IMG/VR virus record: IMGVR_UViG_3300046657_000006
Location: 8,866 to 72,865 of that record
Source: a virus
DNA length: 64,000 nt
Direction: 5' to 3' (one strand)
The translations under genes and the position numbers were made by a program. Positions 1 to 64,000 of the stretch are shown here, piece after piece; positions within the stretch are counted from its first letter, which is position 1; each line of letters begins with the position of its first letter. The notes below the pieces were generated by a model. It was not told the DNA's origin and searched no databases. It was given only the letters and a program-made list of their open reading frames with translations.

Positions 1-458
1 CACAGCGGAGTATCGCCAAGGCTATTCAAAACCTTCCCAGCCGCAAAGATTGCAGTGGTGAGATTCTTGCCTTCCGTGTCTTGCTGGAACTGCTTAGATT
101 CTCCGGTCATCCGATCCACTTTCTGCATCTCTTCCCGCGAGGCTATCCCACGCTTAATCTCGTAGCCCAGCAGTGCGAGGGCGCGACCGACCGCAGAAGT
201 CTCACAGTTCTCGATATAACTGGTTTTATTGACGTAGCCCTCACTGCGGTTCTCAAAAGCGTGTCCGGTTGAAGCAGGGGATGCGTCGTCCTGATTACGG
301 TAAATTTCTGCTCGCATCAGGATGAACCCGTGTTCAGCGTTATGCTCAAGAACCGCAGTGAGTACACGCCCCCCGACGTGTTCCGCGTAGAACTTCTCTA
401 GCCGCTCGTTGACAGGGACGTAGTTAGCGAGCCTGTCGGATGTCTGTGACTGTGCCAC
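1..458 (-). CDS. Rad52/Sak-like single-strand annealing protein (runs off window edge)
   Basis: Not in ORF track. Manual translation from GTG at 458: MAQSQTSDRLANYVPVNERLEKFY...ENCETSAVGRALALLG...IASREEM, typical of phage Rad52-like SSAPs. Adjacent to NinB. Confidence 0.75.
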   Translation of the reverse strand, partial: MAQSQTSDRLANYVPVNERLEKFYAEHVGGRVLTAVLEHNAEHGFILMRAEIYRNQDDASPASTGHAFENRSEGYVNKTSYIENCETSAVGRALALLGYEIKRGIASREEMQKVDRMTGESKQFQQDTEGKNLTTAIFAAGKVLNSLGDTPL

Positions 459-906
459 CTGTTTTCCCTTTCTTCGGTTGTTTCATCTCGTAATAAAGAT
501 CGGACGGGATAACCACAATTTCCGCAAACTCCGCGAGAAACTTTGCCGCTCGATCTAGGTATTCGGAAAACTCTTTTGTGTCCATGAATCGAGAGTCGGG
601 AATCATCTCGTCAATAACTTCGCCCGTCTGCTTGTTGACTATCGGCGTCGTACCGAGAACATGCTTCTTTAGAGCCTCGTGCGCTTGTTCCTTGCTTATC
701 CACGGCTCCCCGCTGGCTTCGCGTAACCACTCAGTCCATCCCTGAATGTAGGCTGTCCAGTAGTAAGCGTTCTGATCGAGGCTGCGAGTCTTTTTGTGCG
801 GCTTGATAAGTACGTCATACAACCCTGCCGGAAGCGTGCCGATAAACCGCATCAGCTTGTGCTTCTGATCAGTTGAAGCAAGGTTGATTACTAGAGCGTC
901 TTTCAC
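424..906 (-). CDS. ninB: NinB/YbcN-family recombination accessory protein
   Basis: RSLDQNAYYW and SRFMDTKEFSEYLDRA motifs; GTG start overlaps the upstream stop (GTGA). Confidence 0.7.
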   Translation of the reverse strand: MKDALVINLASTDQKHKLMRFIGTLPAGLYDVLIKPHKKTRSLDQNAYYWTAYIQGWTEWLREASGEPWISKEQAHEALKKHVLGTTPIVNKQTGEVIDEMIPDSRFMDTKEFSEYLDRAAKFLAEFAEIVVIPSDLYYEMKQPKKGKTGGTVTDIRQAR

Positions 907-1145
907 GTCACGTCGTCTCTTCGTTGCGAACAGTAAGGACACGGCTCTCGTGAATTCAATCCTCCGCCGCCTTCGTTAACCAAGTCCCCGTGAACTTCTA
1001 TTGTGTAACCTTCATTCTTGCAGTAGTCGCACCATCGATTCGGGTTCAACCAACAGCGCGGTTCGTGTTTCGCAACTGTCGGCTCAGTGGCCGCAAAACG
1101 GCAGAAGTCGCACTTGAATCTTGGCTTGGATTTGACCGCTCTCAT
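903..1145 (-). CDS. small Cys/His-rich zinc-binding protein
   Basis: CDFC...HEPRC, CDYC, CPYC; RBS upstream. Confidence 0.55.
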   Translation of the reverse strand: MRAVKSKPRFKCDFCRFAATEPTVAKHEPRCWLNPNRWCDYCKNEGYTIEVHGDLVNEGGGGLNSREPCPYCSQRRDDVT

Positions 1146-1233
1146 TTGTTCCCTTTGCTGAATTGGGCGGCGCGGCTAGACTGTCAAACGGATTTGCCGA
1201 ACACGTCTGCCCCTTTGTCGCTACCGCCCAAAC

Positions 1234-1389
1234 TTATTTCTTCTCCTTCTTGCTTGCCTCGATGTGCTTCTCAGCTGCGATAACCATTTCCGCGCTCACC
1301 GTGCGCCGATTACTTGCGGCCAGCTTCTTGATGCCCCTGAAGACTTCGGGCGGGAAGTAGATGTGCGTATCCTTGAATTCTTGTTTCAT
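1234..1389 (-). CDS. Arc/ribbon-helix-helix DNA-binding protein (51 aa)
   Basis: Below track cutoff: MKQEFKDTHIYFPPEVFRGIKKLAASNRRTVSAEMVIAAEKHIE..., Arc-like pattern; directly downstream of a sigma70-type promoter. Confidence 0.7.
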   Translation of the reverse strand: MKQEFKDTHIYFPPEVFRGIKKLAASNRRTVSAEMVIAAEKHIEASKKEKK

Positions 1390-1397
1390 GGGAGAAG

Positions 1398-1435
1398 AAG
1401 GTACTACGATAGGATAAGGCTGTCAACAACTATTT
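1398..1435 (-). promoter_or_regulatory. sigma70-type promoter TTGACA-N17-TACCTT
   Basis: Minus strand AAATAGTTGTTGACA gccttatcctatcgtag TACCTT cttctccc ATG. Confidence 0.65.
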
Positions 1436-1953
1436 CTTCCGTTTCCACCGCCTTGGCCATTTTGTTTTCAACTTCGGAATTATGCGTTCCTTCCGAACTG
1501 TCAACAATTCGCTTGAACGGTTATTCTTGTCCTGATCTTTCTCTTTCTGAGTTTCAGTTTTACTGATTAACTTTTTGTAGAAGCTCTTCATAAATCACCA
1601 CCAAGGAGACTCGGTTGGCAGACGGATACCTTCCCCTCGGTATCCGCTTAATCACCACCAAGTATGACTTCGGAGGCTTTGACGTACAGGTTCTTCTTGA
1701 TCTAGTAACTCACCGATATTTTGTGAGTCGGGTGGATTTTACGTGCCGTCAAGAAAGCGGGGCTGATTCAACCACGATCTAAAGTTGCGACTCCGTTCCC
1801 AGCGTCGGCTTAGAAATATGGTGATCGTAGCGAGAGAACCAGCTTCGTATACTGTAAGCTCTTCCCCCAACACGAACTGATTAGGATTGCTTCTTGGGTC
1901 GAAAAGGTCGAATAGGAAGGGAATCCATTGTTTCAAATATCTCAGTTAGAGAC

Positions 1954-2000
1954 ATTATAAACGGATTTTACTTGCAGTCAATAAATTATTTTGGTAGGCT
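1954..2000. promoter_or_regulatory. overlapping divergent promoters
   Basis: Minus strand TTGACT-N16-TATAAT; plus strand TTGCAG-N17-(TG)TAGGCT. Confidence 0.55.
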
Positions 2001-2006
2001 TCTGAC

Positions 2007-2120
2007 CGTCCATCACGTGTCAGACATCTCAGTTGCAAAGCTGCCTCGGCTCCGGTCGGGGCAGTGGCGCGTTAGATGTCTTTCTTGGCCTAGCCCGACA
2101 CGGTAGAGAGGTTTTTCCTC
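2007..2120 (+). ncRNA. candidate small RNA opposing the leftward operon
   Basis: Nested stems CGTGTC/GACACG, AGACATCT/AGATGTCT, CTGCCTCGGC/GTCGGGGCAG; G-U wobbles only work on the plus strand; promoter upstream. Confidence 0.4.
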
Positions 2121-2254
2121 ATCACCTATACTCTCCATGCAGCTTCTCTTCCTCCACGATCTTCCTCATAACTAAAGTCCACACAGGTAATGGACAGTCT
2201 TCAATGAGGTGGAGGGCGATTAGCAGTCGTTTAAGTAGTTTCATTCGTTCACTC

Positions 2255-2470
2255 CTAAAGTTCGTCGAATACTTTGCCGACTTCAATCATTGCGCCCATA
2301 TAGCCAACGACAGTGCCCTTGAAAAACGCTTTCTTAGTCGCGTCAGGTTCCTCATCTTGGAGCTTTTGTTGTGCAGCATGGGATGTCCCCAGCGCACTAT
2401 AAAGCTCACGCCGTAACGAAGCGATGAACGATTCCACTTCTCGTTCGGCCTTCTTTGCAATTTTACTCAT
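2255..2470 (-). CDS. hypothetical protein
   Basis: ORF coupled to the upstream gene in the leftward operon. Confidence 0.55.
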   Translation of the reverse strand: MSKIAKKAEREVESFIASLRRELYSALGTSHAAQQKLQDEEPDATKKAFFKGTVVGYMGAMIEVGKVFDEL

Positions 2471-3137
2471 TGCTCTTCCCTTCCGCTCCTACTTGCTGAG
2501 GGGTTGTAACATCTAGTCCCTGTCTTTCACCAGCCGCGAACGATTCAGGGTCATGCTGCACAGAACTCGCGGTGCTAACGTCTGGGTTGTTGCTCGCTGC
2601 GCTCGACTTAGTAAGTTGAATAATTGCTGCGATTCCCATGCGAGCAGCGCGGCGTTGATTGTCCGTTGCGTCAAGGTCGTCAGCGATAGACGACAACGCT
2701 GCCAGTACGGGCTCGCTATCGTCGTACATGCTGAACTGGTGCAACTGTTCTTCTGCGGCGAGGGCACGGCCTTCCATACTGTCGTAAACAAAGAACGCGT
2801 CGTTAATTGACCGGCACTCTTGAAAGGGCTTATAGCTTCGCATCGCGGTAGTTAAGGATTCGACGTTGCATTCAAGACGTTCGATCTCGCCGCGACTTTG
2901 TAGCGCTTGCTCCATCCATTCATCACGGGATACTTCGGCCTTTCGCAATTCCATCACCAACCCAAGTTCATTCCCGGATTTGATTCGACATGCCGACGTC
3001 GCGCCCGGGGTCTCGCCGAAATGATCTTGCGCCGCACCGATGGTGGTGAAACTATCGCCGCAATGGAAGCACGTCCAACCGCCTTCGGGCATCATGTAAG
3101 TTTCGGCGACACTAAACTCCAAGTGGGCGTCAGTCAT
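2463..3137 (-). CDS. hypothetical protein with C2H2-like zinc motif and coiled coil
   Basis: WTCFHCGDSF...AQDHFG; RBS GGAG; ATGA overlap. Confidence 0.65.
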   Translation of the reverse strand: MTDAHLEFSVAETYMMPEGGWTCFHCGDSFTTIGAAQDHFGETPGATSACRIKSGNELGLVMELRKAEVSRDEWMEQALQSRGEIERLECNVESLTTAMRSYKPFQECRSINDAFFVYDSMEGRALAAEEQLHQFSMYDDSEPVLAALSSIADDLDATDNQRRAARMGIAAIIQLTKSSAASNNPDVSTASSVQHDPESFAAGERQGLDVTTPQQVGAEGKSNE

Positions 3138-3394
3138 TTGGAGTCTCCTTGACGAATGCGCCCCGCGATGTATCGGCCTCCAGATGAGTAGTAAGTCTCA
3201 GCAATCACCGCACACATCTCCCGCTCTGCCTTTAGCAGTTCATCCACTTGTGATTGGGTGTAGCAGCGAACTGCGGTTACAGTGCTAAGGTGTTCCCAAA
3301 TCTGTTCCTTTGTCCCACGCTCATCTAAGAACGCCATTTCTACGGCCTTGCGAACTGCATTGAGGCTTACCAATCTGTCGGTTCCGTTACTCAT
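3134..3394 (-). CDS. hypothetical protein
   Basis: ORF with ATGA overlaps on both sides. Confidence 0.6.
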   Translation of the reverse strand: MSNGTDRLVSLNAVRKAVEMAFLDERGTKEQIWEHLSTVTAVRCYTQSQVDELLKAEREMCAVIAETYYSSGGRYIAGRIRQGDSK

Positions 3395-3714
3395 CCCTGT
3401 CGTCCTTTCATTTGATTGTCGTACTCAGCTAAGGCGCGATTCAGCCTATGAATTGAGTCCGGGTCGCCGCAGTCTTGCAGTAGTCGGTTGCGAGCGAACG
3501 TTGCCGCCTCTGCCAGCCTCTTACACACTGCAAACAAGTCCCCGCCTTGAATTGCTAACTGATTTCGCTCGTCGGTCAGACGTTCGATCTCAGCCCTTTC
3601 CAGAGTAGGAGAATCGTCGCTGATGGAGAACACGGGTCGCGTGTAGGTCTCGCCTCCAACAAGTCTGCGTTCAGGTGAAGGCGGAATAGAACTCTTTGTT
3701 TTTGATTCACTCAT
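3391..3714 (-). CDS. hypothetical coiled-coil protein
   Basis: Start reassigned to the ATG after AAAGGA RBS. Confidence 0.6.
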   Translation of the reverse strand: MSESKTKSSIPPSPERRLVGGETYTRPVFSISDDSPTLERAEIERLTDERNQLAIQGGDLFAVCKRLAEAATFARNRLLQDCGDPDSIHRLNRALAEYDNQMKGRQG

Positions 3715-3773
3715 ATCAAGTCCTTTCAAAACCAATTCGTTCAATGCAGACAAGAACTCGCAACTTAATCGGG

Positions 3774-4292
3774 TTAGGAGTTACTCGCTGCGCTCGACTC
3801 GGCAGGTTGAAGTGCGGCGCGGCAAATTGCTTCTGGCAGCGTTGCCGCTTGCGCCTCAACCTCATAGCCTCCGCTCATCCGAAACGAGGCGCTCCACGAA
3901 GTGTCCGGCATTCCGTAAACGTCGTTAGTTATACAGTCAGTGAGCCAGCCTAACTCGCGCATCTTTTCGATCACTTCCATTGCGGCGGCTATGTCGGTTG
4001 AGGGCGACCATTTCCTAAAGGTGCGGTCGTACAGAGCGTTCGCGCCGTAAGTGTACGGCTCACCTCTAAGCACGCCCATCTTGTAGTGAAGCATCCATGC
4101 CACATCCCTGCGGTCGTCACCTTCATCACGATCACTGCGGACACGCTTCCACTGCATCACCCGCTCCGCAACGAGCGCGTCCAGTTCGCGCCCCGCCACA
4201 CAAGGTTGTCCGTCCGCTTCGGCGGCTCGGAGAGTCTCGCCTGATTGAGTTGCGAGGTGTTGGTTCTCATCAACTTCATTTTCTTGTTTCAT
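3774..4292 (-). CDS. phage ABA-sandwich (BC1872-like) domain protein
   Basis: RELDALVAERVM...SPSTDIAAAMEVIEKM...ATLPEAICRAAL. Confidence 0.75.
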   Translation of the reverse strand: MKQENEVDENQHLATQSGETLRAAEADGQPCVAGRELDALVAERVMQWKRVRSDRDEGDDRRDVAWMLHYKMGVLRGEPYTYGANALYDRTFRKWSPSTDIAAAMEVIEKMRELGWLTDCITNDVYGMPDTSWSASFRMSGGYEVEAQAATLPEAICRAALQPAESSAASNS

Positions 4293-4293
4293 A

Positions 4294-4497
4294 TCAAATC
4301 CTTTTTATCGGTGACGCCATGCTCATCATCCAGAAATCCATGATCCACATCCAACGTGATTGCAGTTTCTTGAAATACCAACCGTAGGCCGCTTGGCGTT
4401 GCAATCGCTCCTGAACGACCACGGCGCGAAGCACGGCGTTTTCAACTTGCAGTCGCCTAATGTGGTTCAGGTAGTTAGTACGTTCGGTGTTGCTCAT
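4294..4497 (-). CDS. hypothetical protein
   Basis: Start at the ATG after the AAAGGATTTGAT module. Confidence 0.55.
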   Translation of the reverse strand: MSNTERTNYLNHIRRLQVENAVLRAVVVQERLQRQAAYGWYFKKLQSRWMWIMDFWMMSMASPIKRI

Positions 4498-4498
4498 A

Positions 4499-5020
4499 TC
4501 AAATCCTTTCAAAACCATCGGGCTCGGCTGTACCCGTCGAAGCGACGGAGTTGGTATCGGGCTTGGTGTCAACGAATTCCACTACTACCCCAAGCACGTC
4601 GAATAGCTCGGTAATCCTTTGCTCGCGCTCGCTTTCGTTCATCTGCGGGTTGTCGTTAACTTCCATTAACTCTTCGACCGCTCCGGCGTGCCTGTAGGCG
4701 TATAACCGCTCTTCGTCGGACACAATGAGATCGCCGAGCGACTCGGGCGCGACCACTTCTTCGACAAGTAGATCTTCCGGTGTATAGACGTTTCGAATTT
4801 GGTCAGAACGCAAGCCGCGTCGAATGCAGTCAAATCCCAAACAGCACATCTTGCCGTCAGCGTCCCGCAGCAACATCGAGTTCCGTAGATCGCCTCTTAG
4901 CCACCTGTCACGCTCGATCACAAGAACGGGATGGGCAGCACTCAACTCTGAAGTGGGTTTCATCTCGGCACTTGGAACGGCTGAGGTTTGGTTCTCATCA
5001 ACTTCATTTTCTTGTTTCAC
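4499..5020 (-). CDS. conserved phage hypothetical protein
   Basis: IERDRWLRG...LLRDADGKMCCLGF motif; RBS. Confidence 0.6.
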   Translation of the reverse strand: MKQENEVDENQTSAVPSAEMKPTSELSAAHPVLVIERDRWLRGDLRNSMLLRDADGKMCCLGFDCIRRGLRSDQIRNVYTPEDLLVEEVVAPESLGDLIVSDEERLYAYRHAGAVEELMEVNDNPQMNESEREQRITELFDVLGVVVEFVDTKPDTNSVASTGTAEPDGFERI

Positions 5021-5169
5021 ATCAAATCCTTTTTCTGTTTAATTGACAGACCCTCGCTAGTCAGTTGCGCGGCTCGGAGAGAAAAATCATTTCAAGGTTA
5101 ATGCTGCACAGAACTCACTATGGAGTCGGGCTAGATACAGCTCGCTTCGCTCGTCTCGGTGCGCTGACG

Positions 5170-5640
5170 CTACCCCACCCAAACGTAGCCCTCATCCGGC
5201 ACTTCGCCCTCGCGCTCACTGGCCTTGATTTCTGCAGCGCGAATCACGAGCACGTCGGGCTGTTTTTCGTAATCTTCAAGAGTCACGTACGACTTGAAAG
5301 TGTATTTCTCGTTCGGACGTTCAACGTACCTTCCGATATAGCCGCGCTTAACGCCCTTGCCACTTATGAACGCCTCTGACTCAGGTATTTCCTTGCCCGT
5401 TTTCTTGTTGATATAAGCGTAGTCACAGCCTCGATGGTAGCCCGTCAAGTCTTCGAGCGACTCGCTCTCGCTGATTGAGTAATCACTGCCACAACACGTG
5501 CAGGACACGCGATCAGGATTGTGCCCGAATCGGTTATAGAAAATTGTTTTAGCTTCGGTTTCAGGGGCTTCGATATAAATCATCGCCCACTTTGCCTTCT
5601 GTCCGCCGCCGCTATGCATGTCCCAAAATTTCGTCCACAT
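5170..5640 (-). CDS. conserved phage hypothetical protein
   Basis: FWDMHSGGGQK...FGHNPDRVSCTCCGSDYSI; RBS GGAG. Confidence 0.7.
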   Translation of the reverse strand: MWTKFWDMHSGGGQKAKWAMIYIEAPETEAKTIFYNRFGHNPDRVSCTCCGSDYSISESESLEDLTGYHRGCDYAYINKKTGKEIPESEAFISGKGVKRGYIGRYVERPNEKYTFKSYVTLEDYEKQPDVLVIRAAEIKASEREGEVPDEGYVWVG

Positions 5641-5696
5641 AACCTTTCTCCAATCTGTCTTTCAAAATAAGAACCCGTGAATGCCACGGTGCACTC

Positions 5697-5882
5697 TCAG
5701 CCCAACAAGCGGGCGTTACGAATAATTGCTGCGGCCTCATAATCCCCCCGCATCAAACAATACAACTCCGCCCTCACTGAAATATGATAGCCTTCATCTG
5801 TCGTCCTCATGTGAATACGTGTGCGACTTTCTGAGGGGTCGAAGCGAGCGTGCGTTAATTGGGTTTCAAGGTTGATCATCAC
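5697..5882 (-). CDS. hypothetical protein
   Basis: ORF with GGAG RBS in the leftward operon. Confidence 0.45.
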   Translation of the reverse strand: MMINLETQLTHARFDPSESRTRIHMRTTDEGYHISVRAELYCLMRGDYEAAAIIRNARLLG

Positions 5883-5915
5883 TTAATCTCCGCGTTCATC
5901 GGCACCTGTTCATTC

Positions 5916-6128
5916 TTACTTGTCATTGGCTATCTCGTTGCGGTGACGCTTAATAAACATGATAAGCGCATCGCCTGCCGCGCTAGTTTGATAACCCACG
6001 CCATTGCAGAATTCGCAACCGACCGGTGATGGCGTTTTAGACTGGCCGCTACCATTACAATTCCAGCACTTGTGGTCTAATTCGTCCATAATGGCTTCTA
6101 CGTCAATTTCTATATTTGCGCCCATCAT
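5916..6128 (-). CDS. anti-TRAP-like zinc-finger protein
   Basis: DELDHKCWNCNGSG...CEFCNGVG...AAGDALIMFIKRH resembles the Bacillus anti-TRAP layout. Confidence 0.6.
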   Translation of the reverse strand: MMGANIEIDVEAIMDELDHKCWNCNGSGQSKTPSPVGCEFCNGVGYQTSAAGDALIMFIKRHRNEIANDK

Positions 6129-6154
6129 CCCTCCCTTATTCCTGCACCTCGTTA

Positions 6155-6343
6155 CTATTCGTCATTCCAACATTGACATCCCGTTGGTTCGGCATAGCAG
6201 GATGAACAGACGCCAACAACTAATGACACAATTTGAGCGCGCTGCTTATTTGTCAGCAACGGAAACGTCTCCACTACCGTTTCCCAAAGCTCCGTGTATT
6301 CTCTGCTTGCTAGGTTGGCTCCAATTTGCTCAACTTCAATCAT
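6155..6343 (-). CDS. small Cys-rich protein
   Basis: CSSC...CQCWNDE C-terminus; start after GGAGG. Confidence 0.55.
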   Translation of the reverse strand: MIEVEQIGANLASREYTELWETVVETFPLLTNKQRAQIVSLVVGVCSSCYAEPTGCQCWNDE

Positions 6344-6345
6344 CG

Positions 6346-6741
6346 CTATCGCTCCTCCACCTTGAAACGTCGGAATGTGTCGATCACTGCGTCCGCGAAG
6401 TCGAGGCGTTGCCCGTTCGCAAAGTTCTCCCCTATGTACCTCCTGTCGCGCCCTTCGTATAGACTCCAATCGCCATCGTCAATTACCCTCAAAACCGCTT
6501 CACGTAGTAGCGACTCCTCCGCTGTCAACTTCCCTTGCTTGGCGGGAGGTGCAGCGTTCCACGGTTCCGCTTTGTTACCGGTTCCGATTACCTTCCCTTG
6601 ACTGTCCTGAACAACCCAATCGGCACCGTCTGGCACAAAGACCCTGCCGCCCGCGCCCTCATTTGTCCCCGCACCGCTTACGACCCGCTCACCCTCTGCT
6701 CTTGCTATAGCTGCTTCCATATGCTCATTTGCTTTCGACAT
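6346..6741 (-). CDS. hypothetical protein
   Basis: AGGAG RBS before MSKAN. Confidence 0.6.
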   Translation of the reverse strand: MSKANEHMEAAIARAEGERVVSGAGTNEGAGGRVFVPDGADWVVQDSQGKVIGTGNKAEPWNAAPPAKQGKLTAEESLLREAVLRVIDDGDWSLYEGRDRRYIGENFANGQRLDFADAVIDTFRRFKVEER

Positions 6742-7093
6742 TGGAACTCCTTTTGGGCGCAATCGCTTCTAGCACGTGGTTAACTGGAACATAATTCAGT
6801 TTCATGTCGCGAATCGCTTCCACAACGCGTTGGTATTCAAGTTCCACTGCGTAGTCTAGCTGCGCTTGAGTGTAAAGCTCATCGACTGCCTCCATATGCG
6901 ACGAGGCGGAACGTGGCGACACTTTCGCGTCTAAGGGCGTACCGTGAAAGGTTCGATCAACGTCTTCCGTCACCGTGTCGTGAACCTCATCGGCTGCGCG
7001 AAGTGAACAATAGGAACCGTCGTCTTCGACGTGCTCGCAGAAGATATACCCTTGCGCCGCTTTGAACTCGTGTCGTTTCTGCATCGCTCTCAT
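6725..7093 (-). CDS. hypothetical protein
   Basis: AAGGAG RBS; ATGA overlap. Confidence 0.6.
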   Translation of the reverse strand: MRAMQKRHEFKAAQGYIFCEHVEDDGSYCSLRAADEVHDTVTEDVDRTFHGTPLDAKVSPRSASSHMEAVDELYTQAQLDYAVELEYQRVVEAIRDMKLNYVPVNHVLEAIAPKRSSNVESK

Positions 7094-7329
7094 TGCTCCT
7101 TGCTGTCAGGCGTTACCTTTGTCAGACTGAATACGGCAACCTCTTGTACCGCGTTTTCATCGAGCGGCGTTATCGACATCAACTTATCCCACAGCGTTCG
7201 CAGTCCAGCCATGTCGGATGTAATCAAGATAAATTCGTTGCCATCTCGCCCTGTTGCCGCAAATCCCTTGTAGTAGGCTCCGCGCTCAACTTTGCCAATG
7301 GCTCGTTTAATCAGTTTCGGTCGATCCAT
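7090..7329 (-). CDS. hypothetical protein
   Basis: AAGGAG RBS. Confidence 0.6.
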   Translation of the reverse strand: MDRPKLIKRAIGKVERGAYYKGFAATGRDGNEFILITSDMAGLRTLWDKLMSITPLDENAVQEVAVFSLTKVTPDSKEQ

Positions 7330-7376
7330 CTCTCTCCTTCATCCTCCTGTCGGTTTCCTAGTGGGGGGCTAGTTGG

Positions 7377-7772
7377 CTATCCGCGCAGCTCTTCGTTAAT
7401 GAACTTGACCGCTTTCTCTTGGCCGTGCGTAATCCAGTCAAACTTGCCGTAAGATTCCACGGCCTTACGTAGATCGGCCTCATAATGGTCGCCACGAAAC
7501 GAGTTGGCACCGAAGGCGATAACGTCTTGCGCAAGTAGTCCACGGTCAAACACAGCCACGTGGTAAGGCTCATCGAAAACGATTCCAATCATCTTTCCCT
7601 GCGCACCTTCGATCTCGTTCAGCTTGTCAATCAATCGCGTTTTTGGTTTTGCAACTTCGCTGTCAACAAACTTCACGACGTAAAACCCCGCTCCGCTAAC
7701 GCCGTTTCGGTGATACGCTACTTCTTCAATTTTAATCATCACGTCCTCCTCAGTTGTTGCTCTAGTTGCCAT
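7377..7772 (-). CDS. conserved phage hypothetical protein, first gene of leftward operon
   Basis: AYHRNGVSGAGFYVV...NSFRGDHYE; start at 7772 (leaderless) or 7742/7739 (GAGGAGG RBS). Confidence 0.65.
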   Translation of the reverse strand: MATRATTEEDVMIKIEEVAYHRNGVSGAGFYVVKFVDSEVAKPKTRLIDKLNEIEGAQGKMIGIVFDEPYHVAVFDRGLLAQDVIAFGANSFRGDHYEADLRKAVESYGKFDWITHGQEKAVKFINEELRG

Positions 7773-7779
7773 GTGCAGA

Positions 7780-7852
7780 AGGTAGCACGACCAGAAAGTA
7801 AATGTCAACAACTATTTTAACCTTGACGGTAAAATCTTTTCAGCGTAGAGTC
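7780..7852. promoter_or_regulatory. divergent early promoter pair
   Basis: Minus strand TTGACA-N17-(TG)TACCTT; plus strand TTGACG-N17-TAGAGT; gene orientation switches here. Confidence 0.75.
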
Positions 7853-7859
7853 TGCAAGC

Positions 7860-8048
7860 ATGGGAAGACCAAAACTGTCAGAAACAAAACAGCAAATAGC
7901 GGCACGGGTTGCTCCAAGCGTAAAAACGGCTATAGAGGCGATTGCGAGCAGCGAGCGGCGCACAGAGTCTCAAGTAATTGAAATGCTGCTTGAGCGGTCA
8001 CTGAAAGCCAAAGCAAGACAGGAGAAAGCGTGGCGAGCAAGCTCCTAA
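7860..8048 (+). CDS. ribbon-helix-helix regulator (Cro-like position)
   Basis: MGRPK...IAARV...IEAIASSERRTESQVIEMLLE. Confidence 0.75.
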   Translation: MGRPKLSETKQQIAARVAPSVKTAIEAIASSERRTESQVIEMLLERSLKAKARQEKAWRASS

Positions 8049-8464
8049 TCAGCGAAGAGCCGCTCCAAGTGTTGCCGAGCCTTGCCGTCTTAATCGGACT
8101 ACCGGAGGCAATGGTACTTCAGCAACTTCATTACTGGCTAAAGAAGTCCAAACACGAACACGACGGTCGGGCGTGGGTTTACAACACTCTTGGAGAGTGG
8201 CAATCGCAGTTCCCTTTTTGGTCAGAGTCCGTGCTTCAAAGAACAATGAAGAGCCTTTCAGATCAAGGACTGGTTAGGGTTCACAAGTTCAATAAAGAGA
8301 ATTGGGATCGCACCAATTGGTATACAATCGAGTACGAGGCTGTGGATAACCTTGTGGAAAAGTCTGTGGAAATCTCCGAAACGTGTGACCGAAAACGAAT
8401 CACGATAGCTACAAAAAGGCGTCTACGATCACGCGGATTTGCACTATCGAGGGTTCAGGAGTGA
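8030..8464 (+). CDS. phage replication initiator, N-terminal winged-helix type
   Basis: LLISEEPLQVLPSLA...LQQLHYWL...WVYNT..EW..QFPFWS...DRTNWYTI. Confidence 0.75.
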   Translation: MASKLLISEEPLQVLPSLAVLIGLPEAMVLQQLHYWLKKSKHEHDGRAWVYNTLGEWQSQFPFWSESVLQRTMKSLSDQGLVRVHKFNKENWDRTNWYTIEYEAVDNLVEKSVEISETCDRKRITIATKRRLRSRGFALSRVQE

Positions 8465-8520
8465 GCCTTCTCTTAAAGATCAGAGATTAACTATCAGAGA
8501 ATAACAGTCAGAGAGTTTCG
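8341..8520. other. putative replication origin: DnaA boxes and iteron-like repeats
   Basis: TGTGGATAA (8341), TGTGGAAAA (8353), TGTGGAAAT (8365) at 12-bp period; TCAGAGA x3 at 14-bp period around 8480-8515. Confidence 0.55.
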
Positions 8521-8763
8521 TTCTCAAACGACTTCATCTTGAAAAACAGATGAAGAGGTCAATCAAAAGCTCCTGAGATTAAAAACAGGGAGAGGACAAA
8601 ATCTGGTGACAAGGCAAAGATACTCTGATAAAATCCTTGGTCATGGACAAGTTCAGTAAATGCAAGCAGCATCCCGAGCGTGAAGCGGTTGTTGAAGGGG
8701 TGTGTCAAGAATGCTGGGACAGGGCGCTTTTGGTGGCGTGCAGTTAGGTCGAGGTTAAAAACC

Positions 8764-8994
8764 ATGACAATCTTACTTGCAGGAGTTCTCGGCGGAAGTG
8801 GTTTGCTTTCCATCTTAATCACTCTTGTGGTCGTCCTGATAATCTGCGGGTTGATTTTCTGGGCGGTCAACAAACTAAGCGCAGCTTTTGGAATCCCTGA
8901 GCCAATCAAGGCGGTGATCATAGTAATATTGGTGATTATCGTTGTATTGCTTTTGCTGGGACTTTTGACTGGTGCTGTACCGATGAGGCTGTGA
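8764..8994 (+). CDS. small two-TM membrane protein (Thivi_2564-like)
   Basis: LLSILITLVVVLIICGLIFWAVNKL...PEPIKAVIIVILVIIVVLLLL. Confidence 0.65.
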   Translation: MTILLAGVLGGSGLLSILITLVVVLIICGLIFWAVNKLSAAFGIPEPIKAVIIVILVIIVVLLLLGLLTGAVPMRL

Positions 8995-8995
8995 A

Positions 8996-9827
8996 ATGAA
9001 CGAAACCAACGAAAATACTTCTGAGATTGGCACTGGTTCAGTTTGGGGTAACGGAGAGTTATCTGCGGCTGGTCATTCAGGGTGGAACTTATACATCTGG
9101 ACAGACGGGGTGGTGGTAGTTGCTCGGTCGGTCAATCAGGCAAGAGAAATAGCCGCCCAACGGTTGACAGAATTCCCAGCCGCTTGCGCAATTGTTCAAA
9201 GCTCCGAACCCACGATCACGTCTGCCCCAGGTGTGCGGCTACTCTTCCGCACGGCTATGCGCGTATCTTGAAATGCTTTGCCGTCGCAGTTTATCTTTGG
9301 AGCGTTAACGGTGTATCAATTCATTCGAGAGTTGATTAACCGGAAAGCTCGCAAAGGTGAGTACGCGCACCTATTGGCTTTAGCGCAATCAATGGCGCAT
9401 ATGCGGGATGTTTGTGAGTTGACACTAAGTGGCAACGCTCTAAAATCAGAACCAGCAGCGCGACAGTTTACAAGGCAGATTCAGAGTGAATTGTTAACCT
9501 TACAAGCGCAGGTGAACGCGCTAATGGAAGCAGTCAAGCCAAAGAAAGACTAGCGTTTCTTCCATCGTGTTTTAGCGGCTTTCTTGGCGATTGCTTTACG
9601 TTGCTCCTGATCCTATCATGTCTGGATTTCAACCGTCGCAAGCGGAAACCATACTTCATACGGCTGTTAGTTGCCGAGAACCTCTGTATCACACCCGCTG
9701 GCTGATGGCACACAATCACTTCCACGAAATAGTGCATACGGAAGGCTCTAGTTCTCTTATGGCTGCTTGGAATGAATACCTAAAAGAACTAGAGACCGCC
9801 GAGGTTAAGGCCAAAACACCAGCCTAG
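8996..9827 (+). CDS. three small hypothetical ORFs (8996-9271, 9278-9553, ~9591-9827)
   Basis: Consecutive plus-strand ORFs; no family recognised. Confidence 0.45.
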
Positions 9828-9888
9828 AAAACATAGACATATACTGGCTTCGTCGAGCTTGTGTGACCGCCAGTACCGCCTTTCATTC

Positions 9889-10170
9889 CTAGTCGGATAA
9901 AGTATGGGTAACAAAGCCAACAGGCGTAATCAAACTACTACCCAACTTTGCATTGAGAAGCTGCAATATAGGATTCCATTTCTTGGGCGGTTTGACGTAG
10001 TTACTAAACCATTGCATGCCGTTCGTTATCCAGGCTCGGCGGAGTTCTGGCAGTGTTTGATGGTAAGTATCGTTCTCAAATTCAGTACCGCAACACGGGC
10101 AGATGTTAAAATCCTCCGGTGCGTCGGTCATTTGATCAAAAGCGCAAACTGGACAGGTGTAATAGTTCAT
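9889..10170 (-). CDS. Cys-rich CPCC-domain protein
   Basis: YTCPVC...FNICPCCGTEF.ND. Confidence 0.7.
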   Translation of the reverse strand: MNYYTCPVCAFDQMTDAPEDFNICPCCGTEFENDTYHQTLPELRRAWITNGMQWFSNYVKPPKKWNPILQLLNAKLGSSLITPVGFVTHTLSD

Positions 10171-10271
10171 TTCTTGTCGAACTCATCAATGACATACTTT
10201 CGCTTGTCGAGCGGTCGGAAGTATGTACGCAAGTAGTTATCCTTGTCCACTATTTCAAAATGAACCAGTGC
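10167..10271 (-). pseudogene. remnant of a polymorphic-toxin-like C-terminus
   Basis: Open frame ALVHFEIVDKDNYLRTYFRPLDKRKY..., coupled by ATGA to the CPCC gene and preceded by an in-frame stop. Confidence 0.4.
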
Positions 10272-10302
10272 CTATTTGACAGGTTAATGCTAAGATTCCA
10301 GC

Positions 10303-10962
10303 ATGAGCACTGCGCTAACAGGGATACCAAGTTCCCCTGTATTTCACCCAGCAACGAACTCTGGTCTAACTCTCAAGCAGCAGCTCTTCATCAAGCACTA
10401 CCTTGAACTCTCTCTAAATGGCGGCGACAAAAGAAGTTACGGCGTTGAAGCCGCAAAACTAGCAGGCTATTCAGGCAGTAACGGAACGCTCGCTGCCATT
10501 GCCTCAGAAAACTTAACCAAGCCTAACATCCGCGCAGAGATAACCAGACTCTTCAATCCTCTTGCCTCAGCAGAGGAAACCCTTGCAAGGCTTACAAAGT
10601 ACTCCAGAAGCTCAATTGCTGACGTTTTAGATGGCTCTGGCTCATTTGACCTTGATTATGCCAAGGCTAACCATGCTGACGATCTAATCAAAAAGCTCAA
10701 GATTAAGCGCAGAATCATCCCCGTAAAGGACGGAGAGCCTGAAACCGAGATAACCCACGAAATAGAGCTTTACGACGCGATGCAGGCCACGGAAACGCTA
10801 GCAAAACACCACGGATTGCTGGTCGATAGGTCTGAATCAATCAAAATCAACGTTGACCTAAAAGCTGAGGATTTAGCGAGTATTCTACAAGGTGCGCTGT
10901 CAGCAGGAGCAATTGATGTAAGTGGTACAGTTGTTATGCCAAAGACGAGTGAAATCGACTGA
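10303..10962 (+). CDS. terS: terminase small subunit
   Basis: LTLKQQLFIKHYL...AAKLAGYS...ASENLTKPNIRAEI; extended -10 TGCTAAGAT just upstream. Confidence 0.85.
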   Translation: MSTALTGIPSSPVFHPATNSGLTLKQQLFIKHYLELSLNGGDKRSYGVEAAKLAGYSGSNGTLAAIASENLTKPNIRAEITRLFNPLASAEETLARLTKYSRSSIADVLDGSGSFDLDYAKANHADDLIKKLKIKRRIIPVKDGEPETEITHEIELYDAMQATETLAKHHGLLVDRSESIKINVDLKAEDLASILQGALSAGAIDVSGTVVMPKTSEID

Positions 10963-11360
10963 ATATTTACAGGGATTTGATAATGTTCTGTAAGTTATAG
11001 CAAATAGCCTACGTTACGGCGAAGTAGGACGCACCGCGCTAATTCACCCCTTCTCTCACCCCTCTAACTAATAGATAAATAAGAACATAGCGCACCATGC
11101 GCCCGTGCTGGCTGACAGTTGGAGCAGACGTGCGTTCATGCGTCCATTGTACCACGCTTAAACAGTGAGATGTTAGGTGAACAGTGGGCAGCTAAGTCAT
11201 TGACTGGTAAGGGGTAGGGGGCGGGGGTTAACTTTTCAGGGCAGAATGTACAGGCGATGACGTAGGGGTTCGCGAGGCTAGGGGTTCTTTTCAGGGCGAG
11301 GCTATAGCGCGTGGGAGCGAGGTTCGTTTAGGGGGCGTTTTCAGGAGTTGTAAAATAGGT
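10963..11360. other. non-coding G-skewed region, candidate pac site or genome terminus
   Basis: G-tracts at 11211-11241 and repeated TAGGGG/TTTTCAGG motifs directly after terS. Confidence 0.4.
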
Positions 11361-11397
11361 ATTGCGTGTTACGGTAAGACGTGTTACCTTGCTTGGT

Positions 11398-11763
11398 ATG
11401 GAAGAACAAGAGATTGAGAAGGCGGTAATAGGGTCGGTACGGCTGGATTCTGACGTATGGGAGGCGGTGCGAGCGATGCCGGAGTCTTTGAACGTGTATT
11501 TACGGCGGGGACTGTTGGGGGGAGGGCTGGTATCGCGCAAAATTTCCAAGAAACAGGCTCAGGTAGACGCGTTGAGGGCGTCTGACCCGCTGGCGACAAT
11601 TATGGAGCGAGAGGACATAGAGCACGGGAACATGGATTTGCCTTCATCTGGGTCGATTGCGACTTTGGATGCTGTATCGCCTGTGGCGAACTCAAAGACC
11701 GGAAAGGCGTCAGTGCAGGTATATCAGAATCGGATGCGGCAGAAGGGGGATAAGACGCGATAG
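11398..11763 (+). CDS. hypothetical protein, possible N-terminal RHH
   Basis: SVRLDSDVWEAV...SLNVYLRR. Confidence 0.5.
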   Translation: MEEQEIEKAVIGSVRLDSDVWEAVRAMPESLNVYLRRGLLGGGLVSRKISKKQAQVDALRASDPLATIMEREDIEHGNMDLPSSGSIATLDAVSPVANSKTGKASVQVYQNRMRQKGDKTR

Positions 11764-12255
11764 ATGAGGGTGTCTAGCTTCAAACTGCGAAGACTTGTAT
11801 TTCAGCGCGATTCCGGCGTTTGCGCTAAGTGTTTTGCCGATTGCGAAAAGACCGCTCGTGTCTATGCGGGGATACGGGAGAGTGAAGCAAGATTTTTATA
11901 CGCCCAAATACTTCTCCTCACTCAGGAATCGCATCCGTTTTGGGAAGTTGACCACATTAAGGAGGTTGCCGATGGAGGTAGCAACGACTTGAGCAACCTT
12001 CAAACGCTTTGCATTGGCTGCCATTTCACTAAAACGCAGCTATGGAAGGCCAGTAAGCCCAAAGCGATTCGAATCAGACCTAGAAAGACCATAATTCCGA
12101 GGCGGTCAACGTCGTTTCGGCTACCAATGGACGTGGTTGCCACTTTAACTCGATGGGCAAGCGCGGCGGACATCTCGGTTAGCGCCGTTATTATAAATTG
12201 CGTTCGGCAAAGGGCGGGGAACACGACGCCGATGCGCGAGAAGGAGAAACGGTAG
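11764..12255 (+). CDS. HNH endonuclease with C-terminal RHH-like segment
   Basis: VFQRD.GVCAKC...WEVDHIKEVADGGSNDLSNLQTLCIGCH. Confidence 0.85.
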   Translation: MRVSSFKLRRLVFQRDSGVCAKCFADCEKTARVYAGIRESEARFLYAQILLLTQESHPFWEVDHIKEVADGGSNDLSNLQTLCIGCHFTKTQLWKASKPKAIRIRPRKTIIPRRSTSFRLPMDVVATLTRWASAADISVSAVIINCVRQRAGNTTPMREKEKR

Positions 12256-12284
12256 TCGTTATTGAAGCCAAAGGACAGGAAGAG

Positions 12285-12848
12285 ATGAGGGTTCGAACAC
12301 TTACGGCAATGAACTTGGCGACCGTTATCATGGCAGGCGTTCTGTTTGCAACGGTGTCCTTTTGGTGGCGATGGCTGTGGCTGGTGGTAGCAGTTTTCAG
12401 TTGCGTTTCTATTGTTCTAAGAGTGAAAGAAACCAATGACTAAATTATCAAAGAAGGCACAACGGGCAAGGGGAAACTCGGTGACGGAAACGATTTCGAT
12501 TCACCCTCCGCAGCCTGTAACGGTAACTCTTCCTAATGGCGAGCAAGAGGTTTTGAATGTCGGGGATTCCATTGTAGAGAATTTGGACGGGACGCATGAA
12601 GTTCTACGGGGTGGAGATAAGGACTGAGGGAGCGTGCTATGAGCGAAGAAAGTTACGTTAAGAACAGTTTTATTGTAGGGCGCGACGGTGATCCCTATGT
12701 ATTTAAGGAACGAATTTCTGAAGGGATTGTTCTCGCTCGCCTTGATCGGTACGCGGTCGTTCCCTTAGAGCGGTATTTTGACTTGAGCGTGCAGGATAAC
12801 GTCCGTCAATTATTGGCCGAGGATGCAGTGAAGTCAAAAGCCGACTGA
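12285..12848 (+). CDS. three small ORFs (membrane peptide ~12285-12443, 12436-12627, 12639-12848)
   Basis: Coupled plus-strand ORFs; the first has two hydrophobic segments. Confidence 0.5.
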
Positions 12849-12877
12849 TTCTGTACTAGCCTAAGAGGGGGAGAAAA

Positions 12878-13242
12878 ATGGGCGAAATCATTGAAGAAGT
12901 CGGTGGCGAGTACGGCGCGACTGTTCGCTATAAAGTTCACGAAAACGGAGCTTCGGTAATGTTTTTCGCGGCTGAGATTATTGGCCGCACCGTCCCCTCA
13001 AATGCGCCCAACTATAGTCAGGATGAGAACTGCGAGTTGCTTGAGAAGGCTGAACGGTACGTTGACGGATGGGTCAAGTGGGACGGATGTTCCCACGTTT
13101 CTTTGGCGACGAGGACGCCCAACTTCATATTTGCGGAAAGTCCGAGTTCGACAAGTTGGCGACTGTTCTGGCTGCGATTTACGCTCGCTGTGGCGAATTG
13201 ATGCGCGAAGCCGGAACAGAACTACTCAAGGGCGAATTCTGA
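12878..13242 (+). pseudogene. conserved phage protein with a 1-nt frameshift near 13098
   Basis: WVKWDGCSHV continues as FFGDEDAQLHICGK...GEF* only in the -1 frame. Confidence 0.55.
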
Positions 13243-13593
13243 TTTCAAAGACCTAAATTCATTTTACCAAATGGAGCGTGGAAATGAACAAGATTTTCTG
13301 CGGTATCGGCACGACTATTTCGATCATCGCGATTGAAGCACACGCGTGGCCGTTGCTAGGGGCGGCTGCGGGATTCCTCGTGGCCGCGATTTGCGTCACC
13401 ATTGAAGGGATAAATCCGACAAAGGAAGACCTGAAATGAACCAAGAATTTAGTTGGTCTGAAGTGAAGTTTCGTAGAGTACCTTTGTGGAGAAGGATGTT
13501 ACGGTGGCTGCGGAATGTGGGGTAACGAGGACAAGACCTCGCTGCCGTAACGTCAGGGTTGTACGCCGCGAAGCGCGGCAGAAGGTGAGTTGA

Positions 13594-14217
13594 GTGATGA
13601 CGAGCGATGAAATGGAGCGGTTCAACCTTGGGTTGCCGCCGCTGTTTCCGACTCTACGCGAACGGTTGCGTGAGCGTTACGGGCGCGAGCTTGATGCATG
13701 GCTTGAGCGCGGCCAATCGCCAGCAATTATAGTGCGCGAAACAACTGAACCGCACTACGCGCCATTTATCGACGATGACGATATTCAAGAGTCTGCGTCT
13801 GAACTTTATTACCTTGACCTTGAAGGCTACGACGGGTTTCACCCCGCCAAGCCGCTATCACCTGAAGATGTGGAGGGTATTCGGCAGCAGGTGAAGGCGG
13901 CTGTTGCCCAACAGATGCAGACCAGCGGATTGAAGGCGTTAATTCAAGAAGTCGTGAGCGGGTATTATGACGACCGCGTTGACGATAAGGAGCAGGCCGC
14001 GTTCTTTATTTGGGCAGCAATGATCGAGGACGGACAGTCACAGCCAGTGGCCGATCTTTGGATACTTGAGCAATCGCCAGATTTCCATGACTACATGTTT
14101 CTACTTGAAGAAGGGGCGAGCTTTAATCAGGCGTGGCGGCTGTGCGTTGAACTGTTGCCACCAGAAGTTGCGGCAGTTTTAGAGCTTGAGTGGTTAGACT
14201 TAGAAGAAGCGGCGTAA
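13594..14217 (+). CDS. acidic hypothetical protein
   Basis: 207-aa ORF. Confidence 0.6.
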   Translation: MMTSDEMERFNLGLPPLFPTLRERLRERYGRELDAWLERGQSPAIIVRETTEPHYAPFIDDDDIQESASELYYLDLEGYDGFHPAKPLSPEDVEGIRQQVKAAVAQQMQTSGLKALIQEVVSGYYDDRVDDKEQAAFFIWAAMIEDGQSQPVADLWILEQSPDFHDYMFLLEEGASFNQAWRLCVELLPPEVAAVLELEWLDLEEAA

Positions 14218-14465
14218 TCACTCAACGTGAAGTGGGTTTCCGTCTCAGCACGAGAAACGCCACGGTGCCTTTTCAGCCTTAACACCGGAGAACGGGATGA
14301 AACATACTTTATTTATCGGAACGATAATTAGCTTATGGATTATTATGAGGTTAGGGAGGGAAAGAAAGTGAACAAACGCCGCGACACTCACGATCATTCC
14401 TGCACGTTCTGCGTCCCTTGGTGGCGGCGAATGCTGACTAGATTTACTTACTGGTGGAGAAGTCT

Positions 14466-15405
14466 GTGATCGAATTAAACTCGACGTTCAACACGCTCAT
14501 TGTTGATTTGGAAGCAGTGTTTGACGTGCAGTTCTCCGATCACGATCAAGCCTTAAACTTGATCAAGACAGCCTTTTCAGAAGTAATGAATGAGGTCAGC
14601 CAAAGATGTAAAGTCTGCGACTCAGAAAAGCTGCTCTGTGTAGATTGTGAAGGGAATGGCATTGCTGAATCCACAAGAGACTTATTGAAAGGATATATTG
14701 ATGAGCCGTGAATTTAATGACACGCTGGCAAAGCTGATTAACATGCCGGAAGCAGAGCGCGTGCTTCCTAGCGGAAAGCCACAGATGAGCTGTGAAAGAA
14801 CAGTTCAAGACGCCTTGGCGCTGGCAGAGATTACCAAAAAAGTTATTCAAGAAGGAGTCGAGCCGGACATAGAAACCGTCGATGAATACCTCGTACTACT
14901 AGCAGATGAAGTGAAGCGTCTCCGCGATAGAGAGGCGCGAACCAAGCCGATACTCCTGCGATACGATGAAATAGCCGAACCCTTCGCTGAGGTTGTCGGG
15001 TTAGGCGAGAACAGGGTTGAAGCTCTCGCCAACGGCATCCTTGATATGCGAGCGGAAATCAAACGTCTCCGAAAGGAATTGGCATGGATTAAAGACGGGC
15101 AACCACGAAGCGTTTGTCCGCACGTTCCGAGCCACGAAGACTGTGAGTATCCGCTAACTGTCGTTGATGAATTTCACGATCATTCGGACTCCCCTGAAAG
15201 TAAACTAGACGGAGCAAGTTAAATGACCTCAACGGAAATCCTGCTTGCCATTGCCGAACAAATCGAAGCGCATAAATGTTCAGACTGCACGGCACACAAT
15301 GAACACGAAGTATGCGAACTGCCAGATTTAGCTAGAATTCTAAGAGAAGTAGCAAGAAAAGCTGAAGCTGCTCAACCCTCTACCCTAACCAAAGAATGTC
15401 AATAA
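14466..15405 (+). CDS. three hypothetical ORFs (~14466-14711, ~14701-15222, 15223-15405)
   Basis: Coupled ORFs with CxxC and coiled-coil segments. Confidence 0.55.
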
Positions 15406-15575
15406 GGCAGAACGATTCCCTGCTCGAAAGGGATGATCCTGCTCTTGAGGTTGCTGCAGGCTTTCGATTCGGTAGAGCTTGGGTGTGGTTAGTAGGGTCT
15501 GCGTGTTAGGCAGTTCGAGCATATGGAGCAGGACGTAGCGTTTATTTGTAGGATCGACTACCTACCCGTTGCCTG
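15405..15575 (+). ncRNA. candidate structured RNA, possible pseudoknot
   Basis: Outer AGGCA.AACG/CGTTGCCT; TCCTGCTC/GAGCAGGA; loop TGCTCGAA complementary to TTCGAGCA. Confidence 0.4.
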
Positions 15576-15824
15576 CGTTTCCCACACTTGCACTCTGTCG
15601 GCCACGAACCTTTAATTTTCTGAGATTTACGAAGGTTAGATAAACTCATAACGTATTTCACCGTGCCGACCTCTAACGGATGTTACGTGAGTTGATAGAA
15701 TCGGAAGGACTTCATGGCTCGCGTAACAACAACGCGGCGATTATCGAGCATTTTGCGCTTTGAGGCAAGCACTTTTTGTGGTAGACTCTTTCCGGTTAGC
15801 CGACCATCCGTAACAACAACACTT

Positions 15825-15864
15825 TTCAACCTCGTGAAGAAATTTGCGAGGTTGAATTGTTTTT
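15825..15864 (+). terminator. intrinsic terminator-like hairpin
   Basis: TTCAACCTCG/CGAGGTTGAA followed by a T-rich tract. Confidence 0.55.
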
Positions 15865-15905
15865 AGGGCTTGACTTCCACCGCGATAAGCGTACAATGTC
15901 TTGTA

Positions 15906-16007
15906 ATGAAGGAATGTAAGAAGTGTGGGCATAGGTGGTACGCGAGAACGGCCAAAAGGCCGCGTCAATGTCCGAAGTGTTGGTCGGCAAAGTGGGACAA
16001 GAAATGA
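15906..16007 (+). CDS. 33-aa zinc-ribbon mini-protein
   Basis: MKECKKCGHRWYARTAKRPRQCPKCWSAKWDKK, right after TTGACT-N16-TACAAT; below track cutoff. Confidence 0.7.
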   Translation: MKECKKCGHRWYARTAKRPRQCPKCWSAKWDKK

Positions 16008-16237
16008 CTCAAATAATGCTGCGTCATGCCGAAGATGACTTTGCCGCACTTTTGATAGCGAACGCGATGGAGAACGTTGGAGCCGAGGTCTTCTCTGTTG
16101 TTTCAAACGGAACCTATAAACCGATAGGGTTCGGCTCTTCCGTGGAAAAGGTGCAGTTTATCGTTTGGGCAAAAGTTAAGGATGACGAACATATAGCCAG
16201 AGTTGACACGGCTATAGAGCTGGCTTTTGGGGAATAG
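16004..16237 (+). CDS. hypothetical protein
   Basis: ATGA-coupled to the zinc-ribbon gene. Confidence 0.55.
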   Translation: MTQIMLRHAEDDFAALLIANAMENVGAEVFSVVSNGTYKPIGFGSSVEKVQFIVWAKVKDDEHIARVDTAIELAFGE

Positions 16238-16406
16238 TTTTGCGTAAGCGGCGTTGAAGGAAACGCAGAAGCGACACGGCATTTTGACTGTAACTCATCG
16301 GGGGAAGTTTCGGCTTCGAGAGTTTTCCGAACAGTCTACGGTTCGACTCCGTAGGTCGCCGTGAAGTAAGTTCGGAAGTGGGTGTCAAGCCCCACCTTAC
16401 GCAGAA
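16238..16406 (+). ncRNA. tRNA-shaped ncRNA element 1
   Basis: Closing stem TGCGTAAG/CTTACGCA; D-like arm GCGT...ACGC; T-like arm GTGGG...CCCAC; long structured insert. Confidence 0.55.
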
Positions 16407-16407
16407 A

Positions 16408-16573
16408 GGGCTAATAGCGGCGTGGTAGTAGACACGCAACACAGTGGGAAGCTCGACTAATATCGAGGGAAGGCGGATTTAGTGTGGGAGCCACGGATCG
16501 GAAGATCGCATCCCGCCTCTGGAGGTCAACCAGCATCAAGGCCGCGTCGGAGTAACGAACGACCTATTAGCCT
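16408..16573 (+). ncRNA. tRNA-shaped ncRNA element 2
   Basis: Closing stem GGGCTAATAG/CTATTAGCCT; arm GCGTG...CACGC; arm GTCG...CGAC; same frame as element 1. Confidence 0.55.
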
Positions 16574-16589
16574 GAATTTGGTGAGTTTA

Positions 16590-17940
16590 ATGAGTAGCGA
16601 GAAAATCATTCAAAGTCTTGAGGCTCAACTAGGAGCAATAGCGCAAGAGAACAACGCATTGGTTGACGCTAACCGCGAGTTATCGTTGACAGCGACCGCG
16701 CTTCACGAGAGAAATCAATGTTTAGTTGAGGGTAATCGAGAGTACGCGGCAGAAATAGCGCGATTTGAAAGCCCTAACGGAGAAGGTAACTGTCGCTTTT
16801 GCGGGCAACAACGAGAAGTCTTACAAGGTTCTAGTCGGAAGTGTTATTGCATTCCGACCATTCGGCAGTATCAGCAAGAACTTCGAGAGGCTTTAGCAGA
16901 AGTTCAAAAGCGCGAAGAAGAACGCCGAACTGATTCTATCGCCATAGCTGAACTTGCCGACTACGCGGCGAACCTAGAGAGTGAAATCAATCAACTGAAA
17001 GGCAGGTAAAGTGCTTCCTATTATTGCGGCTATGTTTGGTGACTTGGGTGATATTGAGCATCCTGATAATCAAAACGCTGACTTCCGTGACGGTTACGCG
17101 GAGGGAATATGCAACGATTTATCTCTTGCTGACCGGAATAACGCGATTACTACAGAATGGCGCAAACGCGGCCAGCCTGATTCCGTGAATGCGTCTTTTG
17201 AGGTCTGGAAGCGCGGATATTGGGTAGGACGGATTGAGGTTGTTAGTGTAAAGCCTTCAATTCCACGAATTAAGAAATGTAATACCTGTGGGGAGCTGTG
17301 CACCGTCGAATTGCGGCAATGTCCTCGGTGTAAAAAGCCGCTCCCAAATTGGACATCGGCAGACGAAAGAAAATATCAAGACCCCCTAGAACATGGTTGC
17401 ACGAATTGTCGCGCCTGTGAATCTAGTCATTGCCGAATCTGCGACCCTTGCGGGAAGCCTGAACCGCGTCCGTACGGAATTTCGTCAAAGGAGCAAAATG
17501 GCTAATAAACCGAGACTGATTGAATGTCCATTAGAGTGCAAGGGACTACACTCCTCAGGTTGCGGCCCAAACTGCATCCGAACTCGCAACGAGAAAGCAT
17601 TCGACAGGTATCGTAAGCAGCTTCGCCATGAAGGTATTCAGTCTTTAGGTTTTGAGTGGTTGCGCGACAGGCGCGAAGAAGAACGTCAATTTCGCAAGCG
17701 ACTAGGATTCGACAAATGAGAATGGACGCTTACTACTATAGCTTTGAGCCTACGGGCGTTACGGAGATTGACCGCATTTTGTCTGCCGTAGCGTGCGCCG
17801 GAAAAACCTACCACCACACGGAAGCGTGGCAAGATGACTGCTACGCGCCCGAAGGTCACACGGGTAGCAATCCGATTCAGTGGATTCAGAATGCGGCCAA
17901 CGATGCGGCCAAGCGTTATGCAGAGGAGGCTTCGCAATGA
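16590..17940 (+). CDS. four hypothetical ORFs (16590-17009, 17011-17505, 17498-17719, 17716-17940)
   Basis: Coupled ORFs, several Cys-rich; the last has the phage motif AYYYSFEPTGV.EIDRILSAVA.AGK.YHHT. Confidence 0.6.
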
Positions 17941-18009
17941 GGCGAGTGCAAAGGATCGTGACATGCCCGATCACGCCTCGCGGGGCTGACTCTGCTCCAA
18001 CTCTTAACC

Positions 18010-18122
18010 TTGCCACTTACACCAAAAGACCTATAATCTCTAGCCCGACAGACCCGCCAAGCTAGAGTTAAAGTAAAACATTAACAAAACAATTGACATC
18101 CTTCGGTCATTAAACTAATCTC
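18010..18122 (+). promoter_or_regulatory. tandem promoters upstream of the head genes
   Basis: TTGCCA...TATAAT at ~18010-18037; TTGACA-N17-TAATCT at ~18093-18121. Confidence 0.55.
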
Positions 18123-18130
18123 CGTTTAAT

Positions 18131-19657
18131 ATGACTCCTGAAGCTAGTTTATCTAGCACCCCCGATGTGGCTAATTCTGTAGCGGTTAGCAATGAAGGTT
18201 CTTCTTCAGCGGATTCATCGACCGCACCGCAAGCTACAACAGACTCTTCGTTGGCGAACGTACAATCGCAGTCTGTTCAAGATCAAAACGCAACCCAACA
18301 AACACCGGACGATCCGCTCGCAGGTTTACCTTCAGCCGATGAGCTAAAGGCACTTGTAGCGCAGAACGCTCCGAATGCAAAGGGGTTGGCGCAACTACGC
18401 GAGGCTTACGAAAAACGCTCAACCGAGTTTACCGAACTTCAAGGGAAATGGAAGACGTTCGAGCCAGTGGCCGACAAGTTTTCTGCCCCTGAAGAAATTC
18501 AGAGTTTGGTAGACATGCGAGAGGCGTTACTCGGATGGGAAAACCAAGATGGTCGTCTCGTGCCGAGCACAGAACGGTTCATTCAATCGCTTGACCCGCA
18601 GCGAGCAGAGTTCTTGTTTGCTGATCTAGCCGATGGAGTTTCTGCAAGTGGAGAACCTCGGATAGAGAAGGCGCTCAAGTACATGGCCGCTGACCCGGAC
18701 CGCAGGGCTAACGCTCTAAAGATTCTGGGAGGCGTAGAACCTTCTGCCGTAGCTCCGCAGTGGCAGGCAACAGAAGAACAGTTGGCCGTAGTCAAACCGG
18801 AACTTCAAGACACCTTCAAGAAGCTCCCTTATGAGAAACGGGAAGCTCTTGCTACCAACGATCCTGAATTCATCAATGATTACTTGGGCGAACAAAAGCT
18901 CAAGAATGACTTGATTCAGGAACGAGAGCAAAGGGCGCAGCAAGATCAACAAATCGCCCAGCAAAGAGAGCAGATGCTTCAGGCGGAAGCTCAAAAGGCG
19001 GGCGATGAGAATGTGCGCACTCAACTTTCTGAGGCCATGACCACTTTCCACAAATCAGTTGTCGATCAGTGCAAACTCATCGAACCACTTGATCCGAATA
19101 ATCCACCACAGGGAATGGACGCGCAAGCAATAGCTCAATACAACCAGCAAGCCGAAGCAAGTAATAAAGCTGAGGCGGCTACGGTGACTTTAGCCGTGGT
19201 TGGGTTGATAAACGAGCAGACGCGGCCTTTCGTTCTACCGCTCCTCAAGGAAATAGGGGTTATAGACGATAAATTCCTGAGTGAACTGGACAACGCGGCC
19301 AAGGGATTCGGTGATAACGCTAGAAATTACGGACATTTGACCTATCAACAGAAGTTACGAGCCAACGGTAACGGCTATCAGCCGGGACAGGATGTAACCA
19401 TGTTGAATAATGAAGCCCAAAGGAACCGGAAACTGCTGAGTTACTACGCAAATCAGCTATCCAGCCGTCTTTTGGAGAAAAAAGGTCAAACATTCGGAAT
19501 GAAAGCCACGGGTCACAATAATATCTTGAACGGAGTAGCCCCGTCGCGACCTAACGCCAATGGTGGCAGTTACGATCCGACGAAAGCTACTGCTCAAACT
19601 CACGATCCACAGAATCCGTGGCCTACCCGTGCAGAGCTTGGGCGCCAGTATGGCTAA
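18131..19657 (+). CDS. putative capsid scaffolding protein
   Basis: Low-complexity S/Q N-terminus, coiled coils, immediately upstream of the capsid gene. Confidence 0.6.
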   Translation: MTPEASLSSTPDVANSVAVSNEGSSSADSSTAPQATTDSSLANVQSQSVQDQNATQQTPDDPLAGLPSADELKALVAQNAPNAKGLAQLREAYEKRSTEFTELQGKWKTFEPVADKFSAPEEIQSLVDMREALLGWENQDGRLVPSTERFIQSLDPQRAEFLFADLADGVSASGEPRIEKALKYMAADPDRRANALKILGGVEPSAVAPQWQATEEQLAVVKPELQDTFKKLPYEKREALATNDPEFINDYLGEQKLKNDLIQEREQRAQQDQQIAQQREQMLQAEAQKAGDENVRTQLSEAMTTFHKSVVDQCKLIEPLDPNNPPQGMDAQAIAQYNQQAEASNKAEAATVTLAVVGLINEQTRPFVLPLLKEIGVIDDKFLSELDNAAKGFGDNARNYGHLTYQQKLRANGNGYQPGQDVTMLNNEAQRNRKLLSYYANQLSSRLLEKKGQTFGMKATGHNNILNGVAPSRPNANGGSYDPTKATAQTHDPQNPWPTRAELGRQYG

Positions 19658-19688
19658 GACGACGCACTCTTAGCTAGGAGTAAAATTC

Positions 19689-20981
19689 ATGCCTGACGTA
19701 ACTACAGTCACAAATTGGGTTGACTGGTATCAGCCCCAGCTAGTCCGTTCTAAGGACTGGTTCAAACTTCGCGCTCCTCTTTGGAACGCCATTGATGAAA
19801 TCACGACAGGTGAAGTCGTAAGTCAACGAGGTGTCAGATTCTTTTTCAACAAAAATCAGGCAGGTGGTCACTCGCTTCCCTCGATTTCGCAACCGGATAA
19901 CAACCGCGCTATTCCGTCTCAGTCAGACAGCATGTGGGCTGTCCCACAGATGTACACGATTCCCCTTGTTCTCGATCTGCTGCTCTTGAATGATGCTGGC
20001 GGCAACAACGGCCCGAAGAAAGCGCAGGCCATGTTTACCATCCAAGACATCATCAAGCAGACGACCGGAGCGGCGGCACAGCACCAAGACTTCTTCGCGT
20101 GTGGCAACGGCGGCGACATCATGGCCTACGCAGGGTCGAGCTTGGCCGTAGTTGGCGCTGGACAGACTCTTACTTGTGAAACCGCAGCCGCAGCCGCGCC
20201 GGGGCATACAAAGGGCGCTGTAAGGCTCAAAGCTAATCAGTATTACCAATCCTACGACACCACGACTGGTCTCCCAGAGGGTACTATTCTGGTTACTTCG
20301 TCAAATAACAAGACGACTGCGACCGTTACATTGCTGTCCGGTGTTGTAACTTCGGGAAATCCAATCTGCGATGTAGGTGGCTACAACGCCGCGCCAATGG
20401 GCCTTACCGGACTCATCGACAACAACAACCGCATCATGCAGGGTCGCGACACTTCGGTAGACACGATCCTGAACTGCCCCACGGTTGATCTCGCGGGCGC
20501 GAAATTCACTGTCACTGACCGCGAAACCATCAAGACCATGCTTGTCACCCTGAACATGGATGACAACGCACGATCTCAGCTAACCAACATTACAACCCCC
20601 GGATTGATGTCTGACCTGCGCAAGCAGGGTTACGGCTTCCATCGCACGGGTGACGATGCTCCGGCTGTGGACATCGGCAAAATCTACAAAGACGCGGACG
20701 GAACCCGCATTATGGAGATCGCTGACTACGATGAAGATCGTTCCAGCTTCTTCAAGGGCGCAATCCAGAAGCATACCAATCTAGAATTTGGCGACATTGA
20801 TCCTGATGGGCTGTCGTGGAGAAACCTCCCCGGCGTAAACTCGACTGGTTCGCGTTCGTTCTACCGCATGTGGGGAACGAACTGGACGCTGGCGATTGAC
20901 GACACTATGGCAGTCGCGACAGTGAAAAGAGCCTCGACAACCGGAATTACTACCCAAACAGTTACGGGTATGGGAAATTAG
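19689..20981 (+). CDS. major capsid protein
   Basis: 430 aa, AGGAG RBS, follows scaffold, APMGLTGLID motif, terminator-like hairpin after the stop. Confidence 0.7.
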   Translation: MPDVTTVTNWVDWYQPQLVRSKDWFKLRAPLWNAIDEITTGEVVSQRGVRFFFNKNQAGGHSLPSISQPDNNRAIPSQSDSMWAVPQMYTIPLVLDLLLLNDAGGNNGPKKAQAMFTIQDIIKQTTGAAAQHQDFFACGNGGDIMAYAGSSLAVVGAGQTLTCETAAAAAPGHTKGAVRLKANQYYQSYDTTTGLPEGTILVTSSNNKTTATVTLLSGVVTSGNPICDVGGYNAAPMGLTGLIDNNNRIMQGRDTSVDTILNCPTVDLAGAKFTVTDRETIKTMLVTLNMDDNARSQLTNITTPGLMSDLRKQGYGFHRTGDDAPAVDIGKIYKDADGTRIMEIADYDEDRSSFFKGAIQKHTNLEFGDIDPDGLSWRNLPGVNSTGSRSFYRMWGTNWTLAIDDTMAVATVKRASTTGITTQTVTGMGN

Positions 20982-21007
20982 CCTGTCATCGGGATGGGAA
21001 ACACCCG

Positions 21008-21748
21008 TTACTTGTTACGGCGATAGCGATCCGCGCTAGGCCGTTCTTTGAAACCCAAGCATTCGTCGTCAGGCCAGCCTGATCGTTTGCGTTTTGCGAT
21101 AAGGAGTGGGCTTTGATTTGTAATCTCTGCCCACTCCGCTATGCAATGAGTTTCATTTTCATGGGTTAGAAATACGTTTTTCCGAGTGTTACGCGTGTTG
21201 ATTGTTTTTGAAACCCAATGCACGTTCATTGGCCAGTTCTTTGATAAGCATTCTTCGCAAGAGCCGCACCAATAGCCACCGTTATTATCCTTGCGGTCAA
21301 TTTCATGCCTTGGGGGTACTTCGCCTAAAAGGGCAAAGAAGCCTTCAAACTTTCGCAGGCCGTCGCAAACGGTAATTCCACGCTCGCTGTAGTCCTTAGC
21401 TTGCTTGTAGGCCGGATTGGTTGCGCGGGTCAGCATGTCGCTCCAACGTCTGTGGGTTGGGGTTTTATTCATTCCGTGGGTTCGGTTATTGTTTCCACGG
21501 ATTTCGTTAATGAAACAGCCGCAAGACTTGGTCGAGCCGTTCTTTAATTTTCCTTTGGCGACGATTCGGAAATTGCCACAAGTACAGCGACACAGCCAGT
21601 AGCTCATCATTGACGCGGTCTTGGCATAGCCTGCAAGAGCGTAGACGGTCAGTCGGTGAAATTCCTGCCCTACGATACTGACTCGTTTAGTGTTTTTGGA
21701 AGTTTGCTGACGGAGTTTTGAAAGAATGGTAAGATCGAGTTCGGGCAT
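21008..21748 (-). mobile_element. free-standing HNH homing endonuclease, antisense to the late operon
   Basis: GQEFHRLTV, WLCRCTCGN, TKSCGC, RGITVC, IDRKDNNGGY. Confidence 0.85.
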
Positions 21749-21835
21749 TACGTTCTCCTTTAAGCTAACGTGATGTTCTATCGCGGGCGAGAATTTAGCC
21801 TCTCGCTCGCAACTAAATTTTCGGTAAGTATACCA
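21727..21835. promoter_or_regulatory. convergent-promoter, two-hairpin antisense cassette
   Basis: Plus TGGTAAGAT and minus TGGTATACT flank CATTACGTT/AACGTGATG and GCGGGCGAGA/TCTCGCTCGC. Confidence 0.65.
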
Positions 21836-21850
21836 TAGGAGGGCAACTAA

Positions 21851-22117
21851 ATGCCTGCTACTTTGACGATAACTCTCGCGGCGGGACAGAACGGATATTC
21901 CCCTGACGAGGCCGGGTTCGTGAAAGAAGAATTGCTCATTACGGGCGCGTCTTCGGCGGCGGCGGATACCGGAACCTATTCAACCCAAATGAAGCAGCCG
22001 CAGCGCGTAGAGTGTGGAACGTGCGTGTTTTCTATCAGCGGGCAGACCGTGACCTTGACTGATAAGGTAGGTATTGGCACGGCTACGGCTGGAGCAACCG
22101 TTTACGGCTACGCATGA
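21851..22117 (+). CDS. small virion protein (possible decoration)
   Basis: Beta-rich T/G/A composition; AGGAGG RBS; next late gene after the capsid. Confidence 0.55.
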   Translation: MPATLTITLAAGQNGYSPDEAGFVKEELLITGASSAAADTGTYSTQMKQPQRVECGTCVFSISGQTVTLTDKVGIGTATAGATVYGYA

Positions 22118-22854
22118 GTTCAACTGCACCTCGCGGAATTAACCAAGCGGCTTATCAGAAACGTATCAATCAAATCACTGGTACGGCAGACGGTAAGCCG
22201 CTTATCAAGCTCATTTGGTGTCCTGATGAATATCGCTGGATGCCTCATAAGCTGGGAGACGATCCACCGGGATACACGTTCCCGTTTTTTTGTAACGGTC
22301 GCAATGAAAACGGAGAATTCGAAGCCCCTAAACGGTGGGGATTGCTTCAACGGCTGGAGTGGGAGCAGTTTGGCCCAACGTGGGAAGCAATTCGTTACAA
22401 GAAGCAGGATGGGGCTGTTTGGGACTTGAAAGGCCCGTGTCCTTCGGAGAAGTACGTTGAGTTAAAGCTACACACCGACCACAACGGGAAATGCTGTCCG
22501 TGCTTATTTGACTGTACTTGCGAAGGCTTCTGTGAAGGGATACCCATCGAGCCGGATGAAAACCTGATGGGATGGATTCGGAAGGTGGCGTGGGAGTCCA
22601 AGCGTGATCCTGATGTCGATCCATTTGCTGACACAAGGTTTTTTGAAGCGACACATGCGCAACGAGAAGTTAAAAACGCGCATGACAGGGCTTTTGAAAA
22701 AGACCGGGCCGATGTAGAGGCATTTGATCGTGAGGCAGTAGATTTATTTTTGAGATCGCCAGTTACGGTAAGTTCGATGGTTAAGTCAGCTAAAGCCCCA
22801 GTGCCCTCTGGGTTCAAAAAACAAAAGGGATCGAGACTGTACACACTAACTTAA
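22114..22854 (+). CDS. hypothetical protein with Cys cluster
   Basis: HNGKCCPCLFDCTCEGFC. Confidence 0.65.
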   Translation: MSSTAPRGINQAAYQKRINQITGTADGKPLIKLIWCPDEYRWMPHKLGDDPPGYTFPFFCNGRNENGEFEAPKRWGLLQRLEWEQFGPTWEAIRYKKQDGAVWDLKGPCPSEKYVELKLHTDHNGKCCPCLFDCTCEGFCEGIPIEPDENLMGWIRKVAWESKRDPDVDPFADTRFFEATHAQREVKNAHDRAFEKDRADVEAFDREAVDLFLRSPVTVSSMVKSAKAPVPSGFKKQKGSRLYTLT

Positions 22855-22864
22855 AGGAGATTGC

Positions 22865-24157
22865 ATGAGCGTTGTAGAGAAGCAGATTAGTCAGGGGTTC
22901 GCACCTGATGGAAGAATTTTTGAGCCGCCTAAAACCAATCAAGAACTTGAACAGCCGAGATATTTGGCTTTTCTTGGTTCATTGATTGATGCCGAGATTG
23001 CACGATCCCGGTGGTGGACGAAAGCGGGAGGCATCGAGATTCAGAATCCCTGCCTTCGCTACGTTAAAAACTTTCTTCGCAAGGGACGTATCACCCCGCT
23101 GCTGAAAGACACGCATGACTTTCTTCCTTATAGCTACGTTGAAAAAATGGTCGGCACCAACCCCTTGGGAGCTGGCTACTTTGCGCAGCCAATACCTCAA
23201 GGGTATGTTCCGCCAGCGCTGCCGCCGTCACAAGGGCAGTTCCAGCCGGGATTCGGTAACTTGGCAATTGGTGGCCCGTCACCGTACGGAAGTCTGGTAG
23301 GGCGTCTTGCGCTACCGGGAGAGCAGGTGGGCGCGATTCTAACTGGCGCAGAAAACTTAACGCAAACTAACGTCCAGCGCGGCGTTGTGGAGCTGACCAC
23401 GTTAAAGGGTCATCCTTATCGTCCTCAGCAAATTGACGAGATTTATGTTGATCCAACTATTTGGCAGCTCCAGAAAACAATCTTTCCAACGTACCCAATA
23501 CTCCCAACGCTGCTGGACGAGATAGAGTCGCTGCTGGACGAGGCGCGTATCCATACGTCGTTGATTTCCATCGTGGATGAAATGCACGAATCGCTAATTC
23601 AGTTCCGTGATTACGCAGACGCGGCGATTCAGAACGTCCATCACATGATGCGAGAGTCTGCGGGTCGTGCTGGGTACATCCCGCGCTATACGCAGATGGA
23701 TTTGGTGCTTCTTGAGCAATTGGGCATGGCGCGGAAAGACCGCGAGATTCGGCAGGATGCTAAAGTGAATCCGAATAGCCGTCTTGAGGAGATGTTTGCC
23801 GCGTGGCTACAGGCTCAGACTGAAGAAAAAGCGGAATTAAAGCGAATGCGACAAGAGCAAGACGCGCCAATCATCACCGAAGACACCATGAAAGCCCAAC
23901 CTGTAACTGAAATAATGTCTGACCTTGAAGGTTACGACGGGTTTCCCGGAGCATCGGGTTATTCAGGATTCTCAGGTGCAGTGGCCACTACCGAGCATGA
24001 GGTAATAACCGCAAGTAGTGACGAGCGATTGCCCAACCCTGTAATTCCACCGCTTGAAGTGGCAGAATTCGCCTGTAGCGGGTGTGGCAGGACTTCCCCT
24101 ACCCTAGCAGGTCAGAAGGCGCACGAACGTCACTGTGAAGCCGTAAAGAAGGAGTAA
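22865..24157 (+). CDS. hypothetical protein with short SG tract and C-terminal C2H2-like finger
   Basis: GASGYSGFSG; CSGCGR...KAHERHC. Confidence 0.7.
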   Translation: MSVVEKQISQGFAPDGRIFEPPKTNQELEQPRYLAFLGSLIDAEIARSRWWTKAGGIEIQNPCLRYVKNFLRKGRITPLLKDTHDFLPYSYVEKMVGTNPLGAGYFAQPIPQGYVPPALPPSQGQFQPGFGNLAIGGPSPYGSLVGRLALPGEQVGAILTGAENLTQTNVQRGVVELTTLKGHPYRPQQIDEIYVDPTIWQLQKTIFPTYPILPTLLDEIESLLDEARIHTSLISIVDEMHESLIQFRDYADAAIQNVHHMMRESAGRAGYIPRYTQMDLVLLEQLGMARKDREIRQDAKVNPNSRLEEMFAAWLQAQTEEKAELKRMRQEQDAPIITEDTMKAQPVTEIMSDLEGYDGFPGASGYSGFSGAVATTEHEVITASSDERLPNPVIPPLEVAEFACSGCGRTSPTLAGQKAHERHCEAVKKE

Positions 24158-24907
24158 ATGGGCACTATCAACTCAATGATGGACGGCACGCTGATACGCT
24201 TAGATGATCCGCGAGCGCAGAGGCCGGGAAACGCCCAATTACTCCAAGAGGTTTGTAGTCAGATCAGAAATTTGTTCCGCCAGAAACGGAACTCAGGAAA
24301 TGTATGGCAGTTTGGAACCACAAGTGTTGATGTTTCACCCGGAGAGAACACTTACCAGATAGGTGTTAACGATTTCGGAACTCCGCTTTCTGTAATAACC
24401 GTGAACGATACAGGCGACAGTAATTTTGTTGTTCGCCGCATTCCTTTTTACACCCCACAAGACCTTGCGTTTAATTGGGGGCTTCCGGCCAATGCGGGTT
24501 ATTGGCTTACGGGGAACTGGAACGATCCGTGGCATACGGCACTTCGCTGCGCGATTTTTTGGACAAACAACCTTCCGTACATTCAATTTGAGCCTACCCC
24601 TCAATACGGATGTTCTTATTCCATTAAATACTTGCAGAACGCCAACAACGTAGGCGTCACAGCGTTAACCGCATCTCCGCTGCCGGATGAGGACTGTGAT
24701 GTCGTGGAACTCCGTGCCGCCCTAGGGTTGCTAGCAATGGCAGAGTGGGAAGGTAACGATCCACAATCGAATTCAAACAAGCGCAAGGAAATGATGGTCA
24801 CCTTGAGTCGGAACGAGCAACTTGCTGCTGAACAGTTCAACATAGCCAATTTGATTACGAATGCCCCCGGAGTTAAGACACGCGATCAGGCGATGCTTTC
24901 TTGGTGA
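24158..24907 (+). CDS. putative head-tail adaptor protein
   Basis: Size, position and IQFEPTP...SIKY pattern of podoviral adaptors. Confidence 0.55.
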   Translation: MGTINSMMDGTLIRLDDPRAQRPGNAQLLQEVCSQIRNLFRQKRNSGNVWQFGTTSVDVSPGENTYQIGVNDFGTPLSVITVNDTGDSNFVVRRIPFYTPQDLAFNWGLPANAGYWLTGNWNDPWHTALRCAIFWTNNLPYIQFEPTPQYGCSYSIKYLQNANNVGVTALTASPLPDEDCDVVELRAALGLLAMAEWEGNDPQSNSNKRKEMMVTLSRNEQLAAEQFNIANLITNAPGVKTRDQAMLSW

Positions 24908-25731
24908 GAGACCTTCGTTTGAAGAGGGCGGCTAAGAGCATCTTCAGGACTCCACCGCTTGAGCCGAGATGTAATCGTTTGAAACTTTAATCCCGTTTTG
25001 CGTACCCATTGTGACACGGTTAATGTCTCCCCAAAAGCCGTTACCAAGTGATTCGTACGTTTATTTGAGTTCTGCTCTTCGCTGTTGCCCCATTTTGTGT
25101 TAATAGGGTTATAGCCCTCGTCGTTATTGATTCGATGTAGCGAAAGTTCTGGTGAAGGTCGTTTTCCCATATCTCGGAGAAACGTTTCAAATCCAGTTTT
25201 ACCTTGCCATTCCGGGCAAACGGTAATGCCGCGACCGCCCCAATCTGAATACGAAGGATGAAGAGCCGACAGGCATCTTTGAGTCATATTGTTCCACGCT
25301 GCGTATTCAACGGCATATTCTGGATTTCTTGATTTCCCGTGAGTGGTATTCCGTTCGCGCACGACATCTCGATTTAGACACCCACAGCTTTTTACGGTGC
25401 CTCCTACTAGGTTGCAAGAACTTGCGTAATGCGTTTTCCCACAATCGCACAAACATTCCCACTCAATTAGTTGCTTTCGTTTTCTGCCGCTCGGACGCAA
25501 AGCAAGCAGTCGCGTAAATCGCTTATTAGTTAAATCGAGCCGATGCCTCCCCCTAGCGCACCCGCAACTTTTAGTGTGGCCGTTGACAAGGCTAACTGCT
25601 TTTACGAAAGCGGTGTTTCCGCAATCGCAAAGGCACTCCCAAACGATAGTCCCTTGTCGGCGTTCGGTGGTAGGGCGTAAAGCTATAAGACTGTGGAATC
25701 GCTGATTTGTGATAGACTTTCTGGCAGGCAT
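24886..25731 (-). mobile_element. free-standing HNH homing endonuclease, antisense
   Basis: Two WECLCDCG...KSCGC repeats, WGGRGITVCPEW, LHRINNDEGY. Confidence 0.85.
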
Positions 25732-25807
25732 CGCGGTTCTCCTATCGAACTAAGATGTTGGGGCTAGCGGGCGCATCGCACGTCTGCTAGTCCCGCAAAT
25801 TATAGCA
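25710..25807. promoter_or_regulatory. convergent-promoter, two-hairpin antisense cassette
   Basis: Plus TGATAGACT and minus TGCTATAAT; 14-bp stem GGGGCTAGCGGGCG/CGTCTGCTAGTCCC. Confidence 0.65.
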
Positions 25808-26329
25808 TGGAATCTACTAATTTTGACGACACGACAGAAGCGTTACCAAACGGTGCAAATCTGCCTGAACACCCCGCGCTCACAACCTCCAAGAAAATCA
25901 CAGAGTATGGTCGAGTTTGGGATGATGCAGACGGAGTTACACTACACGGTGGACTTCACGAAGCTGAAATCAGAAACTTAATGAATGGCGATCAGATGGC
26001 CTTGAAGCATCTTTACAGGTTCGCAATCAGAAACAAGAGAATCTTTCACACCCGCAACTTGGTTTGTATTGACGTAAAAACAGAAAATGTGGACACCGCT
26101 GACTAAAAGCATTTACAACTCCCTGAATGACCTTGCATCTACCTGCGGGCTTCAAGGCGAGTCAGGCTCAGAAGAACTATTCGACATGCTGGGAGCGGCG
26201 TATCTAGAGTTGGATGCTGAGTGCGTTCTGGAAGAGAGCCATGAAGAAGGGCTTTGTTTAGACATGAACGCAGAACTAGCCCACAAGATAGAAAAGTACC
26301 TCACAAATAATCAGCCACGCGGCCACTGA
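25807..26329 (+). CDS. two hypothetical ORFs (25807-26106, 26087-26329)
   Basis: Coupled ORFs upstream of terL. Confidence 0.5.
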
Positions 26330-26345
26330 GTGGTATAATTCTACC

Positions 26346-28313
26346 GTGCCCGAAGTAACCCTCGAACAGACCTACCAGTTTATTAAGACCTGCACAGCCG
26401 AACAACTCAATAAAATCCTTGAATGGCTGAAGGTGAATCAGCCTGAAAACTACCAGAAGGTTGCTCAGTATCTTCAGGCAAATCGGGGTTATTTAACCGA
26501 AGTCAAAGGCTACGAAGCGTGGCTCAAGATGATGGGGCCACATTCGTTCACGGGGGATTTTTCCGAGTTTCATAAGGACATCTGGAATTGGTATTGGCCG
26601 CTCACTGAGAAACAGAAGCACGGCAAGCCAATGGACTTGGAAGACCTAACTTACTTTGCTATCTGGGGGCGTGGTTTAGGAAAATCGACCAACGCCGAGT
26701 GGTTGGCAATCTGTGAGGGATGTTTGATTGGAAAAGGCTTTGTCTTGTATGTCTCCGGCACGGCAGAACAAGCTGAGGCGCACGTAGAGGCCATTAGAGA
26801 GCGTATAGAGCAAGAAGGAGCGCTGTCTCAATCCTACCCAGCAATGCAAAAGCCGGAAGTAGGGGAGCATAAAGCTAACAAGAAAGCGAAAATTCAAGGT
26901 TACGGCTGGCGACAAGATTACTTGATGACCGCTAATGGTTGGGCGGTGCGTCCAGTTGGGTTAGATAAGGCTATTCGTGGATGGAAGCGCGGTGACAATC
27001 GTGTAAGTCTCATAATTTTAGATGACATCGACGATGACGATGACTCGCCTGAAGTAATTCTCAAAAAAGAACGTCGCATAGCCAAGAAAATCCTGCCAAT
27101 GGGCACAGCGCGAACGAAAGTGGTTTTTGCGCAAAATCTCATTCACTCCAATTCAGTTTTGAATCGGATGCACACGCGGCAGACTGACATTCTAGCGCTG
27201 CGCAAGGGCGATGAAGCAATTAAGGCGTTTGAGGAAATAGAAATCCAGCATGAGATTACCCCTCGCGGGCCTCGCAGCATTATCAAGAGCGGTAAACCGA
27301 CGTGGCCGCACATCGACATGGCTGAATGTCAGTCGTTTCTTGATCGTTCGGGGCTTGATGGTTTCATGGCTGAGTACCAGCATGACTTCTCTGGTGAGCA
27401 GGATGATCGCGTATTGCCTGAATATGATGACCGGGTGTTGAAAACCCACCTGATTACTTGGGGGCAATTTGAGGCGCTATACAAAACCAATCGCATTCCT
27501 TCCGCATGGGCTTGCGATGTTGGGCTTGATATTGGTTACACAACTGGCCACAAATCCGCGTGGACGTTTCTCTCTAAGGTTCCAGAAGGCTATCCCTTAG
27601 CAGGGAGCATCTTTCGTTATCGGGGCTGCGTGTTTACTTCAACTACGATTGGAGACATGGAAGTTGCGGTTCGTGGTCGCATGTGGCCTAGTGAGCAGAT
27701 TCAGCGAGAGTTCATGTCGCATGAAAAACTAGGTGAACAGTTAGTTCTGAATGGCGAGCATGGCTGGCACTTTCACCCTTGCGATTCCGCGAAGACCGCT
27801 GGAATCGCACAATGGCGGCATTTCCTTCGCCCTGATAAATCTAAACCGCATCCATTTCATAGAGACGAAAAGGGGGCAGATGGTCTATGGAAGATCGGGT
27901 GTCCCGCGTGGTTCGATATAGTTGTCCCAGAACAGTTTCACGCTTCCGACATGAAGGATGATTTGGGGCTAAAGATTCACCGCGATCAGGCTTATAAATG
28001 GAAAATGCGAAAGGTGGAAGAAACTAAATCAGGAATGACTGTTGAGCAGCCAATGAAAGCCGATGAGGACAGTTGCGATTCAACAAGAATGCTGACAGTA
28101 GCATTTGGGCCAGTTCAGCAGCCCATGACATTGGCTCAAAGAATTCAATCCATTATACCCGCTGGATACCACGATTCTGAGCTTGCTCAAAGAACTGACA
28201 TAGACCCAACCCAAAAAGCAATGACAAGCGACATGGCAAATTGGTTCGCCAAGCGACAACTGAAAGCGAGACTTCCTAAGCCCAAAGACCAGTTCGGGCA
28301 AAGTCTCAGGTAA
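26346..28313 (+). CDS. terL: terminase large subunit
   Basis: Walker A WGRGLGKS, Walker B LIILDDID, FMAEYQH, nuclease GLDIG and DSCDSTR. Confidence 0.9.
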   Translation: MPEVTLEQTYQFIKTCTAEQLNKILEWLKVNQPENYQKVAQYLQANRGYLTEVKGYEAWLKMMGPHSFTGDFSEFHKDIWNWYWPLTEKQKHGKPMDLEDLTYFAIWGRGLGKSTNAEWLAICEGCLIGKGFVLYVSGTAEQAEAHVEAIRERIEQEGALSQSYPAMQKPEVGEHKANKKAKIQGYGWRQDYLMTANGWAVRPVGLDKAIRGWKRGDNRVSLIILDDIDDDDDSPEVILKKERRIAKKILPMGTARTKVVFAQNLIHSNSVLNRMHTRQTDILALRKGDEAIKAFEEIEIQHEITPRGPRSIIKSGKPTWPHIDMAECQSFLDRSGLDGFMAEYQHDFSGEQDDRVLPEYDDRVLKTHLITWGQFEALYKTNRIPSAWACDVGLDIGYTTGHKSAWTFLSKVPEGYPLAGSIFRYRGCVFTSTTIGDMEVAVRGRMWPSEQIQREFMSHEKLGEQLVLNGEHGWHFHPCDSAKTAGIAQWRHFLRPDKSKPHPFHRDEKGADGLWKIGCPAWFDIVVPEQFHASDMKDDLGLKIHRDQAYKWKMRKVEETKSGMTVEQPMKADEDSCDSTRMLTVAFGPVQQPMTLAQRIQSIIPAGYHDSELAQRTDIDPTQKAMTSDMANWFAKRQLKARLPKPKDQFGQSLR

Positions 28314-28381
28314 AGCAGCGAAAGTTGTTGCAGTTAAAGCAGTTTACCTTTAGACTACGCTCCCAGAGAGGTTTATGGTGA

Positions 28382-28570
28382 TTGCCTGCTAAATCTACTG
28401 CCCAATTTCGATTCATGCAAGCCGTGGCGCACGGAAGCGTCAAGAAGTCGGGGCTGTCTCGCGCGGTTGCAGCAGAATACGTTAGCGGTCAATCACCAAA
28501 GGGTTTACCTGACCACGCAAAGAAACCGAAAAGACGAGGGATTGAACATATAAAGGTCGGGAAGCATTGA
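28382..28570 (+). CDS. small basic protein, DUF3008-like
   Basis: MPAKSTAQFRFMQAVAHG. Confidence 0.6.
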   Translation: MPAKSTAQFRFMQAVAHGSVKKSGLSRAVAAEYVSGQSPKGLPDHAKKPKRRGIEHIKVGKH

Positions 28571-28577
28571 AAATTAA

Positions 28578-28660
28578 GTTGGGCGACTAAGCTCTCGCAA
28601 GCTCGCCGCCCGATCACAGCATTACTGATTAAGGAGATGCTATGACAAGTTTGATACTAC
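28578..28660. promoter_or_regulatory. two-hairpin antisense cassette
   Basis: GGGCG...CGCCC hairpin, then TCACAGCAT/ATGCTATGA enclosing AAGGAG; minus-strand TAGTAT at 28654-28659. Confidence 0.55.
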
Positions 28661-29280
28661 TGTCTCAGTGGCAGAGTTCGCAAGTTGAATTTTGGCGTAA
28701 GACGATCTTTGAAGGATACGACGTTTCTAGTCAGGGGCGAATACGCTCTTGGTGGGTAATCGTTGCTAATAAGGGATGGAGCAACGGAGCACGCGGAGAA
28801 CTGTCCGACTCACCTAGAATTATTCAGGGAGCGGCTGGCGACAGCTCGGGTTATCCATACCTCAACGTGCGTGGTACGAATCGCGCTTGCCCTAAGATTC
28901 ATCGCCTTGTCGCAATTGCGTTTATTCCGAACCCCGAGAATAAGCCGGAGGTTAATCATAAAACCGGAGTCAAGGCGAATAACTGGACTGATAATTTAGA
29001 GTGGGCAACACGTCAAGAGAATATCGATCACGCATGGAGAATAGGATTACGTGATGACATCATGCCGAGCGGTGAAAGCCATTATGGTTCAAAAATTTCA
29101 GATGAGCGTGTCCTTGAAATGCAAAGACTTTATGATCAAGGGGTGAAACCGATTCATCTAGCGCCAATGTTCGGTGTTACATTAGCGAACACTTATGACC
29201 TAGCAAAAGGTGCTCGCGGTAGAGGAAAAACTTTAAGGGAGAAATCACATGAGCGGATTGCTAACCTACACAACCGATAA
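28642..29280 (+). mobile_element. NUMOD4/HNH homing endonuclease
   Basis: YDVSSQGRIRS, IHRLVAIAFIPNPENKPEVNHKTGVKANN..DNLEW. Confidence 0.9.
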
Positions 29281-29605
29281 CAGAGAGACAAGTGCCCTCT
29301 GTGGATACGCCGCGCTCCAAGCAGGAGTGCAAGGTTATTTAACGACAGCAGGGATTACTGCTGCGACTTCGGGCCAAGACTTGATCGATCTGGTCAACGC
29401 GGCTGTTGTTGCTGCGGGGGCGGAGTCGCCAGCCCAACGTCTGGCTATTGCAAAAGCAATCCAAGAAGGGATCAATCTTGGCGATTTTTCTGCAACGAGA
29501 GTGCAGTCTGCAACCACTCCGTTATCCCTTGCGGAATTGACATGGGCCACGCAAAATCCCGCGATCTACAATGGGTTCCTTGGGCCGAATCTCATAACGG
29601 GGTAG
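29249..29605 (+). CDS. putative virion protein
   Basis: A/G/T-rich ORF with GGAG RBS. Confidence 0.55.
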   Translation: MSGLLTYTTDNRETSALCGYAALQAGVQGYLTTAGITAATSGQDLIDLVNAAVVAAGAESPAQRLAIAKAIQEGINLGDFSATRVQSATTPLSLAELTWATQNPAIYNGFLGPNLITG

Positions 29606-29607
29606 CC

Positions 29608-29967
29608 ATGCACGATATTACCGAGTTAGCGCGTAATGCGTGGAACGCTGCACGCACGGATTCCGCTCCGGTGTTTGATGACTTGGAAGAAAGCTATCGC
29701 CAGAGACTCTTGGATCGTGCTCAAAACGTCGCAACTTTAGGATACCCAACAAGTGAAGGCGGAATCTTCCAGACGTTTGAGCAGAACGTGATTGAGGTGT
29801 TGCAACCTGAGAGATTCCATCCGCTTTCGAAACAATTCGCTCAAGTTCCCGAAGAGGTAAAAGAGGAACTAGTTGCCGAAGTAGAGGAAGAGAAGCCCAA
29901 GAAGAAAGCGGCACCAAAGACTCCGGTTAAGAAGGCTGTGAAGGCAGTTAAGAAAGCTAAGAAATGA
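29608..29967 (+). CDS. hypothetical protein with histone-H1-like K/A tail
   Basis: KPKKKAAPKTPVKKAVKAVKKAKK. Confidence 0.6.
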   Translation: MHDITELARNAWNAARTDSAPVFDDLEESYRQRLLDRAQNVATLGYPTSEGGIFQTFEQNVIEVLQPERFHPLSKQFAQVPEEVKEELVAEVEEEKPKKKAAPKTPVKKAVKAVKKAKK

Positions 29968-30356
29968 AATTCTTTCGACTCTTAGCAAGAATTCGGTACT
30001 GGCGCAATCGGGCACTCAGGGCTGAGACGCGAATTATTGAAATCTCTGCTCAGGCCGAAGCAGAACGTTATCGAAACATGAGCAGAGAAGACGCTTTTGC
30101 GTCGGCGGCATGTTTGCAAGGTCGAGGGATGGTGGGGATAGTACCTCGTGACGCTCCGGCTGAAACTCGACGTTCAAGGTTTGTGGAGCAAGTTGACCCG
30201 TGGCAAGCGCTTACCAGAATAGAGAAAGACGAGTTTGAAAAAGAGTGGCTTGTGGATGCGATTACTCATGGCGTTGACCCTCGTAGAGCGCAACAGGATT
30301 ACTTGAAAGAACTTGCTCGACGTAAACAGTTTAACGATGAGCCGACAATCGGCTAA
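29964..30356 (+). CDS. hypothetical protein
   Basis: ATGA-coupled, directly before the portal. Confidence 0.6.
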   Translation: MKFFRLLARIRYWRNRALRAETRIIEISAQAEAERYRNMSREDAFASAACLQGRGMVGIVPRDAPAETRRSRFVEQVDPWQALTRIEKDEFEKEWLVDAITHGVDPRRAQQDYLKELARRKQFNDEPTIG

Positions 30357-30370
30357 CGTGTGACCCCCTT

Positions 30371-32950
30371 GTGGCAGCTAATTTCACCCAACTCTCAGTT
30401 CCCCTCGCACGCAATAGCGCGAACTTCGCGCCAATAAAACCTCTTCAAAAGTTACTTCAAGATAAAAAACCCGCTTCTGACGATCAAGCCTCGGAGTTTG
30501 AAAAGGCCGTAAGACGTGTTTACCAAGCTCGAATGAAGTATGAGGAATCTGCGTGGAATGAACTTTACTCAATGGCGCAGTTAGTTGCTTTATTTAGAAC
30601 TGGCAATCAACTTTTAGTTCGTCGTCCTTATGGCGTTGGCTATTATGTGCGCCCGATTGCCAATGACGATACTTACCGTCAGACAGCAATGAACATGATG
30701 GGTTTTCATTCTCAGATTTGCGAATCGAAAATCACCGCCTCAAATCCAAATGTAAACATGCGAGCGGGAGATGATACTCCGCAGTCTATTGCGGCGGCTC
30801 AGGCATGTAGACCTGTGGTTGATTGTTATGAGACGGAGTGGTACACCTCGAAGTTTACGCGTAGGGAAGCTCTGGATTTACTGACGAATGGAATGTTCAT
30901 TCATATCGTTCGTTGGAATCCTTTTAAGGGTGGGTGGTCGGTTCAGGAACGCCAAGTTTCTCAAGTCCAAAAGCAGTCTGATGATGGGTACGGAGAGTGC
31001 GCGGAATGCTCTTTTGTCGGACGCGCCCAAGACTTTGACGGCGAAGTTTGCCCAGAGTGTCAAAGTGGGGCAGTGGACGTTAAACCGCCGACAATGATTA
31101 ACCTGAATCAAATTCGGATGGGTGAGTCTCGGCCAGTGGGTGAACCGGAATTGATTCGTACTCCGTTTCAAGGATGGAGATGGGACTTATCGAAAGACCT
31201 TGAAGAGTCAAGTTGGGCGATCTTCCGTCAAAGAATCACTCAGGGTGTTGTGAACTTAATGTTGGGGGACGTAGTTATTCCCGACACGGATAGTTCCAGT
31301 GATCGGGGATTAGAGATTCTTCATGCCCTTGCCTATGCCGGACAGGCTTTTCAAGGCCAGTCGAACCAGTCAACTTATGGCTATGGCCGCAATACTGATC
31401 GCCAACCGACTATGTGTGAGTTTTGGGTGTCGCTTGAAGATATGGCAGAGATTCAAATTGAAGAATCTGTGACTGTATCGGGGCAGACGATTCCCAAAGG
31501 CCGCATGAGTGATTTCTTCAAGGAGCCTGTTTGTATTGTTGGTCTTAACGACATGTCGGTAGTCGTAGGAGTGTATGCGAGCGAATCCCACAAACAGCAA
31601 GCGATTACAGGTCAGTGGATTATGCAGTCGGATTCCGGCGCAGGACGAGGCATGGAAGACACTGCCGCCGTGCAGAGAAGATTCAACGCGGTAGACGGCC
31701 AGATTTATCAAGGCTTGGCAATGACCGCGACTCCGGCAATTCTGACAGACTCTCGATTCCTACATGACGATCAGGATGAGTATCTGTTTACTCCCGGCAA
31801 GAATGTTGGGATAAACATGAGTCTCTTGCCGCCAAATTTAGGACTGAAGGATGCGTTCTTTCTAGGTAATCCGGGAAATGTCAGTCAGCAATATATAAAC
31901 TACGGTACTCAGTTCCTTCGGCAGATGGCCGATATTTCGTCTTTCGCAACCGAGTTTTCGGACGTGTTAAGCATTGATAACCGAACGGCTACCGGAGCGC
32001 AGATAAGCAACGCTTTGGCTAATTCACTTTATGGCCCAATGCTCGCGACTAAAGCCCAAGCAAGAGTAACAATAGCCAAGCGAATCGTAGAGCTTGTAGC
32101 GAAGCACGATGCGACTGAAAGATACTTTCCGGGCAAAGGTAATGCACGGGGAAGAATGGTTTCAGGGCGCGACTTGAAGGGCAAGGTTGTATTTGAGTTA
32201 GTTCCTAATTCAGAGCTTCCGGTTACAAGTTTTAGTCAGCAGACAGATGTAAGGGTGTTCTTTGAATCGTTTGGTGGCGCACCAATAGCAGCGCAGTTAA
32301 AGAAGGCTGATCCTGAGTTTTTCCGTGCGACCGCAGCGCCGTTTAACATCCCTTGGGGTAACGAGAGCGATGACGATATTTCAACGTTGTGCCTCGATAG
32401 ACTCGAACAAATGAAGCTGAACCTTCAGGCGGGAGTTTCTGACCCGAAGATGTTGGCTCAGACGATTCAGCCGCCAATTTCGGTTATTGAACCCAAGCAC
32501 AAAGAGAAGGCGGATTGGTACGCAGATTTTCTCGATCTTAAACAAGGCCAAGAGTCTGATATTATTTTGCGCGAGGCTGTGACTGAAGTTTATTGGTTGC
32601 ACATGAATTACGAAACGCAGAAACAGATTCCGCCGTCTTTGAATGCTGGCATCGTAGCCGCAGCAGGGCAAGCGCCGATGGCATTGGGCGCGGCGGCGTT
32701 ACAGCAAGAACAAGCACCGCCTCAAGAGCAAGATGAGAGCACGCAGATTGAAGCTGACGTGGCTATGTCTCAAGCTGACAATGAAAACGATTTGAAGTTG
32801 AAGGCGATGGAGTCGGAAACAGCAATCGCTGTAGCAAAACAACAAGGGGAGAATCAGCTTGCGGCGACAAAGTTACAGGGTGAGAACCAGAAGGCCGTAG
32901 CTAAATTGAAACCCAGGCCTGTAGTAAGACCCGCAGCAAAGGCAAGCTAA
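30371..32950 (+). CDS. portal protein (P22-like, long C-terminal helix)
   Basis: 859 aa downstream of terL; RTATGAQI motif; Q/A-rich helical C-terminus. Confidence 0.75.
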   Translation: MAANFTQLSVPLARNSANFAPIKPLQKLLQDKKPASDDQASEFEKAVRRVYQARMKYEESAWNELYSMAQLVALFRTGNQLLVRRPYGVGYYVRPIANDDTYRQTAMNMMGFHSQICESKITASNPNVNMRAGDDTPQSIAAAQACRPVVDCYETEWYTSKFTRREALDLLTNGMFIHIVRWNPFKGGWSVQERQVSQVQKQSDDGYGECAECSFVGRAQDFDGEVCPECQSGAVDVKPPTMINLNQIRMGESRPVGEPELIRTPFQGWRWDLSKDLEESSWAIFRQRITQGVVNLMLGDVVIPDTDSSSDRGLEILHALAYAGQAFQGQSNQSTYGYGRNTDRQPTMCEFWVSLEDMAEIQIEESVTVSGQTIPKGRMSDFFKEPVCIVGLNDMSVVVGVYASESHKQQAITGQWIMQSDSGAGRGMEDTAAVQRRFNAVDGQIYQGLAMTATPAILTDSRFLHDDQDEYLFTPGKNVGINMSLLPPNLGLKDAFFLGNPGNVSQQYINYGTQFLRQMADISSFATEFSDVLSIDNRTATGAQISNALANSLYGPMLATKAQARVTIAKRIVELVAKHDATERYFPGKGNARGRMVSGRDLKGKVVFELVPNSELPVTSFSQQTDVRVFFESFGGAPIAAQLKKADPEFFRATAAPFNIPWGNESDDDISTLCLDRLEQMKLNLQAGVSDPKMLAQTIQPPISVIEPKHKEKADWYADFLDLKQGQESDIILREAVTEVYWLHMNYETQKQIPPSLNAGIVAAAGQAPMALGAAALQQEQAPPQEQDESTQIEADVAMSQADNENDLKLKAMESETAIAVAKQQGENQLAATKLQGENQKAVAKLKPRPVVRPAAKAS

Positions 32951-32951
32951 G

Positions 32952-33344
32952 ATGCTCAAGACAAGTCAAAGCGGTAGATGGGAAATACTTTGTTGTTGGT
33001 GGTATCTCAAATTGCGGCGTAAGGATGTAAGCGCAAGTGTGTGGCTATCGCGCAAACGATGGGCATTGGGTTTCGGGAAAGGCGCTTGGCACCTATCTAT
33101 TTGGAATGCTAGGAAATGGAGTTTCCTTGACTGTGGAACTAATTACCGAGAAGACGGCATAAGGATAGGAGGGGTTTGCTTTGTGCTGGCGCACGGTTGG
33201 TTGCTCGGAAAGCCGTTTGGCGGGGTCGGCTATTCAGAGTCTGAACCAGAAGACCGATTTTACCGAGTAGATGATTGGGACGTTCCCGGACAGAAGCCGC
33301 CTCCGAGCGGAGGGACACTTGAAGACGCGATGGGGTTTAGCTAA
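32952..33344 (+). CDS. Trp-rich hypothetical protein
   Basis: ORF exactly fills the gap between portal and the next gene. Confidence 0.5.
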   Translation: MLKTSQSGRWEILCCWWYLKLRRKDVSASVWLSRKRWALGFGKGAWHLSIWNARKWSFLDCGTNYREDGIRIGGVCFVLAHGWLLGKPFGGVGYSESEPEDRFYRVDDWDVPGQKPPPSGGTLEDAMGFS

Positions 33345-34801
33345 TGGCATCACTTCGAGACTTATTGCGACGGACTCCCGGATTTGCTGGTGGGAACCTG
33401 GAAGACCAACTGACGCAAGCGGCTCAAGCTCAACAAGGCCAACGACCACAGAGCTTTCGCGAGCTGATGGGTGAGAATAATCCCGATCCGTTTATGCGGA
33501 ACCCTAACGCGCTACTTGACAACCCAAATCCGCAAGTTCTTACTCCACAAAACCAGCAAGCAATTACACGCCCGCGAACTGTAACCAGCCCAGCGGCGGC
33601 ATCTATGCGGGATATGATAACTCGCCAATCTGAATCTCCGGTTCAGCGCCCAGACATGAACCCTGAAGCCAATCCTCTTCCGATGCGTCAGATGCAGCCG
33701 GAAATGAATCCGCTCCCTATGCGACCGTTTAGCATGAATGGGCAGAACGTAGCAGGAGAAGACGCGCCGTTTGGTTCCAGTGGAGAACCGTTTAGCCCCG
33801 ACAGGCCGCGTCGAACTCAGATGCGAGACTTTATTGCTGACGATGAAGCATTTTTACGAGACGTAGAACAGCAGCCTCGTAATTGGCGAGATAAAACAGT
33901 TGATGCAATCCGTGCTTTGAACACGAATTTTAACGGCGCGGGTCAAGTTTCCCCGCCAACCAAACGCGAACGAGAACTTGCGAGAGCGCAAAGTACACTA
34001 GGCCGCGATGTCACTTTGAGAGACAAGTCCACGGCAGCGGCAGCGAGAGAAGCGAATATCCTTGCCGCAGAAGAAAGACTCAAGCAAGGCGACAGGCGAT
34101 TGGATTTAAGCGCCGACACCTTGAAGGCGCGTACTGAACGATGGAAGACAATGGGACGGAACGAACGTCGCAAAGATGCCCTTGCTATCTACAATTCTGG
34201 TGGAGCGAACGACCCTGAAACCCTGAGTGCCATTTCAGATGCTTTAGACCTTCCGGCTGACTTGAAACCGAAATTCGTCGCGGGTGAGATTGTTGCGCAG
34301 CCAGACGCGACGGGCGAAGTGCAGCTAATCAACAAGCGTGACGGGTCTAAAGTAAGTACGGGTGTAAAGACCTATGAGACAACTAAAGAAGCTGGAAGGG
34401 ATGCTCGGCAGGAGCGTAGTGCGGTTGCTGCGATGGCTCGTACAAAAGCTCTAATTGGGGCAGGAATGGCAAAGTTGGGCGATCCATCTGTCATCGAATC
34501 TACCGTTCAGGATTTGGAAGATCAAGCGCAAGAGGCCGATGAGTCGGCAGCGGATTTAACCGAGAAAGGCTTTCCTTCACAGGGAGCGAAAGCAGCAGAT
34601 AGAGCGGTAAAGTTGAGACAGTCTATTGCAGACCTGAAAGTAGAAGCAGGGAAGGTTCGCAGTGGTCAGGCTGCTGCTGGAACTGGAGCCCCGAAGTCAG
34701 GACGAACCATTGAAGGAGCAATTAGAGCGTTTACTAAAAGCCAGAAACGTGCTCCTACGCCTGATGAAGTAGCAAAGATGAAGGCCGCGTTAGGTCAATG
34801 A
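33344..34801 (+). CDS. putative internal virion/ejection protein
   Basis: P/Q/M-rich disordered N-terminus with NPLPMR repeat, helical C-terminus. Confidence 0.55.
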   Translation: MASLRDLLRRTPGFAGGNLEDQLTQAAQAQQGQRPQSFRELMGENNPDPFMRNPNALLDNPNPQVLTPQNQQAITRPRTVTSPAAASMRDMITRQSESPVQRPDMNPEANPLPMRQMQPEMNPLPMRPFSMNGQNVAGEDAPFGSSGEPFSPDRPRRTQMRDFIADDEAFLRDVEQQPRNWRDKTVDAIRALNTNFNGAGQVSPPTKRERELARAQSTLGRDVTLRDKSTAAAAREANILAAEERLKQGDRRLDLSADTLKARTERWKTMGRNERRKDALAIYNSGGANDPETLSAISDALDLPADLKPKFVAGEIVAQPDATGEVQLINKRDGSKVSTGVKTYETTKEAGRDARQERSAVAAMARTKALIGAGMAKLGDPSVIESTVQDLEDQAQEADESAADLTEKGFPSQGAKAADRAVKLRQSIADLKVEAGKVRSGQAAAGTGAPKSGRTIEGAIRAFTKSQKRAPTPDEVAKMKAALGQ

Positions 34802-34802
34802 G

Positions 34803-37800
34803 ATGGACGAGGACTACGGAGATGTGATTTCTGCCGCGATGCCTACCCCCGCGCCTAAACTTACCAGAACGGTACGCGGAGCTGAGAAGCTTAAAGGCGT
34901 CCAACCCGATCTTGTAAATCATTGGAACAAACTTCAAGACGAATTCAGTAAGGCTGGCTTAAGCCCTGCGATCAAGTCTGGGTTTCGTACCGCTGAACAG
35001 CAAAACTCGCTTCATAGACGAGGCTATCCCACAAAAGGCAATGATGGGTACGTAAATATCTCCCCCCATCAAGAGGGGCGAGCGTTAGACATTTCTTTCT
35101 CTGCCGCCCAAAAACCCAAAGGCCGAGAGATTATCGCTGCGTATGCTAAGGCTAATGGTCTTCATGTTCCTTCTGATGAGCCGTGGCATCTAGCGATTCC
35201 GAAAGCACTAAAAGCACAACAAGATGACTATGCCGATGTGATTGGCGCAGCGGTTCCGAGGGCTAAAACTGAATCTACAGCAACAGCGGATTCTTACGAT
35301 GAGGTGGTAGCGGCTGCTGCGCCAAAGGGAAAACAGCCGTCGATTACTACCGCTTTAGATAAACTTACGGCAGACGTTACTAATCGCACGTCAAATATTA
35401 AAGCTCCCCGTCCTGCACATGAAGGCCAACCGCGTGCATCTACCGTGAACTTATCTTCAGATGAACTGCGCGTGATGAAGGGCGAGCAGCCTGTTGATCG
35501 TCAAGCCTACTCGCGACAGCAGGACGCGCAGGCGCGATTGAGCCGCATGCGGGATGAATCGTACCGTGAAAGACAAGCAAGAGAAGCGAAGGACATTGCG
35601 TGGCGTAAAGCGAACCAGCCCGAAATTGATCGGCAGACTGAATTGTACAAGCAAGACATTCGCAAGTCTGGTGGTAATGCTGTTCGATGGCTGACAGAGT
35701 TAGGTAAAAAGGGCGCTGGGCAAATGCTCGAAGTTTGGCCCGGCGACACGGCGAGAATTCACAGTGAGGCGGCAATACGCGCAGCCGAAGAAGAGGGAGC
35801 AAGTAGATCGCAACTATCTAAGGGCATACAAAATATTGGCGCTGGTTTTATCGGTTCTGCTCCTGAACTTGGCGCAATGGCGTTAGGTATCCCTGCTCCT
35901 GCGGTGTTTGCTGGTGGCGGTGCAATCCGTTCCAAGTCAAGTGACCCGCTGGAAGTTGCCAATGTTGCCGAACACGGCGGGGCAACTGGATTGGCATACG
36001 AGATTCCCGGCGTTGGTGAGGGAGTGAAGAAGGTTCTCAGTGGCAGTGCCGCCACAGGGTTAGGCACGGCAGCGATTGATTTGGCATCGGGGGCGACCCC
36101 AAAGGAAGCCTTGATTAGCGGCGCGACTAACGCCCTTATGCGTGGTGTACCCGAAGCCGCAAGGATGCTCAAACATGGTGTCCCTGAACGCCCTGAAACC
36201 ATAAGCGCCCAATTAGAACAGCGTGGTTATTCTTTAGTCCCTGAAGGAACTCCAAAACCGTCCATTCCGCGAGGCTTCAGAACAGAAAAGACACAAGATG
36301 GAGTTGTGTACTTCGATCCAAAAAGAATCAGCCGCGAAGAAATCAGAAACACTCCCACGCAAGAACTGCTTGGCCATTTAGAACCAAAATCGGAATCAAC
36401 TACTGAAACCGTGGTAGCTAGAACTCCCGAAGGTACAGAGATTCAGTCTTCAGCCGTTTCGCCCGAGAATGTAGAGAAACAAGCTGAAGTGATGCAGGAA
36501 CAGTATCCCGCTGCCAAGATAGAAACAGGCGGCAATGACCTTGCTGAAAAAGTGATTGCGGAGCGCGTTGAACCACAGAGGTTCCAACATCTTCAGTTTG
36601 GCGAAGTGGAGGCTCTACCTGATCAAGTTGGCGCGGGAAATGGCAGACTGAAAGTTGCTGAAGTTGCGAATCCCGAGAAGGTTCATTACGTCAAAAAGGC
36701 AGACTTACGTGGTCGCGGAAATGAAAGAATGGTTCCGCTGAAAACAGAACCTCAGAACATATCAACCGCGCCGCCGTTAAAACCTGAAACCGCTGCCGAG
36801 AATGCGGCGCGAATAGAAGACGCCAAGTCTCAACTTTCAGAACTCTCCCAAAAGAGAGGAGAAACGATTGAAACCCCCGTAGCCCCCAATAAATCCATTG
36901 ACGCTGCGGATACTTCCGTGGAGGGGTTGGGGGCAACCTCTCCATCTACTACTGCCGCTAAGAAGGCGAGCATGGCGGCTGATCGGGCAGAATTGGATTT
37001 GCCTGAACTTCCCCCTGCCGAACGTCGAAGTTGGCAAGAATCGCTCGACAAAGCGAAGGAAAAGGGCACACAGAACGCGGGTGTATTGGCCGATGAAGTT
37101 CTAAAGAGGCCGCGAGCGTTGAACGATACAGAGACGGCGCAATTAGTTCTTCGCGCCCAAGAGGTAAAAAATGAACATAGCAGAGTAATGAAGGAAATCG
37201 GAGCCGCGAAGGACATTGAAACCATTCAAGCGAAACGAGCGGAAGCGGAAGCACTTGAAGGGGAATTCGATAAACTAACTCAAGCGACAAAAGCATCCGG
37301 CACTGAAAAAGGCCGCAATCTGGCAAGCCAGAAACTCACAATCAACCAAGACTTTGATTTAGTGAGCATGGTTCAGCGTGCCAAAGCCGCGAGAGGGCGA
37401 GAGCTGAGACCCGAAGAACGCGCCAAAATTGAGACTCAGGCAAAACAGATTGAAGAATTGACTGCGAAACTTGCCGAAGCAGAAGACCGCGTCAAAGCTA
37501 CGAGTCTGCAAAAAGAAATTGACAAGGTGGTTCGCCGTGGTCGCAGAGCAGAAACGAAAGCGACTCTTGATGATGAATTCGCAGATTTAAGAGCCCAATT
37601 CGCTCAAGCGCGAGCAGAAGCGCCAAGAGTGCAAGCGTCCGGTTTGGCGGGGTTAGACCCTGAAGGGAAACTAACAGTCTTGATCGGCAAGATGGCGCGG
37701 AACCGAGTGAAGGCGGGAACGGTTCAGGCTGAAGCCCTTGTGGATGAGATTTACTCTGCGATAAAAGAGCACGTTGAGGGCGTAACACCGAGAGACGTAA

Positions 37801-39950
37801 GAGATGTTATCTCAGGCTATGGAATTGAGAGCAAGGGACGTAATCAGTCTGAGGATGCAGTGCGATTGGGAACCATTCGAAGCGAACTTAAACGTCTTTC
37901 GGTTAAAGAAGATATAGAGGCAGGAAAACGGTTAAGCCCTGCTGATAAATCCCGTCAAACGCAACTTCTGAAGCAGGAAGCAGAGCTTCAACGGCGGATT
38001 GATCAGCGGGATTTCAGTCCCACGCCGAAACGCGAAGCGCCCGTTTACAGTCGAGAGACGCAGAAGATTCAAGACCGCGTTCAGAAAATCAAATCTGAGT
38101 ATCAAGCAGAACTAGAACGTCAAAGTCCGTGGTATTGGTTGAAAAACCTTTCAGGGATTCGTAAGGCGGGGATGCTCTCAGGCTATCTTACTCATGTCCG
38201 TAATATTGCGGGCACGGGTGGGTATATTGGTTTTGATGAGGTTAGACGATTGCCGTCCGTAGTGGCCGACGCTGCGTTATCAAGCGTGACGGGGGTTCGG
38301 ACTACCACGCTCAGTCCATCTGCAATGTTAGATGGAGTGCTTCAAGCTGTGAAAGTTGGCGGGCGTGAAGCGAAAGAAATCCTGAAGCATGGCGCACCAA
38401 AAGAACAACTAGAAAAACAGCAACTTCAGGAAATCAACACAGGCGTAAAAGCAATTGATAAGACTTTCAATTTAGTCTTTCGTGCCATGTCTGCATCTGA
38501 CCGAGTTTTCTATCAGGGTGCTTTTAAGCGAAATCTAGTTGAACGTGCTCAAGCTCAAGCCAAAACCGAAGCGCGAACTAATAAATCCCTCGATTGGCGT
38601 ACCCGTGCTAAAGAACTAACTGAGAACCCGTCCAAGGAAATGGATGCTGACGCGAAACATGACGCCTTAGTTGCGACGTTCAACAATAACAATCGGCTTT
38701 CAGACGCTATCAAGCGTGGACGCGGAGCGTTGGGTGCTGGTGGCAATTTTGCGCTGGACTTAGTTCTACCTTTTGATCGGACGCCAACTAACGTGATTGC
38801 AAGGGTGATTGAGGCAAGTCCCGCAGGGTACTTTAAGAACGCAGGACAAGCGGCTAAGGCTTTTTGGAACCGTAGTTTCACTCCCGCAGAGCAGAGAGCG
38901 TTTGTAGAGACTTTCGGACGTGCGACCACGGGAACGGCGTTGACCGCTTTGGGATTTGCTCTGGCCGCCAAGGGGTTGCTGACTACAGATGATTATGGAA
39001 CCACCTACCTTGAAGTTCGAGGGCGGAAAATCAATCTGAGCGCGATTGCTCCACTGGGAACGCTATTGAGTGTCGGCGCGGGACTCCAAAAGCAACACGC
39101 CAAGGAAGATTCAACTAAGAGAAGTTACGCGGGAGCGGTTCTTAAACCTTTAGCTGATCAGCCATTATTAAAATCAAGTAGCCAAGTGTCTGATTTGGTG
39201 AAAGACCCGAACCGAAGCGCGGGGAAGTTTGTTGCTGGGCTAGCTTCTAGCTTCATTCCAATGAGCGGAGCGGTACGAACAGTAGGCGAAGCGATTGACC
39301 CCGCGCAGAAACGTTATCCCGACTCATCATTTTCAGAACAGTTCAAGCGCAATGTCCCTAAACTCAGAGAATCCCTTCCCGCAAGTCGCGTGAGACTTTT
39401 AGGTTCCGAAGTCAATAAGGCAACTCAAGAAGCTGAACGGCTAGGAGTTACCATCAAGGGAGCAGTAAAACAGCCTGACGAAACCTCGGAAGAATTTCAA
39501 AAACGTCAAGCGGTACAAAACGGAAACATCAAGGTTTTAATGGAAAACGTTATAGCTTTACCGGACTACGATAACGCCTCCGATGAGGACAAGACGAAGT
39601 GGCTGAAGCAAGCGTCTGAATATGCGTCTAAAGAAACTCTTGAAAGTCTTCCTGAAAAGCCAGAGAAGAAGGAAGAGAAACAATTTCCAATGCCGTCAGC
39701 GAGCGTGGGATTTGAAAGTACATACCCTGCCGATGGCCTCGCAAAATATGAGCGCATGTCTGAAGCGCAACGTGTTAAAGTAAGAGATTCAATGGCACAG
39801 AAAGCGTGGATATTAACGCATTCTACGGCTCTTTCAGACGAAGAAAAGGCAGCGTACAAAGAGAGGTTGGATAAGCTCGGAATCACGCCTCGTCCAGCGG
39901 GAGAAAGGCCGAGGACAACAACCCTCAGGCAGCAATTGATGGCACAGTAG
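34803..39950 (+). CDS. large ejection protein with N-terminal M15 (VanY-like) peptidase
   Basis: SGFRTAEQQ...SPHQEGRALDI...EPWHL; long helical body; LPFDRTPTNV motif. Confidence 0.75.
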   Translation: MDEDYGDVISAAMPTPAPKLTRTVRGAEKLKGVQPDLVNHWNKLQDEFSKAGLSPAIKSGFRTAEQQNSLHRRGYPTKGNDGYVNISPHQEGRALDISFSAAQKPKGREIIAAYAKANGLHVPSDEPWHLAIPKALKAQQDDYADVIGAAVPRAKTESTATADSYDEVVAAAAPKGKQPSITTALDKLTADVTNRTSNIKAPRPAHEGQPRASTVNLSSDELRVMKGEQPVDRQAYSRQQDAQARLSRMRDESYRERQAREAKDIAWRKANQPEIDRQTELYKQDIRKSGGNAVRWLTELGKKGAGQMLEVWPGDTARIHSEAAIRAAEEEGASRSQLSKGIQNIGAGFIGSAPELGAMALGIPAPAVFAGGGAIRSKSSDPLEVANVAEHGGATGLAYEIPGVGEGVKKVLSGSAATGLGTAAIDLASGATPKEALISGATNALMRGVPEAARMLKHGVPERPETISAQLEQRGYSLVPEGTPKPSIPRGFRTEKTQDGVVYFDPKRISREEIRNTPTQELLGHLEPKSESTTETVVARTPEGTEIQSSAVSPENVEKQAEVMQEQYPAAKIETGGNDLAEKVIAERVEPQRFQHLQFGEVEALPDQVGAGNGRLKVAEVANPEKVHYVKKADLRGRGNERMVPLKTEPQNISTAPPLKPETAAENAARIEDAKSQLSELSQKRGETIETPVAPNKSIDAADTSVEGLGATSPSTTAAKKASMAADRAELDLPELPPAERRSWQESLDKAKEKGTQNAGVLADEVLKRPRALNDTETAQLVLRAQEVKNEHSRVMKEIGAAKDIETIQAKRAEAEALEGEFDKLTQATKASGTEKGRNLASQKLTINQDFDLVSMVQRAKAARGRELRPEERAKIETQAKQIEELTAKLAEAEDRVKATSLQKEIDKVVRRGRRAETKATLDDEFADLRAQFAQARAEAPRVQASGLAGLDPEGKLTVLIGKMARNRVKAGTVQAEALVDEIYSAIKEHVEGVTPRDVRDVISGYGIESKGRNQSEDAVRLGTIRSELKRLSVKEDIEAGKRLSPADKSRQTQLLKQEAELQRRIDQRDFSPTPKREAPVYSRETQKIQDRVQKIKSEYQAELERQSPWYWLKNLSGIRKAGMLSGYLTHVRNIAGTGGYIGFDEVRRLPSVVADAALSSVTGVRTTTLSPSAMLDGVLQAVKVGGREAKEILKHGAPKEQLEKQQLQEINTGVKAIDKTFNLVFRAMSASDRVFYQGAFKRNLVERAQAQAKTEARTNKSLDWRTRAKELTENPSKEMDADAKHDALVATFNNNNRLSDAIKRGRGALGAGGNFALDLVLPFDRTPTNVIARVIEASPAGYFKNAGQAAKAFWNRSFTPAEQRAFVETFGRATTGTALTALGFALAAKGLLTTDDYGTTYLEVRGRKINLSAIAPLGTLLSVGAGLQKQHAKEDSTKRSYAGAVLKPLADQPLLKSSSQVSDLVKDPNRSAGKFVAGLASSFIPMSGAVRTVGEAIDPAQKRYPDSSFSEQFKRNVPKLRESLPASRVRLLGSEVNKATQEAERLGVTIKGAVKQPDETSEEFQKRQAVQNGNIKVLMENVIALPDYDNASDEDKTKWLKQASEYASKETLESLPEKPEKKEEKQFPMPSASVGFESTYPADGLAKYERMSEAQRVKVRDSMAQKAWILTHSTALSDEEKAAYKERLDKLGITPRPAGERPRTTTLRQQLMAQ

Positions 39951-39959
39951 GGAGAACTT

Positions 39960-40534
39960 ATGGCACAAAATAATTTCCGTAACTTTATATCGCCCGACTT
40001 CCAGGCCTCTCAACAGCCAATGATGGAGTGGATGCCGTGGGAGAACCAAGAACAGCAAGGGGCAGATTTAGGTTCGATTCTTGGGCAGTTAAAACCACAA
40101 GGCCAAGCTCCAGCAATGGGTAAAGGAGACATGATGGCAGGTGGCACACAAGGGAAGAATCCAATGATGGGTGCTGGAAGTGGCAAGAGTTCGCTATGAC
40201 CTTTATACCGGATACTAACGCAGGGGCGTGGTCGCAGCTTTTCATTCTCGGAGCTACTTGGCCCTCAACTACTATCACGATGACACGTGACGATGTTGTC
40301 GTGATTCCTGTTTCCGCTGCGTTATACATCTATTCTCCAGAAGGAGACTTACTGGAAACTTTTGCGGCGTCAATTAGCGGTGGGGGTGTAATGACAATCG
40401 GCCCCGTATCCGCCGCAACGACAGCGGCGTTTAGTTGGACTTACGGAAATTCCGTACTGAGGGTTACTGAAAGCGGGAGCGTGGTGACTGACCTCCTTGC
40501 TGGCAATGCGACGGTTCGCAATTACGCTGATTGA
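39960..40534 (+). CDS. two small virion-region ORFs (39960-40199, 40196-40534)
   Basis: Coupled ORFs; the second looks like a beta-sandwich. Confidence 0.55.
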
Positions 40535-41238
40535 TGAGTGATATTACTGTTAACATAACCCAAGGGCAGATTATCGTCGCGGAACTAAACCGGGGACAGT
40601 CGGGCTATTCCGGTCGTTCTGGATTCTCCGGTTATTCAGGGGCAAATCCCGGCGCTTCCGGCTACTCTGGGTACTCAGGGAAAAGCGGTTATTCAGGAAT
40701 CTCGGGTAAGTCGGGGTATTCCGGGGCGAGTGGTTTTTCAGGATACTCAGGACGGTCAGCATACTCAGGATATTCAGGAATTGCGACATCGGGATATTCC
40801 GGGTATTCCGGCACAAGTGGGTTTAGTGGTTACTCAGGGAAGTCAGGCTATAGCGGGATTTCGGGCTACAGTGGATATTCTGGGGCACTCGCAGGAACGC
40901 CAACAGTTTATGTCGCTCTGTTAACCCAAACGTCAACTAATGCTCCTGTTGCGACCGTATTGGTTAACACGCTTGGAAGTACGCCAAGCTGGGGTTATAC
41001 GAGTCAGGGTATTTACACTGCGACCGCGACAGGGGTTTTCACGGCGAACAAGACGGGAGTTTTCATGTCGCCGCTCCCGCATTTAAGTGCGACTGCGACC
41101 CAGATCGCAGAATACCAACACACTTCGGCAGACGTGATTACAATTCAAACTATGGCGCAAGATGGCACTAACAGTTTAAGTAGCCTCTCCAATGGGCGAT
41201 TGACTGATACAATGATACGCGTTGAGGTCTATCCGTGA
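40534..41238 (+). CDS. virion fibre/decoration protein with (SGX)n tract
   Basis: About 95-residue SGYSG/SGFSG tract, then a YVALLTQTSTNAPVATVL domain. Confidence 0.7.
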   Translation: MSDITVNITQGQIIVAELNRGQSGYSGRSGFSGYSGANPGASGYSGYSGKSGYSGISGKSGYSGASGFSGYSGRSAYSGYSGIATSGYSGYSGTSGFSGYSGKSGYSGISGYSGYSGALAGTPTVYVALLTQTSTNAPVATVLVNTLGSTPSWGYTSQGIYTATATGVFTANKTGVFMSPLPHLSATATQIAEYQHTSADVITIQTMAQDGTNSLSSLSNGRLTDTMIRVEVYP

Positions 41239-42490
41239 GCCTTACATCTTCAGTAATAATTCGTTCCGCATATATTCGCATTGGCGCGTGGCAGGGAGAT
41301 AGCGCCGAAATCAACGCACAGTACAATGCTGACTCTAACTTTGAGCAGATAGTATCTGAAGCGTTTCCTGCTCAATCTATGTGGGACATGCTTACCGGAG
41401 TAGAGAATGAAATTGCGACTGCGGTAGCAATGAACCAAGACAACACGCTGCGAGATAACATCTTCGACATTGCAACAGTTACCAGCGGTGGCCGTATCCC
41501 TTCAGTTGGTGACAGCTCATCTTCTGCCAAAATCATTGGAGTATGGGGACAAGTAAGACAGGCAAGCACAGGGATCGAGTTAACGCCCGGACTCCATGAA
41601 GATGAAATCAGAGCGATAGTGAATGGGCCGACAGGGCTGTTCAAGTCAACGCTTTATTCTTACGCATTGAGACCGCCAAGAATTTACAGCACCGTCAGCG
41701 ACCTTCAAATTGATGTTTGTGTGTTTAATTACGCAGCGCGAGCGGCAGCAATTGCGGCTAACGGAGCGTTGCTATTCCAGATGTGTCAGGACGCTTATTT
41801 CTACGGTTTAATGTCGAATCTTTCCAATGAAGATGCAAATTACACGGCGCTGGCGAGTCAATACAAACCGATGTATCAAGAGTGGCTGGCAAGCCAGCAA
41901 CCCCCTAGAGACGTGGTAGCAGAAGCGGCTGCATAATTATGGCACAAACGTACAGCATGGTTAGGGAGCAATGCGTGGAGGGAGTTATTCGTAACTCCAC
42001 GAATCCACCTCCGCTTGACAGAATCAGAGCAATCTTTGATGCGTCTTTCTTCGCTATAAATTCTCAGACCTCTGAAGCGTTCGCGGCACGGAACGACAAG
42101 CGCGAACTCTTGCGTGTTGTAGAGACTCTTACCTTTACGGCAGGAAGCGCGAGCGTTCCGACTGATACATTAAAGAAGTTTATAGCCGATGCTACGTTGA
42201 CAGTTGGAACAACAATCTACGGATTTAGAAAATATAATGATTACATCCGTGGTCACGATCCGAGACTTGGAGCATGGACGCAGATCGGAGAATCGCTTTT
42301 AGCTAATAAACCGCAAAACGCAGGAGTGTTGACAGGTAGCGCGAACTTCTCTTCGATACAATCTCCCGCTGTTCCAGCTACGGAAAGTGCAGACTTCGAC
42401 GCGCCGGAGGATTATTATCCAGACTTTATAGCCGCCATGACTGGCTATATTTTAGGGCAGACTATGGACGTGGCTGCGGAAACCGCATGA
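41235..42490 (+). CDS. two putative tail/adaptor proteins (41235-41936, 41939-42490)
   Basis: Position directly before the nozzle-sized gene. Confidence 0.55.
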
Positions 42491-42491
42491 A

Positions 42492-44555
42492 ATGGAAACT
42501 CTCTTATTTCCCCCAAATACCTACTGCCCCACAAGCCAGCGTAGCGGCGTTAGCGGCAATACTCTGCTCAGGATGTCCAATAAGATATTGGCGGGCATTG
42601 CACCTGATGTCTACCTAGAAGCGTACAAAGGCTCACTCAATCTTGACGAAGTAATTCCCACCCTTGATTTAACCGGAACCCTTACTGCTGGAGTTGACGA
42701 TCTGGAGATTGTTGGCTCAGGAACTCAGTTCACCACGGAACTTCGCAGCGGCCAGATGTTTTGGGCTGAAGACGATATGTTTATGGTGAACACCATCATA
42801 GACGACACTCACCTTACGGTTTACCGTGAGCCAACCACCGCTTTGGTTGCTGCAACGGGTGAACGAATGCCCGTGTTATTTGAAATTGCCCGTCAGCGTG
42901 GAACGTTGATACAAGGCAACGCTTATCAGTTGGACATGGGTTCAATTCTCGGCACGGGAACGGGCACGCTTAGAATCAACGGAGACGTTCTACAAGGCGA
43001 GTCGATGGTCTTTACTGGAGGGCCATTGATTGCGATCTTTGACCCTACCACGGGAGACTATGCGGTTTATGATGTGGGGTTCGACACCCCTACGGTTGCG
43101 CCTACTCTGACAGGTGTATCGGGCGGAACAAAAGGAATGGTTGCGGGCGAGTATTCCATTCGTCTCGTACCGTCAAGCACCATCACTGCGGGATACAGCA
43201 ATCCCGGCCCGCGAGCTAACGTGACCTTGGTGAACGCAAACGATCGCATTCAGGTAGACGTTAACGCTGTCGCAATGGACACGGCGGCAGGGCAAGACCA
43301 GTGGGATGTTTATGCGACCCAGTTAGGAACCAATGTCAATCAAGGCCCGTGGAACTTTGTGCGCAGCGTTCCGGCATCGGAAATAGTTGCGGGAATTTTC
43401 TTCATTGAATATCTGAATGCTGAGATATCTCGACAGGGTGAATTGGACTTCGATGCCGATCCGCCCCCTACTAAAGCGGGATTTTTAGCAATGCTGCAAG
43501 GTAATCCTCAGTGGGTCAGTTGTTTTGGGAAATGGAGCGGAAGCCCCGGCCCGTCATTAGTTCCCGCGAAGCCTCAAGACATAGAAGCCGCTCCCGCAAT
43601 CTGGAACGTTACATCGTCACCTCCTGAAGACATTATCGGGGTTGTTAGTTCGCTTGCTCGCTTATATTTCCTCTGCCCTCAGACGTTGCAGCAGGGCATT
43701 TATGCTCCCTCCGGCGATCCGCTTATCCCGCCAACCCAAATTAGGCCATATTGGTCAATGGGGTTCAGCAATCCTTATCAATTGATGTTTGCGCTGGGTG
43801 TTTTGATTGGTTACGCACAGGGAAATCCGGCACGATCCATCGCGGACGCGGAGACGGTGGACGCGCAGTTTCTTGGGGGAAACGTTGCAGAGGTCATTCA
43901 GGATTGGGTTGACGCGCATGTGATGGTAGCGCGTGACCCCGACCCACTTGTGAACGCTGCATGTTTTTTCCATTCTGCTAGTGCTCAGAATGCGGCAGGG
44001 TTTTGGACGACAGAAGTATTACTCTGGGGGTTTTCTCAGCAGGATTGGATAGGCTCGGTTCTACTAACAAGTGACGAACAGGATATGGTGGTAAGTGGAG
44101 TTGCTACCGTAGATAATGAGTTGTACTTCCTAGCCGGAGGGCGCGTGGGTGCAGATATTCAGTTTGACACTTTCAAGTGGAATGCCCGTGCTGGCGTTCC
44201 GGTGGACTACTACGAGGTGTGGGAATTACAGGCTGGCGGAATTTTAGACCATAACAAGTCAGTTAAAGCCGTGCGAACTTCTGGCAAGTTTACCAATGGG
44301 CAGTTGCAAGTTTACGGATTTGATAGTGCAACTCCCGAAGATTTGGCTAATCTTGAAGCGGGAACTAACGCTCAAGTAGCAATCAACTTAGGGACAACCA
44401 CAAACGTAGAAAACACCCCCCGCGTTAGAATCAACGTGCCCAATATGTTTACGTTCACTTGTCGAATCAGCGGAACCTACAACGGGACAGACGAGCAAGT
44501 TGATCGCACTAATGGAGCGGTGCTTGACTATATCGAGAGCGGGGTTCGCAGATGA
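42492..44555 (+). CDS. putative tail nozzle / DNA stabilization protein
   Basis: 687 aa, acidic and beta-rich, podoviral position. Confidence 0.6.
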   Translation: METLLFPPNTYCPTSQRSGVSGNTLLRMSNKILAGIAPDVYLEAYKGSLNLDEVIPTLDLTGTLTAGVDDLEIVGSGTQFTTELRSGQMFWAEDDMFMVNTIIDDTHLTVYREPTTALVAATGERMPVLFEIARQRGTLIQGNAYQLDMGSILGTGTGTLRINGDVLQGESMVFTGGPLIAIFDPTTGDYAVYDVGFDTPTVAPTLTGVSGGTKGMVAGEYSIRLVPSSTITAGYSNPGPRANVTLVNANDRIQVDVNAVAMDTAAGQDQWDVYATQLGTNVNQGPWNFVRSVPASEIVAGIFFIEYLNAEISRQGELDFDADPPPTKAGFLAMLQGNPQWVSCFGKWSGSPGPSLVPAKPQDIEAAPAIWNVTSSPPEDIIGVVSSLARLYFLCPQTLQQGIYAPSGDPLIPPTQIRPYWSMGFSNPYQLMFALGVLIGYAQGNPARSIADAETVDAQFLGGNVAEVIQDWVDAHVMVARDPDPLVNAACFFHSASAQNAAGFWTTEVLLWGFSQQDWIGSVLLTSDEQDMVVSGVATVDNELYFLAGGRVGADIQFDTFKWNARAGVPVDYYEVWELQAGGILDHNKSVKAVRTSGKFTNGQLQVYGFDSATPEDLANLEAGTNAQVAINLGTTTNVENTPRVRINVPNMFTFTCRISGTYNGTDEQVDRTNGAVLDYIESGVRR

Positions 44556-46126
44556 GTGAAATCGGAAGCGGGTTAGATAGCCCTGCGATTGAGCAAGACC
44601 CAAGTATCGCGCAATTGCAAGCTCAACAATCTACCGCAGGGTTTATCTCCAGCTTTCTTCCGGACACCGGATTCGTAGAAAGTCTTAACGCTCTTTCAGG
44701 GTTAGTTACCATCCAAGCAGGGACAAGTAGCCCCAACTACGCAATCGTAGTCAGTTCTGACGGTGTAAGCACTATTTCTATCGGGGTTCGCTACACAGCC
44801 AGTATTATTGAAACGTCAGCCCCGATTACAACATCAGACGCGAACGACACCATCTTGGTAGACACTAACGCGGGGCCAGTAACGATCACCTTACATTCTC
44901 CATTGACGGCCTTCGTTAAGACTTACACGTTTGTTAATATCGGATCGGGAACTATGACGATTGACGGTGGGGGTGCAAGTATCAGTGGGGCAGCGACACA
45001 ATCGACAGCAGTTCAGTGGACGGCCTTCACTCTTCAGCCTTACGCTTTGGGAGTTTACTGGGTGATTGTATGAGTTATTTTCCACCTTCATCATTAACTC
45101 AAAGTGGATCGTATAACGACCTCCTGAACAAGCCGTCACTAGGAACGGCCTCAACCCAGAATACGAATCAGTTCGCGACTGCCGCTCAGGGCACAGAAGC
45201 GCATACAGCACTACAGCCGTCAGACATAGGTACAACGGCAGGCAAGATACCTACCGTTCCCGTGCCGATGGCGTCAATGTCGTCTCCAGTAAAGGCCACG
45301 ATTGATGAAATCACGTCTATGGGTGGCGCGACATGGATTACCACGCTGGGGCGAAAGAGCGCATTAACTAACTCTATTACAGTGACCAACTCCGAAAAGT
45401 CCGTGGTGAACTTGGCTGTTCCCGCCAACAGTTTACGCGTTGGAGCGGTTTTTCACTTCCGCGCCTTTGGCAACTTCTCAATGCTGTTGAACCTCACCTC
45501 GACCTCGAAGGCGCAGATGCGGATTGGATCGGTAAGCCTGTTGGGCGCACTAGCGGCAGTAGTTACGGTAAATAACGCGAAAGGGCTATCCGGTTCAGCG
45601 CCATTTATGATTGAAGGCGACTGCACAGTGAAATCAATCGGCTCGGTGGGTCAGTTATCGGGTAGACTGTGTATGTGGGGCGCGATTATTGCTCCGTTCA
45701 ACGATGATATTAGTGTTCCATTGGCCGCGACGATCAACACGACTATTAACAATGTTTTGGAACTGACCTACCTCACTACTAACGCGGCGGCGAGCGCGGT
45801 CTTTGATGTAGCTTTTGTCGAGGGAGGGTGATATGGCGATTGATACCGCGATTAAACGCGCCAACATGATCGGTGAAATGATGGTGGCGGTTGACAAGCT
45901 CATGGAAGCGATTGGTGCGGCAGCGGCATTGCAAACCGAGATCGACTCAAACGCGGCTGACCTCGTATTCGTGGATGCTGACTTTGACGTAGACGGTCTA
46001 AGACATCTGGACGCAGCAGCTTTCACGGCAATTCTTGAGGAGTTGGACTTTACCGATCCATCGAAACTGGTAGGCTGGATTTATGCTAACGGCAAGCACG
46101 CAATCTTGAATAAGATTCGTCCTTAG
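44552..46126 (+). CDS. three tail/fibre-associated ORFs (44552-45073, 45070-45831, 45833-46126)
   Basis: ILVDTNAGPVTITL fibre motif; SGSYNDLLNKP and LGTAS...FATAAQG fibre motifs. Confidence 0.6.
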
Positions 46127-46128
46127 CA

Positions 46129-46229
46129 TGATAGAATAAAGAAGGCTGACCCGACGTGATCGAGCCAGCCCGACCCACAAAACCAAGACTACAAGGCGTC
46201 TCGGATCATGGATAGTCAAGATATTACCA
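46129..46229. promoter_or_regulatory. convergent-promoter, two-hairpin antisense cassette at the giant GT gene
   Basis: Plus TGATAGAAT and minus TGGTAATAT; GGCTGACCCGA/TCGAGCCAGCC and CCAAGAC/GTCTCGG. Confidence 0.6.
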
Positions 46230-49200
46230 CGTCACGCTTCAGCATTGTTATACCCACGTTCAGCAACGTTGAGGGGCTCCGACTCCTGCTCGCCAGTATT
46301 GTCGAATACACCAACCTCCAAGACGTTGAAATAATTTGCGTGGCAAATGGCGCAAACGAAGAGACCCGAACTATCTGCCATGAATTTCCGGTTCTGCTGA
46401 CGTGGCTAGATGAACCATGCGGGTACGCGGCAGCTACGAACCTAGGCGTCAAGCGAGCTTCCGGCGAGTACGTTTTACTCTTGAATGACGATACTCAGGT
46501 TCTTGACAGTCCCAAGAACCAGTGGCTTGAAACGCTCTGTACTCCCTTCTCCGATCCTAAAGTAGCCCTGACAGGGATTCACGAAATCTACAGCCACGAA
46601 ATCCGGCACAACTTTCCGCCGTTTTATTGTGTGATGATCCGGCGAGAGATGTTTGAGGTAATTGGCTATCTTGACGAATCTTTTATTTCATTTGCCGAAG
46701 ATTGCGATTTTGTGGCGCGACTGATTCGAGCAGGATACAAGTACGTGAATGTAGATGCTGACGCCGCGTACAAGGGACATCAAATGGTCGGGACTTTCCC
46801 TCTCTACCATGTTGGTTCAGTCACCGTGCATCAGAACCGTGAAGCCTATGAACAACAGGTGCAGAGGAATCTAACAATCTTGCGGGAGCGATATAAGAAA
46901 CTTCGATTGTTAGTGGCAATCCCCAACTACGGAACCGATAACATTGAGTACCTACAGCAAGTCGTAAACGAGTTGTGCTCATTCAAAGAATACGAAGTCA
47001 GCATAGTTATTCACAGCAGCGTACCGATGGTATTTGGGCATGAGCAAGTTACCGTTCAGTACCATGAAGCACCGCCCGATGGAGACTGGATAAACCTTGC
47101 ATGGGAATGCCGCAAGACGATTTATGAAAACCGCGATGCGTATGACCTGTTCCTTTACAATGAGAACGATCAACTTGTTACGGAGAGAAATATAGACGCC
47201 TTCCTGCGAGTGAGTGAAGTGCTACCCGAAGATAAAATTGCGGGATTCATTCGCTATGAAGACCACGAAGGCCAGAGATTCTACCCTGACTTTCACCGCA
47301 AATTTGTGTGGGATTCCAGTTCCGTGTTTCATGTTGGTGAATACGCTTTCGCTCACTTCACGAACCTGCATCAGGGGAGCTTTCTTGTTACTCGTAAACA
47401 GCTAGATCGAGCAATTGAGATAGCGGGTGAGAACGCCTTCTACAACATGCGCGGGAGAGTATGGAGCAGCCCTTACGATAGTCTAGCCAGAGTCTCCACT
47501 GACTTGTACGACACGGGTTTTGAGAAAGTAATTCCCGTTTCTCACTTTGATGACTTTCTCATTCACCATCTACCTGACAAGTATTACGGAGTCTACGACA
47601 CGAAATGCGATGATGTAGTTATGCCGATTATCAACTCAATGGTGAAGCGACCAAAGTACTCGATAGTCGTTCCCACTTTTCGACATTTATCCGATTGTCT
47701 CATTCCGTGCTGCGAGACGTTAAAGAAATACACCGACCTCTCAAACATGGAATGCGTAATTGTCGCCAATGGGTGCGGAGACGACGGCACGCGAGAATAT
47801 GTCGAATCTCTTGGCGAACCATTCCGCCTTATCTGGTTTGACGATGCCCAAGGCTTCACTCGTGCTACAAATGCTGGCATCCGTGAAGCGCGAGGGCAAT
47901 ATCTCGTGATGCTCAACAATGACGTTTATTTTACCGATCAGACCGTGAATGGCTGGCTGGATAAACTTCAATCTCTTTGGGACAAGGCAGAGAACCCTGC
48001 GGTAGTAGGAGCGTTGGTCGAGGACGTGTTTATCGGCAAGAAGTTTGTAGCGTTCTATCTCGCCATGACTTCACGAAAGGTTCTCGATAAAGTTGGACTC
48101 CTTGACGAGTCAGTATTTTCCTCTGGCGGCGAAGATGTGGATTGGTGTATTCGCGCACAGAATCTTGGCTATGAAATCATCGGCAATCAGACAGTCTACG
48201 ATGAGCACGGTGAGAAGCGATTTGCGATTGATTTTCCTATTCACCACTTAGGCGAGCAGACGGTTTTAGAGAACCCAAACTTCATGGAAGACTGGCAGAA
48301 GTCGAATGCTATTCTCACTGAGCGATACGGAACTCGCTATAGCATCGTCATTCCTACTTTTAATCACGTTGACGATCTACTGAGGCCGTGCATTGAAAGC
48401 ATCATTGAACACACTGATTTATCACGGGTTGAATGCTTGATAGTTGCGAACGGTTGTACCGATCAAACGCGAGAGTTTGTTGAGTCTCTGGGTCATCCAT
48501 TTAAACTTATTTGGGTTGATGAAAAGATCGGATTTACCAAGGCTACGAATTTAGGGATGAAGGCCGCTGAGGGTAAGTACATAATCTTCCTTAATAACGA
48601 CACGATCCTTAAAGGTGAGTGGATTCCAATTCTTGAGCAAGCGTTTATTGATCGTCCCGACTGTGGCGCTTCTGGGCCTCTCAAGTTTATTGGTGAAGAG
48701 GGTACGTCGAATGATTTTCTGATGTTCTTCTGCTGCATGATTTCGCGTGAGGCGATAGACAGGTGCGGCTACCTTGATGAAAGATTTGCTCCGGCTGGGG
48801 TCGAAGATGTTGATTACGGAATTCGCTTGCAACTTGCTGGCTACAAGCTCATTCAAGTGCCTGAAGGGGAAGCAATAGATCGTCGCACTGACCTCTCTAG
48901 TGGTTCATTTCCAATCGTCCACATGGGCAACGCTTCCTACGGTAAAGAAGAAGGCTGGCACGACATCCTGAAGCGGAACAATGAACTCTTAAAACAGAAG
49001 TTTCCCGAATACTTCAGTGGCATGAAGTGGCTAGAGACGGGAACGAACTGGTTTGAACTTCACAGGAAAATGAAAGAGATAGACCAACAAGTCTATTATG
49101 AGCTGTTTGAAGTCGATGTCTACAGCGTCCTGAAAGAAGAAGTCGCAGGCAAAACAATCATCGACATTGGGGGTAACAAGGGATACTTCTCAATCAAGTG

Positions 49201-52200
49201 CATAGAGTTGGGCGCAAAAGAATCTCATTGTTTTGAGCCTGTAAAATCTATCTACGAAGAATGTTTGGAGATGACGAAGGGCTTTCCGCAGATTCACAGC
49301 CACAACCTTGCAGTGCTAGACGGAAGCGTAGACAGCGTGACAATGCACGAGGATAGTTGGTGTTCGCATATTTGGGGAGAAGAAGGAACGACCACGCCTT
49401 GCGTCTCGTTGGAGAACGCTGTAAACGCTGCATACGACGGGCACGACTTGGTGCTGAAGCTCGACTGCGAAGGTTCCGAGTATGAGATTCTACTTAACAC
49501 CCCAAAAGAAGTGTTACGCAAATTTTCCACTATCTACCTTGAAATCCATGAACTGCCTAACCCTCGGTATCGGGCACAAGGAAAGATGCTCTTAAGGCGC
49601 ATCGAGTCGCTGGGATTTAAGGCGATAGTTGGCCCACAGCCGGGAACGTGGTTTGACGATGGAAAGACGTTTATTCCTTCCCCAATTACCATGTACAAAT
49701 GCCTCCGTCAGCCAGTAGTCAATGTAATTATTTCTACCTATCAACGCCCTCGACTATTGAGAGAGGCGCTGGATTCGGTCTTAGCGCAGACTTACCGGAA
49801 CATCAACGTGCTTGTGGTGGCGGACGGTAAGGATGAGCAAGTCGAGCAGATTGTCAGCAAGTATCAGGGACACGATATTTCATTTAAGTATTACGACATC
49901 CCGCACGATGGAAATATCGGCAGCAGGGCAAAGATTCACGGCATAGAACAAGTTAAAGAAGGCTATGTATGTTTTCTTGATGACGACAATGTTCTACTGC
50001 CTGAGTACGCGGAAACGATGGTGAGCCTAATTACCCCTGAGAAGCAAGTAGGTATTGTTCAGGTTCTCAAGCATCGCACATTCCCTAACGGAGAGAAGGC
50101 GATCAAAACGATCCCGCCTGATGGAAGGTTCCCTGAATGGGAAAACATCGACACGCTAAACTTCCTAGTTGAGCATTCGATTGCAAAGAAGTGTAAAGAA
50201 TCATGGATGCAGCAGGACGGGATGGTCAATCAAGATTTCAAGTTCATTACTGAGTGCCTGAAGCATACGGGATATGGATTTGAGCCCAAGATTCTCGCTC
50301 ACCATCGAGAAGTCAAAGAGGACGACGCGCCTAAATCGAAAGTGTGGGATGTATTTCCGTTCTTCCAAGAATTTGACGTGTTGGAACTTCGTTTGAATGA
50401 GCTTGATTCCGTCGTGGATAAGTTTGTGATCGTGGAAGCGAACATGACGCACGCGGGGAATCCAAAGCCCTACTATCTAAGCGAGAACATGGAAAGGTTC
50501 GCCAAGTGGAAAGATAAGATCATTATTAAACAAGTTGACCTGACGACTCTTAATTTCTCGCTATTCGACTACGATCCCACTTGGGTAAGAGAGCACTATC
50601 AACGTGACGCGGCCAGAGAGGTTCTCTATGCTTATTGTGCCCCGCAGGACTTCATTATCGTCGGGGACGTGGACGAGATTCCCCGCGCCTCAAAGGTCAA
50701 AGAGTACATAGAAAGCAATCCTGACAAAGCGGGCGTGTTGGTACAAAGTCGGAGCATGTACTACTTGAACTACAGGTGCGTGAAGACTGATGAGCCGCAG
50801 TTAAACTCCAAGATTCTGCCTTACTTGATGATGGGTTCGTGTTCGCTAAACGATATTCGGTTTGCTGACAAAGAAAACTTATTGCCGACCATGCGGATAG
50901 AAGGCGCTGGATGGCACCTAACATTTTTGGGTGGTCTGGATGCGGTTACACAGAAAGTAAGAGCGTGGGCGCATCAGGAGATTGGCGAGGGACTAAGCGA
51001 TGAAAACATTGTTGCACGGGTAGACGCAGGCCAAGATATTTACGACTCAGCAAACTCTGAGTGGGAGCTTGTCGAAATAGACGAAACATTTCCTAAGTAC
51101 GTGCAGGAACATCAAAAATCGTTAATACATGATGGGCTTATCAAGCCCGTCATCGCCACTACGATAATTCCGTTCAAAAAACCTCGCTCACCGATTGGTA
51201 TTTTGAAGCCTACCGTGACCGCTTGCGTGAGCACTAAAGACAGATATTTTTCCACGCTGCCAATGTGCATTGCGGCGATTGCAAATCAAACTCGCAAGCC
51301 TGAGAAGTTGGTAATCTATGACGATGGTGAGCAGTTGGACTTACGCGAGCATGAGCCTTACGAGGCCATTTTTCGCATGTTGGAAGAACAAGGAATCAAG
51401 TGGGAAGTGGTCGCGACTCCGCGTAAAGGGCAAGTGACTAATCATCAACATTGCTTAGACATGGCAGATACTACGTTCGTCTGGAGAGTTGACGATGATT
51501 TAATTCCGTGTCCTGACAACCTTGAACGACTGCTCAATACTATCCGCGATTACAGTCCCTCTCGTGATTTCAGTGAACACTCGATTGGCGCGGTAGCAGG
51601 GCTGATTCATCACCCGCATAATGTAAGACCGTTGCCGGATTCAGTGACGGGGAAGCTCGCGGACGTGTCGCTAGGCTTAAATATGCAGTGGTTCGCTTTT
51701 TCCGGTTCTCCGCGAGTTGTGGAGCATTTATACAGTTCGTTTCTGTACAGAGTTTCAGCGGCCAGAGAAGCGGGTGGGTATCCAATTAACTTATCTGTTT
51801 GCGGGCATCGTGAGGAGAGCATATTTTCGCATCAGATACATCGTGCGGGCTACGTGCTGCTAATACAACCGGACGCCAAGTCCTATCACCTTCAAGCCGC
51901 GACCGGAGGCATCCGCGCTCACTCTGCACATCCTGAATATTGGGAGCATGATGAAGCTGTATTCCAAGAATACTTGAGAGTATGGGGAGTTGACTTGCGC
52001 GAGATGAAGTTAATTGCATTGGATTGCGGAATTGGCGACACGTTCGCATTCAAATCGATACTCCCCGAAATATATAAAACTTACCCCGATAAAAACCTTG
52101 TGCTCGCGGTGTGTTATGAAGAAGTGTTCAAGGATATTATTGGACTTCAGATGGTTTCCATAGCAGACGCAAAACTGTTGCTCGGCTCTCGTTTTGAAGA

Positions 52201-52285
52201 CCATTCTGTATACAAATGGATGGCTGAAAAGGGGTGGGCTGGCTCACTAACTGATGCTATGATGATGTGTTATGGAACAGCTTAA
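46208..52285 (+). CDS. giant multi-domain glycosyltransferase/methyltransferase
   Basis: Five GT2-like starts (FSIVIPT, YSIVVPT, YSIVIPT, VNVIIST, VTACVST) with LNDD/LNND/LDDD/VDDD; another GT-A-like domain; FkbM (IDIGGNKG, LKLDCEGSE); GT17-like (ELRLNEL, GDVDEIP, GWHL); GT9 N-lobe (GIGD). Confidence 0.9.
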   Translation: MDSQDITTSRFSIVIPTFSNVEGLRLLLASIVEYTNLQDVEIICVANGANEETRTICHEFPVLLTWLDEPCGYAAATNLGVKRASGEYVLLLNDDTQVLDSPKNQWLETLCTPFSDPKVALTGIHEIYSHEIRHNFPPFYCVMIRREMFEVIGYLDESFISFAEDCDFVARLIRAGYKYVNVDADAAYKGHQMVGTFPLYHVGSVTVHQNREAYEQQVQRNLTILRERYKKLRLLVAIPNYGTDNIEYLQQVVNELCSFKEYEVSIVIHSSVPMVFGHEQVTVQYHEAPPDGDWINLAWECRKTIYENRDAYDLFLYNENDQLVTERNIDAFLRVSEVLPEDKIAGFIRYEDHEGQRFYPDFHRKFVWDSSSVFHVGEYAFAHFTNLHQGSFLVTRKQLDRAIEIAGENAFYNMRGRVWSSPYDSLARVSTDLYDTGFEKVIPVSHFDDFLIHHLPDKYYGVYDTKCDDVVMPIINSMVKRPKYSIVVPTFRHLSDCLIPCCETLKKYTDLSNMECVIVANGCGDDGTREYVESLGEPFRLIWFDDAQGFTRATNAGIREARGQYLVMLNNDVYFTDQTVNGWLDKLQSLWDKAENPAVVGALVEDVFIGKKFVAFYLAMTSRKVLDKVGLLDESVFSSGGEDVDWCIRAQNLGYEIIGNQTVYDEHGEKRFAIDFPIHHLGEQTVLENPNFMEDWQKSNAILTERYGTRYSIVIPTFNHVDDLLRPCIESIIEHTDLSRVECLIVANGCTDQTREFVESLGHPFKLIWVDEKIGFTKATNLGMKAAEGKYIIFLNNDTILKGEWIPILEQAFIDRPDCGASGPLKFIGEEGTSNDFLMFFCCMISREAIDRCGYLDERFAPAGVEDVDYGIRLQLAGYKLIQVPEGEAIDRRTDLSSGSFPIVHMGNASYGKEEGWHDILKRNNELLKQKFPEYFSGMKWLETGTNWFELHRKMKEIDQQVYYELFEVDVYSVLKEEVAGKTIIDIGGNKGYFSIKCIELGAKESHCFEPVKSIYEECLEMTKGFPQIHSHNLAVLDGSVDSVTMHEDSWCSHIWGEEGTTTPCVSLENAVNAAYDGHDLVLKLDCEGSEYEILLNTPKEVLRKFSTIYLEIHELPNPRYRAQGKMLLRRIESLGFKAIVGPQPGTWFDDGKTFIPSPITMYKCLRQPVVNVIISTYQRPRLLREALDSVLAQTYRNINVLVVADGKDEQVEQIVSKYQGHDISFKYYDIPHDGNIGSRAKIHGIEQVKEGYVCFLDDDNVLLPEYAETMVSLITPEKQVGIVQVLKHRTFPNGEKAIKTIPPDGRFPEWENIDTLNFLVEHSIAKKCKESWMQQDGMVNQDFKFITECLKHTGYGFEPKILAHHREVKEDDAPKSKVWDVFPFFQEFDVLELRLNELDSVVDKFVIVEANMTHAGNPKPYYLSENMERFAKWKDKIIIKQVDLTTLNFSLFDYDPTWVREHYQRDAAREVLYAYCAPQDFIIVGDVDEIPRASKVKEYIESNPDKAGVLVQSRSMYYLNYRCVKTDEPQLNSKILPYLMMGSCSLNDIRFADKENLLPTMRIEGAGWHLTFLGGLDAVTQKVRAWAHQEIGEGLSDENIVARVDAGQDIYDSANSEWELVEIDETFPKYVQEHQKSLIHDGLIKPVIATTIIPFKKPRSPIGILKPTVTACVSTKDRYFSTLPMCIAAIANQTRKPEKLVIYDDGEQLDLREHEPYEAIFRMLEEQGIKWEVVATPRKGQVTNHQHCLDMADTTFVWRVDDDLIPCPDNLERLLNTIRDYSPSRDFSEHSIGAVAGLIHHPHNVRPLPDSVTGKLADVSLGLNMQWFAFSGSPRVVEHLYSSFLYRVSAAREAGGYPINLSVCGHREESIFSHQIHRAGYVLLIQPDAKSYHLQAATGGIRAHSAHPEYWEHDEAVFQEYLRVWGVDLREMKLIALDCGIGDTFAFKSILPEIYKTYPDKNLVLAVCYEEVFKDIIGLQMVSIADAKLLLGSRFEDHSVYKWMAEKGWAGSLTDAMMMCYGTA

Positions 52286-53135
52286 AACATCTGGCGTTTA
52301 TCTCATTTTGAACACTCTTAATAGTCGAATTTATATTGGGTCTGCGATAGACGTTCAAAAGCGTTGGAAAGAGCATCGAGGGACTTTACGAAAAGGGACG
52401 CATGTAAATCGCCACTTGCAGCGAGCGTTTTCTAAATATAGTGAGGCTGCTTTTGAGATATTAATGCTGGAATATACCCTTCCCCACAAAGATGCTTTAA
52501 TGATGAGAGAGCAACATTACTTAGACTGGCTACAGCCCTTCGGCTCTGACGGATACAACATTTGCAGAAAAGCTGGCTCTGTTTTAGGTGTAAAACGTTC
52601 TCTTAAGCACCGTGAGCAAATACGACAACGCATGATTGGAAACATCCCGTGGAACAAGGGCAAAAAACGTCCGCCTTTTTCAGATGAGTGGAGGCGTAAG
52701 ATGGGACGGCCCGGCGAGTCAAACCCGTTTTATGGGAAACAGCATTCTGTTAAGACGCGAACAATCCTTAGTGTTAAGGCTACCGAGCGGCTAAGTGACC
52801 CAACCAAGAATCCTATGTACGGGACTCACTTGCCAAGCGAAAAGAATGGAATGTTTGGAAAAACGCACCCCCCTGAAGTTCGAGAACGCATGGCGGTCAA
52901 CAAGGGCAAAAAATTCAGCCCCGAAGTGCGTGAAAAGATGCGTTTAGGGCAAAGGGATGGACACAAATCTTCTACTCCTGTAATCCAAATGGACATGCAG
53001 GGTAATGAATTAACGCGATATCCGTCTGCCCCTAAAGCAGCAATAGCGGTCGGCACGTCACTATCTAATCTACGGTGTTGCTTGTTAGGTAGAAGTTCTA
53101 CCGCCAAAGGCTATAAGTGGAGATATGCAGAATGA
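52272..53135 (+). mobile_element. GIY-YIG homing endonuclease with NUMOD3/NUMOD1 repeats
   Basis: SGVYLI...IYIGSA..V.KRW.EH; NPFYGKQHS; TAKGYKWRY. Confidence 0.9.
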
Positions 53136-53653
53136 TCTTGATCTCCCCCTACGCCGCCAAGTTAAGAGACAGGGAAGGCATCAACCCCAAAAACTATCCC
53201 CACTGGTTACAACTCGTTGCGCTCTTAAAGCACCGCCGCTACCAAACCACTCAGATAGGTGTCTCGGGCGAAGAACGCATAACGGGCGTGGATTACTTTG
53301 TTGTCGATAAGCCCTTGGCTGAAATCGCAAGAATGGCTAGCAACGCGGAACTCGTAATCTCCGTAGATAGCTTCTTGCCCCACTTGTGTCACGCAGAGAA
53401 AATCAAGACGCCTGTGATAACGATTTTTGGGCAAAGTGATCCTCTCGTTTTTGGCTATCCCGATCACGTCACACTACTCAAAGACCGCAAGTATCTTCGC
53501 GAGCTTCAGTTTCGACCGTGGGAAGAAGCGACTTATGATCCAGATGCGTTTGTGATGCCCGTGGAAGTCGTAAAAGTAGTAGACGAGTTATACCATTCCG
53601 GCAAGCTACTAAAATGCGTAAATGCAGGGTTCGCTTCATCTGCAAATGGCTAA
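53132..53653 (+). CDS. glycosyltransferase family 9, C-terminal lobe
   Basis: PKNYPHW...VISVDSFLPHL...TIFGQSDP. Confidence 0.8.
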   Translation: MILISPYAAKLRDREGINPKNYPHWLQLVALLKHRRYQTTQIGVSGEERITGVDYFVVDKPLAEIARMASNAELVISVDSFLPHLCHAEKIKTPVITIFGQSDPLVFGYPDHVTLLKDRKYLRELQFRPWEEATYDPDAFVMPVEVVKVVDELYHSGKLLKCVNAGFASSANG

Positions 53654-54140
53654 TACCCTCCGCGCCCTCAATCCCGCCACAGAGCAAGAGTTATTCTGCG
53701 AAGCGTTCAACTGGCGTACAAGCCCAAAGAAACACACCCGCGTAGACCGGATGCCTTTTGAGCAATTCTCTGCCGACTACTCAAATCAGGTGGTAATGGG
53801 GTTGTTCAATGGGGAACTTTGCGCGGTCTATATGTTCATTGAAGTTGCTCCGAAGGAATTTGAGGCGCATTTTAGCTCACGAAAAGACGCTTCTCATGCC
53901 GATGTATTTGCAGGAGCGAAGACAATGGTTGATTGGTTTCACTCTCAGGGAGCAGTGATAACGGCGTCAATTGTTGAACGAAACCGCCCTTTGAGAGCCT
54001 TTGTTGAGTCTCTTGGATTCGTGCTTGAAAAAACTGCTTGCCAAGAAGTTAAAGTAAAGGGTAAGGTAGAGTCCGTTAAATACTTGTCACGGATGGATTA
54101 CCACGATCAGCCTAACGGCACGCTACGTCAGTCGCCTTAA
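53646..54140 (+). CDS. GNAT-fold protein (P22 gp14-like position)
   Basis: ERNRPLRAFVESLGF motif; precedes a pilot-like gene. Confidence 0.65.
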   Translation: MANTLRALNPATEQELFCEAFNWRTSPKKHTRVDRMPFEQFSADYSNQVVMGLFNGELCAVYMFIEVAPKEFEAHFSSRKDASHADVFAGAKTMVDWFHSQGAVITASIVERNRPLRAFVESLGFVLEKTACQEVKVKGKVESVKYLSRMDYHDQPNGTLRQSP

Positions 54141-54191
54141 CCCCCACATTCAACGCGGGCAAAGATTCCTGTCTTTGGGAGGCCAAGTCTA

Positions 54192-54653
54192 ATGGGTCTC
54201 AGTGGAAGCTCGCAAAAGCAGAATACCAACAACGCGACGACCAGTACCTACGGTTATCAAACGCCGCCTTCTACTCCAGACATCGACAAATTACGCAACA
54301 CTCAATTTGAGGTTGATCCGGGCATAGCAGCCCAATATGGCCGTCAGCGTAATGACCTTCGATCCAGCTTCCAACAGCCCACAGGCGCGTTTTTAAGTCC
54401 ACAAGTAAGAGATGCCCAGCTTCGTTCAGGAATGGAACGCCTAGGCCGTGATGAAGCTCAAGCAAGTCGAGAGGGAACCTTTGATAAAAACAGGCTGGAG
54501 TACGGGCGCAATTCAGCAGTTGCAGGGTTAACCGCCCCCCAGCTAACCCAGACGGGTAGCACGAGTTCTGGATCGGGTACGATTACACAAAATCCAAGTC
54601 CTTTTTCAACCGCGCTTGGTGTGGGTTCTGCCCTCGCGCCTTTGTCTCTGTGA
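54192..54653 (+). CDS. putative DNA pilot / small ejection protein
   Basis: MGLSGSS N-terminus, S/T/Q-rich, G/A-rich hydrophobic C-terminus. Confidence 0.55.
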   Translation: MGLSGSSQKQNTNNATTSTYGYQTPPSTPDIDKLRNTQFEVDPGIAAQYGRQRNDLRSSFQQPTGAFLSPQVRDAQLRSGMERLGRDEAQASREGTFDKNRLEYGRNSAVAGLTAPQLTQTGSTSSGSGTITQNPSPFSTALGVGSALAPLSL

Positions 54654-54668
54654 TCAGGAGAAGCAGTT

Positions 54669-55211
54669 ATGCCTCTTAATTCGACCTATGTAAAAGATGT
54701 CGCGGTGACTAACGCGGATAAGACTATCACTGTCTCGGAAGACGTAATTACCTTCACGATAGCCAGCGGTCAGATAGCGACACTTCCTCCAGCGAAAGAC
54801 TGCATCAACACGCCTCAGACGGCAAAGATAATCATTAACGCGGGCGGATCAGGCGGTAATTTAACTATTGCGGCTCCGTCGGGTAACACACTGATTGGGC
54901 AGGATACATTGCTTCCCGGCGCGACGGCTTTAGTCAACGCGATGCGAGCGACGGTCTGGTCGTCAACGGGTGGATCGGGTGCTCAAGGTGCTTCAGGGTA
55001 CTCCGGTTATTCAGCTTACTCTGGCTTCAGCGGAGCGTCTGGATTTAGTGGGTTCAGTGGAATTTCCGGCAAGTCTGGATTCAGTGGTTACAGCGGAATT
55101 TCAGGATTCAGTGGATATTCGGGAATCAGCGGATTCTCGGGGTACTCGGGAATTTCAGGTTACTCAGGATATTCAGGAATTAGCGGCAAGAGCGGTTATT
55201 CAGGCTTCTAG
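54669..55211 (+). CDS. decoration/fibre protein with C-terminal (SGX)n tail
   Basis: Beta domain (ATLPPA), then ~75 residues of SG repeats to the stop; paralog of the next gene. Confidence 0.75.
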   Translation: MPLNSTYVKDVAVTNADKTITVSEDVITFTIASGQIATLPPAKDCINTPQTAKIIINAGGSGGNLTIAAPSGNTLIGQDTLLPGATALVNAMRATVWSSTGGSGAQGASGYSGYSAYSGFSGASGFSGFSGISGKSGFSGYSGISGFSGYSGISGFSGYSGISGYSGYSGISGKSGYSGF

Positions 55212-55241
55212 CCCAACAACGATTAACAAGGAGATTGGCAA

Positions 55242-55787
55242 ATGCCTCTCAATTCGCAATACACAAAGTACGAGGCCAAGACTGACAATTACACGATCCC
55301 CGTGACTACGGACGTGGTAACGTTCACAATTGCCTCAGCCAAGACTGCTACGCTACCAAAAGCGGGTCTGTGTCCACCAAACGCCGCACCTGCTTACAAT
55401 CAAAAGCAGATTATCTCCAGCGCTTCATCTGCCGACACGCTGACTATCGCAGTAGCGTCAGGTGATGTTTTGCTGGGGGTAGGTTCACTAGCAGCGGGGC
55501 AGAATACGATTGTCACGTCACAGGGAACTACCATCTGGACATCGCTAGGGGGTGGCGGACAAGCTGGAGTCAGCGGATTTAGCGGAGTCAGTGGTTTCTC
55601 TGGCTACTCTGGGGTTTCAGGATATTCGGGGTATTCCGGCGCTAGTGGATTTTCAGGATATTCTGGAGCGAGCGGCTATTCCGGCTATAGTGGAATTAGC
55701 GGGTATAGCGGCTATAGTGGCATCTCTGGAGCTTCAGGAAAATCCGGTTACTCGGGTATCAGTGGATTTTCGGGATATTCTGGCTAG
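55242..55787 (+). CDS. decoration/fibre protein with C-terminal (SGX)n tail
   Basis: MPLNS start shared with the previous gene; SG repeats to the stop. Confidence 0.75.
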   Translation: MPLNSQYTKYEAKTDNYTIPVTTDVVTFTIASAKTATLPKAGLCPPNAAPAYNQKQIISSASSADTLTIAVASGDVLLGVGSLAAGQNTIVTSQGTTIWTSLGGGGQAGVSGFSGVSGFSGYSGVSGYSGYSGASGFSGYSGASGYSGYSGISGYSGYSGISGASGKSGYSGISGFSGYSG

Positions 55788-55795
55788 ACAACTTC

Positions 55796-55840
55796 GCGGG
55801 GTGGTTTCAAACTGCCCCGCCACAATACTTCTCTGTTTTA
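55796..55840 (+). terminator. hairpin, possible terminator
   Basis: GCGGGGTGGTTT/AAACTGCCCCGC. Confidence 0.45.
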
Positions 55841-55853
55841 CGCGGAGGGCGAT

Positions 55854-56180
55854 ATGGCAATAGCGGCAGGCGTATTTGGAAGTTCGTTTGAAGCACAACT
55901 AAACATCACGGCGGCAAGAACCATCGCCGCAAGTGAGGCCTATCTCAATTTGGTTGTTGCGGTATCAGGGATGCCGGACACGCTTACGCTACCTGCGATT
56001 TCCGCAATGGTCGCGTCCCAAAATCTTTCCATTCAAATTAATAACAAATCTACGTCTGGAGGCACGTTGACCATTGCTTGCAACGCGGCGGATTCGATTG
56101 TCGGGCGCACCACTTTGACAGCAGGAACTGCGACAATTTTTCGGCATAATGGCCTTAATCAGTGGTTCCCGACAACTTGA
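55854..56180 (+). CDS. decoration-like beta protein without SG tail
   Basis: TLTLPA...GGTLTIA pattern shared with the two preceding genes. Confidence 0.65.
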   Translation: MAIAAGVFGSSFEAQLNITAARTIAASEAYLNLVVAVSGMPDTLTLPAISAMVASQNLSIQINNKSTSGGTLTIACNAADSIVGRTTLTAGTATIFRHNGLNQWFPTT

Positions 56181-56680
56181 TCCCGTGGTTTTAGTCTATG
56201 GGCAGCAAGATATGTGATAGCCGATTCAAGAAACACTTCGTTGTCTCTGAAAGCAGCGAGTCCCGTATTACATCGCTCGCAGATCAGCCCTCTAACGCAT
56301 TTACCACAACTTCCCTTGTCACAGCACGTGTGGTCATGATCAACCGCCAGTGTTTTTCCGTTTGGAAAACTCTTGCAAATAGCGCAGACCCATCCCTGTG
56401 CTTCCCACATGCGATCAAAATCTTCCAACGTCATGTGGTACCTAGACAAGCGGAGTTTCTGAAGTCTTGTGGGCTGGTCTTGCTTACGTCGCGCCTCCGA
56501 GCGTTGTCCGCTTTCTTTGCCGCGTGCCGTGCGACTATATCGAGCGTTGCGAGCGCGGTGGCAAGGCCTGCACGCATTACAAAGACCGTCCTTTTTAAGA
56601 CGGTTCCTACAGAAGTCGGTAACAGGCTTGGTTTGCCTGCACACTGGGCATCGTTTTTCGGGTATGATGATTTCAGCCAT
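56159..56680 (-). mobile_element. endonuclease VII-domain homing endonuclease, antisense
   Basis: CAIC...LAVDHDH.CC...CGKCVRGLICERCNTGL. Confidence 0.85.
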
Positions 56681-56764
56681 GAGCGAAGATTACTCCTTCG
56701 TGATTGGTTAGACCTATCCGAGTTTTGTTTCCACTTTTCTCGGATGGGTCGAACTATTTTAACA
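56661..56764. promoter_or_regulatory. convergent-promoter, two-hairpin antisense cassette
   Basis: Plus TATGAT and minus TGTTAAAAT; GATTAC-TCCTTC-GTGATT and GACCTATCCGAG/CTCGGATGGGTC. Confidence 0.6.
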
Positions 56765-56766
56765 TA

Positions 56767-59001
56767 ATGTCAACACTGACCATCAGCCAATATACGTGCA
56801 ACCCTAGTCAGGAATTATCAACTGACGACACGCTCGAAGTGCGGGCGTTCTATACAAGGTCATTTATTGCTTCGGACGCGGTGACTCCCGTGTTTGGAAA
56901 TAACAGCAACGGTGCATTCGGCCCTTACTATTCAATCACCCCAACGCTTAACGGTTCGGGTGATCTTGTTGTGCCAGCTCACGTCGTTCAACCAACCACT
57001 GAAAGCAATCCGACTGGAAGTTACATTGAACAGCTTTGGGTAAACGGTGCATTCTCTCAGACCTTGATGCCTAATACCGGAGCGGGTTCCGGCTGGCAGA
57101 TTCCCACGGTTTACGGCGATCCGATTGCCTATGACGAGATAGCAACCTACAACCGAGCGAAGAGACTTCTCTATCCGCCTGCAACTTATTTTACGGCGGA
57201 TCAAACTATCGAAGAGATAAGACGGATTGCTGGAGACTTTGACTACGCGGGATTTGAAATCAATGGCATTACATCACTGTCTGTCGCTCCTGTAGTTGCT
57301 AGCGAACCGATTGCTGTTGGAGTGAACGACCCGAATTACCTCCCTAGCGCGGCACCGGGAAAAGTCTACAACGTCTTTGCGTATGGAATAGTTGGCGCAG
57401 CGCATGGCGGCTCGCCAGCGGACGAATCTACAGCCTTACTTGCGCTATTGACGACTGTTTATAACGCTGGCGGGGGAGTAATACAGTTCAACGACAGGGC
57501 TTACCGCTTTGATAGCAGCGTGTTGTTTCCTAACACGGGGGCAAGCCCTCCCTCTCAGCCTTCAACGCGTCTCACGGGTATGGGGCCATCGCATAACGGG
57601 CAAGGTGGCGCACCTTCAGGTGGGACGATAATCGACCTTCGCTATAATTCCACGTTGTCGAAAATAGACACTCGCGGATTAGGGTTCTTGGAGATAGACC
57701 ATATTACCTTCAAGGATGGTGGGGCGAGTTCAAGTGTGCCGTTTCTTCAAACCACGAATACTACGCTACACGTTCACGATTGCGAGTTTTACGGAAACAC
57801 AGCAACCACTCCGACTCAAGACGCGATAGTTTTAGGTAATACATCTACAGGAACAACCGGAAATTTTAATTCCTCGTTTCAGGGTTATGGGACGGTCGTC
57901 GAGAACAACTACTTCAATCGGATTCAGCGAGGGGTTTATGGGCGCACCTTTTGCAACGCAGTGGGAATCGTAAATAACACTTGGTGGACACAGTGCGGCG
58001 GTACAGCAGCAGTGGAGTTCCTTGCTGACGTTTCTAATTCTGACACCGGAAACTACATTCGAGGAAATTTAATTGAGGTCGGAAATTACACCTACGGGAT
58101 GAAATTCGGCGGCCCATTTATCAATAACAATGTCGGGCCAAACGGATTTTTTGATGAGACGGTGACGACGCAGGCAATTTACCGTTTTGAGGCTGGCGGT
58201 ATTTACAACATGGTTGTTGATGGTTATCGCAATGACACGGTTGATCTGATTTCTGAAACAGGTGCAAGCATCGGCACGAATACTATTTTTACTTCCCACC
58301 AGTCTGAAGTGTCAACTTTTGCGCAGCCTGTTACGTTTCGCAATACCGTAAAAGCAATCACAGCCAACGGCGCAGATAACTGGGGGATGGAAACCTCGGC
58401 AGGTAATCTATTCTCACTTCCGTTTACAAATGACGATATTGCGGTTGCTTACACCCCTAACGGAAGTGCACGGGAATCTTATGTCACTTTTGAGAGGGCT
58501 AGCAGCACGGACAAACGGCTTCGACTAGAAGGGACGAGTAATAATGTCATCTATGCCAGCAGCGCAGACTTAAGGCTTCAAGCGCCTTCAGGGCAAACTC
58601 TGTGGTTGGGGACAGTTGCCGCGCCGTCTGCCCTTTTAATTACCGCAGCGGCAATTACTCCGAGTGTGCCGATTGTCAACGCTTCACTAACAGCCCCTAC
58701 CGCAACAACCATTGCGATTGGGAGTGGGACGGTAATCAGTAAAGTGCTCAAGGGTACAGTAACGATTGACCCGACCAGCATTAACGCGACGACGTTTAGC
58801 TCTCAGACGTTTACTTTAACCGGGGCGGTCGCGGGTGACACCTTGATTCTGAACCCTCCAGCAGCAGGGTTAACGGCAGGGCTATTCGTCTTACAGCATT
58901 TTGTGTCAGGAGCAGATACAATCACAATTTGTTTCTATAATTCCACGGGTGCACCTATCGATCAGGCCTCTGGGTCGTGGAATTATACTTTAATCAGGTA
59001 G
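56767..59001 (+). CDS. tailspike / receptor-binding protein with beta-helix
   Basis: VYNVFAYG...DESTAL...GGGVIQF pectate-lyase-like start and N-rich beta-helix repeats. Confidence 0.75.
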   Translation: MSTLTISQYTCNPSQELSTDDTLEVRAFYTRSFIASDAVTPVFGNNSNGAFGPYYSITPTLNGSGDLVVPAHVVQPTTESNPTGSYIEQLWVNGAFSQTLMPNTGAGSGWQIPTVYGDPIAYDEIATYNRAKRLLYPPATYFTADQTIEEIRRIAGDFDYAGFEINGITSLSVAPVVASEPIAVGVNDPNYLPSAAPGKVYNVFAYGIVGAAHGGSPADESTALLALLTTVYNAGGGVIQFNDRAYRFDSSVLFPNTGASPPSQPSTRLTGMGPSHNGQGGAPSGGTIIDLRYNSTLSKIDTRGLGFLEIDHITFKDGGASSSVPFLQTTNTTLHVHDCEFYGNTATTPTQDAIVLGNTSTGTTGNFNSSFQGYGTVVENNYFNRIQRGVYGRTFCNAVGIVNNTWWTQCGGTAAVEFLADVSNSDTGNYIRGNLIEVGNYTYGMKFGGPFINNNVGPNGFFDETVTTQAIYRFEAGGIYNMVVDGYRNDTVDLISETGASIGTNTIFTSHQSEVSTFAQPVTFRNTVKAITANGADNWGMETSAGNLFSLPFTNDDIAVAYTPNGSARESYVTFERASSTDKRLRLEGTSNNVIYASSADLRLQAPSGQTLWLGTVAAPSALLITAAAITPSVPIVNASLTAPTATTIAIGSGTVISKVLKGTVTIDPTSINATTFSSQTFTLTGAVAGDTLILNPPAAGLTAGLFVLQHFVSGADTITICFYNSTGAPIDQASGSWNYTLIR

Positions 59002-59011
59002 GGAGGTTTTT

Positions 59012-59380
59012 ATGAGCCGTTCACGCAAAATATTCTCTGCAAATTGTGTACTTCCCCCCGGCGTACCGACAAGCCTGCTGTCTTTGATGAGTTCTTCCCT
59101 CCTAAAATGGGGGTTTGAAAGCGACGGGACTACACCTTCCCTCGATAGCATAATCGGATCAGAAGCGGGCATCGTACCAGCGGCCACAGTAAACATCGGA
59201 TCGGACTCAAACGTGCGAGACGCTAATGCTGATCCGTTTTACAAGGGCGTGACGGTAGAGGGCGGAACTAACTTTTCCTTGCAGGATTTTGGGGCTGCGT
59301 TTGGAGTCATTGACCCCTCGCAGATTTATCTATTTCGATCTGCTGGCACTACCGTTGACGTTGTGTTTACCGCGAGATAA
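59012..59380 (+). CDS. putative virion protein
   Basis: GGAGG RBS; beta-rich. Confidence 0.55.
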   Translation: MSRSRKIFSANCVLPPGVPTSLLSLMSSSLLKWGFESDGTTPSLDSIIGSEAGIVPAATVNIGSDSNVRDANADPFYKGVTVEGGTNFSLQDFGAAFGVIDPSQIYLFRSAGTTVDVVFTAR

Positions 59381-59382
59381 CC

Positions 59383-59595
59383 ATGTACGAACCAACCCCA
59401 CAAACACCGCGCACGGAATACTACCGTCTTCCTCCTCGCGTACATGAAAAGAGGTACGAAGCGTCACCGGGACAAGTTGGATCGGCGGGAAACTTTGCCC
59501 AGCAAGGTGTCTCTGGATATTCAGGGACTTCGGGTACTTCGGGCTATTCCGGCTACTCGGGCAAGTCGGGATTTTCAGGGTACTCTGGCGCGTAA
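59383..59595 (+). CDS. small protein with C-terminal (SGX)n tail
   Basis: VSGYSGTSGTSGYSGYSGKSGFSGYSGA*. Confidence 0.65.
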   Translation: MYEPTPQTPRTEYYRLPPRVHEKRYEASPGQVGSAGNFAQQGVSGYSGTSGTSGYSGYSGKSGFSGYSGA

Positions 59596-59599
59596 CTAT

Positions 59600-60853
59600 A
59601 TGAATTTTGTAGGCTCTATACCAAGAGGCAGGCCGGGAATATCTGGATTTCAGGGGAAGTCCGGGTTCTCAGGTTTTTCTGGGTTTTCAGGATACTCTGG
59701 GTATTCTGGATATGCCCCCTCCACTCCCCCACTACCAGCATTTAGTAATGTGGTACTAGCGGTAGCGCTAACAAACTTTAATCCGGTTGGGTATGCAGCG
59801 GGTGTTAGCGTTCTCTACACTGACAGCGCCGCCTCTCAAGGGGAAGCCGCCTTAACGGAAATAGCTCCCTATCCTATCAACTGGCAGCAAATAATTGAAA
59901 CTAAGATACCGCCTTACTTAGTTGATACTTGGTACGATCAGAACGAACTCAACGATCTAGTTCAATCCTCCACCGCCCGCCCAACCCTGCAAATAACAAC
60001 TCCCGTGATTGTCAGTGGAGCGGGAACAAGTGCGGCGAACGGGACTTATACTTATAGGGGGCAGGCCTTTGGCAGGGCTTATTACAATCTTGTTGGACAG
60101 CTCGATGATCCGACTAGCGCGGCAATGGTCTGGAACGGCGATGCCGCGTGGAATATTTACGACATCGGAGGCGCTAATGTTCTTTATCAATCAAGCAACG
60201 GTGACGTGGCCTTTCCTTGGTTGGCAGTTTTCGCTCCCTTTGACGGTAGCTCTCCTGCCCCAACTGTCACCGCTGGCACCCAACAAGGCCAAATACAGTT
60301 TAACGGCACCAACAGCGGGCTTCTATCGAGCGGCGCACTCTATTCAGGCGGTAGCGCAACGGGCACAGTCTACGGATGGATACAACCAGAATCACTGATT
60401 GAGACGGGGATTATATTTGAAACCAATACCTTTGCGGATCGCGCTCACACGATCAAGCAAGTTTCAATTCGCATGGTGGCTGGGGTGCTGACTGCAAGCG
60501 TCTTTGATCAAACCGCAATCACGGCACTTCCGAACTCTAAGGCTGTTACACTTGCAACTACAGACCCAATCTTTATCACGTTTCAATGGGACACCGCCGT
60601 AGCAACTCCGTCACTTCAAACGACTTTACTGATCAATAATGCCGCCACGGGAGTCTCGTCTCCTGCGAGCGCCGACCTTTCAGGACTTCTGATTGGCGAC
60701 GCAACTCTCAATGTAGGAGCAAGAAATAACGCTAACTCCAGTTTCTTAACCGCGAATATGTGGGCACTAATTGCTAAGAACGTGGTTGATAATGCAACGG
60801 TTCGCGGTCAGTGGTATGCGTATCAGCAGTATTTGAAATCGCTTCAATCGTGA
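59600..60853 (+). CDS. fibre protein with N-terminal (SGX)n tract and LamG/ConA-like domain
   Basis: Start moved to MNFVG; SGFSG tract; VDTWYDQ, QFNGTNSGL, LNVGAR motifs. Confidence 0.65.
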   Translation: MNFVGSIPRGRPGISGFQGKSGFSGFSGFSGYSGYSGYAPSTPPLPAFSNVVLAVALTNFNPVGYAAGVSVLYTDSAASQGEAALTEIAPYPINWQQIIETKIPPYLVDTWYDQNELNDLVQSSTARPTLQITTPVIVSGAGTSAANGTYTYRGQAFGRAYYNLVGQLDDPTSAAMVWNGDAAWNIYDIGGANVLYQSSNGDVAFPWLAVFAPFDGSSPAPTVTAGTQQGQIQFNGTNSGLLSSGALYSGGSATGTVYGWIQPESLIETGIIFETNTFADRAHTIKQVSIRMVAGVLTASVFDQTAITALPNSKAVTLATTDPIFITFQWDTAVATPSLQTTLLINNAATGVSSPASADLSGLLIGDATLNVGARNNANSSFLTANMWALIAKNVVDNATVRGQWYAYQQYLKSLQS

Positions 60854-60889
60854 ATTTCTAACCCTGAACCCAACTGCTCCTACCAATGA

Positions 60890-61222
60890 ATGAACTGGCA
60901 ACTATTTATCACAGCCGCTGCGACCCTTCTCATTACGATAGGGATGAGCATTGTTGGCTACTTTGTCAGTCAGCTTAATAAACGGATTGACGCCCACGAC
61001 CTTAAAGACGATCACCGCTTCGATCAGCTTGCCATAAAGGTTGACGCGGTTAAAGGGAATGAGTTGCTGTACGAAAAGCTCGATGTGATAAAAGCCGATG
61101 TCGTCGAGAAGAGGCATTCTTTCAGAGCGGAGATGCGTGAGGCGTTTGCAAACGTCTACGAGCGCGAAGAGAAGATGGAAGAACGTTTGCGAGCAGAGAT
61201 AGCAAGAATTGAGAAGCGTTAA
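60890..61222 (+). CDS. holin/anti-holin-like membrane protein
   Basis: Single N-terminal TM plus coiled coil. Confidence 0.55.
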   Translation: MNWQLFITAAATLLITIGMSIVGYFVSQLNKRIDAHDLKDDHRFDQLAIKVDAVKGNELLYEKLDVIKADVVEKRHSFRAEMREAFANVYEREEKMEERLRAEIARIEKR

Positions 61223-61343
61223 GTTCGGGGCGGCTTTGAAGCGTACTGCCTTGGGGCGAAACGATAGGCAGCGGGAAGAGGGGTCGCCCCGATTCGCTAT
61301 AAATTGTTGGACGGATAGACCACGGAAGGCTTACAATGGGGCT

Positions 61344-61495
61344 GATGGATCGTGACGCAAAGAGCGGGAAGGAACAGAGTGGTAACACCTGTTTGCGTGC
61401 GAGCCTTCGGACTTGCATTTTCCAACCTTCCCACTCTAGCGTGTGCTTGATTACAACCTTGCGCTACTCAGTGAAAGCCTGAGACACGATCCAAC
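61344..61495 (+). ncRNA. candidate multi-stem structured ncRNA
   Basis: TGGATCGTG/CACGATCCA closing stem; GGGAAGG/CCTTCCC; GTAA and C-TTCG-G tetraloops; TACAAT upstream. Confidence 0.6.
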
Positions 61496-61538
61496 ACTTC
61501 TCTACGCGCATCACGGGCGTACAAACTGAAAGGCTTCT

Positions 61539-61820
61539 ATGGACACTTCAACCTCAGAGTTCATTAAGAACGCAGTCGGATCGGGGGTTCGCTGGCTACT
61601 CGTGTTAGCGGCTGGCATCCTTGTCAAGAAAGGCGTTATTTCTACTGAGCAGTCCGATGTCTACGTGCAGCAAGCAATGCCCGTGGTGATTGGCGCTGTA
61701 ATGGCCGCTATTGCGCTTGTCTGGGGCATCTGGCAGAAGAAACACGCCAACCTGAAAATTGACAAAGCTCTAGCCCTTCCCGCTGGCACAGACCGTGAAG
61801 TGCTTGAAAAGAAGGTGTAG
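61539..61820 (+). CDS. putative holin (two TM)
   Basis: GVRWLLVLAAGILVKKG...IGAVMAAIALVWGIWQK. Confidence 0.7.
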   Translation: MDTSTSEFIKNAVGSGVRWLLVLAAGILVKKGVISTEQSDVYVQQAMPVVIGAVMAAIALVWGIWQKKHANLKIDKALALPAGTDREVLEKKV

Positions 61821-61823
61821 GCG

Positions 61824-62078
61824 TTGGGCGCGATATTCCGTTGGATACTGACCGCGATCCGCGATTGGCTGAACGGGCAGATTGACCCGCAGTGGAGAGC
61901 GAAGCAGGAGCAGTTACAGCAAGACGCTGCGGCGCATCAACGAAAAGAGAAAGTCGTCAAGGAAGAGATTGCGGAAGCTGAGAAACATGAGGCAGCAACT
62001 GAAGCAGAGCGAGTGAAAGAGAATGAGCGGATTGATGCCGCTGATAACTTGAAGGATGTTTGGGGGTTTCCGAAGTGA
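61824..62078 (+). CDS. amphipathic plus coiled-coil protein, possible spanin-like
   Basis: Position after the holin. Confidence 0.4.
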   Translation: MGAIFRWILTAIRDWLNGQIDPQWRAKQEQLQQDAAAHQRKEKVVKEEIAEAEKHEAATEAERVKENERIDAADNLKDVWGFPK

Positions 62079-62410
62079 TGAGCTGGTCAATTGGCTTCGA
62101 CGCAAACTGGAATCGGGATATTGGCTATGGCGTCCCCGCGTTCTGTGATCATCCGGACTGCGGTAAAAAGATAGACCGTGGACTCGCTTATGTTTGCGGA
62201 GGGCAGCCCTATGGCGGCGAATTTGGCTGTGGCTTATACTTTTGTGGCGATCATCTTTATTGCGGCGAGAAGGAGCAACTCTGCCAGCGTTGCGACAACC
62301 ATGACAATCTGTCTCCATTTGAGCCAACTCCCGATCATCCCGACTGGATCAACCACAAAGCAACTGATCCAAGTTGGGCTGAATGGCGCAAGGAGCAATC
62401 CGTAGCGTGA
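62078..62410 (+). CDS. conserved Cys-rich phage protein
   Basis: RDIGYGVPAFCDHPDC...IDRGLAYVCGG...GCGLYFC. Confidence 0.7.
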   Translation: MSWSIGFDANWNRDIGYGVPAFCDHPDCGKKIDRGLAYVCGGQPYGGEFGCGLYFCGDHLYCGEKEQLCQRCDNHDNLSPFEPTPDHPDWINHKATDPSWAEWRKEQSVA

Positions 62411-62796
62411 AATACTTCCCCGTTACCATCGGCGCAACCTTCATCCTCTGCCTAACCTTTGGCAGTCACGCGCAGCAATCAGACACCATCACAGCCGAGC
62501 GCATGGACGCCCACACGGTCTTTTTCGTGTACGAAGGCAAGCAGTATGCAGGCTTCGACTTAGAACGCAGCAAAGAGCTAAAGAAGGCTGAGAATGATGC
62601 TGTGGCGTACAAGTCAGAGCTTCAGGACGAACGAGTGAAGTACGGAAAGCTCAATCAACTCTACGATGAGCAAAGCAAACTCTTTACATCCTGCATGGCG
62701 CTCAGTAAGAATGGATCGGGAATCAATAACAAGTGGCTGCGATTCGGGCTTGATGTCGCGCCAACTGTGGTAACGTTAGCGAAACCATGTCACTGA
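62407..62796 (+). CDS. secreted coiled-coil protein, possible spanin-like
   Basis: Signal peptide ending SHA, then coiled coil. Confidence 0.5.
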   Translation: MKYFPVTIGATFILCLTFGSHAQQSDTITAERMDAHTVFFVYEGKQYAGFDLERSKELKKAENDAVAYKSELQDERVKYGKLNQLYDEQSKLFTSCMALSKNGSGINNKWLRFGLDVAPTVVTLAKPCH

Positions 62797-62969
62797 ATTG
62801 GCTCAACATTTTGATTGTAATCGAGCTTGCATTGCTCGCCTACTTGCTGTCCCCGTGGTTGTTAGTTGTTGCGCTTGGATTTGCGATGCTGAATGGAATA
62901 GTAGAAGGGATTGATTACCTTTGGCGGAGAGCAACGCATCGCAACTGTTACCGAAAGTACGTCCTATGA
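62787..62969 (+). CDS. small membrane protein
   Basis: Hydrophobic 60-aa ORF. Confidence 0.5.
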   Translation: MSLNWLNILIVIELALLAYLLSPWLLVVALGFAMLNGIVEGIDYLWRRATHRNCYRKYVL

Positions 62970-63145
62970 GCAACGCTGAAGGAATGAAGTTGTTAGCTGA
63001 GTTTGTGAAGCTCTACCGCGTTGACCTGCTTGAGTTTGCGGTTACGAACTTGCAAGACGCAGCAAAAGCCAGAAAGGCAGTGAAGGACATTGAGGCTAAT
63101 CTTGAGATTCTCAGTGAAGGTGGGCAGTTAAGTGGAGGGGTGTAA
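62966..63145 (+). CDS. small protein, paralog A
   Basis: MSNAEGMKLLAEF...IEANLEILSEGGQLSGGV. Confidence 0.65.
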   Translation: MSNAEGMKLLAEFVKLYRVDLLEFAVTNLQDAAKARKAVKDIEANLEILSEGGQLSGGV

Positions 63146-63148
63146 GAA

Positions 63149-63439
63149 ATGATAAGAACATTGCTTGAAATACGCGATAGTTCCGAGGTGCCTAACGACG
63201 AAGACCCCAAGCAGGCATTCTCAATGGGTGGGGACTTCTGGATGGAGGGTCACTATTCTCAGGCGGGAGGGGAATGGATAGACGCAAATGGCCACGCGAT
63301 TGTAAACGTTATTTGCTGGTGCGAATTGCCGCATCCTGCAAATCTTACAGAGGTCATCACAAAAACTGTTTATGAGGTCGGTCGAAGTGAGATAACAATC
63401 GCGGAGGTCTCAACAGCCGGGGAGGCTTTCACCGCATGA
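63149..63439 (+). CDS. hypothetical protein (DUF551-like C-terminal motif)
   Basis: GHY...EW...NVICWCELP. Confidence 0.5.
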   Translation: MIRTLLEIRDSSEVPNDEDPKQAFSMGGDFWMEGHYSQAGGEWIDANGHAIVNVICWCELPHPANLTEVITKTVYEVGRSEITIAEVSTAGEAFTA

Positions 63440-63797
63440 AACTCCTACTCCTAATCACCATCACCCTTTGCCTCGTCACCCCAGTAGAAGCATCAGCCCG
63501 CATCTACTACGGCGGCAGCGCTACTGCGAGTCGAGGTGCAACGACAAGGGCAAGTAAATCGCTTGACGATCAGATCAAGGAATTGAAAGCGGCAATGCAG
63601 CCGTGAAGTGGCTATGGCTCTTACTAGTCCATCGCAACTGCTGGAGAAAGTATGTCGCTAACTGACGGTCTTTACATGGTCACTACCTCCTATCTCTGCG
63701 CGGGATTTGAAGTTCGCAATGGCGTGGTGACACTTTGCGCTCCCATACTGCGGAAGAGATTGGAATACTGGAAGACAATAGCTAGGGGAATTGCCGC

Positions 63798-63974
63798 ATG
63801 AGCAACGCTGAAGGAATGAAGTTGTTAGCTGAGTTTATTGCGAAGCACAATGAAGAGTTTCGTTGGTTTTTACTGCACAAGGTTAACGAGGCCGAGTTGC
63901 TTAAAACTATTGCGTCCATTGAATCTAATCTTGAGATTCTCAGTGAAGGTGGAGATTTGAGTGGAGGGGTATAA
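63798..63974 (+). CDS. small protein, paralog B (58 aa)
   Basis: MSNAEGMKLLAEF...IESNLEILSEGGDLSGGV; below track cutoff. Confidence 0.65.
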   Translation: MSNAEGMKLLAEFIAKHNEEFRWFLLHKVNEAELLKTIASIESNLEILSEGGDLSGGV

Positions 63975-64000
63975 ATGGCGCACGGCGAACCGATAACTTC

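Follow-up and report, generated by a model that had tools for sequence, protein, structure and literature searches.

Introduction

In phage P22, the small antisense RNA sar is transcribed from a promoter that faces the promoter of its target gene and covers the ribosome-binding site (RBS) of the target; it regulates the antirepressor within one phage group. For IS10, a 69-nt RNA-OUT is described, the first 35 nt of which are complementary to the translation-initiation region, together with multicopy inhibition (PMC5006887). In the account of IS200, the cis-encoded sRNA art200 lies opposite the transposase 5′ UTR and acts alongside mRNA structure (PMC4513863). The homing endonuclease genes of T-even phages and the metagenomic "fractured-gene" endonucleases are described as carrying hairpins that are thought to limit translation (PMC2988022, PMC2677866), and the antisense RNA CfrI of cyanophage S-PM2 as connecting psbA and the F-CphI gene (PMC12197685, citing Millard et al. 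2010). Promoter-early stem-loop (PeSL) elements are presented as small cassettes that border variable genes in T4-type phages and serve as modular-exchange points (PMC4122927).

Here, we analysed a 64,000-nucleotide stretch of DNA from an uncultured phage (the window), in which an initial annotation had described five cassettes of shared layout. We assign a probability of roughly 0.6 to the reading that each of the five sites is a copy or an analogue of a portable 5′ expression module, ~100–110 bp long, which is bounded by two facing −10 elements and encodes a cis-antisense RNA of about 80–90 nt resembling IS10 RNA-OUT. Such a ~100-bp unit, opening selfish nuclease genes, probably makes a small antisense RNA that restrains the nuclease and, judged from sequence, is a control unit of several nuclease types in many other phages.

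Results

Five sites with a common layout

A sense −10, a first hairpin (H1), a second hairpin (H2) whose loop contains the Shine–Dalgarno sequence (SD) and whose stem contains the AUG, and an opposing −10 were present at all five coordinates, in agreement with the initial annotation. The sense −10 was of the extended type (TGnTAnnnT) at sites 1, 2, 4 and 5 and weak, with no TG, at site 3. Of the 91 genes in the gene table, only 8 carry an antisense TANNNT at offset 16–18, and these 8 include all five sites. The promoters at the five sites are −10 motifs only; a sigma-70 scan, which requires a −35 and whose promoter rules may differ from those of the host, called 0 of the 10 −10s.

The site 1 gene (21008–21748, minus strand) matched PHROG_374 "HNH endonuclease" and had no Pfam match. 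Its sense extended −10 (TGGTATACT) lies at 21827..21835 (−), and the antisense extended −10 (TGGTAAGAT; 21727..21735, +) lies inside codons 5–8, with its TG at exactly +21 relative to the A of the start codon. In the homologue L019, TGCTATAGT was retained at +21 despite differing amino acids. Folding of the antisense (+) strand placed H2 at 21743..21778, with the start codon (21746–21748) within the stem and the anti-SD CTCCTT (21755–21760) in the loop; the outer stem GCAU/(G,A)UGU was retained in 5 related leaders, 4 of which have a G.U in it. H1 (21783..21810, +) is followed by the tail AACTAAATTTTC (21811–21822), which was not T-rich by the terminator-tail criterion.

The site 2 gene (24886–25731, minus strand) likewise matched PHROG_374 "HNH endonuclease" and no Pfam family. 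Its antisense extended −10 (TGATAGACT; 25710..25718, +) occupies codons 5–8, again with the TG at +21. H2 (25727..25759, +) spans the start codon (25729–25731) and holds the anti-SD CTCCTA in its loop (25739–25744). H1 (25760..25794, +) has 14 bp, including three G.U pairs on the plus strand, and was followed by no T-rich tail under a looser in-house version of the criterion. The sense extended −10 (TGCTATAAT; 25799..25807, −) overlaps the ATG of the downstream plus-strand gene at 25807. Leaders homologous to those of sites 1 and 2 were present in other phages, those of site 1 in L019/L029, L023 and L230.

At site 3, the gene (28642–29280, plus strand) matched HNH_3. The weak sense −10 noted earlier at 28.6 kb was read directly from the sequence as the candidate TAAGTT (28575..28580, +). 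On the antisense (−) strand, H1 (28581..28611), followed by the tail AACTTAATTTTC, and H2 (28613..28646), over the SD (28631–28636) and the start codon (28642–28644), were obtained by folding. In the homologue L011, the outer H1 stem was retained and the inner stem was compensatory. The candidate antisense −10 (TAGTAT, offset 17, no TG; 28654..28659, −) is the weakest of the five because it was not conserved at the corresponding place in L011.

Site 4 precedes a gene for a 2025-aa multi-glycosyltransferase (46208–52285, plus strand) and not a nuclease. The candidate promoter element of this gene is the sense extended −10 TGATAGAAT (46129..46137, +). H1 (46143..46171) forms 13 bp on the minus strand and is followed by TCTTTATTCT; among the five sites, a terminator scan flagged the hairpins of this site only as terminator-like. 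H2 (46173..46213, −) lies over the SD (AAGG, 46193–46196) and the start codon (46208–46210), and the antisense extended −10 (TGGTAATAT; 46221..46229, −) lies in codons 5–8 with the TG at +21.

The site 5 gene (56159–56680, minus strand) matched Endonuclease_7 (EndoVII). Its antisense −10 (TATGAT, offset 17, no TG; 56663..56668, +) lies in codons 4–6, and the sense extended −10 (TGTTAAAAT) at 56756..56764 (−). H2 (56675..56709, +) contains the start codon (56678–56680) and the anti-SD CTCCTT (56693–56698), and H1 (56711..56750, +), supported by folding and by the R1 model described below, is followed by the tail GAACTATTTTAA. The outer H2 stem AGCCA/UGGUU is that of the R1 family. Unlike sites 1–4, where the anti-SD is in the H2 loop as first proposed, half of the anti-SD of site 5 is inside the stem.

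Four of the five copies (sites 1, 2, 3 and 5) are therefore at nuclease genes, as annotated, and their classes are two HNH genes of PHROG_374, HNH_3 and Endonuclease_7; the NUMOD4 domain attributed to the site 3 gene gave no match at E ≤ 0.01. The cassette was absent from two further nuclease genes in the window, an HNH gene (11764–12255) and a GIY-YIG gene (52272–53135).

When both strands were folded, as the initial annotation had proposed, the strand opposite to the gene was more stable at 5/5 sites (antisense versus sense, −37.4 versus −30.1, −38.0 versus −25.4, −32.8 versus −22.9, −39.0 versus −19.6 and −35.7 versus −24.6 kcal/mol for sites 1–5, respectively), though strand asymmetries of 5–15 kcal/mol were common in 50-nt windows throughout the 64,000 nt. 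Relative to shuffles, z-scores were −3.2 to −4.9 for the antisense and −0.5 to −2.8 for the sense strand.

A leader family with a conserved opposing −10

A model of sequence and structure, R1, was built from 7 antisense-oriented leaders; the family had no counterpart in an Rfam scan. Among the five sites, only site 5 belongs to it (29.5 bits, E about 1e-5). The description of the five as unrelated in primary sequence was thus wrong for site 5, and also for site 1, which has homologous leaders elsewhere. The five copies are not equivalent, site 5 alone being in R1 and site 3 being weak; the layout shared by the five is nevertheless real, and the earlier observation as a whole was partly confirmed.

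An unbiased pattern scan, in which loci were selected regardless of an antisense −10, gave 80 loci with flanks, of which 49 matched R1 (46 distinct R1 leaders). The antisense −10 position is outside both the scan pattern and the R1 model, and TANNNT was found at offset 16–18 in 42/46 distinct R1 leaders versus 2/30 distinct pattern-only matches, as fifteen different hexamers. The R1 matches outside the seed had TANNNT at offset 17–18, also outside the model, in 7 of 9 cases. Offset 17 is a third codon position; it was T in 19/26 leaders of a set partly chosen for having the motif, whereas T made up about 22% at six other such positions. The distance of the opposing −10 from the start codon is conserved by way of synonymous codon positions, with varied hexamers. 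The genes behind the unbiased R1 leaders encode HNH_3, HNH, EndoVII, GIY-YIG and Vsr-like nucleases, and the claim that the module crosses nuclease classes held across these unrelated folds.

At loci of endonuclease homologues, the histogram of antisense −10 offsets peaked at 18 (11/67 distinct loci; 7/79 in a replicate); offset 12 gave a further peak, with 7 loci in each set, and most other offsets held 0–3 loci. The motif accompanied a strong leader hairpin (17/48 with versus 5/97 without; Fisher p = 5e-6). Across all 67 loci, no strand bias in leader folding was found (34 versus 32); the bias is restricted to loci where the module is present. In other phages, the majority of homologues of these nucleases do not carry the module.

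Strand bias and covariation of the helices

In the unbiased R1 alignment, 94.3% of cells were paired versus 67.0 ± 1.0 in shuffles, and 0/500 shuffles reached the observed value. H1 showed double changes in 13/13 pairs of the unbiased leaders, and the helices also covaried in a smaller set. In H1 of the unbiased set, 67 cells could pair on the antisense strand alone and 11 on the sense strand alone, and in inner H2 the corresponding counts were 16 and 3, bearing out in R1 leaders the reported G-U on antisense against A-C on mRNA; H1 of set A8 gave 19 and 5. Because the model behind the R1-based alignments had antisense orientation, these counts are tilted towards that strand, and the cells are not independent events because the leaders share ancestry. 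A strand-neutral stem finder gave 97 versus 46. In outer H2 of R1 leaders, an invariant A.C on the sense strand is G.U on the antisense strand, which in set A10 was imposed by the search pattern. A T-rich tail followed H1 on the antisense strand in 16/26 and 21/45 leaders and on the sense strand in 0/26 and 0/45; it was lacking, under the looser in-house version, in 24/45 unbiased leaders, and since its sequence is complementary to the sense −10, it does not count as an independent feature.

These data bear on the reading that only a sense-strand leader operates, with H1 as a 5′ mRNA stabiliser, H2 as a translational-control hairpin and the antisense features as by-products, which we consider improbable. 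In its favour, the AUG is within the H2 stem, and a sense TANNNT ends 0–12 nt before H1 in 31/45 R1 leaders (peak 4 nt), therefore placing H1 at the mRNA 5′ end. RBS-sequestering hairpins are documented for I-TevI, I-TevII, I-TevIII, segB and Aeh1 mobE in the review PMC2988022, and conserved 5′ UTR hairpins common to GIY-YIG and Vsr-like endonuclease genes are described in PMC2677866. However, the SD is in the loop and unsequestered, A.C mismatches in sense stems (H1 and outer H2) fall exactly at antisense G.U pairs, and the T-rich tail after H1 is on the antisense strand only. This reading also gives no role to the synonymous-site-conserved −10, and the TATAAATA late promoter was found in 0/45 R1 leaders and 0/5 sites.

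Insertion and orientation of the module

Four relatives (L002, L003, L009 and L017) lack the endonuclease and leader at sites 1–3. In three relatives, the homologues of the site 4 glycosyltransferase gene have neither the leader nor the first codons. These comparisons indicate that the module came in by insertion. It was found on non-nuclease genes at site 4 and in L003.

The antisense −10 could chiefly be an outward promoter that restarts the phage genes separated by an insertion (polarity compensation), the structures being the 5′ UTR of that mRNA. It points into the genes at 21851, 25807 and 56767 at the inverted sites 1, 2 and 5, where endonuclease-free relatives have hardly any intergenic space; 9/13 module-bearing PHROG_374 loci are inverted, and the review PMC2988022 raises the point that neighbours may gain promoters from invading endonucleases. 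Nevertheless, the antisense features are also retained at sites 3 and 4, which lie in the same orientation as their neighbours, and in the co-oriented L076, L085 and L098, although in co-oriented L035 the antisense strand did not fold better. In the unbiased set, the upstream neighbour was co-oriented with the nuclease gene at 16 loci, opposite at 3 and unclear at 22; at the 16, the antisense promoter would therefore fire against that neighbour. About half of the leaders also have a terminator-like tail after H1. Outward promotion as the chief role is thus unlikely: the suggestion of a promoter directed into the late genes downstream agrees with the geometry at sites 1, 2 and 5, but the neighbour counts rule this out as the general purpose.

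Spacing of the facing −10 elements

In the window, the two facing −10s span 109, 98, 101 and 104 bp, and in L019 they span 101 bp. Coliphage 186 is a known case of interference between face-to-face promoters, and occlusion or collision over ~100 bp would make RNA pairing unnecessary. As the sole explanation this is quite doubtful, since it leaves the covarying strand-biased helices, the loop anti-SD and the terminator-like tail unexplained.

Chance resemblance among promoter, terminator and RBS regions is very improbable and already disfavoured: the sites were chosen after being seen, they account for nearly all of the longer gaps between genes from 18 to 61 kb, and the window is rich in −10-like motifs (TGNTANNNT occurs 92 times) and in hairpins with strand asymmetry, but loci chosen irrespective of the −10 carry it at the frequencies given above and at an offset fixed to within 3 nt, and covariation exceeds all 500 shuffles.

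Discussion

What was observed is a set of conserved motifs in fixed geometry, together with helix covariation, strand bias and linkage to several nuclease classes. On the preferred reading of a portable module with an antisense RNA, the order on the gene strand is P_sense (mostly an extended −10), H1 beginning a few bases past it, H2, whose loop holds the SD and whose stem holds the AUG, the ATG, and codons 5–7, whose opposite strand reads as a −10 that faces outwards (P_anti). We infer that host RNA polymerase initiates at P_anti, ~5–6 nt inside the ORF at the foot of antisense H2, transcribes the anti-AUG and the loop-exposed anti-SD and then H1, and ends, at least partly, at H1 and its U-rich tail, the complement of the sense −10. 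The product would be a two-hairpin RNA of about 80–90 nt, with full complementarity to the part of the nuclease mRNA where translation begins. Its pairing, probably loop–loop first, would repress the nuclease by blocking ribosome binding and/or triggering decay, so that nuclease output would drop as phage genome copies increase, as in IS10 multicopy inhibition; collision of the two facing promoters may contribute. At the inverted sites 1, 2 and 5, read-through from P_anti may also supply downstream phage genes, which a strong H1 terminator would starve. The earlier interpretation as an ~80-nt antisense silencer is partly supported: the conserved −10, the covariation, the wobble strand and the tail point to it, and the unequal copies, the non-nuclease carriers and the many homologues lacking the module count against it.

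Among described systems, CfrI is likewise an antisense RNA of a phage with a link to a homing-endonuclease gene, but in its description it is not a short RNA over the nuclease translation start. As described, art200 is a cis-encoded sRNA opposite the 5′ end of the mRNA of a DNA-mobility gene, and differs in belonging to an enterobacterial insertion sequence; its sequence comparison with the module is the Rfam scan only. PeSLs resemble the module in that its leader and first codons are grafted onto a glycosyltransferase gene and different nuclease bodies, whereas the published PeSLs are one-strand, terminator-then-promoter units of T4-like myoviruses and the module has a promoter, then hairpins and a second facing promoter. 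The leaders of T-even and "fractured-gene" endonucleases have in common with the module conserved hairpins directly 5′ of homing-endonuclease ORFs, which recur in unrelated nuclease families. In the T-even hairpins described, the SD is inside the stem and the late promoter within the hairpin, whereas the module has the SD in the loop and no such promoter; unlike those hairpins, its conserved pairing fits the opposite strand and a conserved opposing −10 is present.

The facing-promoter antisense layout over the RBS, predicted for the module, is that of P22 sar, which serves a single antirepressor in one phage group, whereas the module is portable and on many nuclease genes; no Rfam match linked it to sar or other phage cis-antisense RNAs. 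To IS10 it has no sequence or Rfam relationship by the Rfam scan. IS10 is a transposon whose antisense RNA has one hairpin and a 35-nt overlap, whereas the module belongs to phage homing-endonuclease genes and has two hairpins and a predicted overlap of about 70–80 nt. As in IS10/Tn10, where pOUT faces pIN (RNA-OUT/RNA-IN), the module has a putative outward promoter just inside the gene for the DNA-cutting enzyme of a mobile element; the predicted product is a short RNA with stem-loops that would be complementary to the mRNA around its translation start, its 3′ part would overlap the sense promoter, and the control that we propose would depend on copy number.

Layout and folding at the five sites

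The initial annotation had described the same layout at five sites in the window (site 1, 21727-21835; site 2, 25710-25807; site 3, 28578-28660; site 4, 46129-46229; site 5, 56661-56764), and the order of sense -10, leader hairpin H1, hairpin H2 over the Shine-Dalgarno (SD) sequence and AUG, and opposing -10 within the first codons was present in all five stretches. The extended form (TGnTAnnnT) was seen in four sense and three opposing -10s, and in each of these three the TG stood at a distance of precisely 21 nt from the first base of the ATG. An antisense TANNNT with its 5' end 16-18 nt from that base (its offset) was found in 8 of 91 window genes, with all five sites among them. When both strands were folded, as had been proposed, the gene-opposite strand was more stable by 7-19 kcal/mol in 5/5 sites, and its z-scores against dinucleotide shuffles were also better.

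These features are suggestive only when taken from the window alone, because strand-asymmetric folding was common in 50-nt windows across it, the extended -10 motif occurred 92 times, and a sigma-70 scan that needs a -35 element called none of the ten -10s, found no -35 element, and made a terminator-like call on the hairpins at site 4 only. Extended -10 motifs were also seen on the minus strand at 11154, 13269 and 18086, in intergenic gaps of a plus-strand gene block, and these could be additional promoters for antisense or small RNAs.

The phage, its genes and the history of insertion

The source record is a 72,865-bp uncultured virus with direct terminal repeats, of which the window covers bases 8866-72865. 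No near relative was found among cultured phages, as megablast with 10 kb of sequence gave no match and tblastn with TerL one weak match only; uncultured relatives of 67-77 kb were many, and the phage was not recognisably T4-like. Sites 1 and 2 lead into paralogous, Pfam-negative HNH genes of PHROG_374 (21008-21748 and 24886-25731, both minus strand), site 3 into an HNH_3 gene (28642-29280, plus strand), site 4 into a multi-glycosyltransferase gene of 2025 aa (46208-52285, plus strand), and site 5 into an Endonuclease VII gene (56159-56680, minus strand). The gene beyond site 5 starts at 56767, and in L011, the locus homologous to site 3, the gene start lies at 2202. The cassette leader was absent from two other nuclease genes of the window, an HNH gene (11764-12255) and a GIY-YIG/NUMOD homing endonuclease gene (52272-53135); the latter starts before the giant glycosyltransferase gene has ended, and TGCTATGAT stands 17 nt ahead of its own ATG. 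The glycosyltransferase itself contains at least five GT2 domains, one GT17 and one FkbM methyltransferase domain, and its N-terminus is unlike those of its relatives.

The endonuclease genes of sites 1-3 were missing in four syntenic relatives (L002, L003, L009, L017), where the flanking genes nearly abut, and the cassette module is, as judged from sequence comparison, an insertion. Another relative, L019, has an inverted HNH gene at site 1 with 43% identity, whose leader carries sense TGTTATACT and antisense TGCTATAGT with TG at +21, while codons 5-7 specify different residues. The glycosyltransferase homologues of three relatives start directly behind the upstream gene and have neither the leader of 81 nt nor the ~six initial codons of the window gene; since both are missing there, the opposing -10 and the first codons belong to the unit that moved. 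The site-1-type endonucleases of L023, L029, L024 and L230 all adjoin, just downstream, a homologue (34-71% identity) of the window gene 19689-20981, which encodes 430 aa of unknown family, and this position suggests a homing site conserved across divergent phages.

Several further observations concern neighboring genes. At 25799-25809, a plus-strand gene starting at 25807 has no SD and an ATG that overlaps with the inverted HNH gene's sense -10; as the same gene directly abuts the upstream gene in endonuclease-free relatives, translational coupling seems to have been lost through the insertion. The large-terminase ORF opens with a GTG 7 nt after the end of a perfect extended -10 (TGGTATAAT, 26331-26346), and its relatives align only from ~residue 20-28, so the true start may be further downstream. 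In relative G004, the match to the large-terminase gene is broken into three separate pieces (L019, 10001-14011), and several terminase homologues of ~960-1070 aa (P0027, P0052, P0079, P0092, P0112) contain PF13403, PF14890, PF14528 and PF01079, which we take to be intein/Hint-type domains and which are missing from shorter homologues. The terminase is another mobile-element target in this phage group. The 1715-aa protein encoded at 34803-39950 gave a lysozyme-like match near its N-terminus (phrog_465, residues 25-102) and may be an ejected virion protein.

Homologous nuclease loci in other phages

Homologues of the PHROG_374 type were compared at 67 distinct loci, their gene starts being picked by an SD heuristic. 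Antisense TANNNT offsets peaked at 18 (11/67 loci), with a second peak of 7 at offset 12 and 0-3 at most other offsets; a replicate set of 79 distinct loci had 7 at offset 18. The motif tracked a strong leader hairpin in both sets together (17/48 vs 5/97; 145 distinct loci; Fisher P = 5 × 10−6). Leader folding over all 67 loci showed no strand bias (34 vs 32), and the antisense strand was more stable in 11/13 loci with the motif. No offset peak at 16-18 was seen in the set of HNH_3 homologues.

A covariance model of the leaders

The covariance model R1 (92 positions, 22 pairs) was built from seven antisense-oriented leaders with the seed anchored by a hand-written structure; MAFFT/RNAalifold alignments of the divergent leaders were poor. 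Building such a model and scanning phage DNA with it had been proposed together with the layout, and R1 matched leaders both in the window and in other phages. Its match in the window was site 5 (56669-56768, plus strand, 29.5 bits, E ~1e-5), the only one of the five to match significantly a model characterised by the outer H2 words AGCCA/UGGUU and a covarying H1; sites 1-4 gave no match at E ≤ 5. The Endonuclease VII leader of site 5 has its outer H2 stem words, and even its first four codons, in common with an HNH leader. R1 also matched the leader of an HNH gene in relative G001, again with TG at +21, and in L003 (613-1577) a leader resembling R1 (E 0.015-0.09), with TAGAAT at offset 18, lies ahead of an inverted, non-nuclease gene of 291 aa with an LPD29 domain. 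At sites 1-4 the H2 loop contains the SD (or, on the opposite strand, the anti-SD); at site 5 it does so in part, and the R1 leaders show the same arrangement. The shared layout of the initial annotation held at all five sites, but a picture of five equivalent, sequence-unrelated copies restraining nucleases was too simple: site 5 alone belongs to the R1 family, and the gene at site 4 is a glycosyltransferase.

The model ends at offset +11, and the opposing -10 is therefore a feature independent of it; this -10 lay at offset 17-18 in 7/9 non-seed matches. No real match was obtained in 92 loci (L101-L192), 90 of which are homologues of the window Endonuclease VII and HNH_3 genes. Six cultured-phage loci (PdC23, AP22, Vibrio 1.238.A, D3, RSF1 and FLC4-3B) gave no match to R1, so no cultured carrier of the module was found. 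No Rfam family, RNA-OUT, sar and C4 included, reached its gathering score in the window, and none reached E ≤ 1 in 16 loci including 8 R1-type leaders. By these searches, the R1 leaders are an uncatalogued family of predicted RNAs.

Unbiased pattern scan and alternative explanations

Viral contigs were scanned for the two outer H2 words with a variable gap, which returned at least 120 stretches, 80 of them with flanks. R1 matched 49 of these 80 at E ≤ 1e-3 among the matches listed. Antisense TANNNT at offset 16-18 was present in 42/46 R1 matches vs 2/30 non-matches (distinct loci, among the matches listed), and 15 distinct antisense -10 hexamers were in use in the listed R1 leaders. Paired cells in the alignment of listed matches amounted to 94.3% vs 67.0 ± 1.0 in shuffles, a value reached in 0/500 shuffles, and the H1 double changes in these matches involved 13/13 pairs. 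A sense TANNNT ended 0-12 nt before H1 in 31/45 listed leaders, with a peak at 4 nt and TAAAAT as the commonest hexamer.

Pfam analysis of the 45 ORFs behind the listed R1 leaders assigned 24 to HNH_3 (some with NUMOD4 or AP2), three to NUMOD3 only, two to GIY-YIG, and one each to Endonuclease_7, HNH/HNH_5, REase_MTES_1575/DUF559 (Vsr-like), NUMOD1 only (below cut-off) and a weak DEAD/ResIII match; 11 had no Pfam match. The upstream neighbor was co-oriented with the nuclease gene in 16 listed cases, opposite in 3 and unclear in 22. An outward promoter for flanking genes is one rival reading of the opposing -10, plausible as an added benefit at sites 1, 2 and 5.

Strand bias was pronounced among the matches listed. 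Cells pairing on one strand only favored the antisense strand in H1 (67 vs 11 on the sense strand) and in the inner part of H2 (16 vs 3), and a T-rich tail followed H1 in 21/45 leaders on the antisense strand and 0/45 on the sense strand, as judged by our own implementation of a tool's T criterion for intrinsic terminators (a G+C-rich stem followed by a T run); an earlier leader set had given 16/26 and 0. A leader acting purely on the sense strand, for which the available texts on T-even endonucleases and of Dassa et al. 2009 (PMC2988022, PMC2677866) offer precedent, is unlikely beside this bias. Plain interference between the two facing promoters is slightly less likely still. Chance is very improbable given the antisense -10 counts and the covariation above shuffles among the matches listed.

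Three other candidates were rejected. Autorepression by the encoded protein binding repeated TTCTAACC-like words does not fit, as the same leader serves unrelated proteins; an artefact of strand-biased C-to-T mutation does not fit, as the bias tracks gene orientation in inverted and co-oriented insertions alike; and the T4-type late promoter TATAAATA within the hairpin was found in 0/45 listed R1 leaders and 0/5 window sites.

Proposed mechanism and significance

We estimate a probability of about 0.6 that the module encodes a cis-antisense RNA with the logic of IS10 RNA-OUT, on the basis of motifs, covariation and strand bias. At the level of the -10 motif, a candidate antisense promoter facing outward is located just inside the ORF; geometry, folds and covarying helices predict a structured RNA that is complementary to the SD and the start codon and presents a loop. 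The opposing hexamer occupies offsets 18-13, and transcription would start ~7 nt further on at ~+5/+6, the first paired base of the antisense H2 (AGCCA...). The predicted RNA would then cross the anti-AUG, the loop-borne anti-SD and H1, and would then run into U-rich sequence complementary to the sense -10. The product would be ~80-90 nt long, form two hairpins and be able to pair with the entire translation-initiation region. The antisense silencer of the initial annotation was upheld in part, with its main point strengthened by the outside comparative data but not the view of five equivalent, nuclease-restraining copies.

More tentatively, at odds a little under even, the module would be a single widespread, uncatalogued small-RNA gene inside a portable self-limiting cassette, whose RNA-OUT-like product would silence in a copy-number-dependent way. 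Such a cassette would run from the sense promoter through H1, H2 with the ribosome-binding site and the ATG to an antisense promoter that lies within codons 5-7. It would move between unrelated phages and, carrying the first few codons along, become attached to homing endonucleases with four or more folds (HNH, EndoVII, GIY-YIG, Vsr-like) and, now and then, to accessory genes of other kinds. If so, it would be the general means by which free-standing homing endonucleases are kept from doing harm.

The regulation of free-standing homing endonucleases is largely unknown beyond a few T4 cases, and that of T4's own twelve was described as such in the available text of the 2009 mobE paper (PMC2790892). 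A conserved module that spans several nuclease folds, and for which an antisense RNA is predicted, offers a concrete and testable general mechanism. If true, it would give phage annotation an abundant RNA family, would account for recurring "leader hairpins" hitherto taken as sense-strand structures, and would show a regulatory unit that reaches into the first codons and constrains synonymous sites. It would also be relevant to phage genome engineering and to the interpretation of metatranscriptomes.

Comparison with known systems

Our literature search found no published description of this two-promoter hairpin module, and for antisense RNAs or promoters at phage homing endonucleases it found only CfrI of S-PM2, through the accessible portion of a review (PMC12197685). 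Conserved hairpin leaders common to endonuclease families are already in print, interpreted as sense structures in the portion of PMC2677866 available. PeSL cassettes place a stem-loop terminator before an early promoter on one strand in T4-type genomes, whereas here the promoter precedes the hairpins. The RBS-sequestering hairpins of T-even phages pair the SD in the stem and nest the late promoter TATAAATA, whereas here the SD is in the H2 loop (partly so at site 5) and that promoter is absent from the 45 R1 leaders listed and the five sites. The predicted antisense RNA over the translation-initiation region shares the logic of IS10 RNA-OUT, as presented in the available part of PMC5006887.
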